DNA of 64,000 nucleotides, taken from Nageia nagi. Lineage: Eukaryota > Plantae > Pinophyta. Location: assembly GCA_050084985.1 (NCBI GenBank), contig JBITNC010000001.1, positions 164,548,001-164,612,000 on the forward strand, read 5' to 3'. The notes below the pieces were generated by a model, which was not told the origin of the DNA, searched no databases, and saw nothing but the letters and a program-made list of their open reading frames with translations. Of the stretch, positions 1-64,000 are shown one piece after another (within the stretch, counting starts at the first letter, position 1; the number at the start of each line of letters is the position of its first letter). The translations under genes were made by a program, and so were the position numbers.

Positions 1-1
1 C

Positions 2-365
2 CTTGTAGAAGCAAATATCCCCTTCAGGATCCATATTGTCAAGGACCATGACATGAAGGAGAGGATTTGTCTCGAGGCCGAAAGGTTGGGAGTTAGTGCT
101 GTTATTATGGGAAGCAAGGGGTTTGGGGCTTCGGCGGCTAGGAGGAGTTATAAGAGCAGGTTGGGGAGTGTTAGCGATTATTGTGTGCATCATTGTGTGT
201 GTCCTGTTGTGGTCGTGCGGTATCCGGATGATACAGACTCTGGTGGTGCCGAGACTCCCGCGCCGACACAGATTGATGTGCTCCATGAAGTTCCTGAAGA
301 AGAAGAGGAAATTGAGGATGAAGATGAAGATGAAGAGCAACATGTCGCTGAAGATGAAATAAAAG
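2..365 (+). CDS. Universal stress protein A-like (PHOS32/PHOS34-type), 5'-truncated exon
   Basis: Open frame from base 2: LVEANIPFRIHIVKDHDMKERICLEAERLGVSAVIMGSKGFG...RLGSVSDYCVHHCVCPVVVVRYP. This has the plant USP-A hallmarks HIVKDHDMKERxCLE, MGSxGxG and LGSVSDYCVHHCVCPVVVVR, then an acidic tail. The exon ends at a consensus donor AAAG|GTAAGT (GT at 366-367). Unspliced, the frame stops at TAA 371-373. Confidence 0.93.
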
Positions 366-1304
366 GTAAGTAAATTGTCAAGATTATTTGTATTAGTAGT
401 AGGACATTGTTGATGTGATTGGGTTTATTTAGGAGGAGTGGGAAATTACATGCTTAAGAAAATATCACTGCAAGGGGAGTCAAATTTTGGAGCTTGCTTT
501 TGTTTCCATAATGTTGAAACATGAATCTTGACTAAAAACGCAAAGCCTAGAGTCAAATCTGCCCCACAGTGTCCAGATCTTGACATTTAAATAATTGTAT
601 GTTTGAAGAAAACTGATAAGTAGGGGACAACTTAGTAGTTTGGTGTTCTAATTTTGGGGTTATAGTTTCAGGTCAACTAGCGTATATTGACATGTGGTTT
701 GACGATGTTTAGGTTTTCTTTTAGTAGTTTTTAGGATGATTTGCAATTTTGCATATGCATTTATATTATTATGTTTATGTTTTATATAAACTTAAATGTT
801 GTGTATGGTAGCAAACGTATTGTACATTCAGAAGCCATATGAAAATTCGTGAACTTGCCAGGGTGATTGGAAAGTTGGCAAGTTTCGTTCATGAACAAGT
901 AAGATATTTTTGTTGGAAACAATGTTTAAAATGTTGAGGTTTTGGGTCCAATCACATCAAATTCCATATCCACCACTGGACCCTGCACAAGCATTTGCCC
1001 CAACAAGATGTTTTTTTTTTGTCTTGTGAAAAATAGTGCTTGCAATTTGGAGAATACTAAACTGAAATATGAAAATGGTGTCACAACGTTTTCAAAATAA
1101 TTAGTAATTCAGTTCAATCGGAGATCGATTGCTTATGTAGTCTAGTAAATGTTTGGTAAAATAATTGTTTGATGTTTTCTACCTAAGTCTATCTTATAAG
1201 GGAGCCTGTAACCAATAGTCAAAGACAGATGGCTAATTAAATTAATGATGTTTTCAATATCAAAGATCAACATTAGACAATTGAGGAGAATCTAGAATAG
1301 TGTG

Positions 1305-1327
1305 TATATATATATATATATATATAT
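1305..1327. repeat. (TA)n microsatellite
   Basis: Direct TA run. Confidence 0.9.
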
Positions 1328-1328
1328 T

Positions 1329-1513
1329 GAATTTGACAACTTTTTACAAGAAAGAGAATTCTTGTCATATTAATTTTTAAGCGGCTGAAAAAAAACTTTT
1401 AGCCCCTCCTTTCATTTTTGCGAATTTGACAACTTTTTACAAGAAAGAGAATTCTTGTCATATTAATTTTTAAACGGCTTAAAAAAACTTTTAGCCTCAC
1501 CTTTCATTTGTGC
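1329..1513 (+). repeat. Tandem duplication, ~93-bp unit x2
   Basis: gaatttgacaactttttacaagaaagagaattcttgtcatattaatttttaa... starts at both 1329 and 1422. Confidence 0.9.
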
Positions 1514-2884
1514 TTGTGATTTACTTAACTGCCCCTGCTATTTTTAGGGAAAATATTCAATATTCTATTTTTCCTGTATTTCAAATGGTTTCATAAAATG
1601 AATCACCAGTGTCATGAAATTAGGGTCTGCAATTTCTTTAACCTCTATAATTATACATATAGCACAATTATTTTTACTTTCACACTTTCTGATTTTTCAT
1701 TGACTGATCTTCAAGCAGCATGTGACTTATTACTCTCAAACACATGACGAATTGCTGCTGTTTTTACAATTTTTTTTTTCTATCATTTCTCAATTTCAGA
1801 TCATGGTCAATATGTTCTTCTATTTTCATGAAGAAATTCTATATAAATTTCGTGAATGTACTTTATACAAATAAACAAAATTACTTTGGTAAGAGTATTC
1901 AATCTATTTAGTGTCCATTGTTAGTATTCTTTTTCTTTTGTTTATTCTTTCTAATTATTTCACAACATTGTATTCAAAGAAGTCATCATGTTATGATGTC
2001 AGTTGATTGAATATTGAAATTTCCAATGTTTAGATTGGTATGGGTGTTTACTGCAGTTGGGAGTTTGTTGGCTGTGTTATGAATGGGACACCTATTGTTT
2101 TTTGCAGTAGCTTTTGGGATATTTTTCTTCCGGAAGTTTATTGTGGAATTAGGTTCATACCAGAGAAGTAACATGATGGGGCCCTTTAAAATGTTTTGAA
2201 AATGATGATAATGGGAACACATAGCATGTATATTTGGTTATCACACAGGAGCATGACTACCTATCTACCCTATGGTTCTCAAATCAGGAGATTTGTATAA
2301 ATAATGAAGCCCATCAGCATGAATGCTCATCAAACCGTGCATGGAAACTCGGATTCATTCTTAGGGCATGTTTGGTGTTGGTTATTGTTGATAGGAGAAG
2401 TGTGACATGTCTAATATTGCACCCTGGAGATGCAGAAATCTCCGAACAAGGCATTCCATTGAAAGGGTAATCAGTGTGGGACCTGTACACCTGATTACCC
2501 AGTCTCCAGAGAAAGTTCCTTGTGCTGTAAGCAAATGGTGTAGAGGTCAAAAGCATATATATATATAGGGTTAAGAGTTTTTAGCGCTGAAGCCTGCAAA
2601 CAAGTTCACAGCTATGGCTGGACTAACAGGAACAGGAGAAAACCTCACCTTTCATTCAGGGGGCAACCACACGCACACTAACAGCCTGAAATGAAAGATA
2701 AAACAGACCAACATCCATGAATCAATAATTAAATACCTAACAACCTCATCAAAATGGCGGGCAAATAGTATTTTCATTGATCAAAATGAGAACCCGAGGG
2801 CAAACATGCAAATATGATCAACCTTTTTTTACATCTCTGTTATTACCTTTTTATAAGCTGCATATTGCTAGCTCTTATGGACCC

Positions 2885-4116
2885 TAAAATATCTAAGACA
2901 AGTACTACAAGGATATTTACAAAGATACATATACATGCTCTGTATCTGATCAGATCCAAGATTTCATTGGCGTTCGAGGCTTAGACATTCTTCTGCATTG
3001 GCCGCCTTCCACAAATAGGTCTGTTGCCTTCAGGTTTCCTTTTAATCTCTGCTAGATGTTCATGACATTTCCATTTGTGGAAAACCAACCCTTTGGGTTG
3101 CTTGTGACGTTGTAACTTCTCATAATCTGATTCTGATCTCGATTTGCCTTTGAAAAAATTTGGGCGGTAAACCGTGAAGGCCATGCTTTATCAATATTTG
3201 AATCTTGATGGCATTCTGAGGAGCGGTATTTCATTGTTTAACTTTGATCATTTACCGCTGAGCTTTCCTGATCATTGGAATCTGGTGGTTTTTGCTATCG
3301 GATGATTTTACTGCTAGGCATGATTTAGCGTTGGTCTACTTTTGATGGATCACGGAATTCGGCTGGTTTTTACCGCTACCTATTCAACATGTACTTTGGA
3401 AGTGGCGGCATTTTTATGTGCCAGTAACCATTTTACCACTCAGTTTTTACCGCCATCTTCCTTTACCGCCAGTTTTGACTCTACCTTAGACGCTTGCTTA
3501 CAACTCAGCCGGAAAGGTGAAGACATTTACTGCCAAGTCTGTTCTTCAACGGTTTTTACAACAGAAGAAACATTTACAATCTCTAAGCATAAACCACTAG
3601 AGTAAATACTTAGCAAAGAACTTATACTAATATATTTACAGGGCAAAGAACTAAGACCATTGTTAAATTGAATCTCAAGAACAAGCATCAAGAAGAAAAC
3701 CTGTCTTGGAGCTTAAACAATAATAATATTTGAAAGAATTATCTCAGGGCTTGCACCAAAAATGAACTTAAAACAAAGAAGAGCACAAGGAAAAGGAACT
3801 TTCCTTGATGTTAACAATTGGGTGGGCTCAATATGGGGCTCCGTATTCATGCTAACTAGGGATCTAGGGCAATAGGTGCATTAATGTGGAGAAGACACTG
3901 CGTATTAAAACATTGGAACCTTCGTAAACCTTATGGAAGTCAGATGGAAACTCCATATATGTGTATTGTTGAAAAGGATATAGTTTAAGCTGGAAATATC
4001 ACTCAGAGCACATAGCGTTTTTATCTGGTTTTCCTTCTTCAAAGGCACATTGCTGTAAGATGCGTTTTATTAGTACTCTTTAATTATTTCGTATAGAAGA
4101 ATACCCAAACTTTTCA
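2885..4116 (+). mobile_element. Probable solo LTR (~1.2 kb)
   Basis: Ends ...cccaaacttttCA. The start taaaa would be tgaaa with a G>A change, inverted to tttca. Internal ttttaccgc-type repeats at 3250-3540 and a TATA-like sequence at ~3630. Flanks gaccc/gtcct match only 3/5. Confidence 0.4.
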
Positions 4117-5969
4117 GTCCTGCTTTATTATAAGTTATAACTATCTCCATTTAGATGTTGCAATTTCTGGATTTCTAATGTGGCAGTTGATTGACATCAA
4201 ATTGCAGTCAACAATGAATGATTGTGAATTCATAAAGCTGTTGGTCATAGGCTACCTTGTTAAATATAGGGTCCAATGCTGCAGTCTCCAATAGAGACAC
4301 TTGGACCTTTTAACATTGTCAATTCTGCACCTTATCCCATCAACATGTTGGATACATGGCATTTGATTTGATCCTTGATTCAGTAGAATGATGGTCCTCA
4401 TTGTATTGGTTGTTGGTAACTTGGTATATGAGACAATCATAATCATTATGATCTATGTTTTTTATCCTCAGTTGGCACTGCAGAGGAAACGTTCGAGGGG
4501 TTACTAGGGTTCCCGAAGTTTCATGGAAGCTTATCAGGCAACCACTCCTTTCATTCCTCCCCTTACGACGAGGACACTCGTCCATTATGATTGCCCTTCA
4601 GGACGAGTGCTGGGTAATTAGGTCGTTAGCCCATATCCGAGGATCTCACCCGGTGAAAAGCCTTTAGGAGCACAACCATGTTCATCGCACATATAGGCGC
4701 ATTGGGATTGTGTCTTATGGGGACATATGCCACATCGGAGTGGCTATGTTGGTATGTTTTTCTTTCCTTCCAAAACATCCTTAAAACTCGAAGGAAACAT
4801 TGTTACTTGTTTCCGCTTGAAAGAACTGTGTACCCCAAGCACTCACATTGAATATGGACCCATGCACAATGGTCAGAGATGCATACTGTTCAACCGTATG
4901 CAATCGAGACTCAACGAATGACTCTTTTTATGAGTTATAAGCTAAAAAGCAAGGAAAGATCACAAATGTGAATGAAAATGAAGAAAGATGACAAATGTGA
5001 GGATAAATGCATAGGAATGAGAAAATAAGCACATGAAGCTTTCACCAATGATGAGTGTCTCGACAGGTCATCCCTGGACTCCTTAAGAAATCTGTATTCA
5101 CGTATGAAGCCTAGCAGCAAATAGCAAAGCTCAAGTTGCTACTAGACGAGAGTTGGAAGCTGTTGGATCTATGTATGATGGAAGACTCTATGGAAATGAA
5201 GATGAAGGGAAATGACCACATGTGAATACATATTCTAACTGAATGACATAGAGATAAGCTTTTTGCCTCAAAATACATACACTTATGTGCAAACCATGCA
5301 ATGAATAATTTAAACCACTTCACAAAATATTCAACTTTTTCCTCTTAAAACTCTTAGTTTTCAAAGAGAATGCACTTAAGCAGCAAAAACTATTCAAACT
5401 AGCAAGAAATTCTTATAAGATAATATTCATGATCCCACTAATGAAAGATTCACAACAATCTTCAAAGCACTATTCCAAAAAGAAATCCACTTAGCAAAAT
5501 ATTTTCAACAGCATAGCATGAGCATTCCTTTCTTTCAATAGCAAAAGTCCCTTTCTAAATGATCGAAATGGGATATATGTAGATCACAAAAGTGGTTGCA
5601 ATAAATGCAGTGTTGCCCTAAAGGCATAAAATCGGATATGGTATGCTCATATGCAACAAACATATCTATGGAAGTGGCATTTAAAATAGACAAAATATAA
5701 ATGCCACAACCACAAAACATCTAATCTATCTCTAACAAATGCATAATAAAATCAGTTATGCAATGAAGTTTGACATTTGAACCAACGGGAGCAAAACCTC
5801 ATCCTTGCACCGGTCATATCAATAAATGAAATCTCACAAATTTGATTCGGCGGAAGCAAAAACTTATCCTTGGACGAGTCAAATCAAGTAAATGTAATTG
5901 AGAACCATAACAATATGCACTTAAAAACTGAAAAGACTGTTGCAGATAGAATCTGCAAGCAAATAAAAT

Positions 5970-8459
5970 CTAAGGCAAATTTGATTCAGCACCTGCGGAG
6001 TTCCACTCTTTGTCGGTGAGATCGTATGATTCCATGGTTTCTTCCAAGAAAGCCAAGGTCTTCCGTACTCCCCTAGAGAGCATGCCTACGATGCTACCAT
6101 TTTGTCTGTAAAACCCTTCGATTTGTTGGGATGTAGCTTGCATCTGAAATCTCTAGATGACCATCTGCCTCTCATGATGAATGGGCTTGCTTGCTTTTAG
6201 AAGATTGAGATCCTTAACCTCAAGATGTTCCTGAATCAGATTTTGTGCCTTTGTCGAGATTGATACATGTACTGGGACATCTGTTCTTCCACGTCCTTTT
6301 TCAGGGGCACCTTGGCCTTAAGCACTGCTTGGCGTTTGTCCAAGGTGTGCTTCAGCCAGTCGTGTTGGTACATAAACTCATGGCAGTAGACCAACTTTTC
6401 AGGCCTATTAACAAATATCCTTTGTACATTGGTAACAATGGGGAGATGACCATCTAACTGTTCGAGGAGGGAGGAGATTTGAGTTTTCAACTCTCTTAGC
6501 TCAACTCCTTCCTTGATAAGGCCATAAATTTGAGAAGCAAGCTTCTTAATGGTCTCCATCTCGTTCTTCAGGGAATTTTTCATTAACTCCCAACCTACAT
6601 GAAATGACGCGTGTCTTTTAATTTCAACAGGGATCATACTCACAGCCTGAAATTCTTTTATCATCTTTTTGTAGGCGGTGAGCTCCTTTTTCAACCTTCT
6701 TACCTCCTGTTTGGCTTCGTAGTCCTCTTGCTGCATTATTGTTGCATTCTGTGTAACTATATGCTTTCTTGCTGATAGCCCTAGCTTAGCGGGCATCTTG
6801 AAAGTGTCAATTAGACAATCTTTGGGTCCCTTAGGGTGCTTCTCGTTAGAGTAGTAATGGTTGATAGAGATCTCCTTCCTATTTGTGGAAACATAGGTAT
6901 CCACTCTTATCACTTTGTCACCATCGGAGAGCTCTTCTTCTTCATCTTCGGACCTCAAATCAAGATCAATATCCTCATCATGAGCTGTGCCCATGTTCAA
7001 AGCTCTTAGGCAGGCGTCCAAGTCAAGCTCGGGGTGTTCAGTGGCTGGTTTAGGAGGGAGCTTTTGTACCAACATTATGCATTTGCTCAACTTCTTGCTG
7101 ACTTCTCTTGTAGGAGTAGTTTGTATGATTGTAATTTGTTTGCCTTGGTGCTCGTCCTGCTTCCTCTTCATCTTTTGTTCTTTTGTCTCACCTTGATCTT
7201 CTTTGTCTCCACCACCTACTCCTAATGATAGAACTTTTTTGTGGGGTTGAGGAGATCTCTCGTGGCTAGTTCTCTTAGATGAGGTCTTATGGGAAGATGG
7301 GGGTGACTTCTTTCGGTGGTCTGCAGGAGGAATCCTAGATATGCCCACCTCTTTGGCGCACTTTACTTCAACAATTTGGACATCTTCATCAAATTTTTCT
7401 ACATCAACAAATAAATCATCATTTGGGACAATATCATACTCTGTATCATTAGGTGCAGAAGCAGCTATGGCTACATTCTATTTTTGAATGAGGTGCGACT
7501 CATCATCATGGGGGTTAGACTCAACATCATCATCATAACTCTCCTCTCCATCATCATTTTCCTCGTCATGGCTCTCTTCATCATGGGAGCTTTCTTCATG
7601 ACGAGATCCTGACTCTTCAAGATCTTCATCTAAGGAAGAAGAGGAGGAACTAGAACTAGGTTGTAGTGGGGGAACCTTCTCTCTGCATCTTTGAAGGTGT
7701 GAGGATTTGTGTGGAGTGGTTCTTAATGGGAGCCTTCTTCATCACGGGAGCCTAACTCTTCAAGATCATCTTCTTCATCTAAGGAAGAAGAGGAGGAACT
7801 ACAACTAGGTTATAGTGGGGGAACCTTCTCTCTGCATCCTTGAAGGCGTGAGGATCTATGTGGACATAAGGGGAATCATCGACACAACTACTCTTGGGGT
7901 AGACAACCACTTGTACTAGAATGCTCAAAGGGACATTCACATAGCCAACATCCCTAAGATCAACCACCTACTGACTTATCTTGACTACATTAGCCTTTGC
8001 CTTGCGTTTGTTGGAACCCATTGAAGCATGTTGGCCAATGGTTCCTTGTCTTTTGCCGAAGGGAAGCAAGGGAGACTTCTTAGATGGAAGAGTTGGATTG
8101 CTGGTAGGAGGGGACATTCTGATCCTAAGTGATACCTCTTTAGGTCTCTCTTTCACATTTCTGGTCCCTTGATGTGCAGGCTGAGTTGTTTTGCTTCCAG
8201 TCTTGAGAGGAACCTTGTTTTTGCTCAAAAGAGCATCAATTTTCTTCTCATCCCTCAAGTTTCTGTAGTTCTCTACATTTCCCAAAGATTTGTGTTTGAA
8301 TGCTGTGGGTTCAGGGACCTCTAGTTTTTCTCTCTCTTGAAATTCAATCTGACTGTCTTTGAGGAGCCTGTCCATCTACTCTTCTGTTACATGTCTTTCA
8401 AACAGTTGTTTCTAAAGCTTCTTAGACTTAGATGAGGTAGACCTTGTCCTAGAACTCAT
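5970..8459 (-). pseudogene. LTR-borne accessory ORF of E1 (~830 codons, disrupted; largest open piece 6236-7348, 370 aa)
   Basis: ATG at 8459 (MSSRTRSTSSKSKK). Segments: basic 7968-8375, Ser/Asp/Glu-rich 7350-7960, coiled-coil-like 6236-7348 (EAKQEVRRLKKELTAYKK), and a C-terminal piece to TAG at 5970. No gag, RT, RNase H or integrase motifs seen. Confidence 0.6.
7610..7864. repeat. ~143-bp internal duplication in the E1 ORF
   Basis: ctcttcaagatc...aaggaagaagaggaggaacta...gtgggggaaccttctctctgcatc occurs at ~7613 and ~7756. Confidence 0.85.
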
Positions 8460-8917
8460 CTTTGAATTAATGTATATTCTGAAAGTATGACATATGGACA
8501 AGAAAAAGGTCTGAATTCTGGCAAAAATGACTAAGAAAAGATAAGATGATGCTAGGTGCACTATTTTGGATGTGTCTTGAGGCAATGGGGATTACCCAGA
8601 CGTACAGGCTATAGCAAGTGAAATGTTTTGCAAAAATGGACTAAAGACCCCTTTTTATAGAGGCTGCATGGAGTGTGAATGCTTGGTGCACTGCATAGGT
8701 GCCACCTGTCTGCTTGGTATTTCACTCCTGCCTCCTTGATACTTAGTCAAATTTAGGTTAGTTTTTTTGGATTGTACTGATTGGGAAAGGTGCTTTTTCA
8801 CTGTCTAGAAATCATGTGCTTGGATACCTACTAGAGGAATACATCACTTAGTCAATTATACCCTTGCTTGGACAAGAGAAATTTCACTTTGAATGGCAAG
8901 ATCATCACTCCACATTA

Positions 8918-10390
8918 GGGCGCACCAATTTAGATGAGTCCCTTTTCACTACACAAAAACTTTGCACTTCAAATTTTACCAATTGGGGTAGGTCATGCAA
9001 AAAGAATGAAGTAATTTTCAATAAATGCCTTTTTTTATCACGCTTACTCTCTTCTTAAAAAATGGGCTCAAAATGATGTCAAATGTCTTCAAAAACCTTT
9101 ATTCCTTCTGGGTGCACCATTTATGGGTAGTCCTTTTGCAATGTTTGGAAATGGTGCAACTTGGAAGTCTTAGACAAAATGAAGTGAAGTAATAAAATGC
9201 AAGGGGTGATTTTCTATTTATAGATTTGGACCCTGCCACATGTCACCTTTTGGTTGGCCAAAAATAAGGTCCAATACATGTGCTAAAATATGGGGGGCGC
9301 ACCTTTTAGGATGAGTGCCTTTTCACTTCTCAAAATCCATGCACGTAAGCTTTTTAGTGTCTCAAGACTTAGCCAAATTTCCTTTTAAAATGGATCCTTT
9401 GATCTTGGTCGCTCCATTTTTAATGAGTGCTTTTGCACTTCCCCAAATCCTTGCGCTTGGGGTCAAAACATCACTTACAAAATTACAACATGCATCATGC
9501 TTCCAAAATCTAGGCGCACTAAAAAAGATGAGTTCTTTTCCACTCCTTGGAAAACATGAGCCTGGTCCAAGGTGCAAGATTTATACTTAGACCAAAAAAC
9601 ACTTGGTCCTATATCTGCACGTTATATAGGCTCGCACACCAAAATGGATGGGTGCTTTTTCACTCCTTGAAAAGCATGCGCACAACTTTCATGGCGCCTT
9701 AAATGATGCAAAATGAGTGAATTTTAGAAAAAATAACTTAAAAAATGTCTTTCAGGATGAGGTGCATCAATTTCAAGTAATGCCTCTCTCTAATGCATGT
9801 AAAATCGAACACAAAATAGAGCAATTTGGCCAAAATGCATACAAAATGAAGTTCATCCCCTTTTTATAGCTTGCGCTCCCACATGGACAAGTGTCACATG
9901 TTAATAGGTGCAAATGAAGGCCCAATGCATGATAATACACCTGTCTAGCTCATAGTGGACGTTCCAGAATTTTGACACTTAGTCAATTTTTATGCCCTTG
10001 AAGGGTGGACGCATCATTTTGGGAGAGTGCTTTTGCATTCACCAAAATCCATGTGCTCAAGCCTTTCTTCCACAAAAGCCACAAAAATGCTAAGTGTTGG
10101 GAATGCTCCATTCCCTTGGGTGCACCTTTTCAAGATGGTGCTTTTTCACTATACCAAATCCATGCACCCAAGTCCAAAGCTTGCAAAAATCCTTCAAAAA
10201 TGACCAGAATGATCTCAGAATGATATGCAAAGAGGAGAATGCCATGTTTTCGACGATGGGGAGCAAACTAGATATGAAAAATGCAGATTTAAATGCAAAA
10301 ATGCAGGAGTTAACCATGATGAGTGCCATGTAAGGCTGTGTGCACCATTTTTGGTGAGTGCAAAAGTGCTCACTCAAAAACATGCGCCTA
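8918..10390. repeat. Interspersed repeat array in the U3 of E1 (GCGCACCAwTTT..GATGrGTGCTTTTyCACT), about 9-10 copies
   Basis: Copies near 8918, 9111, 9297, 9408, 9513, 9633, 10008, 10118 and 10339, with variable spacers. Confidence 0.7.
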
Positions 10391-10501
10391 GGAGAAAAAG
10401 ATGGTTTTACATTTGTTTTCATCAGAATATGCAGATTTGTTGTATGACGGTCCTTGAAAATGCAAAATTTTTGGGGGGTGTTGTGTAGGCCAAACAGGTC
10501 C

Positions 10502-11103
10502 TATGAAATTACTAATAACTATGCACAAAGGTGAATTTTTTTGATGGATTGCCTTGCTACCTAAACTATTCTTTCACAAAACAGAAATGAAAGAACATAC
10601 AATGCAAACAAAGCAGCCTTCATGAGAAAAATTACACAACACAGAAATGGGACACAATTCAAAAAATATGTTCCTTTTATACAGTTCTCAAAACCCATAT
10701 TACAATGCCCAAGAATTGACCTTTAACTTGTCAACTCTTTGCTGCCAATTTTGCATTCATAATATTTAAAATGAAAAAGTACACTATGCAGGACGGACTT
10801 ATTAATACTTGGGTGACTCTTGGGCTGCTTGACCCTCTGCTTTCCATTTTCTTCTAATTGTTCCATGCTGCAAGTAACTGTTGGTCTTCCTTGTGGCTTT
10901 TGGCCTTCCCATGTGCATATTTGCCTCCTGAATGTCTTTAGGCCTTCTGCTTGATGATTGTGTGGCTCTCTAATGATGTTTGTTCTTCCAAGTGACTATT
11001 GGCTTTCTGGTGCCCATGTGGCCCTTTGTATTTCTAGTGATGTTGACCTGCCCAAATGACTGTTCATCCTCTCTGGTCATCAATTTTCTATTAGAGTCTC
11101 ACA
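10502..11103 (-). mobile_element. Possible small LTR remnant next to E1
   Basis: The minus strand starts TGTGAGAC at 11103, has a purine-rich U3-like segment, a TATAAAAGG at ~10673-10681 and a T-rich downstream segment. No TSD found. Confidence 0.3.
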
Positions 11104-11972
11104 AAGCGATGGGATTGATAGGGGTGTAGACCCACAGGCCATGCTTTGCTATGGGCTTGGGGATCTACCAGCCATTGGCTTTGCATTCAAATTTATCCAC
11201 ATGCTGGTCCTAGGCTTTGGCGAAGCTTCAAGTTAGTCAATCCTTGATTTTTATCCCCCTTTGTTGCATTATAGAGCTGGTCCATTCTCATAATCTGAAG
11301 ATTATGAGACTGCAAATTGGAAACTATTTGGAGTACAGAAGTTGCATGTTGAAGCTATAATGCATTTTGGTGAGCTTAATGAGTTGCCCTTCTAACTTGT
11401 TGATCTATGCAAATTCACTTAGTCAACAGTATGCCTCACTACTATTTGAGGTGTTACCTCTCAACTTACTTCATAACGATCTAACAAAAGCTTGGTTCTA
11501 AGGGTTGATTTCCTTTTGTAAACTATTTAAGACCTTCCAATGATGAGTGTGTGGTACTGATTTATTTTCTTAATATTGTTTCTTATACATATCAACATAT
11601 GCCAAGATACTATTAGGCCTAAGGGTCATGATGCTTGGCAATGCTGCCTTCTACAACACTAATCAAGCCTTGAGAAAGCCACGGATCTATAGTGAATGGG
11701 GCGATCCAAAGTTCCAAAACAAGAGGAGAGTCAGCTGTTCTAAAGATTTGATGATCTAATGTAGGACCAAGGCATATTTTGCTTTTTGTTCCCTCTTCCC
11801 TTCAAAAAGATCTGGTGATGTGATATGGCAGTGTTTTATGATTGCTACCACTGAAATATACACTCAGTCAACATTACCATCATGTGCAAAGCCTCCAGTT
11901 TCTTAATTCAAGGTTAAATATTAAGGCACGTAGTCACACCCATATAAACCATATTTGAACTCGGTGCCCCAT

Positions 11973-12390
11973 GAACGTGGATACATCTCACAATATTAAA
12001 ATTATTGCTTTCCGTTATTGTGTATACTTTGAATACAGATTCCTGTTTATAAATCTCTTGTTGAAACTAATGAAAACACCTGTGCATTTGAGCTATCAAG
12101 TTTCAGCAGATCCTATTTTGTGGCAACTCAAATTACTTATGCTTTTGATTGTATAACCCTTACAAATCAGATTCTGGAATGTAGGACACATCACCAAATA
12201 TTGAAATTATAGCTTGCAGTTACCTACCTGGGCCTTTATTACCTCATAGGTACTTTGAACATGATTGACACAATTTAGCATGTATTCCTGTTGATAAATC
12301 CCTTGCTAGAGACTTTCATATCTAGAACCTCTGTATTTGAGCTATCAAATTTCAGGAGATCCTGTTTTTTAGTTACTCAATTACTTATTT
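11973..12390 (+). repeat. Old diverged tandem duplication (~200-245-bp period)
   Basis: ttcctgtt-ataaatc...atttgagctatcaa-tttcag-agatcct occurs at ~12040-12140 and ~12285-12390. Confidence 0.65.
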
Positions 12391-13860
12391 CTTCATTGTG
12401 CAATAGATTACAATATGGTTGGGAAACGTATGCCATTGCCTCATTATAAGGCTTTCCCTTGGTTAGGAATGTCCTGGTTATGAATATGATGGTCTATAAG
12501 GCATGTCATGTTGGTAGTGATGGGTCCAATTTAGCAATCCAATATATCTAGGGTTGCTTTCAGCTTCAGGAAGTTTATGATTGAAGTTATAGGCTACTAT
12601 ATTGTCTGTAGTTCTCATCATTATGGTTTCTTACAGTGTACCATAGGAAATCTCTTTGGGTGAAACATTAAAATGTTGAAGTTTGTTTTTGCATTCTTTC
12701 ACTATTTTTCAGTAGTCAAGTGCAGTTTTATGATAATTATTTGTCGAAAGCTTGAACCATGATTTTGATCGATAAGTTTTTATGCCTATATCTATTCCCC
12801 CATCTTCTTGTGGCCATTCACATGCGTTTGGTCTTGACTTTTGACAAAAACGAAGAGCAGCAATTCTCCCTATCAACTAGAACACTGTTACCACCTATAA
12901 GCCTTGTGAGTTTAGAATATAGTGAGATAGATCATAATGGTTCATGGAAAAAACACCTTTTCAACTTGTTTCTCTTGAAAATATTTGTTTCATACAATGT
13001 TTGTGAGCTTTCTTCATGCTGAAAGAGGAAAATATGATTTTCTTACTGTCACTGCCCATATATCAACATGTCACTTTCAAAGAAACAATAGTTTTATATC
13101 TGGTATGAGATATCAATTGCAAATAGTTTCCACATGAATAAACTTTCATTTGGCTGCCTGCGTTTTGAATGTTTTCAAGTTTCTCTATTGTGCTGTCTTG
13201 CTATTCTTTCATGGTTTCATGTGTTCTCTAATTGTTACCATGATTGCTCCTAAAATCCGAACCAACGACATCTGCGCTGTTAGCTTCAAGGTTGATAGCA
13301 GCCCACACAACCTGGATTTGCACCAGCATGATCAAAAAGCGAAACTTTTTAAAACTGTATATATTTAAATTAATTTTAAAAAAATTAATAATAAAAAAAT
13401 ATACTTTGGAGGAGGGGTGCACCTGCAATTTTTTTTTCAAGGTGAATAAAATTTGCGGAATAAAATCTGTTTCTTTTGAAATTTGTTGATTTTCTAACCT
13501 CTTGGTTGAAATCGGCACATTTTGTAACATAGAATATAATAAATGGTTGTTTCTTTTGAAGAATACATAATGATGTTTAGAGACATTGAACCGCACAACA
13601 CTTTATTATTCCTTAATAGTTAATGCCTAGACCATGATCTAAAGGACAGAAATAACCTAACTACATATATTATGTGTTGTATCTTGGATCAGAACATCTT
13701 CTCCATTTTATAAAAGCCTTGTCCCAAAAGCAAGGAAGGAGTCAACTCTTTACCTTCTTTTTTAATAAAATTATTTTCTATGCAAAACTTTGCTTTTTCT
13801 GGATTGTGGATGCTTTGGTGGCCAACACAATTTTCCTTGTTGCACACATCCTCCAAATGC

Positions 13861-13940
13861 CATCAGTGCCAAATTTCTTTTGTTGCAAGCCAACCGTCCA
13901 CATCAGTGCCAAATTTCTTTTGTTGCAAGCCAATCATCCA
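13861..13940 (+). repeat. 40-bp tandem duplication
   Basis: catcagtgccaaatttcttttgttgcaagccaa occurs at 13861 and 13901. Confidence 0.9.
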
Positions 13941-14031
13941 CATAAATTTTTGTTTGGTGACAAAATAAAACCACTTTGCTATCGTCCATGCACCATTTTG
14001 GAGCAGGTAGTAGGTGACACTTTTGAGCTTT

Positions 14032-14853
14032 TGTAAGATCCCCAAATTAAAATATACAAAAACCCTAGCTGAAATATTATGAATTTATCCAATAAAAATT
14101 CTGATCTATGCAAACAATAATCAGATCTACAAATTATTCAGATAAATAACACCCGAAACCGCAAAGTAGCGGATCTAGCCTCACAAATATTATTAAAATA
14201 TTCTGCAAGTACAAATAGATAGATCAGTTCATATCCATCACAAATTAACCTCTAAGATGCATAAGAAGAGAGCCCTAGGCTGGATGTTCCTCTAGGAGGC
14301 AAATCACAGACAAAGAATGATAGATTCTGATGTAAATGCACCAAACCCTTTGATGGGTATCCTGATCCAATGCTTGATAGCTGAATACTGTGAAAATATG
14401 GATGTCTTCTTCAAACCCTACAGCTGGAATTCTAGTTCTGCACAAACGTAGACTCTGAATAAACCTACTCCAAATAGAGAGAAAGGGTTTTTGTTCTAAT
14501 TCCCTGAGAATTCAGAGGTTTTCGTCCCTGAACTTAATTCCTTCATATGTTTTCGTCTGCAGAAGAAACTAGGATGGGATGCTAAGGCAACAACTCACTC
14601 GAAGAGAAAATGAGAGAAATAACAATCAACAACGCCCAAAATGGACACTCCACTTTTTAAATAGCCATGAGCTTCTAATTCTTCGTTGAGGTTTATGGAA
14701 TCATTAAAAATGATTAAATTCACCTTATTACTCCTAATTAACTTTTTTAAAACTTAAAAATACTCCTAATATTTAAGTCCCATTTCCACATGTGCTCAAT
14801 TGGATTCTATAAAATAAAAGTGAAAATTAGTGTTCAAAAATGGGGACATTATA
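14032..14853 (-). repeat. 3' LTR (822 bp)
   Basis: Colinear, high similarity to 24692-25505 along its whole length. Confidence 0.93.
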
Positions 14854-14889
14854 GTCCTCCACTCGCAAAATTGCTTGTCATCAAGCAAT
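14854..14889 (-). promoter_or_regulatory. Polypurine tract and conserved Gypsy 3' end
   Basis: Minus strand reads ATTGCTTGATGACAAGCAATTTTGCGAGTGGAGGAC immediately before the LTR. This matches the TTGAGGACAAG...GGGAGGAC motif typical of plant Gypsy 3' ends. Confidence 0.7.
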
Positions 14890-15170
14890 GTGAGCGTAAC
14901 CTCAACATTTCCTAACTGAACCAAACCATAACCATAATTAGCTGGTGATTCTAGGGTACCAAATCAACTATATGTTAGCATCAAAACACTCTTCTATGCA
15001 CACGGAAATATCTTCTACAAATTTAGCAGGTTTAGAACAATAATTTGGAATCTCAAACTCAACATTTATGCCTAGTGGAGGACATTTATCCTAGCAAGAA
15101 CAAACAAATTCAACGACCCGTTCAAAACATTTCGAAGATTTTTGCCTTTCAGTTTCTAACGCTTTTATAG

Positions 15171-16211
15171 CAAAGTTAACATGGACCAGAGGATGAAGAA
15201 ACGAGGGGACGAGTCCCCAGGGACAACAGGCGACAACAACCCAATTTTAGGAAACGTGAAGGGGACGACAAGTATATATACTAAAAAATCCTCCGACTTT
15301 TTAGATTTAGGAAAAGTAGATATTAGATATAGTTTCAATGTTTCATTCATCATTAGCATTCGTGATTCATCCAGGGACCAATTCAAACATATAACATATT
15401 TTGAAAATGAAAATCTTTAACTACTAACATACTAACAAGTAATATGATTATAAAATGAAAATCATAAATCTGAATCATAAATGATAAATTAGAATGAGCC
15501 ATAAATACAGTCTAATAATCATAATGCCATTAAGTTTGAATATGCTAAGGCCCCAAAACATAGTCTTTGACATGAATATGTTAAATAAGTCAAAATGTCA
15601 AAAACTAAAATAGTAAACTAGAAGTCTATCGGCTCATGAGCTACTGCATGTCTATCAGTATCACTATCAATGTCTTCATCTAAACTCTCATCATACAAAG
15701 CAACAACATTCAGTGGAACTCCAACCAAATCCTATTGATCCTCATCATCCTCATACTGTGTCATATTCTCTACATCAACATCCCATCTGCTCTTCACTTC
15801 TACTCTTCTCTCCTTTTGTTGGGTAGTGTAAATGACAAAATGATTGCAATGTGAATATAAAGGCATGTTTTTAGGGTTGGGGGTGGAGACCCTTGTGGGA
15901 TCCATCCCCAACGTTTATGATTGCAAGTTGAGTTTTTTATTTTTTTTTAATTTTTATTAGTGTGCAACGTCGGCCAGAAGGGGGGATGGGAATCTGTCCC
16001 GGGGCATCCTTGGGACAGATTCTCATCCCCATTTGCCCAATTTAAAAGGAAACATCCCTAGGGTTTGGGAAATCATCTCGAGGAAGTCCCCTCCGTATGA
16101 CCTAAAAAGGGGATGGTGGGGAAATGCCCCGTAGGGCATTCCCCATTCTCTTGGATATGAGGGACGGGGACACATGAAAAGAAACTGGGGATGCATCCAC
16201 TGACAAGCTTG
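15171..16211 (-). mobile_element. hAT deletion derivative nested in the Gypsy element
   Basis: 8-bp TSD ttttatag (15163-15170) / ctttatag (16212-16219). Imperfect TIRs CAAAGTT...AAGCTTG and GGGGAC/GTCCCC subterminal repeats at both ends. The minus strand at ~15620-15795 encodes SRWDVDVENMTQYEDDED...DIDSDTD, resembling the acidic C-terminus after a hAT dimerisation domain. Confidence 0.8.
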
Positions 16212-17073
16212 CTTTATAGTTTGAATCTCATTTTGAACAATAACTCTTTCAAACAAATTTTGTTTTCCTTCTAACACCACCACTTTGTTGCCAATAACAT
16301 TCATGTTATCACGCTTATCCACATCACAAAAGAGTTCATGAATATGAATTGATTGATCATTATGTTTGCTTTCTTCAAATACTGATATAGGTGAATGGAA
16401 ATCTACAAGAAGAATACATCTCCCAAGATTTTAGCAATAGTATCAACTATCATAATCTTCCCTACTTCATTGAGATGTATGACTATCTCTTTATCATCCT
16501 CTAGATTTGAGTATTTTCCAAGTGGTAAAAATCCCAAGTATGGATCACAATATAAGTAGGTACTGGAAGGACATCTAGGTAATACATCTATCACACTAAC
16601 AACAACCAATTTACTATCAATTAAGTATTGCTGGTGAAATGAACTAAACCACACAAAGAAACAATATTGTCATGGGTTCTCAGTTTAAGCTCATCAATTC
16701 CTTGGTTCACCTTAATAGCTACATTAAGATCCTCCTCTGGTTCAACTACCTTTTAATTTTATTTTGCTATATAGGAAATTGTTGTGCGTCAACAACACGC
16801 CCCAAAATTTGCATTATAGGAACCAGAATCTCGCCTAGTCTTATACTCATTCGAAAGCCCACAGAGAACCAAGTGTTGCACATCCCTCCCAATCACAGTC
16901 ATAATGAGCCTGAATTGAAAAATCATTGAAAAATTGACTAAGTATGGAATATAGGAGAGTCTAGGGAACCATGTGAGATAAGAGACTAAGTCCTAGAGCT
17001 CGAAAATTTGGCTAAGTGTCAAAGTTTAGTCTTCCTTTCAGGTGTACCCAAAACATAGGGCAAAAAGAAGGCT

Positions 17074-17984
17074 GAGCGCATGACTTAAAAAGGAAAAATT
17101 ATGATTTTTTGAAACATTTTTGTGGCCAAGAGGAGTCCCAGATGGAACGAAGGGGTTCAAATTGCAAAATTGTGACTTCCAAGAATTTTCAAGCAAGAAA
17201 GTGGTTAAGGCATGGAGCGCACCCGAAAAAACACCAAAATATGACTTTTAAAATGTGCGCCTAGATGAAGAACACCCAGGGAATGAGTGCATGTTTCAAA
17301 AAGACATAATTATGACTTTTTAAAACATGTGCCTGGCTTGAGAGACCTTCTGGGTGAGTTTGGCATGAAAATTTGACTAAGGCATGACTCCTAAGACATT
17401 TAAAATTGGCACAAGATTGCACAAACAGGCTAGTGAATGTTTCAAGAAGACAATATTATGACTTTCTAAAATGTGTGCCTAGCTCAGAAGGATTTCCAGT
17501 TCAAGCGCATGATGAAAAAAGATAAAATCATGACTTTTTGAAACGTGCGTCCAAGGTGGAAATGCTCCCAGTTGAAGCACATGACTTCAAAAGACAAAAT
17601 ATGACTTTTTAAAACATGTGCTCAAGATAGGATAGCTCCAGGATCGATCCAAGGTGGCAAAATGACCAAGTATGGGCTTCCGAAGCATCCAAATCAACTC
17701 AAAATTGCAAAAGGATGAGAGCGCATGGTAACAAAAGATAGAAACATGACTTCTGGAGATGTGCGCTAAAGTTGGGAGACCTTCTGGGGAGTTTGAAGTG
17801 GAAATTTGGCCAAGTCCTGGCCCCAAAAGCACCAAGATCAGATGAGAATCACACAAAGAGACCAATGCTTGAGAAAAAAAGAGAAAAATAAGACTTTCTC
17901 AGGCATGCACTCAAACTAGGAGGTCACCCAATTTAGGTGCACCATTTCAAAAGAAAAGTTTTTAACCTTTTTGGTGATGTGCCC
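17074..17984. repeat. Array of ~9 imperfect palindromes in E2 (GAGCGCATG..AAAAGACAwAATwATGACTTTT..CATGyGC)
   Basis: Copies near 17074, 17215, 17285, 17433, 17504, 17575, 17719, 17862 and 17936. Confidence 0.8.
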
Positions 17985-18271
17985 TGTCCTAGATTCCCAG
18001 GTTTCGAAGATGAAGGGTCCCAAATTGTCCCAACAATGCTTACAGGTTGATACTTGCCCTTGTGCATCCCTCCTCAAGCTAGCCAACATCGATTCAAGTG
18101 TCAAACCTATCTCGAAAGTTGCATCCATCAATAAAGGCACACATCCTTAGGAAGGTAGCCGATTTGCCCCAAGGAAAACCCTAGAAAATGCCTGTTAAAG
18201 GGGAGCTCATTTTCATTTTCATATTATAATTTTGTTCTCTCTTCAAATTTGTTAGGGCATCAAAGATCAAA

Positions 18272-18799
18272 ATGGTAGGGACAAACTTCGAGATGCAAGG
18301 GAAGAGGATCGAGCCAGAGAAGGTGGTGACTTTCTATGGTACCTCATCAAAGAAGAAGGCCAATATTGACCTAGCAACTTTGATTAGAGCGTTACATGAA
18401 GATCCTAGTCAGAGGGTGAAAGATTAGTCTACAACAATTCATTATGTAAGCAAATGTATCATCAAGGTCAATAACACGTCATTAGTTACCAAGGTATTTC
18501 TAAACAAGGTTCTTGAGAAGTCTCAAGACTTGGAAACCCATACCCAAAAGATGGAGATAGGCGACATCAGGACCACAAGAGCAAAATGAATCAAAGAACT
18601 TAGAAGGATTGCTAAAGAATTGGAAGAAAGCTAGAAGAAGCTGAATCTTGAAGAAGAGAACACGCTTCCAAAGCCATACCAGCCTCAAGATAGGGTGACC
18701 ATTCAAGAGCAAGAAGGAACCATCTATTGGAAAACACTAGATGAGACCAGTTTCAGCCAAAGTTGTGTAGTAGATCAGCCAGAACAAGGACATCCTTGA
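18272..18799 (+). pseudogene. LTR-borne accessory ORF of E2 (~175 codons, three in-frame stops)
   Basis: One frame from ATG 18272: MVGTNFEMQGKRIEPEKVVTFYGTSSKKKANIDLATLIRALHEDPSQRVKD*...KELRRIAKELEES*KKLNLEEE. The stops are TAG/TGA, as expected from transition decay. An acceptor-like ttgttAG lies at 18255. Confidence 0.55.
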
Positions 18800-20149
18800 T
18801 GTCCCTGATATAGGAATGATGAAGATTTCAAGTCATGTGTTGCAGGAGTGAAAGAGATGGATGAATCCATGAGCACCAACTCGATGGAGGTGTTTCACTT
18901 GAGATGCAACATTTTCAATTTCATTTTATTTTGCATAATTTCATTTCAATTTGGATCTCAAACTATTATTCATTTTGATTGAGCCATGTGATGTTTGAGG
19001 ATTTGCTCCCACAAGTGATGGACTTGATCTTGTATTGACACTTGTCATTTCATAGTTAGAATCAGGGTTTATTTTAGTTTATTTTATTTGAATTTGAATT
19101 AGGGTTAGGGCTTCACTCAAAAAACTATAAACAGCCCTAAAGGGCTCATTTGCAAAGGAGGATGACCATTTTACTCAAGAGGAGCTATTTTGAACTTGTT
19201 AATATTTTTAACACTCTCTTGTATGTGAATGTGGAGCATAATTTAAACAAATCAAGACTTGTTCATTTCATGGGGTTGTGAACTTGAGTATTGTTACTTG
19301 GTATTTGCTTGTAGTTGCCATATGACTTGTGGGCATTTCTTGTAAGTGTAGGCTTGTAAGAAAGTTGAATGAACTTCTTAAGAAGTTGTATGATTGTTAT
19401 TTGATGAACATTGTTCACTCTTTTGCATATAGATGGATGTATGTTAGTGAAGCCCTTTCCATATCGTCTGGTTTGATATGTTGCTCATATTATTGCACTT
19501 GGTAACATTGCTTCAGGCTCCATCTTGCTTTCAACTTGGACTTAGTCATTTGTGGCAAGGACTGGATAAATGACTAGGCACATCATAATAAACCCGGAAA
19601 GGAAGTGAATTGACCCCTAATCCATCGGTGGACTTGTCACTGAATGTACTTACCTCGTATGCCATCATCCCGATTTTACACTTTCTTTTACCTTTACTTT
19701 GTTATTTTTTTTTACCATCAAAAATCTATCATTTCAATTAGTGCAAGACAACTTCAGTCCCCATAGTAAAACGTGGTAACAGTTGCTGTCTCTCCTCCCC
19801 ATTTGGGTCATTCCAAGTTCATATCACTACCATAGACAACACTTTGAGATATAGAAACTTTGGGGTAACCAGTCCTTGCAAGCGGAGGTTAGTAATAGAG
19901 CCTCAACCACATGGTTGGATGCCTTTCCATTTATCACCTAAGGTGGTATTTGTAGGAGGAAGGAAAAATATCCCAACAGAAGCAAATAGAATATTTTGAT
20001 AACAAATTATCCTTAGAAACAACATCCATCCATAAGTGATCACCAAATCCTTCCCTCATTTCATTGCTAAGGAAAAACTGATCAGATACAAATGTCCCAC
20101 AATCACCAGAAAGGTCATGAACAATCATTATCGGTGAAGATAGATGAGA

Positions 20150-21225
20150 TAAAGCAGCTAGTGTTAACTTTTCCAAATTGTCATAAATTCTGCATGTAGC
20201 AAGCAAAGTCTGTCTCTTCCAGGTGACCAAACCTTCTAAGGATATGAACTGTACATGCATAATTTTCTTCTCTGTCACACCATAAGGGTGGTTCATAGTA
20301 TTAAAGCAGTCACAACCTTCATCTACTAGGCCTAAGTGAGTTCAAGCATATAGGATACCAACAAAAGTGATATGATATGATTCTATCCCAGCTTTTTGCA
20401 TTTTTTTAAAGAGTTCCAATACAAATGTGCCTTTTGCTGCCTGAGTATGCATTCCATGCAAGACATCAGTTCCTTTTTTATGTTCACTGCTTACAAAATA
20501 GCCAAAACGAATATGTACATCTCTGGCCTGAAGAGATTTGAGAACAACCTCACGACTGGGAAGTGGAACACCTGAGCAAACAGTTGATTCTACATTAACA
20601 ACTTGCACCTGGCCTTTATCTGCCAGTCTCTCTGCAATTGTTGCTAACTCAACCGTACAGTAACCAAATCCCACCACCATGACAGAAATAGGAGGCTCGT
20701 CCTTCCCAATTTTTTTTGTTCCAAAGCACTTAGTTGTTAATCCATTTTAAGAGCATCTTCCAAAGTGGAAAATGGTAGAGTGAATTCTAAAATACCAGGA
20801 ACAACACCCATTTTGTCTTTGAACCAAGTGCCAAAACCAACTACTCATTCTCAATCTGCATTCAACTTTGAAGATGAACATGTCCACCAATGTCTGAAGT
20901 TGGTAAATCACTGCTCCTTGTATTATCACTAGAACATAGGGTCTTCACTTTATCTCTGCAAAATGTCACAACAATGTTTGCTAATAGTTCTAAAAAGCGA
21001 GGTGCTATCTCCCATGCATTAATTTCTCCATAAAGGATTTCATAAAACATAGGTTTAAAAACAAACCAGTCTGACTGATCAATAAGTAGAACTTGCATGC
21101 CCTGTTCTATTTTGAAGAATGAAGCAAATGTGAACTCATCCATTTTCACATCTGTCATCTGCATTTGTTAAAAGAGAGTTAAAATTTTCTCATGACTCCT
21201 ACTTTGAGAATATCCTGCCTTGTTC
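20150..21225 (-). pseudogene. Captured PLS-class PPR gene fragments inside the Gypsy internal region
   Basis: AGYSQ...LF*QMQMTDVKMDEFTFAS (~21115-21220) and LELFKKMQKAGIESYHITFVGILYA*THLGLVDEGCDCFNTM..YGV...LLATCRIYDNLE (20170-20420) match PLS P/L/S repeats and the E motif. Confidence 0.75.
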
Positions 21226-21615
21226 ACAGAAAAAAATGAATGATCTCACCTAAATTTGCTTTGCAGCATGTTTACCAATTCTTCCTCTTCACATATCAGT
21301 AATGCTGCAGCTAATTCCTCCACACATGACAACTCACAAGGTCAACCATAGTTCACTGGATTTGCTGCAACAAGCCATGGTAATAGGCTAGGCACAACAA
21401 AGCGTCACAAAAGGAGCATCGGTTAAGCGTGCCCATGAGCAATCCACTACAGCCAATTCTCTTTTCTGAAAGGCTGCTATTTCTTCGAAACACACTTATT
21501 ACCCATGGGACTGAGAACAATAGCCCCAAAACTCTGCTTTGCATCCTGCCAAATGATCTGTAAACCTTACTTCAGGATTTATTTTGGATCTTCACACTTT
21601 ATTCATTTTAGTGCT

Positions 21616-23011
21616 TGTGAAAATAAAAATGCACACCAAATCAAAAACACACAAAATTATGTACACACATAGTTACCCTGGTTCGACTGATGTGATCTAC
21701 ATCCAACAAATTGCAATCCATTATTGTAGAGTTCATTTTATAATGTTACTTGTATGATCCTTCTTGCTTCACTTTTTTGTTTGTTGAAGTCGAATCACAT
21801 GATCATTGTAGGCTCTCCATTGAATCTCTTTCTTGAAGACGACTCTTTTTTCAACGAAAGTCTTTGAGCATAGTTCCACAGCTCTTGTCCCGAGATGACA
21901 TCTTTTGAACTACTCTTTGTCTTTTTCTTTTCATCATGGCGATTATGTCATTCACTTCTTTCTCCATGGCAATAATCTTATCCATGTTCTTTTTCTTCTT
22001 CTATGTAAGCTTGAAATGCACCTCCAGTATTACTCTCATGGTTTTGTTATTTTCCATGGAGTTTACAATAAAATGGAGTCTTCTACATTCTTTTCAAACC
22101 TACACTAAATCCCTCTCTGGAAGAAAACCCTCTAAAAGGAATTAACTAATTTCCAATCTCTATGCATCCTTTTATAAGAATTAAGGGATTACAATTTTTA
22201 ATTTTAGAAGATTTGGTTACAAAGGTGATAAACATGATATTTGTCATTTTTCCTCATTTAGAAGATTTTAATACAACAATAAAATATGTCACATCTTGGT
22301 ATTTTTCTCCAATTGATTATTTTCTCTCTTCTTTCCAACAAAAAGCTCCTTTTTTAACATTACATAGCATTGTTTTGGCCTCATACGGTTATATTCTGCT
22401 ATTTTTTTGGATTTTGCAAAAATGTCAAAACTGCTTCTGGTGCCATTTTGTCATGACCACAACTTCATGACCATAATTCCAAATGTCATGAAATTTCATC
22501 TAGGTGTTCTTGGATATATGTAGCTTGACTGGTCCAAATTTCATGCTTTAACTCCTTATTGGTAGCTCTCAGTATCGTCATCAAGTTGGTCTCCAACGCA
22601 GATTTGCACCTGGCAACTGTCAAAATTTGATTGAAGTCATGAATGCAGAATGAGAATTTACTGTTTTGTGAGCATCATAACTTTCAAGTCTTTAATCCAA
22701 ATGCCTTCAAATTTTAACCACATGTTCATCATAATACGAGGTACCTATGATTCAAATTTCAAGCTATGAATCGACCCGAGCTGCTCCTGATGAGTCCATC
22801 AATAGAGCCTTCCATGCATGTTTTGCATTTTTTTTATTTAACTCCAACTTTTGAAAAGCCATAACTTACAAACCATAGCTCCGTTTTATTCGCCTTTTGA
22901 AGAATTGGAATCGTGGGAGAAACCTTTTTTAATATGGAAGAGAATAATCAACAAAATTATAAATTTGAAAAATCACCTTTTTTTAAGACTTTGAAATCCA
23001 TTTGAATTCAA
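21616..23011 (-). mobile_element. Solo LTR (~1.4 kb, Copia-like) nested in the Gypsy element
   Basis: Flanks gtgct/gtgca (4/5). The minus strand has the GGATGTAG...CGAACCAGG U5 motif typical of Copia LTRs (~21675-21705) and a TATAAAAGG at ~22168-22176. Confidence 0.6.
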
Positions 23012-23101
23012 GTGCAAGTAAAATGGACAATAAACATTGAACCATTCCCCTCCATTACAATATGGTGATCACTATAAAGCATAGTAAGGCAAATAGATCC
23101 A

Positions 23102-24250
23102 TCAGGGAGTAAGGAAAACAACCAAATGGTATAATGAAGATTTCATTGTTTCCTTCCATGGTGCTGCACCAGGCTCAAACTCATTCAAATCAACTATATC
23201 ATCAAAATCAGGTGGTCTATCTAAATCAAAAAGTGGATTGTCAAAAGACAAATTAGCATTCATCTCAAACAAGGGGTTATCAATGAGACGACATGAATCA
23301 TAGTAGTCCAAGGGAAATTTATCATATTCAATTGCTAATACGTCACTCTTCAAATCATCTGTACTGAAATCATCATGAATATTCTTTTCTCTAGGTTTGG
23401 TTTGGGAATCTAGACCAAACTCTTCCAACTCAGGCAATGTTTGCACCTCATTATCCTTATGAATGAAAGAGCTATGCAAAGTTAATTGGCTGCTGTCACA
23501 AAAATCAGAATTAAATCCATACCTTTCAGCAGTGACTTCATGCCTATCCCAAGGCTCAAGTGTCTCTCTTCCAAAATCTTCATTGCTATGCCCCATATCA
23601 AAATCAGCTCCATGTAACAACAGTTCTGATCTATCTTTATCACCACAATGATCAAAATCAGCAACATTACATTCTTCAATTTTGTTGACTGAAGTTAGGG
23701 CACAAGATAAATCAATTTTATCTTCTAAATCTACAACAATGTCAAGTTTATTGGAAAAATCACTTTGTAACATGCTTTTGATTCCTTCCACTTCTATGCA
23801 TCCTCCATAAGATCAATTTCTTCATTAAATATAGGATTTCCTACTCCTCTATTCCCACAAGCTTCATAAAAAATACCATCATTATGCATCAAATAATTGC
23901 TATGAGGAAATGAACATGATTTCTCATACTTGTTATCAAAACCCTTACTATTTTCCATGGATGAAGACATATCCATTGTGGTGGATTCATTTTTGCATAT
24001 CTCTTGAGACAAGGCATCTTCTTCCAAATCTGAAATTGATGAGATTTTCAATTCAGGATTTGATTTCTATTCAGTAAGATTAGGTTGCGATAGCCCTAGA
24101 TCTGATAATATATGAAAGATTGCTCTAGTTGTAGATTTGATTGAACTCTCAATCGGATCTGGTTGTTCTATCAAATCATTCATTCTTTGGAGCTCTATGG
24201 TCAAACCTTCCAATGCTTTTATTCTTTTCTCTTTTTTGAGATCCATGATT
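23102..24250 (-). pseudogene. Acidic low-complexity ORF remnants just downstream of the PBS
   Basis: ORFs 23102-23791 and 23794-24051 are D/E-rich with repeated DNPLF motifs. They sit where gag would be, but show no gag motif. Confidence 0.4.
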
Positions 24251-24678
24251 CACAAACTGGCAAGATTCAGATCACACTCCAAAACTCCTAAAAAACCCTA
24301 GATATATCAAGCACATTGAATCCAAACTCCAAATGCTCTAAATAAATTAGCAAACCTTAGATCTATGAGATCTCACACCATAAATTTTATAAAATTATTT
24401 TGAAGGTGGCCATACATAGATCAACCCTCAAAATATATAAATCAGCCTTCAAATATACCAAATAAAATTCCCAAGGTTGATCTACTCATAGGCTGGCTTC
24501 ACAAAACCTTTAGATCTATTGACAAAACCTATAGATTTAATAGATCTAGTCACAATATTTCTAGATCCAATATATTTATTCACAATACTTTTAGATCTGA
24601 TATATCTCTTCATAAACTTTAGATATGGTTTCAATTTCTGCAATTTTGATCTTCATCCAATAGGTTGGCAAGATCACT

Positions 24679-24690
24679 ACTTTGATACCA
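24679..24690 (-). promoter_or_regulatory. Primer binding site (tRNA-iMet type)
   Basis: Minus strand reads TGGTATCAAAG one base after the LTR's CA; the canonical sequence is TGGTATCAGAGC. Confidence 0.85.
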
Positions 24691-24691
24691 C

Positions 24692-25505
24692 TGTAAGATC
24701 TCCAAATTAAAATATATAAAACCCTAGTTGAAATATTATGAATCTATCTAATAAAAATTCTGATCTATGCAAACAATAATCAGATCTGCAAATTATTCAG
24801 ATAAATAACACCTGAAACCCCAAAGTAGCGGATCTAGCCACATAAATATTATTAAAATATTTTGCAAGTACAAATAGATAGATCTACTCAAACCCATCAG
24901 AAATCAATCTCTAAAATGTATAAGAACAAAGCCCAAGGTTGGACGTTCCTATGGGAGGTAGATCACACAAACAGTGATAAATTCTGATATAAATGCACCA
25001 AAACCTTTTATGGGTATCCCGATCTAGTGCTTGATAGCTGAATACTATGAAACTATGGATGTCTTTTCAAACCCTACAACTGAAATTCTAGTTCTACACA
25101 AATGTAGACTTTGAATAAATCTATCCCAAATAGAAAGGGTTTTCGTCCTAACTCCATGAAAATTTAGAGGTTTTTGTTGTTGAACTCAATTCCTCCATAG
25201 GTTTTCATGTGCAAAAGAAACTAGAATGGCATGCTAAGGCAACAAGTCACTCCACGAGAAAATGAGAGAAATAACAATTAACAACCCCCAAAATGGGCAC
25301 TCCACTTTTTAAATAGCCATGAGCTTCTAATTCTTCGTTGAGGTTTATGGAATCATTAAAAATGATTAAATTCACCTTATTAGTCCCAATTAAGTTTTTT
25401 AAAACATAAAAATACTCCTAATACTTAAGTTCCATTTCCATATGTGCTCAATTGGATTTTATAAAATAAAAGTGAAAATAAGCGTCCAAAAATGGAGACA
25501 TTACA
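24692..25505 (-). repeat. 5' LTR (814 bp)
   Basis: TG...CA termini; pairs with 14032-14853. Confidence 0.93.
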
Positions 25506-26293
25506 ACTTCATATTCCATTCTATCTTGTAGTCCTTTCTTCAATATAGAAATGATTTCACTTTATCCACTTGTGTTGTATACTTAAAACTTAAATTGTAA
25601 TATAATAATTTGAAACTTCGTAACTAAACATTGGTTATACTACATGATGGGGGACAATTGAATAATGGAGGTGAAAACCAAGCACAACAGAAACCATTTA
25701 ACACCTCAATATGGAGTTTCTCAAAAATTTATAGGTTGTTAATAAACTAAAGCAGTTGACTAGATAAGAGTAATGGAAAAAGTTTCCTTATTTAGTTAAC
25801 AAGCTTGAAGCAACATATTGCTTTCAAAGGAGGGGTGACTAGTTTGGGTGTCAAATTGATTTGCAAAGCTATGTGAAAGATTTATTAGGTTTATATGAGC
25901 TCTCTTCCCTTTAGCTACCCTCAGCCCAATTGACGACTGACCTCCTTCGCTCTCCCTGTTCTTCGAGGTTACCTCCTCCACACATGTTCCTCACCTTGGT
26001 GTCCAAATAATCTTTTGTGACAAACTTGAAAATCATACGAAAAAGACCTTGGTGGAGGGGATCCACATCCCGTCCCTTCTGAACATCCTCTACTGCTTTA
26101 CATTGAATAATTGCATCTATTTTAAAAAATCTATAGTTTTTTTTAGAAAATCTATTTTGGGCATATCATTTGATCATTGGATTCCATGATTTGCATTTTC
26201 TGTGTTATGCTTTGCTAAGTAGTGCACGACTACTTGTGTATATATCTATTTTGTGCATAACTTACGTTCGTTGCATTTTGTGAAACTACATTC

Positions 26294-29070
26294 TGTTGGG
26301 TAGTTTTTCTTTTCTACCTTGCAAATAGACAAATTAGTTGCAAGGCCAACAAAGTTGCCAACACCTAGGTGGAAGGGCGTTACCCCTACCCATTATGAGG
26401 ATTGGTTACCTCAAAGGTCTCGTGAAATGGTTGTGCAAGAATGAGGCTCAGGAGACTAGTTAGTATGTTTGAAGCTGCTACTAACTCAAATAAAATTTGT
26501 TAACCAAGGGCTCGGATTGTCTTCATATTTGGACAAGGGTTGTTTCTCAAAACAAAACAAGTAAAAAAGCCACAAAACATAAGTGTAAAATAAAAGAAAA
26601 ATAGGAGGGAAGATTGAAAATAGCTAGGGGAACACGAGTTCAACTATTTACATCAAGCTCCACTGATGAGTACAATGCATGAATGCTAAGTTCTTTCGGG
26701 TTTGTTGTGAGTTCCATGCATCCACACATCTCTCATTCTAGCCAAACAACACAAAGGGTCAAGAAGAAGGATATATCCACTTACACTAAGCAACAACATG
26801 AGTGAACTAGTGAAGGGAGCATGTGTCTAATGGAGCACAAGGATGACACTTCCAATATGTGGATCAAGTTCTCACGCTAAACGTCACAAGGGAACCCACT
26901 TTTAGAGTTATACAAGTCTAGTTGCTTACTATGAACAATCATTAACTATGTATCACATTCAACACGTTGAAAAGATATTCAACCACTCTTTCACCCACCC
27001 CTCAAGAGGTTTGTGAAATATTCCAAGCATCTAGGCAACACACATCAATGACAACATTACATGCCCAAGCTCATAGTAACATATAAATGGAGTCGTGCAA
27101 TTTCATTCAAAAGATCATGCCACATTCACAATAGACAAGTATTGGATAGACAAAATTAGTCTACTCATCTAGTTACAAATGTTCATGTCCAAGTTTCAAA
27201 ATTCCATCCCCTTTAAAATGAGCATTTAAGGGGTATAAATAGTTTTTCATGGCAACCTTAAGTGTTGCCTTAACCCTTGTGCGGAGTTGGAGAAAAATAA
27301 AAGTGGTCCAATGAAAATTCGCCACATGGTGTTACAAGATTTATTCCAGCATTTGTGGGAGCAAATCCTCATTTGTCACAAGGTTGAACCAAATTTAAAA
27401 GGTCTTTGAAATCCAAATTTAAAATAAACTGCAATAATAAAATAAAATAAAATTGTTGTAACTGCAACACCACACCTCTATGCTCTTCAGGTGCACTTGG
27501 ACTTGTGCATCTTCCTTGCCTTTGCAACACTTGACTTGACTTGTTCACCTTTTGGCACTTGCGAGGGCAATCTAGTAGCCTGCATACATCACTAGGATGA
27601 TCTTGGATCTTGTCTTTGAAATATGGCCATCTTGGGCGCATGCTTCTTTCACTCAAAATCTTCGTGACTTTCCCTTCTCTTAGGCCTAGGCTCCTCTAGA
27701 TTTCACCTCAAATGCTTCCTGAAGCCTCTCCAAACTTAGAGCATGCCAAAAAATGTCTAGATTTTGTGTTTTTTTATGGTGTGAAAGACTTGCATTAATT
27801 GCTTGAACTTGGAGCATGCTTCAAAAACACAAGATTTTGTCTTTTTTTTCGTTGTGCCCATCTTGCCAGTTGTCCCAACTCGAGCGCATGCCAGAAGAAG
27901 ACAAGATTTTGTCTTTTGGAATCATGTGCTTGCCGTCTTGGACCTGCTTGTGTTAGACGTTGGTTTCGAGGTCGTCTAGACCTCCTCCTGGGCTAGGCTT
28001 ATGCTACAAAAAGTCAAGATTTTGTCTTTTTGAAGCATGCGGTCAATTGAGAGCCACATGCCCTTCGCACACATGTCATCTTGGCTCTTCGACTTGCCCA
28101 CTTTGACCTCGCATCATTCGGATTTGTCTTTTCTAATGCTTAAGGTTGCTAGATTTCACCTTCGAACAGCTCTAGAAGTCCTTGCAAGCCAGGCGCATGG
28201 TCCATAAAGACAAGATTTTGTCTTTTGAAATCATGAGATCAACTCTCTAGACATGCCAACTTGAGCGCATGTTCCAGAAAAGACAAGATTTTATCTTTTG
28301 AAATCATGCATTGGGTTGTTCTTGCCCAGTTTGACTTGTTTCGGGTCATTAGCAAGTGGGACTTCGCCAGATTTTCACATTTTTCTGGAATTGATGTCTC
28401 CTTGGGCTAGGCACATGCCACAAAAGAGAAGATTTTGTCTTTTCAAACCATGTGCATGCCCTCTTTATCATGCCTGAGCTGAGTCTAGCTTCGAAGTTCC
28501 ATGCCTTAGTCAATTTTCAATTTGAGCCCAGTCTGGATGTCTTCCTGCTTTGAGCGCATGCTCCCAAAAGACAAGATTTTGTCTTTTTGAGGGATGCACT
28601 TAACCCTGGAGTGCTTTAACTTTGCTTTCTCATCTTCAGGTTCATCTTGAGTGGCTTCCTGGTTTGAGTGCATGCTTCCAAAAGACAAAATTTTGTTTTT
28701 TTTGAAGCATGTGCTTGGCTCGAAATGCATCATGGTTGCCTCTTTTATTCTTCGACTCGACTAAGCGGCTTGTGGACCTAGACGCATGCCCCAATGCAGT
28801 GGACCTTGGGGTGGCTTAGCTTCGCTTGACTCGGCTTGGACTTGACCTGGATTCCCCTACTTGGCTTAAACTCGACTTATGGTTTCTAGACTGTCATTTT
28901 TTTTTGAAGATTTTAAGCTTTGTTTGGACATGGCTACGATTGGGTGAATGACGATACTTTTGGCTTGGGATGATATACATAATAACCAGATAGTTGAAGT
29001 GACAAAAACATGACCTTATGTGGACCAGAGTTGTTGAGGGTCCTCAAAATCGTAGGATTTTGGGGCAACA
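26294..29070 (-). mobile_element. Giant solo LTR E3 (~2.8 kb)
   Basis: Inverted termini TGTTG...CAACA; TSD cattc (26289-26293) / ccttc (29071-29075). Blocks shared with E2: TGAGGATTTGCTCCCACAA (27353-27371), the TATA block (~27210-27250) and the 3' end gaaaaactacccaaca. Confidence 0.8.
27739..28716. repeat. Array of ~9 palindromic repeats in E3 (GCGCATG-N5-AAAAGACAAGATTTTGTCTTTT-N5-CATGyGC)
   Basis: Copies near 27739, 27812, 27882, 27997, 28192, 28263, 28410, 28552 and 28666, with non-identical spacers. Confidence 0.85.
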
Positions 29071-29511
29071 CCTTCCAAAGAGAGATGTTGTCAAACAATT
29101 GATAGGTTTTTTGTACATTGCTACTACCTTTATAATGTTCACTACCATCATCGTCCTACTTACTACCAACATCATTGCTATATTTTGTAAAGAGGGATGC
29201 TTTGACTAGGATCAAATTTGACGGGTAAACCAAAATTTCAATTGAAAGATTTAATTTTTTTGTCACCCTTCATAGTTGATAGGGAAAAAATGTTTCTGCA
29301 TTTCAATTGAATTTTTTTTATTCACTTTGACTTTTAGATAAAATATTATAATATTCAATTTTATATATAATAAATTATGTGAAAGTAATATTAGTTTTAA
29401 ATCTATAATGTAGAAGAAAAAAAATGGTTGGATAAGAATCGAACCCCGAATCTCAAACAATCAATCCATCTAATCCAACATTAGGTATTTGGGGGGCTCA
29501 ATTCACTTAAG

Positions 29512-29640
29512 TGCCAACATGGGGGTCATAATCATATGATATGCCAACATGGGGGTCATAATCCATGCCAACGTGGGGTCCCTAGCACTTAGAGTGCCAA
29601 CGTGGGGGTCTTGGAGCTCGAATAAGCCAACGTGGGGGTA
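29512..29640 (+). repeat. Five copies of GCCAACrTGGGG(G)Tm within an LTR remnant
   Basis: Motif at ~29513, 29543, 29567, 29595 and 29626. Downstream ggggacatcaCA at 29922 is an LTR-type terminus. Confidence 0.7.
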
Positions 29641-32009
29641 TGAGGCCCTCCCCATTGTGGTGCTAGCATGCTAATAGCCGTCCGATTCACAAATGCATAA
29701 ACATACCTTGGGATTCCGACAATTGAGGATCTCCAATACAAAACATGCCTATTCTACTACTCAGGACGGAGACGTCCCACTTGGGGCTCACAGTGGGGTC
29801 CACATGACCCATTAAACTCCTATCTTGAGTTACACAATGCAAATGCAAATGCAAATATAGTAAGTAGATATAGTACAGGATGACCCAATGGGTCCCATCA
29901 AAAGTACAAGGGGGACATCACAATCATCTTTGTGATTTGTATAGACTTTGGTTCCAATTGAAACATATGCCCGATACCCTTACGAAGTTACAAACAACAT
30001 GCAATACCTCCTTCCCTGCTTTTTCAAGCACCTTATAGTACTCCAAACTCCTCACCTTGAGATTCCTAGCTCATATATACATACTAATAATGGTAGTAAC
30101 TTGACTTTTTCAAATCTCATAACCCCTTTACCAAGCGGATTGCATGTAGGATGATCTCTGTTCGCCCCCATAGGAAGTGAAAGCTCCATAACACATTAAT
30201 CCAACTTGAGGTAAACCTTGGTCACAAAATGGCTGGAGGAATCAATATTGGAGGAGATACTAATAGCACTCTTGCCCATCTTCTTATGATGCTTTTTTGC
30301 ATTTTTGTCCACTCCACCATATTTGGACATGCATGACAACTTCTATGCCTTCACATGGAGTTGGGACTTTTCAACAATGGGTTTCTTCCTAGCAACAAGC
30401 TTCTTAGTTGCTTTGAAATCCATCAAATTTGTAACAAGGATAAAATTCCCACAGATTGAATTGTATTTTTAAGAAAAATATATAAAGAAGAATTGTTGTT
30501 CAACTATTGGTTTATTGCATTTAGCATGAATTGGCAACGTATCTCAATCGTATCTGGAGCTTCATGTACAAAACTGTTGAATTTGGGATTAATGTATATT
30601 TGCTTTTATCACCTCATTAAAAAATATTATTGCCACATTTTAAGTCACCCTTCAATTGAAATTTTGAAAATTATTTTAACATTTATTATTGACGGACAAT
30701 GTAAATTTTTGTTTTTCAAATGAAAGGTAAATTTGAAAGTCCTATGAGGGATAAAATGATCTGTGAAGGGTGTTGACAATTTCAAATTTGAGCCTTGTAT
30801 GATATATTTTTCGTAATTATAATTTGAGATCACAAGAGGAAAATTGATGAAAAGACACAAACCAAGGACATCATGGATTGCAAACCTCGAATAATAATAC
30901 GAGGGGCCTTATACTAGTGAAAAATTGTCTGACTTCACAAAAGTGACTTGACTTTAGATAACAAAGATTAACTTAAATAAATCTTAAGGTCAAAATAAGT
31001 AGAAAATGAAAACTCATATATATCATATTGAAATTTATGCTAGATTAGACTTCGACACCAATTTTGCCCCATACAAAAGATGGTAAGGAACGCACATGAC
31101 AATGCAGATTGGGAGTGGCTAGAGGCGGTTGGCTTTGCAAGGGTCGCACAAATGAATAGGATAGTGAGCGATATATTGTATTTAACGACATTGTCTTAGT
31201 TTTGGGATGCGAATCATTGCACATTTCAGTTCCCCACAGGGAGATGTCCATCACCCTCGAGGACATATAAAGGATTTTTAGGATCCCCATTGAGGGGGAG
31301 AGCATCGCAATCGGGCACAAAGACTTGTCACAAATTGTCAAAAAAGATTGGTGGACAATGGATGTGAGAGGAGGCACAACAGAATACAAGGAATTATACA
31401 AAACAAAACGGATAGGGAGGAGAGAAACAATAGCTATGTGCTTGATTTCTAGCTTCGTACTATTGGATTACTATTCAACCAAGTTCCGTTTGAACATGCT
31501 CGAGGTAGCAGTGTCCATGGTACAACAGAGGACAATATTTGCATGGGGATCAGCCCTTCTTCAACAGACATTTGCTATAGTTTCTTGAACTTAGGAATGT
31601 ATTTGTGAAGTTTTTCATTAGGTCCTTGTCAGATATTCCATGTGTTCTAGAGAATCCAATGCTATGCAAAGAAGAATCAAGCTACATTTGTAGTTTGTAG
31701 TCTACCTCTATTTTTGGTGGCAAACCACTTGGCTTTTGGAACAACTATAAATATTTTATTTAATTGACCAGTTTGTTAGGTGTCTTGTTTGTTTCCAAAT
31801 GCATCTTGCTTGATGGGATTCTACTTCAATTTTCTCCCCTTCTTGCTTTGGTATGAAGAACAATGTAAATATCTTGCCTTGAATTGATCAACTTCTTTGC
31901 TTGACCAAAATGTGATAAATTCTCTCTTACCTTGGTATTCATTGATGATGTATGACTTGCCCTCTTTATTCAAGTGATACTTGTGCTCTTTTATTAGTAA
32001 GATAGCATC

Positions 32010-32823
32010 CCTGTTTGGCCAATCGGGGAATCCGGATGTTCCTTGGCTATTCTCGGGGACGACCACCCGTTCCCTAGCCGGTCCTGATTTGAGGGACGAT
32101 CTGGGGATGTTTCTCCAACACTGGGGGATGTTCCGGGAACGTCACCTAGCCGTTCCCCAAAAAGGGAATGGTTGGGAAATGTTTTCCCAGGCGTTCCCAA
32201 GTTCCCAAAATGCGGGAACGGCTCCTCCAGCAAAAGGAACATGTTGACACCAATGAGTACTGGTGGGTTTCTGGAGAGTACCTGATTGGAATTTCCATGG
32301 TTACTCGACGATTACTCAAGAACCTCCAAAACAAAGTCTGATTTCTAGAAATAAATAGTAAAAAACTTGTGCTCCTTCAAAAATTTCTTCTAGGCGAGCT
32401 TCGATATCATCAAACTACAATGTGGCCTCCTTCATGGCCTGGGATTGGAACCTGTGACCTTCCAAAGGGAGACCAAGGGACATTACCACTACACCAATGC
32501 CTCCTGACTTTTTTTTATAGTTTCCTCTCTTTGGCTTGTGCTCTATTTTGATTATTATAGGATAATAATATTAAGAATAATTTTATTATCACATGATAAG
32601 CGTGATTAAATTTTTTCATTAGTTATTTTTATTTTAGCATTGTTAAATTGATTTTGGTGCTTTATAATTTCGTATTTGAATATCTTTTTGTATATCTTTT
32701 TCATGTAATGTTCAAGGTTTTGTTTGCCGAGTTTTTTGGTTGAACTTTTGCCAAGTACTCTTCAAGTTGCCAAGTATTCTTCAAGTTGCCAAGTAGTTCC
32801 CAAGTCCGAGTTTTCCAACAATG
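32010..32823. mobile_element. hAT/MITE-like remnants
   Basis: Dense GGGAAC/GTTCCC/GGGGAC subterminal repeats at 32020-32240 ending ...ggaacatg. A second segment with ccaagt repeats ends ccgagttttccaacaatg. No TSD found. Confidence 0.5.
32433..32500 (-). pseudogene. tRNA-derived sequence (Pol III A/B boxes)
   Basis: Minus strand GCATTGGTGTAGTGGTAA...CAGGTTCCAATCCCAGGCCATG has A box TGGTGTAGTGG and B box GGTTCCAATCC. The acceptor and anticodon arms are degenerate. Confidence 0.5.
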
Positions 32824-32827
32824 GTGA

Positions 32828-34603
32828 GAACCACTCATATAGGAATCTTGTGTGAGTTATGTAAAAAGTTGTAATAGTTGTGAGTTCCTTGTGTAGAATC
32901 TGTTAGGCAAAATGAAGACAGCTGAGTTGGTTGCACTATTGTAAGTATAAATATGTTTACCTAGTTAATGTAATTTGTTCAGCTTCTTGGTTGTTCTGAT
33001 ATGGTATTAGAGCAAGATCATACTTCAGCAATAGCAAAATTGAACTTGTAGAGGAAGTGTGGATAGACGACCTCCTCAAAGTCAGGAGGTGGTAGTAGAT
33101 GTTGTGACATTTTCTTTCTTGTATGATGTGACACGCTTTCAATTAATTCTGTAATTGCCTTCACACAATCTGAAAGGGATATCACAAGTTGCACCAACAC
33201 TCCTAACAGGATGTTGATGTGTTTGGTGCTATAATGATAATGTGGAGATGATAGCAAACAACTTTTGTAAATTGAGATATCTTGCTTTGAGCTATAATAT
33301 TGCCAAAACTCCCCAGTAATTATATATGCTCTAAGCTGGAGTCTCTCTCTCTCTTGTGGACCATCTACAATTCCGAATGAGGTGAATTATTTGGAGCTTA
33401 GTAGTCCCAACTTGAAGAATATTTATATAGAGGAACTGAGCTTGAATGGGTCTTAACAGCATCTGGAGGAGACAGAAATACACAAGGCAAAGAGGGGCTT
33501 GATTGCCCAGACAAGTTTTCCTGTGGACATATTAGATTAGATGCTTTAGTCCTTATTAGGAGACTGACTTGTGACTGAAACCTTGAGACATGAGGCATAT
33601 CTGTTCGAATGAACTCTTGAAAGTTGGTCTTGGGTGTGAGGCATTTTTGGTGGAATGAACTCTTGAGAGTTGGTCTTGGTGTGAGGTAAATGAATCAGCA
33701 GGGAAGAAAATATCAAGGCATGATAGGCTTCCACATGAACCTAACCAAGAAAGACACATAAATGTTAGATATGCTGGTGCTGATTGGATACAACTCTTTC
33801 AAGTTGGTTCTTATTTTTTGATTGCGTGATGTTCTTTTTATCACTTTCTGTTGTGTTGATGTGGGGGATTAAGGAGCCCATACTTTTATTTTTGAAGGTT
33901 TTATATATAAATAAAATAAACAATACAAAATTAACTTACATATTTGGAATGCATGATTGGTGAGCAAAGATCGAATGGATAAGTTAAGGCCCAACTTAAG
34001 GTGAATGGATGAGTTTGTCTCCATTCATAAAATGGTGTATACTGTATATCAGTAAAACTTAGTTGAATTTATCGATTGTGACTGAATGTGTGTGTCCCCA
34101 ATTACAATTGTTAATTATTTATACTTAGTTCAATTTATCGATTGTGATTGGATGTGTGTGTCCCTGGTCATGCTGTTTCTATATATTCTGAAGGCTTAAG
34201 AGACTCCATAAATCTGGGCAAATTGAATTTGAATAGAGAGACAAATTGTTTCTACTTGAGATCCAAGTGAGGGATATCACATAAACATTCTGATTGATCC
34301 AAGTTCTCAAAAGAACTTGATAGCAGAAAGTATGGGGCTTAGGCTCTAAAACATCCTTAACCATATAAATTTAATTGGTTGCAAATGGCAAATAAGAAAT
34401 GACAAGAATTCAGAAATTTAGATTTGCTATTATTGGAACAGCCTTAAGGCTGAACAAATTACATTAACCTGGTAAACATATTTATACCTGCAATAGTGCA
34501 ACCAACTCAGTTCTCTTCATTTGCCTAAAAAACTCTACATGGGACACTCACAGCTATAACAACTTTCTATACAGCTCACACAAGATTCCTATGTGAGTAG
34601 TTC
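32828..34603. repeat. Inverted repeat pair A (32828-32983) / A' (34449-34603)
   Basis: tgagttggttgcactattg...tttacc..gttaatgtaatttgttcagc is the reverse complement of gctgaacaaattacattaac..ggtaaacat...caatagtgcaaccaactcag. Confidence 0.9.
33607..33687 (+). repeat. ~46-bp tandem duplication
   Basis: gaatgaactcttga-agttggtcttgg-tgtgagg occurs twice. Confidence 0.85.
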
Positions 34604-35059
34604 CAACTTCCTCGAACGGCTTACTTTGTCTTTACCTTGTCACATCATATGATGTAATAAACCTTAACATTACATCGTGATCCAAACATGGGTAGGGTAC
34701 TAGGGATACAACAATACAATTAACTATATGATGAATTAGGACATAATAATAGTTCATCGAGTACACGCAGGGCACAAATAGGGACACACACATCTATTAG
34801 CAAGAAGTAATATTGGAAATAACTTCACTATGCTTCTTTAGTGGAATGGCCTCACTTCTATTGACAATAGTTATGATCAGGGACACACACATGCAATCAT
34901 AAACTATCAACAATTGTGATTGGGGACACACACATCCAATCACAATCTATAAATTGAACTAAGTTTTACTGATATACACCATTTTCTGAATGGAGACAAA
35001 CTCATCCATTCACCTTAAATTCAGCATGACCTTTCACTCGTCCATTCGATCTTTGATCA
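33961..35059. repeat. Inverted repeat pair B (33961-34171) / B' (34873-35059)
   Basis: aaggtgaatggatgagtttgtctccattca is the reverse complement of tgaatggagacaaactcatccattcacctt; flanking blocks also match. Confidence 0.9.
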
Positions 35060-35458
35060 TCTGTGACTCACAAAGGATCTTCAAAATCCCAATCATTAAA
35101 TGCACATTGAATGTTGTTATAAAATACTTATCTCCCCCAAAGTGAACTATTCACTTGCACAAATAAGTTTTATGGTTATGATTAAATTTTCACATAGCTC
35201 TCCCAACCAAATTAAATCATGTGTAGACATTGATTTTGGCAAAGGATATAGCTTTCTCGCTAAAATAGGCTGTGGATGTTGGAGACTTCTGTTCCCTTGA
35301 ACAAAGGGTCTTTTAGAGGCCAAAAAAGAGCAATAGAACCAAAAATATCTAAGCTAGAAAGAAAAATGAGAATTAAGCATAATACAAAATATGTCATGTT
35401 TCCATACGAACCCATTTTATTTGCTTCATTTGATAGATTTTACTAATTAAGATTAACT

Positions 35459-35818
35459 AAGCATAATCTAAAATATGTGATGTTCCTGATTTGATAGATG
35501 TTACCATGACTATTATTGAATTTCTCAACCTTTTGGGACACTAACTTAACCCCATCATAAATTAAATGGAATAAAGGTCTTTGAACCCATGCAGAATAAT
35601 GGTTTTAAAATATTTAGATTTTTGTATAGTTTTAAAAGCATAATATAAAATATGTGATGTTACTGATTTGATAGATGTTACTATGCCTATTATTGAATTT
35701 CTCAAGTACACTAACTTTACCCTATCATAAAGTAAATGGAATAAAGGTCTTTGAACCCATGCAAAATAATTGTTATAAATATTTAGACTTTTGAATAGTT
35801 TTAAAACTATTCAAAAGT
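35459..35818 (+). repeat. ~177-bp tandem duplication ending in a perfect 32-bp palindrome
   Basis: Units start aagcataat at 35459 and 35636 (a partial one at 35376). 35787-35818 reads acttttgaatagtttt|aaaactattcaaaagt. Confidence 0.9.
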
Positions 35819-38699
35819 TACGACCTTATGTAAACACATAGGATACGGCAATCAATTGAATAGTGTTATTCATCTTCCAAGAATATAAAATGTAATCTCT
35901 CATTCTATTATTACATCGAGAGGTGTTCTACAATGACAAACAAGGGGAGGTAGAGACCTTATTTGTCACTTGTGTGAGTTTAACAATAATTAAATGGTTG
36001 AAATTGAACCAAAACTCTTTTTATAAATAGATGGTCGAAATTAATCCACAACTCTTTTTTTCATATTTAATTGTTGTAATACGATATTTATTATATTTTT
36101 TTTATAAATAATATTTGTGTGATATTTATTGCATCTTTATATATAATTTTTTTATATTTTTATTTAATAATATTTATATAATGTATAAAGATATTTAAGA
36201 TAAATACCTCAAGATTGATACGTCGACGTTTTGTAAATATATAATTAAGATATCTAAGCTAGTTTAATATCCAAACAAAGCAAATATCTTTCTTTTGCAA
36301 TCTGAGTTTACTTGAACCAATCTCCAACAGAGTATCAATGACTTAGCATACATAATGGATGTCTATCTTTACTTTGTATTAAAACATGTCAGTCCCACAC
36401 TATGTTTTATTTCATTATGCACTTATCTAAATTAGTCGATCTATTGATTAATGATTGTTTTTCATGCTTTTTCATCCTGCATAAGACTCACATGTTAGTC
36501 ACAGATTTCAATACATGTACGAGGAATCAAATTCCTTGAGAGAGCACACCTTGTTACTAACAGTTGTCCTTTGCTGGACTTGTTAATACTCGTAATTGGC
36601 TTGGGAACATAGATTAGTTCACTCTAAGAGATTATATAACTACGAGAAGATCAATGTTCATAGTATATGCAAGACATGCATTTCTAAAATAAACTATGTA
36701 CAATTCGTCAATCACCAATTGATCCCATCAAGTCAATTCTTAATGACGAAATTGTCAAGAGCCTGTAGTAAGAGGATTCATCCTAAACAAGTAGGTGGTG
36801 GTTAACTCACTTCCACTACAGGCTATCTATTTAGATTAGGGTAATCAGTTTATAAAAACTATTGCCTTTTATTTTCAGGATGTACGTAGAAATATATGTC
36901 ATTTACACCTACAGGTTTACTAAAATAGTCTATCCCACGTGACATTTCTAGCCATTTTAGCCATACCTTTATAAATAGTTATTTCAGCATTAGTGTTCGC
37001 CTTTAAAGTTTAAAGTTGAGGCAGTATATACACCAATAAGAGTAATTACTATAGTCATCAATTACCTTGAAAGAACCAACAAAAGATCTGATAAAGTTCA
37101 AGAGAGAGTGGCCATGATTGAGTTAGCCTAGTTGGATCTTGGAGGGTTGCAAAGAATTTCTCACAGCTCACACAATCCTAGATTTATCAACTTGAAGAAG
37201 ACAAGAAATTGGTAATGTATATTTTTCAAAACATATTCAGGGAAAGTGATGATGCTGTCCTCAATAATGACAGAATGGCTGATGAAAGTCAATTTAGGGT
37301 TGGGCGGTGGGGGCAGGGGGCTCCAAGTGACTAAAATATAGTTGTGACAGACACCAATCCTTCAAAGGAACATATTGACAAATACAACGTCAACTATGGG
37401 ACATGAAGACAAATACCGCGTTGATTATGGATATGGTCTTCAGATACAGGCATCACATTTTTTAAGACCTTAGATACAGATACATCTACAAGTACATATA
37501 AATACACACATTTCATAAATTAAAAAATAACATAGAACATGACAAATATTTTTCGTTGTAAAGGTGACAATTTCATTAGTTATGAGTTGTAAAATCTTAG
37601 TTTTTATGGTTGCTTTTTAATTTTTTACTGTACTCCTAAAAATTAATTAACAATTCCTCTTTTTTTTTGAATTTTATAAATCCCATTTTGTTGGTACTTC
37701 TTCATGCACATTGGATTGTATCCTTATGTGCCTCTATACATTATCATATCTGTATGACCGTATCTCTGTGGAACACGTGGATATGAATATCTGGGTAATG
37801 GGGAATTTGTATCTGATACTTTGTTGCCCTTCCTAACTACTTTATTGATCATCTTTGACAAGATAAAAGATAAGGAGCTCTAAAAAAGTACTGAGAGGGG
37901 AGGAATTCAATTTGTAGAAATGCCAATAAACTGAATTAGGCGTCCAAATACTTGTGAATGCATTATCATCCATGGAGATGACAGTTGATTCTGAAGATGC
38001 GTTCAGTATGCATGAATAGTCGGAGGAGGAAACTCAACCTGAATGCTACATTGCAGATGCTGATATTTTATAATGAGTGGGATGTGGAAGTAATGGAGTT
38101 TCGACTTACTCATTCTAAATGTTTCAATCTTGGACCGAAAATAGCAGAACCATGATGGATCAAAGGTTTAATGAGACAATCTAAGACGTGCACTTTCGGA
38201 GAAAGGCTTAGAAGTGTATCTGAATATAATCCTTGCAAAGCCATTCAGCGATTTGGAAAAACTCGGTTAAAAAAACATCTAATATTTTATAAAAAATTAT
38301 TTAAATACAAAATCTTAGTAACAATAGTAATAATAATAATGATAAATTTTTGGTTAAAAATAATAATAATTTGATCAGTTAAATTTTTGGCTAAAAAATA
38401 ATAATTTCGTCCTACCCTGATTAGAATAATAAAAATTGCCTAAAAATAAAATTGACTTAAATTTAAAAAATTATACGCTTAAAAGATAAAAGAATTTGTA
38501 GTAAAAATTACGTTTATTTTATACAATTATATTTTTACATTAAAATATAAATATTGAGTTATTAAAATAATTAAAAATTTAAATAAAAATTAATTTAAAA
38601 GTTAAAAAAAACTTACATATATAAAATTAAAATTCTAAATTTTAGGTAAAAAACCTTGAACTTAAAAATAAAACAAATGCAATCCTAAAAATCAAAACA

Positions 38700-38786
38700 T
38701 AAAAAAAGACAACAATTTTTTTTAAAAAATGAAATATAAAAAAGACAACAATTTAAAAAAAAAATTGAAATATAAAAAAGACAACA
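38700..38786 (+). repeat. ~37-bp tandem repeat (taaaaaagacaaca) x3
   Basis: Directly visible. Confidence 0.75.
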
Positions 38787-40094
38787 GTAAGGCGGCTAGC
38801 TGAGTGCGCCCCTGTGTTGGGTGCCTATGCTCCAGAAATTGACTTTGTCAAAAGACCAGAGTTTTTGGGTAGCCTTAAATATTTCCAAAAGCACATCATC
38901 CAAGTATCTGCCTTCTAATATCAAAATTTTGTGAAGTCCTTGGGATGCGATAGAGGAATTCAACTTCTATAGTCGTCTCCCTAGGCCCTAAATAGATATG
39001 GGTGATCTCAGTCACACAATTTGAAGCACTATTCTTCAAGGTCTGTAGCTTAACATCTTGTGCCTTGCTGCTTAGTACCAGCATATTATTGAAGAGCTTG
39101 AGTGCTTAGCCGTTGTGTTAGGTATATGCCTCCACATTGAATACCTTTTATTTCATCGACAGGTTTCATGCTCATGCTTCTCGTTTTTCTCTACAATTTC
39201 AGTGATAGCCTTTCAACAGTTCTCCACATGTGCATACAGGGCTTGGAAACAATACAAAAGTCCTATTGCACAGACTCTGTGTTGATATCACTATGTGATA
39301 GCCCCTGACCCTTTTGATGTTGGTGAGATTTTCCTTCTTTGAATCTAAAAGTGTTTTTGAAATAGTTAAATCAGATAGTAATCTTCAAGCCAAAAAGAGA
39401 AACCGGTGCTAAAAATGTATCACAACTGGTCTAGACTCTAGCAAATTAACAACACATTGTTCAAAATTGGAGTAGGGAAATCTTATAAGACACACGCTAA
39501 CACAGTTCTGAAACAACCTGACACACGTCCCAGTTTCTATGACAAAAAGTACTAAATAAATTAGCCATATGAAGTCCAACACACATCTATTGATGAAATG
39601 CCATGAACTAGTTTTCTGTAGGCCGGACTACTCTTTCAGTAAATGTAGACAATAAGTCCAAGGAAGTCATCCCCAAGCTGGGGCGAAGAACGATAAACGG
39701 GTTTGGAAGTTTTGCAAACACACAATCCTAGATGTCAGAAATTGCATGTGTGTTGAAAGTCAACTGTATAAAATATTACATTACAACTGTATCCCACACC
39801 TTGTGGGATTTTGTACTATGAGCTTCCATTCAGAATGTCCGATGTACGTATGCTACATTAATTGTTACAATATTGTTGAAACTTTGAAAGTACCCTAATA
39901 AATATGTTTCCGAGTTGGCTAACATAATGATGCATGTATCATTCTCTCACCTAAACTCTATGTAGTGAATCTGAGTATGAAACAGGGGTAAGGCACATTT
40001 GTACCATTAATAGCCTTTTTTGATGTGAATTTACTTTGGCTTTGGCATGTATTTTGCATGCGTTGAACTTATATTGAAATTTGGTTGTTCTCAG

Positions 40095-40174
40095 ATGTTC
40101 TTAAAGAAAAGCATGTAATCGATGGTTCACAAACAGAGGAGCAGCAGACAGATGTAGATGTTGTTGTAAAATAG
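40095..40174 (+). CDS. Putative terminal exon of the USP gene (D)VLKEKHVIDGSQTEEQQTDVDVVVK*
   Basis: Acceptor ttggttgttctcAG at 40081-40094. The phase-1 G at 365 plus AT gives GAT (Asp), followed by 25 sense codons and TAG. The peptide is acidic, like the upstream tail. A T/G-rich 3'UTR-like stretch follows to ~40600. Confidence 0.65.
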
Positions 40175-41208
40175 AACCTGCGGACAGATAATGCCAAAGA
40201 AAAAATGAAGCCTAAATGAATTTTTTGAAACTAGGCAGCAAGTTATAAGGATGTGATGATGCGTATGAAATTTACTGTGTATTTCCTTGTGTTGTTTTGT
40301 GAAGGCTATATGCCCATTTGCAGTCGCTAGCTTAATGCCTTCGATGTCTCAGCAAGAATCAGTTGTACTTATGTTGATTTAGTTTCTTCTGTACTCTAAA
40401 TTCAGGTCCTTTTAAGCTCAATGTTTGAATTGGATTCATTGTCCTTAATGTTTGTACCTTGGTGTTTGCTATGTTCAATTTTCACCATAAGTATTATTAT
40501 ATTGTTTTAGAAATTGATGATTGTTTGTTCATATGGTAGAATGTGTTCTGGAGGATATATTGTTTGCTGTCAATTGTGTGATTAGGTTATCTTACTTGGT
40601 GCTTATCTTAGACTCCTTAGAAGTTTACATAAGAATTAAATATGTTATTAAGTATAATTATTACAAGTGCATAATGATTTAGAAATTAATATTTTGTATG
40701 GAAATTATTTTTTCGGGAAAATTGCTTATAGCTTAGAAATTACGAATAGGGATATCTCTTTCACCAAAGTTTCTTAGGATTTACATTTTATCTCGATCAT
40801 ACTTTTTATAACTTAACAAGACTTTTTGTCATGAACGCCTGATTAAAGGTAGAAAGTTTTGAATATAAATCAAAGATTTTAACCTTCCCACTTTCCAACT
40901 CCTCTAATAATAACTCTCAGAAATTGCAATATTAATTGTTGCTCTTCAACTGAATTAATTGCAAGTATAAACTAGGTACAAATAAGATGGTTTAAAAGCT
41001 ATAAATTAAGAACCTTGAATAGAAGTACAAGTTCAATGAAAGAATATATAAAAAGATACAAATTTTAAAATCAAAATATTGAGTATGAATAAGAATTAAA
41101 AAAAAAGAACTTGTGCCTGTGAATAGAAAAATGTAATTTCGAAGTATTGAAATAATTTGTGGATTATATAAATTTTACTTTTTAAATATTTCATTAATTA
41201 TTAATAAA

Positions 41209-41570
41209 ATTGTAACATTTAATGTTATTTGTGTACGCGGAAAATGCATGTGAACATATGAAGTGTATGACATCACATGAATATTGTAGGAAGTAAAACT
41301 AATTGTAGGTGTTAGTTTGTGTGATTTTAATTTAGAAATTGAATCGAACAATAGTTATGCAATAATAAGACATGTGATATGAAGTACAATATTGTAACAT
41401 TTAATGTTATTTGTGTACGTGGAAAATGCATGTGAACATATGAAGTGTATGAAATCACATGAATATTGTAGAAAGTAAAACTAATTGAAGGTGTTATTTT
41501 GTGTGGATTTAATTTAGAAATTGAGTTGAACAATAGTTATGCAATAATAAGACGTGATATGAAGTACAAT
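41209..41570 (+). repeat. 182-bp tandem duplication
   Basis: attgtaacatttaatgttatttgtgtacg... occurs at 41209 and 41391. Confidence 0.92.
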
Positions 41571-44500
41571 ATGATAAATTGATGAAGTAACATAAATCTT
41601 CTAGTACATATGAAAGAAAATGGATATGTAAGGAACAAATAAAATAAAAAGTAGATAATATAACAATGGTCAAAATTATTTTTAGATGGTTATTTTATTA
41701 TAATTTTAATATTTAAATTATGGTTTTGGGTGAATTTTCTAAATGTATTTGGAAGTTTTTATTAAAGAAAATATGATGTGATATGATATTTTTTCTTTTT
41801 TGAATTATAGGTATAGATCATTTGAGACAATTATATAAAATTATAGATTTGTATGAATTTATGAAATAATCATATATTTTTGAAATGATGATGTTTACCT
41901 TTAAAATGGTGTTATTGATGTGGTCTTTTTCATTCGATTTTAGAAATCATCTTTTCGTAATACATTTTGTATAACTTTGGTTACATTTTAGGGAAGGAGT
42001 ATGAAAAATATATAACAAGGATTCCTCCTAAACTATTGATGGGATTTTCATGTTGATGTTTGGAATATCATAAATAATAAGCAATCATAAAATGCAAGCT
42101 ATAACAAGGTTCATGTAAATGAATAAAACATACAAATGATATCTTTCTATTCCAATGTGTAGAGAGATGTTGAGCTTATAAATGTGTAGATAAGACTAAA
42201 GAAGGGATTATTAATAGTCACATACATTGTGTATCTACATATTCACAAGTTTAATATGTCGCCTTCTTATTTTTTATCCACTTCGAGAAATTTGAGTTTG
42301 GTCCAAATAAATTGACATTCTTCTTAAAATCTTGCTTTTTAAAGTTTGATTTTACATTGCTTATATTAGTGGTAGCAGAAGAATAATTGAAGTCCCTAGT
42401 TTCAAGCAGTACTTTCTATACATTGGTAGCATCATCTCTAGCAAGAACCAAACATTTTTATTATTTGTTTTGACATATATATAAGGGCATCAACATATTT
42501 CTAAACAAAAAACTATAATATCTTCAAAAAATTTATGTTTTATAATTTAACATAATTCAATGAATCCATAAGTGTTACAACGCATCTTTAGTAGCAATTA
42601 GTTCAACAATCCTAGCTTTTCTAGCAATGTTGATATTGAAGTGACTACCAAAAGTTTGGATGAGAGTTTTCAAATAGGGATTGGCTATTTGAGAAAGGCA
42701 TATAACCAACTGAATGATTTGTAAGGATTTGGAAAGAAATTTGCTTGTAGTGTTTTATCATTAAAAAATAAATTTGGCTCATGCATGTAGAGCTAGAGCT
42801 TCTCTTCCTCATAATAACCAATAACTCATAATTAAGGTGATCCTTTTTGGGTTCATTGAATGTGAATTCATTTTTTAATTGTAGTTGATTGATGTGTATA
42901 GTTTATATTATCCATGCTTATATATATATTTGAGAAATTGAGATGTTTAGTTGATTGGATGGTAGCAGGTGGGTTGAAATGAATTAGGACTCAATAATTC
43001 ATTATATAATATCCTTTTAAGTTAACTAAAATTTTCTTTAGATACCACCTAAACCTAGATAAGCTTATCTAACAATTTTTGATGTTTCAATGGCTAAGAG
43101 ATGGATAAGGGATGTTTGTAGTGCTAGCTTGACATAACATCATGAAACAAGCTCAATATCATTAGATTGATTCAAATGTGGTTCTATAATATGAGAGGCG
43201 ATTAGATATAAATGCACAAATAAAGGAAGTATTTCATGAATAAATGTTGCAAAATACACATATTGGGTTGCCTCTTTTATATATATCTTTGCTTTTTATT
43301 GTTATATCATTTAAGATGAATATGTTATTTCATCTTTGCTGCTACTAATGATATAACTTTATGGAATGAATACATATGCTTTATGGAGATGTTTCTTATC
43401 CTCTCATTGCAAGTTCTTTGCATATGATTACACACTAAATTACCATATCTTGTCCTATAACAATTAATGTAAAGAGGGTCAATATACATTATACATTTCT
43501 TTTTGACTCAAATATTTTTGAAGATAGGGTAGTTTTCTATCATTTATTTCCTTTGCAAGCATAATTAAATTTCATTTCACTAAAATTATAAAGGGGGCAA
43601 CTATTGACACCTGATACCTTTTATTCAAATATAGTTTTCATGTTACTTAATTGGTAATATGTTATATTTTAATGTTATATCTTATATTATTATCATTCAA
43701 GCCAACTTATGTCCCCTTTTCATGTTGTTTGTCTTTTTGTGTGCAAGGACCCTAGTGTTGATGCTCTTCTATAGGCATGCATTAGGGTAGTTCTCTCACA
43801 TATAAAATGAGATAACGTACATTGAGAAGACTATACAATTTTAATCTCGATAGTTAAGCTTAATAAAATTATAATGTCTTTCGATGTCACTTATTGATAT
43901 TAGGATTTGTTATCAAACGAACATCTATCATTCATCTTTCTCTATTATATGCTAGATAAGGCTTATCAGATTTATTATACTACTAGGAAACTAGATTGCA
44001 AAGATTAATTTGTAGGAGCCATAACGTTGATATTATCTATTGTGTATACACTACCCTAGGTATCTTTGTAGGTTTATAACTTCATGTTCATTATTGAGTC
44101 TTGCATTCCAAGGTTCCATCTTCGTGACAAGCTAGATATGAACATATGATTGGTCATATAGGTATGGTGAAAAGTATATTGCTCTTGATCTCTTTCTCAT
44201 AGGAAGTAAGTTTGATCTAATAATATGAATATTATTCTCATTGATCTACTCTATTATATTTGAGACATTTCTTTCCTTATTATTTTATACTTAGTCAATT
44301 CATAGGATACACAATTTCATTCTATAATACTTAGTCAATTCATAGGATACACAATTTCATTCAATAACAATTTCCTATATTCATATTAGAAATATATGTA
44401 TAATTAGCTAAAAGCATTAATTTTAAACATCTATAATGAATCTTACTGGTTGAGATCATTATTATTTTCTCTTCTTCGTATGGTTCCCAAGGTGAATATT

Positions 44501-44719
44501 AACTGATGAAGTAAAGTCATTTTATACTTCTTACTCTTCTACCTTCTAGTTTACAATTCTTTCTCTATTTTCAACATTACCTTATTCAGAAAAAGCTCGA
44601 ATCTGTTCCTCCATAAACATTTTTACTTTCATTTGATAACCAATGATGGGATCACTACTATATGTATAAAATAATAAAGAATTTATGAAGACTTGCAAAT
44701 GTTAACTCTGCTTAGGATC

Positions 44720-44884
44720 ATCGTTTGTTGGTTGAGTTGGTCATGATGTGACCCTATTTCATAGAGTGTCCCATTTTCAAATCCCACTAAGAGTGATACA
44801 ATGTACTCCCTACAGTCGTACCATAGACTACTCTTAGTCTCCCGAGGACGTTAATAAAATTTCTTTCTTTCTAGTTCACAAAAA
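44720..44884 (+). mobile_element. tRNA-derived SINE copy 1
   Basis: A-box-like TGGTTGAGTTGG, B-box-like TTCAAATCCC, and a body tgtactccc...ccatagac...ggacgttaataaa shared with 51768-51930. Confidence 0.6.
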
Positions 44885-45169
44885 TGTAAATGTTAACCTC
44901 CTTGAAATTTTGGTGGTTTGATGAAGTTTCTTCTATTTATTTAGGGAATGTACTTCCAACTATCTAAGTATCATTCTCCAAAGCCTCTATTATTCATTAC
45001 CATTTATGATAGCAATTGATCATCAATAGGTATAACTTCAATAGTTTACTTGTTATTCTATGTAAATTTATCCACCAATCATTCTCTATCTTCATTAGAT
45101 GTACCTTATGGCTCTATAGGATGATGTATTTCATCATTTTTAACATTGTTAAGGATCATTATTCCTAAA

Positions 45170-46420
45170 AGACATTAAAATGTATGGAGATATCTTGAAT
45201 ACAATCTTACTAAAAAGTGTTTTTTTGAAGTATTTATTGAGAATGTTGTACAAAAATTAAAATATGCTACTATGCTTTTTAAAAATGAGAATTTTATGGA
45301 TATGATTGCCAAAGTAATAGAATATGAAAAAACATTGGTACAAACTAGTGAACTTAGGTACAATAATAATAATCTCGAGGATAACACCAAGAAGTTAAAT
45401 TTGAAGAAAGAGGATAATATATATAATGCAATTGAAGAGAGTAAAAAAGAATCTCCCAAAGAAAAAAAAAGAGTGAAAGGAAATTCATTTAGTTATAGAT
45501 CAAACCAAGGAAACTTTTTAAGCTTATCTTGAGAAGGGTTTAATTCAGAGAGTCAAGGGTAGATAATTCAAGGACATCGATGAGAAACCCCATTGGTATA
45601 GGCCTAATACATATTGTGGATACCATTAAGTAAAAGTATACCAATAATTGTTATGAAATAAATAAAAGATTGAGTAAGATCTTGGAGAGTGAAAATGTTA
45701 AGTATGTTAATAAAGAGATCATGATTATATCTTATGTAAATGCGACCAATCAAATAATCTCAATGTTGAATATGATCATTCATGGTGAAGAGAAGGAAGA
45801 ACAAGAAAATAATATTGCCATAAGAGAAATAAAGAGAGGAATTCCTAACTATATAAATGCTCAAAGAAATGAAGGACCATTTACTTCTTCCCATATTCAT
45901 ACTTCTTCTTATGATATTGTGTATCAAAGGAAAAATACTCTAGTTAATATTGATATAGATGACTTATAAATTGTTTATGAATAAGATAAGAAAGCACTCT
46001 ATGAAGCATTGAAATCAAAAGAAGTTTTGTTTAACTTAGCGACAAGTATTTTTGTAGATATGATTGAATCTCTTGAATAGATTACTATGATCAAGTTTGA
46101 TGATGAAGAGGTACCTCCACAAGATCATATATATCAAAATATTTGCTTTGCATATCAAAGTTAAAATGTATAATAAACCTATCAAGAATGTGATGCTAGA
46201 TAATGGATCTAGTCTAAATATATAACATCTCAAGTTCATTAAGGAGTTTGAGAATAAAAACTTCCCAAGATGAAGAAGATAATAACTATAATCAAGGGAT
46301 TTGATAATGGAGGAAAATAATATAATGTGTATATCTATATTCTCATCCAAATTGGAACCAAGATAGTTCATACCAAGACCTATGTCATGGATATAAAGTT
46401 GTTATATAGTCTCATTTCAT
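45170..46420 (+). pseudogene. Gypsy gag plus aspartic protease remnant (Tat/Ogre-type)
   Basis: LHIKVKMYNKPIKNVMLDNGSSLNI at 46148-46222 (retropepsin D-N/T-G motif), then IQIGTKIVHTKTYVMDI..YSL. Upstream: a WYRPNTYCGYH zinc-knuckle-like remnant (~45595-45627) and gag-like FIENVVQKLKY. Confidence 0.75.
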
Positions 46421-48739
46421 TTCCACCTCTCAAAAAGAGGAAGGATGCTAAAATTTCAAGACCTCAACATAAGAAAAATAGGAATCTTAGGATAATCTAT
46501 GATTCTTTTCAAATATTCATTAAAGTGAAGGATTAAGATAAATTAGTCAACTTTATTAGTGTACTTAAAGAGGTAAGAGGCCAAGTATGGTAGCTTCCAT
46601 TCTTGTTAAGTTCTTCATTTGTACATATAGGTTTAGATATTTTATTTTTTATTATTTTTCTTGTTTCTTTCCAATTTATTTTATCTTTTTATTCCTTATA
46701 TTTATTTTGATCTTATTAACCTCATAAAAATATAATGTTAACATTAACATCCTTAAGAAAAATACTAAACTGAATACAAGCGTGCTCTTGTATGATATGT
46801 CATTTATCTTTAGTATTTGCCTACATTTGTCATTCAATTTGATGAATCTTTAGTCAAATTTTTATGTTTATTAAGTATGCTTGTCCAATTTTAGTTTCAT
46901 AGTTTTTCATGTTTGCTATTTTTATTTTCAAATAAGAATTTGGCTTTTAAGGTTTTTTGATGGCATATTGCTTGATCTCTTCTATGTTTCATTTTTCCTT
47001 TTGGCATTCATGCTAGTAATCATTTTCACTTATGATAAATAGCCTATGTTTTCATTACAAATACGAATTCATTACTTGCAAAATGTTGCATTTTCTTTAT
47101 CAATTAATTCATATTATTCATGATGGGTGAGATTGATAAATTTTACAAATTTTCAAGTCTTGATCTTTTTTATTTTTCTCATGCATATTTTTTGTTCAAT
47201 TTTTGCATTTAAGGTCATAGATGTTCATGATTTATGATTGTAATTTTTATTTTCTACCTTTCTTACTAGCATTAGACTTTAGTGTTGGAGGTCACAATGA
47301 GCATTTTTTTAAAAATGTTCTTTTATGCATACAATAAACATAGATTATCATGGACCATCATAAAAATTTAAAAATATGTTGCATGCATCATATTGAAATT
47401 AAAATATTAAAAAGTGTCAATAAATGAAGACATTCATTTTTGCATAAGTTGGAACCAAAAAATATCATCTTTTGTATTCATAATATTTTTTTAAAATATA
47501 TATAATGCTTGATGATTTCCCTAATGAAAAAGATAAGCTATGCATTCTTGATGTTATGAGAACTAGATGCAGGTTATTTTCTTGAAGAGGTGTGCATCCT
47601 AGACTTGGAAAGTGATGGTATTTTCATCCCTATTTTATCATCTAGTAGTACTATTTGCTTCTTTAGCAATGTGTCATTTTTCTCTACTTCTTGGTATGCT
47701 ATCACATATATTGTTACTTTTTGTAATATACCAATCATGTTATTCTTTTGATCCTCACTTATGCCATTCATCATGTCTTCATTCACTTATTTATGGATAG
47801 CCAATTGCTTTCAATTTTCTTATAGTTCTTTTGCTTTTATTCCATGATCTTTTTGAGTTCTTCATTATCCTCACTTTTTCTTTTCAAGTTGTTCTTTATA
47901 TCCACTCTTTTCTTCATGAGTGACACATTTCATGTGCAATGCTTCAAGATACTCTTTCAGTTTGGTTACATATGAAACAAGATATGCTTAATATATTTAG
48001 TTTATTATTTTATTTACTATTATGTAAGATAACATACAAATTTATTTTATAAATTGAGTAAGTTTGTAAAGGGGAACAACCTCCATAGGGGCTCCTTATG
48101 CATCAATTGTATCTTGTTCACCTTTTTTTATCATGTTCATCCTCATTCTCTTATTCTTATTCATCATCCTCTTCTTTATTCTTTTCTCCTTCATCTTATT
48201 TTTCTCCTATTGTCATCCCTTGATTTGGTTCTACTTTGGTTGCATTCTCAAGTTCCTTCTCATCATAAATTCAAAGGATATAGGATCAACAATTTGCCCA
48301 CCAATCAATATTTTCTTGATCAAAGGGAGGGTCCTTGTTGTTCTTTGTCACTCTCATTCTTCAAGACATCATCCTATTGAGGTGTCTAATTAGAAATCTA
48401 ATTAGGAGTCATAACAAATAAGTTAGGATTCTAGGCTCATTTTTTGTTGAACCACTCCATATTCTTGGATGGATCAAGTACATTTTGAGCATAAATGAAG
48501 TGGCATATCATGTGGTGGGGTTAGTATGATTCCATACATAGCTTTTGATCCTAAATGTAGTATGAATTATGCTACCATATTTACTCATATACAACCTTAT
48601 CCTGCTCATAATCATGAAATGGATCATATAACATCTTGAAAGTTTGTATATTCTCCACCATTTTCCTCCATGACACTTTTCCCTTGTGCATTCATATCTC
48701 CCTCCTTCTATAGGCCCACCAATACCATGTTGGAAGGTC

Positions 48740-49350
48740 CTCATCCTCTAGTGGTCTAGGTAGATCAAAATGCCTGGATATCTACACATGATAATATGCA
48801 TAACATTGAAGGAAAAAAGAATGAGATACCCACTTTCCATTCTTAGAAATATCATAAATTATAGAATTCATGATAAAATTAAATCAGTATGCATGGGACC
48901 CAAGGAAATTTCATCTCCTTCAACATGTCCTTGACTACATGAAAGAGGCTTCATGAAAAATATTTATGATTTTTATCAAAGTATATGATGATATCAATGT
49001 AGGTATCCATGATGAGATAAACATAATTGGAATAATGTACCTCCCTTTTCATGGTTCAATGAATGAAGTAACCCTTCTTTAGTTGATGGTGATCCTAAAT
49101 CCTCATTAACCACTTAGAGAAAGTTATTCATATGCCCTACATATAGTCCCTCCTTCATATTGACCACTTATCCCTTCATTTTCACTTAGAGAATGTAGTA
49201 TATATCCTTAATCATGAGGGTAATTTCACCTGTAAGTAGGTGAAATATGTTGGTGCACTCTTACCAATTGCCCCATTAAGGTAGTGAGCATATCTTGGTC
49301 TACAAGAACATATGAAGCCTAAAGAAGGTGGCCCATGTTGACACTCCATA
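48740..49350 (-). pseudogene. Plant mobile domain (PMD, MAIN-like) remnant
   Basis: 49189-49266 minus reads W*ECTNIFHLLTGEITLMIKDIYYIL, matching the PMD hallmark WxxETxTFHLPxGEMTITLxDVxxIL. Further down, AYYHV*ISRHFDLP (~48760-48800) resembles ExYxPxRVxRQFG. Confidence 0.7.
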
Positions 49351-51767
49351 AGAGAGAAAGCTCATCAAAGGTAAGTGCATCTAACCAAGACCATATTATA
49401 TCTCAATTTTGGCTTTGTGGCTCAAGGTCCATTAGATAAATCTAGCAATGCATACATCAAGATAAGGTATGCATTAGTTATTTATCATTTATATATACTT
49501 TATATTTATTATATAAATAATTATAAAATACAAGTACATTTTACATGAAAAATGCTATTTTTCATATACAAAGACCTGGTAATATAGTGATTATAAAAAC
49601 TTTCATTCTACCCACCTAGTGCCATTGAGAGATAGATGAACTATACTAATTATGTATCACATTAGACCTTAAAATTTAGTGATAAAATTGAAAACTAAAA
49701 AGCTATAATGAAAAAATAGAAACATTCACATTTCCACAACTAGAAACTTTAAAATCATAAAACCCTTATTTAAACCTAAAACCCTGGAGATCGTAGTGAT
49801 GAATTGGATAAAATACACCCTACAATTTCAAAAAAAATAAAAAATCTTATAAAATATAATAAAAATGAACATATAGAGAGAATTTAACTTACCACATGAG
49901 TCGCCAACTTATTGTTGTGAGAGAGCTACTCCCTATGACCAATTTCATCTTTTAATACCATGGTTGATGGTAGGAAGTCATTAATGATGATCACACTATC
50001 ATATAAATGCTTAGTTATCACATATAATTTAGCTAACCCTTATAAATTAAACCTTAATACTAGAGTTCAAAATCATAGAAGACAATGCACAAATGAAACA
50101 TACCGCTCCCCTTTTTATTAAAATTCATTAGAACACCTTTTTGAGATAAAAATATGAAATTAGATATGTAGGAGACCTAATCACATATACAAAATAAAAT
50201 TTTATCTTCATCTTCAAATTGAAAATCCCTTTAAATTTTAAAAAAATTCAAGGTAACCTCATAGGGTTGATACTGCTATTAGTTTCCACTAGGAAAAAGA
50301 ACAAAAAGGTTAGTAAGTGTAAGAAAGAAACTTCAAAGCAATAAGTGAATATCAAAAAGTTCAATCCAAAAGATTTTTCAAGGTAGAAAATTCAACAAAC
50401 ATTTTCCTCAAGAATAATAATGTTAATTCTAGAAAAGAATTTCAAAATATTGGGTATATGAAAGCATGAAATATGTGGAGGCATGCTCTCATGAAGATAC
50501 ACAAGAAGTTATCTCAATCCTTCACCTTTTTTTTATGTAAGTACAATGGTACGATCTTCTTACATACACCATTTTGTTTAAGGATTCATAATTGCATACT
50601 TGATAATATATCATGATGTATTGTATGTTCTATCCTTCTATCCTTTGTTCCTTCATATGCTAGAAAATTAGTCATCACATATCCTTTGTATGCTCTCATA
50701 TTTTTTGGTTAGGTTTTGAATTAAAATCAATGTATATGAATGGGATTCTTGATATCACCATGATGATGAATTAGTCCATGAATGGGGTATGAGGTATTTT
50801 CATGATGAAAATATGTGTTCTTTATAATATGCTTTTATATATGTTTGAAAAATATTGTATTTATTAAAAGATGAGTGTATGCCTAAAAAATGTCTATGAA
50901 TGGGGTATTAGGTTATACTATGACAACATATGATAGTCTATAAATGGAGAATTTATTACTTCCATGATGAGATATATTATATTAATTTCATCTTTTCTCC
51001 TTATTGTTATATCATTTAAGATGAATATATTATTTCATATTTGCTACTGCTAATGATATGACTTTATAAGATGAATACATCTGCTTTTTGAATATGTTAT
51101 TTTTTTTCCTATCATCATAGGTTCTTTGCATTTGATAGTATGATATAATGAGATGAATATTATTCTCATTGATCTACTCTATTATATTTGAGATCATTTA
51201 TTTCCTTATTATTTTATGCTTAGTCAATTCATATGATACATAGGTTCATTCAATAATACTTTCCTATATTTTATTGGAATTGCAATGTTCACTTAGGAAC
51301 ATTTAGTTCTTATTAATTTAAAATAAGAATAAATGTAATGTTTAGATACCCAATTTTAAGAAGGAACTAAAGCCCACTCATGTAATAAATAATCCAATGT
51401 ATATTTATAATGGTCGGGCATTGAATAATAATCAAAGTGGGCTCCTTTATATATAAATACAACTATGTGGCTATAGTATTGAATGTAAGTGAAATGAACT
51501 AGAGCATAGTTTATTATCATTCCTTTTTTTTTTTATTTCACTCTCATAATAATATTTTAAGAGTTCTTAAAATAGAAAGTGATATTTTTGACTTGTAGGT
51601 TGAAATATAAAATAATGTTATAGTTTAATGAAAATTTTTAGTATCATAATGAAAGCAACATCTTTATATCATTTCATTAGTTTTTTATGAAATAATAATT
51701 TGCACTAGAATTATATTTCATTAAAATGCAATATAAAGAATATTATTATTGATATAATTATATTTGT

Positions 51768-51930
51768 ATAGCTATGGGTTGATTTGGTTACATGTGGACC
51801 TTGCTGTGTCTTGAGTCCCGTGTTCAATTCCCACTAGCTATAACATATATTGTACTCCCCATACAATTTTCCCATAGACCATTGTTGGTCTGCTGTGGAC
51901 ATTAATAAACTTTATTTCTTTCTATTTAAT
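51768..51930 (+). mobile_element. tRNA-derived SINE copy 2
   Basis: atagcta.tggg ... GTTCAATTCCCAC.tagctat forms a closing stem; the body is homologous to copy 1. Confidence 0.6.
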
Positions 51931-53308
51931 AATGTCTTTTTATTTTAGATGCTAAAATAATATACTAAATTTTTAAATTTTAAAAAACAATAATAAGATT
52001 CAATATATATAACTATAGAGGCATTTATAAAATTTAATATACCTTAAACTTTATAACACTAAACTAAAAAAAGGCCTTTAGCAATGAATCAAAACCCTCA
52101 ATAAATAGATTTAGTGGTGATATCACAACCACCATTATTGAGGGTATTGATTAAAGTATCAAATCTAAGGTGGCAAGTCAAACTTGCTAGTGTAAAGTTA
52201 AATTTCCTATCACATAAGCTCCTTAAATTGACCTTCAGGTATTTAAGGTGATGATGTTTACTAGCCATATTAGAATTTAAGAGGGTGGGTTATGCCTATT
52301 GCCAAATATTTATTATTTTAAAAATAATAGGTATAATATTGAAGCATTCTTTCACCATGTGGAAGAATACTTCCAAACTACACCATCCTTGGTTACCTGA
52401 GGTTCAACATGAAGCTCAATCATAGTGCTGGCCATAGGTTCTCAAAGGATGGACCAATGGAACTAATCGATCACCATTCAATTCTTACTCATCCTAGTCC
52501 AAGGATTGGCAACACCCAAAGGAACACTTAATTACATGTCAGTAATGATCTAGTCCATGGATATGAAATGACCTTGAGTGCATCATATGAAATGATCTAG
52601 ATGTACCAACATATGATATGAAGTGATCCAATAACTTCAAGTACAAAAAGTAGTAAAAGGTTACTTTACCTATAGGAAATGAAGCAATTAAGGTTTTCAA
52701 CTATGCATACTCATCTCTAAGTCTATAACCATTCACAACTAGAATGATGTCATTGTCTAGAACCCAATATAGTATAGTTTATCAGGATAAGTATGCTTTA
52801 TCCCATACTATGTGATTCTAAAAGAAAATACATGAAAAAGAAGAATTAGGTCATATAGGAAAGGTAAAACCTAGAAAAAATGATATTCCATAACAATGAT
52901 ATTAGTAACTACACTTACTCAATATTTCTATAGCAACTCTTGCACTAATATCTTTGGTGTTGAGATGTAATTTGTAGTTATTCATTTGCAAAGTATAGTC
53001 CTATTACAATCATTTGGGTAGAATTATATAATTCTTGATGTGAGTGTTATAAAAAACATGCCAAAAAGTGACCAAAAACCTTTTTTATCTTGTACAATTA
53101 GACCAAAAGTGATAAGTTGGCCTCCAACATCCTATGTTCTAAAATGATGCAATTGTACTAGTATAGAAGTGATAAGTTGGAAAAAATGTACTTGTAATAC
53201 TTGTATAAATACAAAAAAATATGTGGTTCCCAAATGCTGCATCTTATGTTGAAATTGTATACCATATTTGAATCATTTGAGCATAACTGAACTATAGAGC
53301 ATAATCTT

Positions 53309-56102
53309 TTTTTTTCAAGGTAAATGATTTTATTTCCAAAAAAGAGGAAAATGAGGTTTATGGTTGAACCCAAAATAGATTACAAAGTATCCAAAGGATA
53401 TTCAAATGAAGCCCATGAAAGAAAAATGAAGATTACAATTTGAATATCATAATAAAATAACATTCTAGATAGATACTAATATTCCTATGCAAAAAATTAC
53501 TTGGACTTCACACATAAGCCCCTAGACTGGCTTGTTAATGCATCCAACATGTGAAGTGAGTCATGTTTTGACCATAAGACCTAGCTACTAGTAGCGATTC
53601 ATCACCAATCTGCCAAGTGATCTTGGATGTTTGTGAGAGGTAGTCCACCTAACCCATTAGAATCGTTGTTGCCTTACGAATTTGCTGATTTTCCATCCAC
53701 CTTTGCTGGTTAATAAGATTTAGATTGTAAAGCTCCTATTTATGCTCTATATTTGCTTAACTATGTTCCCTCTCATCCTATGGCTATGCAATGGGTTGAA
53801 ATGATATTTCTACAAGCACTTTAACATAAACTAATTTAAGTATACCTTGGTGAGTTGGGAGACCATGCCAAATCTATCTTGCTTTCTCCATCGATATTTG
53901 GATCGAGTGAGCAAGGAAATACATAAAATTCATATTATGATCCAAAAAATGATTCATAGGTGCCATATGGAGGCTCAAAACCACTACATTATATCCTTCC
54001 AAAGTGAAATAAGCAACAATTATGGAGTGAATTGCTCTCCAATCGGGTGGTAGATGATAAGGATTATACCCTAAATGAAGACACTTCATGGGTGTTACTC
54101 TTTCCATAAAAAAGTTCACTGTTTGATGTTTGTCCTTCATTTCTTATCTAAGCTTCATTCTTACTTAAGGCAAACTAGTAATATACATAATGTTGAATTC
54201 ATCGAAAGAAAAAGTGACTACCCCTACCACAACTTTACCATTTTCCCAATTCTGAACAATGGCTCTTGATAAATTAACATCATGCCTCTTTAGTAAATTA
54301 TGCAATTTTAAAATTACATCTAGTATATCCCATAAACATGCATCCTCATTTAATCTTCTGTTATTAGCTAGTTCTATCCTATGAGGATCCATGGCTTCAA
54401 ACCTGCACACTACACCAAAATTTATGTTGGCCTTCTTGAGAATAATTTGTATTAGATACATAACAAGGAATCTATGAAAATTAAGCATGGAGGGTGAATT
54501 ATGATAGACATTAGATAGATTTGAAGTGTATGAATTATCCCCTTTATGCAATGAAGTATTAATGATCAACAGACTTAGAGCATGCAAGTATTCATAGGTG
54601 GCATGTGGCAAGCAAGTGAACTGACTGTGCATCCACCATTGAACCTTCTCCCTTCTCTGCATGTGTGTAACTCCTTCATTACATCTCAAACATTGAGGTT
54701 TGTTCTAGTCCATTATGATATCGAGGAAGTACCTAATTTCCTTACTTTTCTTTGTAATCATCATTAAACATAGTAATTAGGTCCATTTTACCAAAGTCTT
54801 CATCTACCTTGAAATGATTTGTCCCCCATATCACATTCTCTATAAACACTTTCAAGGCCCATTTGAAAAATTCCTTAATACTTGAGCTATTCTCCTTAAA
54901 CATATGTGAGTTTCATTACTTCCACACACTCCAACAACAAATATGATCTAATAGGATTGTGCTCTTCTCTTTTTTCAAATTCAATTTTTTTGGAATTGAA
55001 TATTGCTCCAAGAGATCCCTTTTGTTTTAGGCATAACCCAAACTAAATTGAGACCTTGTAGTGTTAAGTGTAACACTTGAGTCATGAAATAAGAATGAAT
55101 TAGGATATGATTTTTTTCCTCCTCCACTTGATGACAAAGAAAGCATTTAATCACCCAATTGGAAGCTCCTATGGCAAAGAATATCTATAGTTAAAATTGC
55201 TTCATGTCCAATTGTATAGAGAAAGAAAGCTAGTTTTGGAAATAAACTTTTGCCCACACTTTTTTCCAAATTTGCTATATAGGAGCTTCCTCATTCAGCC
55301 AAGAGACTGTAACCTTGATGCTAAACTTGTCATTTTTTACAAAGGTACAAACAATTTGATCATTAGTGTTGATTTCATCCAAATTAATGCTTTGAAGCTC
55401 CTTTCTAATAATGTCTAACTGAACATTGATATTATTATTGTGCTCCTTTGAATGTGCCATTCACCAATCCCATTTTCTATTCTAATGTAATATTGAGCTT
55501 TAACACCTTGATGCAATATTTCCTAATTAGAAATGTACTTCATCTCCTTATAAGTTATTAGACATTCCCTTAGCCAAGTGTCTTCCCAAAAGAAGACTTG
55601 ATGACCATTTTTAATTTTCCAAGCTACATTTTGTAACATCATTCTCTTTGTGGCTCTTAAAACATTCTAGAAGATTGAGCCTATAGGATGAACCATTAGT
55701 TCTAATAAAAGAATTTACTCCTTCAAGGTATTTATCCTTGCATATCTTAACCCATTCCACTGCATCATTGTAATCAAGTTTTCAAGGTAATTTTGCTCTT
55801 AGAATTTTCATTTTTCTCAATCCTAAACCCACTTTATTATTATCTTGATGAAATTTATCCCATGCTAATAGAGACCATTTCTATTTCTCCTCTGTTCCAG
55901 CTCACAAAAATCTATGATAGATTCTATTAATCTCATAACTTACTGAAGTTGATATTTTGAATGCTATAGAGCTATATATGGGCATACTTTGAAGAGTTGA
56001 TTTTATTAGTTGAAGTTTACCAACATGGCTTAAAGTTGCTTCTTTCCACCTTATCAATTTTGAATTATTTTTAAAAATAATGGTATCCCAAAAATCTTTC
56101 TC
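53309..56102 (-). mobile_element. 5'-truncated L1-clade LINE with poly(A) and a 9-bp TSD
   Basis: TSD cataatctt at 53300-53308 and 56103-56111, with a T-run at the left end. KLIRWKEATLSHVGKLQLIKSTLQSMPIY is the L1 post-RT motif; RNase H end-like VYRECDMGTNH at ~54815-54850. Confidence 0.88.
53700..54392 (-). pseudogene. Extra ORF3 in the 3' part of the LINE (plant transposon accessory protein-like)
   Basis: ORFs 54165-54689 and 53874-54140 are in the same frame, and the frame continues past 53874. It starts at GCCATGG (ATG 54392) after an acceptor-like tgcAG: MDPHRIE...NWENGKVVVGVVTFSFDEFNIMYITSLP*...LPPDWRAIHSIIVAYFTLEG...MNHF...FLAHS...PTHQGILKL. Confidence 0.65.
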
Positions 56103-57789
56103 CATAATCTTCATATCCAAAAATAGGACCCAAAAGTTGATGTGACCAAAAGTGATAAGTTGGCCTCATCCACCTTGTATTTCAAAATGATGCAACTGTA
56201 TCAATCCAAAAGTGGTAAGTTCACAAAAATATTTGTAATACATAGCCAAATATAGAAAAAATAAGTAATTCCTAAGTGTTTCATCTTATGTTGAAATTGT
56301 AGACCATATTTGAACCATTTGAGCATAATTAAAACTGTAGAGCATAATCTTCATGTCCAAAAAAGGGCCCAAAAGTTGATGTGACCAAAAGTGATAAGTT
56401 GGCCTCATCTATCCTATGTTATGAAAAGATGCAATTGTACCAATCCAAAAGTGGTAAGTTAGCAAAAATATGCTTGTAATACTTAGCTAAACATAGAAAA
56501 AACATATGATTCCCAAGTGTTGCGTATTATGTTGAAACTATAGACCATATTTAAATAGTTTGAGCATAATTGAAATTGTAGACCATATTTGAAAAATTTT
56601 AGCATAATTTAAAGATTAGACCATATTTAAATAATTTGAGCATAATTGAAACTGTAGAGCATAATCTTCATGTTCAAAAATATTGTACAATTAGATCAAA
56701 AGTTATAAGTTGGCCTCATCCACCCTATGTTCTAAATGGATACAACTATACCAATATAAAAGTGGTAAGTTAGTAAAATCAATCTTATAATACTTAGCCA
56801 AACATAAAAAAATCATGTGGTTCCCAAGTGTTGCATCTTATATTGAAACTGTAGATCATATTTGAATCATTTAAGCATAATTGAAATTGTAGATCATAAT
56901 ATTCATGTTTAAAGATAAGGCACAAAAGCTAATGTGACCAAAAGTGAGAAGTTGGCCTCATCCACCCTATATTGTGAAATGGTGCAACTATTCCAATCCG
57001 GAAGTGGTAAGTTGCCAAATATAGAAAAAGCATGTGGTTACTAAGTGTTGTATATTCTGTTGAAACTATAGGCCATATTTGAATAATTTGTGCATAATTG
57101 AAATCGTAGAATATAATTTTATGTCCAAAAATATTTTACAACTAGACCAAAAGTGATAAGTTGGCCTCATCCATCCTATGTTGTGAAATGATGCAATTGT
57201 ACCAATCCAAAAGTGGTAAGTTGATAAAAACATGCTTGTAAAACTTAGCCAAATATAGAAAAAATATGTGGTTCCCATGTGTTTCATCTTATGTTGAAAC
57301 TATATATCATATTTGAATCATTTGAGCATAATTGAAAATGTAGATCATAATATATATTCTAAAATGATGCAACTGTATCATGTGTTCTAAAATGATTCAA
57401 TTACACCATATGATATAAAATGATCTAAATACACTACATGACATGAAAAAATAATAGGATATGATCTAAGTATCTTTGAAACCTCATGAAGTGATAGAAG
57501 CATCAAATTTGCTATTTGAAACCTCCAATAAATTCATACCTCATACTGAACTATCTAAATAGATCATGTGATATGAAATGATCTAAGTAAATAATATAGT
57601 CTAAAAGTAACTCCCAAATTTAATATTTAATTATATTCACCTATTACAAAAATAAAGAATGAATAGGCAATAAATAATAACATTTCCAACAACTTATACA
57701 TTTAAACATGTTATAAAATATGGATATACAAGTTTAGTATTTAAATATATAACATATATTAGGATTCCAATCAAGATACAAGATAATGC

Positions 57790-60700
57790 TCACAAATATA
57801 TACCCTCAAAATCACCATGAGCATTTTGAATTTTTCCATCATTTGCATTATCATCTTGTGCAATTTCAAGTTCAATGAAATCTATTGCTCTAGGGACATT
57901 GGCATAATCTACATCATATGCTTGAATGTCTCTTATCGCTCTTGGAGGCAATATAAGAGCCACATAACAACTAGGTTCTCTAAATCTTATACATAAAATA
58001 CTTCTTTGGATTATGATACTAGAATAAATGTATCATATTATCATCTATCCCCACATTGTAATTTGTTCATGTTGACCTTTGTGAAGTCCATTTCATCATT
58101 TTTACATCCACTCTTCTTTTCAAGAATATTCACCCACTCATGTTTGAATATAGTGTGTTGAAATTGATAACAATACAACACAATTATTTCTCTAATAACA
58201 CCATAATATGTAATTATTTTAAGCACCATGTTTGTGTCTTTTGTGCTTGATTTTCACCTGATAATTACATTGATACACACACACACCACTATTTTTAGTT
58301 ATTCTTTTCTCATCTATGTATTTGGTATTAAATATATAATTATTGATGAAATGGCCTAAAAATATGGTGTCAACTTGATTCAAACCACGTACCAACCATT
58401 CCATTGTGTCAAATTCATCACCATTTTGTTGATTTCCATCTCTTCAACATTGAAACAAAGAATAATAGTTAGAATATGAATGTAGAATATTACATGATGA
58501 TCAGTATTAATATTAGCATAATAAGCTAATCTCATAGATAAGGAATGAATTTATAAATATGATTTGTTTGTAACCATGCTTCATCTCTCACTGCATGAGG
58601 GTTGGATTCCTTGATACTCATCTTGTGCTTCTTGATTTGGTCCAAATTTTATCAAGTATAGTTGAATTTAAATAATATTTAACTATAAAATTAAAATAAA
58701 TAGACATGTACTCTACCCAATGTTGAACTTCATCCATATTAAGGAGAACACATCGATAGGATTTCTTGAGAGAAATGGGATCTAACTTAAAGAATTTTCT
58801 AGTAAAAATTACCCTCCCGTAGACTATAGTCTCTTTTTCTTCATCAATCCCTACCTAATTACGATTGATTGCCTTTAAACCTCTGATGTTGTCTATATAG
58901 AATAAAACATATTCCTCAATGAGATACCATTTTGCAATACAACCTTCAATCCTATCCTAGTTCTTTACATAACCTTTATAAAAATTCATAATTATGAGAA
59001 AGAAAATAAATATTTTTGATTTTATGAGTCACTAAATTTTTTTATAAAAATGGTGGTTTATGAAACTGATAAATGCATACAAACCTCTCGAAAGGGTACA
59101 TACATTGATATTGCACATGTCCACATAGAAGTACCTCCTACACCAAGTGCACTATTAAGTGTATCATGATATCAAAAAATTAAGTAAGGAAGTATTTTTC
59201 AAGAAAACATAACATCTTCACAATCTCTTCCTATAATTTCTTCATTTTTATGGGATATACCACTTTTACGCAAAGATCTTTATCGAACATGCACACCTTA
59301 CAAATGTTTGTTTGTACAATATTTTCAAGCACATATCATTATTCTATTGAAAGAAGATAATTCAAGAGAACATGATCAATGTCTGATTTCATATTGATAA
59401 TATTAAGTTCTTTCATAGATACATATATACTCATTTTTGAACTATATCCATCAGGCAATTTCAAATTGTAAAATATTTGATAGAAAATTTATTTCTCATT
59501 TTTTGATAGATTTTAGGGTACTTCTAGAAGATATGTCTTTTTTTTTTTAATTATTGGCCATAATGGTTTCTTGATCTTCATATTTAATAAATCCTAATGG
59601 GATTTTTTACCATCCTTTGACTTTCCTTCAATACTTAGAAATGTTTCTAATAGGTCTTCGCAAACATTCTTCTCCATATGCATCACATCCAAGTATATGT
59701 TGTTCATAACTAGAAACATCAAACTAAAATTACTAAATATTTAGATATATAACAACAAATATAGAACTTAAATTGCATGTTATACCTCCCAATATGACAA
59801 ATTGAAGAGTATATATTTCTTCTTCCATCCTACTACAAGAGACATGCTATGATAATCCTTCTTGCATTTCCCTTTTTTTGATTCCCTCTTTTCCCAATAT
59901 ATTAGGATTCCCTATATTTTTTCACAATATTTTAGTCCTAGTTAAATATTTTGGTGTTTTATCTTGCTATTATTGGCCATTGAAAGATGTTTTTTGACAA
60001 TGAAATGGATGATATTTAGGAAGGAATCTCCTATGGACCAAGTAAATGATCTTTTTATTGCATTTAATATATTCTAAATATTTTTTTTCACCATATATTG
60101 AACATATTACTATTCCCTTTATCATACATCCTAACATGTTTCTATAAGTAGGAAAATCATGAATGAACCACATCAATATTGCTCTCATATTGAATATAGT
60201 ATTGTGAAATGCATCATAAGTTTGCACTCCTTCAACACATAATTTGTGCAAGTCATCAACCAATGACTATAGAAAAATAATAATATCTTTTCCTAGTTAC
60301 TTGGGACCAAACATTAACAATTTGAGCATTGAATAATTTCTCTTCATTGATATTGATGGAGGAAGGTTGTAAATGACCAACATAATGGGCCAATAATTGT
60401 TACCAAAACTAAAATCATCAAAGGGGTTTAACCCATTGGTTGAAATTACCAATTGTACATTTCATGGATCATTAATAAAATCTAACCATTTATCATCTAT
60501 CATTTTACATGATGGAAAGTCGATTGGATTTTATATATTGATATATGAAATCTTATGCTAGGAATACCAAATCATATTCTTTGCAACAATTGTAGAGCTA
60601 CAAGAAGAAATAAACTCACTTTAGCCACATCCAACATTGTTGAAATAAAAAAATACAAGTAAGGTAATGGTATAAATAAAAATATTTACCTTTACATTCT

Positions 60701-61510
60701 CTACAATCTTGATATAATGGGGATATACTTAAAACACCTTTGCAATAATCTTACTATGTTGTTTAATTTTTGAATGAGGGGTAATTTTCTAATAAGAAAC
60801 ACCATATTTTGGGCAAGCTTGAATATTTTCATAATATTTATAATATAAAATAAAATTTATTTTTTCATGCTTGTATCATTACACAATCTAGTCCTAATGG
60901 CTTCAATATTTTCTTCATAGCATATGGGGACTCTGGAATTGTATTACCGATTGGGAACATATATTTTAGTAACTCTAATAATTCACCAAAGATTTTATAT
61001 AACCAACCATTTTTTTCTTTGATATAATATAATTTAGCTATTATTGGTAATTTTGTGAAATTTATATAGCCTAGGTATAATGGTTGTTTGTTGGCACCTT
61101 CAACCAAGCCACAAAATTCATCAGGAGTATGTTGGAACTTGAAATCATTATCTTGTATTTCTTGTACACTCTTTGAGAAACTCATATTAAATATTTTGAT
61201 AATATCATATTATACACCTTCAATATTTAGACACTCATCCATGGTAATGCATGCGTCTGATGCAAACTGATCAATAGTAGATTTTTTTCTCCATGCAAAA
61301 CAAATCATTATATATCTTATCCATTCCATGGATAAATAGGTTCTCACAAACCTTATCAAGACCAAGAGTTTCCATATTTTGACACATCCAACATGGACAT
61401 CTAATTCTTTCAAGGTTCCTTTAATTCTTTCTTACCAAATCAATGAATTACTCAACCCCATGTACATATTCCTCGCTATTTCTAGGTGCTTGTAACTAAG
61501 GTTTTTCCAT
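57790..61510 (-). pseudogene. CACTA TnpD/Tnp2 transposase (Transposase_21, DUF4218 and DUF4216-like segments)
   Basis: PLYLGY..FTKL...KLY.IK..NGW...F.ELL.LLK.MFP.GN.IP.S.Y..KK....LGL (60865-61185); DDL..L..EGV.TYDA....FNMRAILMW.IHDFP.Y...G...HRRFLP..HPF (59970-60263); MYPFER (~59085-59102); YYGVIREI..L.....IFK.EWV (58041-58229). Confidence 0.92.
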
Positions 61511-61618
61511 GATGTTTGATAAAAAATCTTCTTGTACATGACCACATCATAGATAAGGTGAAATTTAACTTTTATTCATACCCTCATATATATAATAATA
61601 ATAATAATAATACATAAC

Positions 61619-61622
<4 letters not shown>

Positions 61623-61652
<30 letters not shown>
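61623..61652. repeat. (TA)n microsatellite
   Basis: Direct TA run, preceded by a short (TAA)n at ~61593-61611. Confidence 0.9.
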
Positions 61653-61656
<4 letters not shown>

Positions 61657-61729
61657 AAAAATATACAAGAATACATAAGGCCCTATTGCATTATTCTTGG
61701 GATGAATCATTACACATTCATTGTTGACC

Positions 61730-64000
61730 TTTTTGGCTATGTAGGATATGCAAATACTATTTCATGAACTGCAATGATAAGATATGCAAAAAATGGAGTC
61801 TCCACCTTGGGAGCTCTAAAATAAGGTATAGAAATCTATCAAAGAGTATTTGAAAATGATTTTGAATTGAATGTTGTGGTTGTGAATAGCCTGATAAGCA
61901 TGCATGCAAAATATGGAGAATACACATGGCATGATAATTGTATAATAATATGCATGATACAAACATAGTTTCATGAAATGCAATGATCTTTAGGATATGC
62001 ATAAAATAGGTTTTCTAAAAAGTATCTAGATACTTTTAAGTAGATGCAATTATCAGATGTAAAACTATACTTTATAACCTTCCCCAACATTCTTCCAGCA
62101 TGTGCTACCATGGGAGCTCTAAAAGAAGGTATATACATCTGTTAAAGAGTAGTTGAAAATGGTTCTATATAGAATTTTATGGTTATGAATGCCCTTATAG
62201 GCATATATGAAAAAGAAGAATACATAAGTCTAAAGAATTGTTTGAGAAGATGCATGATGTAGATACAATTTCATGGAATGCAATGATTGTAAAATCTACA
62301 ATTCATGGCTATAACAAGGATTCCCTTAAACTCTTTTATCTGATAAAGCACTTGGGAACCAATCCTAATAACATAACTTTTGTATGTGATTTAATTACAT
62401 GCAACCATGCAAGTCTAGTGGATAATAATTATAAATTCTTTAATAATATGAGTGACTCTTATTGCATTATTCCTGAGATGTATCATTATACAATTATGCT
62501 CAAATGATTTAAATATTATCTAAAATTTTAATTATGCTCAAAATTCAAATGATTCAAATATGCTCTACAATTTTGCCAGCACAACATTTGATTTACAAGC
62601 ACCAAGTAGACACATCCATTTGTAGAGAAAATGTTTGAAATATGATTGCCCACTTCAGCATAAATATTTGAAAGTAGAACATAACATGCAACACATTTAG
62701 GCTTCAACAAGAAAAAAAATTATTTCCATAAATTCCCCTATTCTTTCATTTGTTTATAATAATCAAACAAACAATATCATGGACTACTATTATTGGAGGA
62801 TATGAAATTTATGACTACAACAAGGATGCCCTCAAAATTTGATCTAATGAAGCTCTTAGGAGCTACATATTATTTTTATGTTTGACTAAGTGTTACAAGG
62901 ATGTTTTTTCCAACTTACCAATATCATTTTGTAATGTATTATAAGCATATTTCATTAAGTATTACAAGCATGTTATTGGAATGTAGATTTGTTCACTTAG
63001 TGCTTATGGAATTCATAACAACCTGGAGTTTGTAGAATTTTCTTGAGTACAAAGCTTCAAACTATGTTTATCTTTTGATTATTTTCCATGATTCAAATGC
63101 CAACAACTAGGGCATCAAGCCAATGAATACCCCTTAAATTTCATATATAATCAATTAGGGAAGTCTTTAGTCAAAATACCTTAGTTGTTGAATAATGAGT
63201 ACTTTAACTTTAGAGTAACCTTTAGATTCTTTAGGATCATTATGATGTTATTGTGATGAATGATCTTATAGATATGTATGCTAAGTTTGGTATCATTCAT
63301 AAGTAATGTTAACTATTTGACAAAATATATGATGTAAATATAATTTCATAGGTTATAATGTTAACTATTTGACAAGATGCATGATGTAAATATAATTTCA
63401 TTGACTATAATGTTAACTATTTGACAAGATACATGATGTAAATATAATTTCATGGACTATAATGATTGGAGGATATGCAATTCATGGCTATAACAAGGAT
63501 ACTCTTAAACTCTTTGATTTGATAAAGCACTTGGGAACCAACCCTAATAGCATAACCTATGTATGTGTTCTACTTGCATGTAGCCATGCAGGTATAGTGG
63601 TTTAGGACTAAAAATAATTTAATAACATGAGTGACTCTTATTGTATTATTCCTAGGATGAATCATTGTACATGTATTGCTAACCTTATTTGCCATGTAGG
63701 CTATGATGCAAATACAATTTCATGGAATACAAACTATGGAAGAATACAAAAGGCCTAGGAATTATTTGATAATATGCATGATGCAAACATAATTTCATGA
63801 TCTACAATGATTTCATGATATGCACAAAATGGGTTTCTGGAAACAACCATAAGACATGTATGCAAAATGTGGAAGAATAAACAATACTAGGGAATTATTT
63901 GATAAGATGCATTATGCAAAGATAGTTTTATGGTCTATAATATTGCAAGATACAAATAAGATTGGGTTTTATAAAAATTACCTAAGATATTTATGAAAAA
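61730..64000 (+). pseudogene. Degenerate, internally duplicated PLS-class PPR pseudogene(s)
   Basis: FEKMHDVDTISWNAMI...IHGYNKDSLKLF..IKHLGTNPNNITFVC.L..C.HA.LVD....FFNNMSDSYCIIP.M.HY at 62238-62490, repeated at ~63430-63680. TFPNILPACATMGAL at ~62077-62120. Many stops and frameshifts. Confidence 0.88.
63305..63462 (+). repeat. 52-bp tandem triplication inside the PPR pseudogene
   Basis: aatgttaactatttgacaa.at..atgatgtaaatataatttcat starts at 63305, 63357 and 63409. Confidence 0.9.

Follow-up and report, generated by a model that had tools for sequence, protein, structure and literature searches.

Can a long terminal repeat (LTR) of a plant retrotransposon carry its own regulatory gene together with the DNA sites on which the gene product acts? 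Plant LTRs are usually regarded as devoid of genes, and a retrotransposon is considered disarmed once it has been reduced to a solo LTR. The window analysed here, a stretch of 64,000 nucleotides from Nageia nagi, holds three related units, E1, E2 and E3, each with an array of palindromes and two of them with a gene (Table 1). In our main reading, giant Ty3/gypsy elements of plants likely left E1–E3 behind as solo LTRs, and the product of the gene in U3 would likely bind the palindromes and keep the LTR active. We give this reading as a whole roughly one chance in three (about 0.35).

Extent and nature of the units

The first-pass annotation of the window described three related elements sharing one order of parts, and that description stands. 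All three have the start motif and also the TGAGGwTTTGCTCCC block (at 5801 and 27371 on the minus strand and at 18996 on the plus strand), and the common order is array, TATA-like box P1, gene, conserved block, TATA-like box P2 and 3' end. The 3' end of E1, previously placed at 4398, had to be moved to 4747, because the likeness of three relatives (the L001, L002 and L003 copies) all ends there, the end motif at this position agrees with the ends of E2 and E3, and 4460–4748 is another repeat, which makes up most of the surplus 350 bp. Both E1 and E2 are present in high copy number, while the 5' flank of E1 is almost bare and near single-copy (four DNA runs, related genomes).

Table 1. Features of the three units, in coordinates of the window
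Feature	Position	Strand	Remark
Separate repeat abutting E1	4460..4746 (~4460–4748)		relatives continue differently
E1	4747..10496	-	5.75-kb TG…CA unit, likely solo LTR; without target duplication
Conserved TGAGGwTTTGCTCCC block of E1	5787..5801	-	sequence match
Broken gene of E1, ~830 codons	5970..8459	-	stops and frameshifts
Conserved C-terminal region of E1 gene	6239..7051	-	predicted small beta-sheet, then long coiled coil; dN/dS ~0.1
TATA-like box with CATTT (P1) of E1, 200 bp before the ORF	8634..8660	-	pattern match; putative function
E1 array, type B	8772..10387	-	10 imperfect palindromic 48-bp units; profile search
E2	16780..19978	+	3.2-kb TG…CA unit; nested in another retroelement
E2 array, type A	17075..17983	+	7–8 palindromic units; profile search
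Short gene of E2, 175 codons	18272..18799	+	3 stops; by sequence, homologue of E1-family beta-sheet module via open L003 copy
E2 conserved block (18996–19010) and downstream TATA-like box P2 (19125–19151)	18996..19151	+	
E3	26294..29070	-	2.8-kb TG…CA unit without gene
E3 conserved block (27357–27371) and TATA-like box P2 (27216–27242)	27216..27371	-	
E3 array, type A	27738..28714	-	9 palindromic units; profile search

Relatives of the units came from one metagenome scan that returned seven loci, five of them real (L004 being the same sequence as L005) and holding nine further family members or parts. The other two, L006 and the near-identical L007, were dropped as bacterial false positives. 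Scanning viral and prokaryote contigs at the protein level gave no match, and 120 viral contigs that matched the 15-nt block were rejected as relatives, since the likeness went no further.

The units are probably LTRs with a gene in U3. The solo-LTR reading rests on (i) TG…CA ends, found in E1–E3 and the relatives, (ii) a 5-bp target duplication and (iii) the TATA-like box P2, which lies 0.85–0.95 kb before the 3' end of the unit. The duplication is perfect (5/5, GAAGG) around a complete 3,029-bp relative, L003:2003-5031. It matches at 4/5 positions in E3 (GAAGG/GAATG) and 3/5 in E2 (GAAAT/GAAGC), and the 2/5 match of E1 (GGACC/TAGCC) amounts to no target duplication; a fifth unit has a damaged end. 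Such ends and duplications are standard traits of LTRs, as are inverted termini of 5 bp and a TATA-like box at such a distance from the 3' end, and long LTRs recombine readily to solo copies.

These same traits, with inverted termini of only 5 bp, argue against the units being whole mobile, gene-bearing TG…CA cassettes that move singly by means of an integrase or DDE transposase from another element, which we regard as quite improbable. The cassette explanation has for it that all complete copies were seen unpaired, no gag-pol or recognisable primer-binding site follows any of nine 3' ends on the few, short contigs, and no obvious purine tract precedes the seven starts counted in the window and the relatives. 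In addition, the contigs that leave the 3' end of E1 have diverse flanks (agreement 0.44–0.58). A Met primer site is recognisable in two other elements of these loci, unrelated to the units. Nevertheless, the contigs are few and short, collapsed contigs would mask a shared internal region, and solo copies are readily formed from long LTRs. No transposase was found among the ORFs scanned. A degenerate tRNA-Arg primer site after the 3' end of E1 was also considered and rejected, since its bases are the other repeat continuing past the junction.

Could the gene region instead be internal sequence, or a nested insertion, caught between remnants of short LTRs? Nesting is heavy in all loci and E1 has no target duplication, both in line with this. 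Against it, we found no terminal direct repeats within any unit, the same order of parts recurs in families with proteins only 20–25% identical, and the L003 unit has a perfectly duplicated target; we therefore consider trapping very improbable.

A selected gene within the units

Sense ORFs had been annotated in E1 and E2. Genes are indeed present between array and block in both, but neither frame is open throughout: that of E1 is interrupted by several stops and frameshifts (longest open stretch, 413 codons) and that of E2 by three stops. The short remnant allowed for in E3 could not be detected by tblastn or HMM searches. The window copies E1, E2 and E3 are dead, and the relatives give a fuller picture of the gene. 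An E1-type copy in L002 has a coding span of ~1,190 codons (a nested element left out of the count), including ~1,219 bp (~400 codons, the N-terminal domain) missing from the window E1, where the gap lies near 8300. In L001, an array of the E3 type is followed by a homologue of this N-terminal domain (37–38% identical). Another L002 unit carries, before the same block and with an E3-like end, a C-terminal domain 20–25% identical to that of E1. The L003 unit holds a type-A array, both TATA-like boxes and a stop-free frame of 159 codons that is 51% identical to the E2 ORF. Finally, L002:11790-14372 keeps its array but lacks a gene. Three gene states thus occur in the family (~1,190 codons, the short beta-module only, or none), and the array is kept in all of them.

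The gene is real and evolved under strong purifying selection inside TG…CA-bounded units. A test of dN/dS against 1, as proposed in the first-pass annotation, gave values well below it: of ten comparisons of the long gene, seven had a finite value (0.07–0.18), and in the other three, in which synonymous sites were saturated, the bootstrap upper bounds were 0.12–0.20. Synonymous sites were saturated for the E2-type pair as well, with a bootstrap range of 0.09–0.25. By contrast, non-coding 3' sequence used as a control gave 0.50–1.09 and no position bias, and wrong-frame controls gave 0.83 and 2.10. Substitutions in the gene were in excess at third positions (112 vs 46/31).

We found 32 homologues of the gene, with identities down to ~23%; none of the ten looked up has a name. 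A search for homologues of 567–2000 aa with the C-terminal alignment found none, which is weak evidence. The relationship of the short E2 gene to the E1 family required the open L003 copy, because the copy in the window gives too faint a signal by itself: when the broken E2 ORF was searched directly there was no match, and its comparison with the E1 family was not significant (hhalign probability 11%; HMM E ~6–8, no better than reversed controls). Via the L003 copy, the short E2-type ORF matches the beta-sheet part of the family profile with E values of 1.3e-6 and 4.9e-6 per sequence. Judged by these profile matches, the E2 short ORF is homologous to the C-terminal part of the E1-family protein, in shortened form.

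The gene product has no sequence match in Pfam or PDB. The model of its C-terminal region (pLDDT 84, pTM 0.41) consists of a four-stranded sheet and long helices, and the predicted helices (92–138, 141–212 and 217–270) would give it the coiled coil of a PMD-coiled-coil eORF. Fold searches with this model returned generic coiled coils only (no Foldseek E below 0.001; Z up to 10.1); they were run on the whole model, so that the beta-sheet part was barely tested. Pieces of the N-terminal domain from L001 and L002 did not match PMD (PF10536), DUF1985, Transposase_28/32 or ATHILA at E values up to 10, which leaves room for remote homology, and the model of this domain reached a pLDDT of only 36, at which a fold search is uninformative. 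The domain opens with a helix, a hairpin and a helix, much as DUF1985, Athila-type domains and the plant mobile domain do, and by this likeness of motifs it may be of the plant-mobile-domain/DUF1985 kind; it is probably also common among unnamed gymnosperm proteins.

Palindromic arrays and what may act on them

Iterated profiles recovered units of ~48 bp from each array, 10 in E1, 7 in E2 (an eighth, at 17577, in a separate analysis) and 9 in E3, in keeping with the roughly nine palindromes per element first proposed. No unit was recovered across 20 shuffles per array. The dyad symmetry of the unit profiles (r 0.62, 0.70 and 0.80) was reached by none of 500 column shuffles. In a stricter count of palindromes unit by unit, E3 exceeded its shuffles (5 vs a maximum of 3), as did four related arrays, whereas E1 (3 vs 4) and E2 (2 vs 4) were no better than theirs. 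Since E1 fails this test, its units are palindromic mainly as a family, not singly.

Three lineage-specific repeat cores had been proposed, but there are only two array types, because E2 and E3 share one half-site, AAAAG(A/T)CA-N5/6-TG(A/T)CTTTT (type A), and only the core of E1 is distinct (type B; inner AGTG…GCACTC, outer GCGCAT…GTGCGC). Profile similarity was 0.77 between E2 and E3 and only 0.24–0.41 between either of them and E1; the outer arms are common to both types. The cores previously quoted for E1 and E3 are written on the plus strand, opposite to the orientation of those elements. The type-A half-site accompanies a long gene (L001), a short gene without the N-terminal domain (E2, L003) or no gene (E3, L002), and a single type-B array was available. 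As type A occurs with three gene states, no one-to-one co-evolution of protein and repeat is shown.

In 23 of 27 type-A units, which are related by duplication and not independent, both half-sites switch jointly between GAC and GTC and remain inverted copies of each other. The symmetry has therefore been preserved, as would be expected equally of a hairpin and of a site bound by a dimer. Palindromes that act or arise as RNA or single-stranded DNA hairpins during reverse transcription, kept symmetric by pairing or hairpin-templated repair with no sequence-specific protein, would account for the joint switching and perhaps also for a small inverted repeat seen near the 5' start of most copies. 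We nonetheless find hairpins improbable: at the switching position the three E2 units that were scored all carry a mismatch, E1 units are only weakly self-complementary when taken one by one, and the primary sequence of the arms is preserved across very distant families.

A TATA-CATTT pattern, derived from these same sequences, has 12 matches on the sense strand and none on the antisense strand, in 8 of 12 segments; P1 of E2 and P2 of E1 were not matched. Besides P1, E1 has two further boxes of this kind, at 9869 and 9223. In all three gene-bearing copies in which the stretch was seen and the pattern matched (E1, L001, L003), the array lies directly before P1 of the gene. This position is one of two points against a possible alternative, only slightly less probable than our main reading, in which the solo LTRs do carry a gene in U3 but the palindromes are an enhancer for a host transcription factor, and the protein is an unrelated structural or RNA-handling accessory factor, as other extra ORFs may be. 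The other is that the E1 family and the E3-type family have different inner cores; the N-terminal domains of the two are ~38% identical. On the other side, an enhancer for a host factor would agree with outer arms common to both array types, with arrays that persist without a gene, with a C-terminal region that matches generic coiled coils only and with the Retand elements, where family-specific repeats lie beside accessory ORFs to which no link is shown (PMC11963269).

A trans-acting, oligomeric DNA binder is suggested by half-sites repeated 6–10 times before a promoter, by a selected protein with a predicted coiled coil and by gene-less members that keep their arrays; the combination suggests that it acts on the LTRs of its own family. 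Under our main reading, P1 would drive the gene and P2 the genomic RNA, and P2 as the genomic-RNA promoter would place the gene in U3. The protein would bind the 48-bp palindromes as an oligomer, by which the LTR would stay active, and gene-less members such as E3 would be served in trans. It is attractive, if rather speculative, to extend this to a widespread group of plant retrotransposons whose LTRs pack a gene for a sequence-specific DNA-binding anti-silencing factor or activator with its palindromic array, so that each solo LTR that recombination leaves behind would still be a complete module of protein and sites, gene-less LTRs would be served in trans and, at the far end, units might move without an internal region. 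A selected LTR gene of ~1,190 codons, its promoter preceded by a palindrome array, would turn solo LTRs into a store of trans-acting regulators in genomes rich in repeats. It would also offer a testable target, the 48-bp palindromes of two sequence types, for those accessory ORFs of plant gypsy elements that still lack an explanation.

Comparison with known systems

Coding sequence in U3 is familiar from retroviruses: MMTV sag and HIV nef overlap it, and HTLV-1 has Tax-responsive repeats there. The units would resemble these in having a coding sequence in U3, and repeated U3 elements that answer an element-encoded activator may be a parallel to array and gene here; MMTV, HIV and HTLV-1 are vertebrate retroviruses and are compared by description only. 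Our literature search, with subscription journals mostly outside its coverage, returned no paper that describes LTRs of plants, or of gymnosperms in particular, as containing a gene.

[quoted passage not shown] Gymnosperm TatIII elements carry PMD eORFs (PMC4408406, in part), and LTRs of up to ~5 kb and repeat arrays are known in the TatIII/Ogre group (PMC6317226, in part). The gene shares with the TatIII/Ogre PMD eORFs the form of a large accessory ORF with an N-terminal domain and a predicted C-terminal coiled coil. Unlike them, it lies inside a TG…CA unit, in sense to its TATA-like boxes, it does not match PF10536, and no RT or other polyprotein sequence is linked to the units. The accessory ORFs described from Retand and Grande feature Transposase_28 and SMC-like coils (PMC11963269, PMC7264820). 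There too an accessory gene adjoins family-specific repeats and a DNA-binding regulator has been proposed, but those ORFs are antisense, between pol and the 3' LTR, in elements with LTRs of 315–1,194 bp. They are reported to be absent outside flowering plants, and PF04195 is not matched by the protein here.

A further comparison is with the anti-silencing protein VANC of the Mutator-like VANDAL transposons, whose binding sites are short motifs standing in tandem arrays (PMC5735166). In structure this protein is described as like PMD/MAIN, with a predicted coiled-coil oligomer interface (PMC13547354; bioRxiv 10.1101/2024.09.27.615353), and the structure of VANC21 is PDB 9LNK (PMC13547354). As in VANC, a transposon-encoded accessory protein adjoins short motifs clustered in non-coding DNA, and a globular part is predicted to be joined to a coiled coil. 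In contrast to VANDAL, the units are not Mutator-like (TG…CA ends, 5-bp duplication), the motifs are spaced palindromes of 48 bp and not 9-bp words in tandem arrays, and the protein has no DUF1985 match. The gene-bearing units are, in sum, a variant on the already known accessory genes of plant retrotransposons.

Non-coding and terminal parts of the units

The 3' non-coding part of E1 (4747-5549, minus strand), one of the related TG…CA units that are likely solo LTRs, differs by ~0.2-0.3 changes per site between copies, against 1 or more changes per site at the synonymous sites of the E1 gene. As fewer changes have accumulated there than at the synonymous sites, the comparison points to this non-coding part being under constraint. 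Within the first 60 bases, near the 5' start, most copies among E1, E2, E3 and their relatives carry a small inverted repeat, CCCCAAAAT…ATTTTGGGG, which is kept in its best form by the copies at the metagenome loci L001 and L002 and is degenerate in E1 and E2.

Nesting and neighbouring sequences

E2 is nested in a minus-strand retroelement flanked by 820-bp repeats (88.7% alike), with a Met-type primer site adjoining 24692. The two broken gene fragments directly beside E2 are possibly captured host sequence. Family members also lie repeatedly within or immediately adjoining each other at L001, L002 and L003, and three flanks begin with GAA.

Coordinates of the features (in the window unless a locus is named)
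Feature	Position	Strand	Context
Repeat pair	14033-14851; 24692-25503		flanks minus-strand retroelement
NOG1-matching fragment	19937-20341		beside E2
Pyr_redox-matching fragment	20345-20746		beside E2
Tandem duplication, ~145 bp	7577-7864		acidic linker of E1 gene
Nested/adjoining members	L001:2818-2849; L002:1054; L002:11790-14372; L003:1824-2003		
AT-rich repeat arrays	53087-57364; 61684-63951		other than E1-E3 arrays
Open frame, 179 codons	54165-54704	-	

Other repeats and an open frame

The AT-rich repeats are partly inverted in orientation between their two regions. The 179-codon frame had no match in a Pfam search, and tblastn revealed no relation to the E1 family; the frame may resemble a piece of the plant-mobile-domain type.
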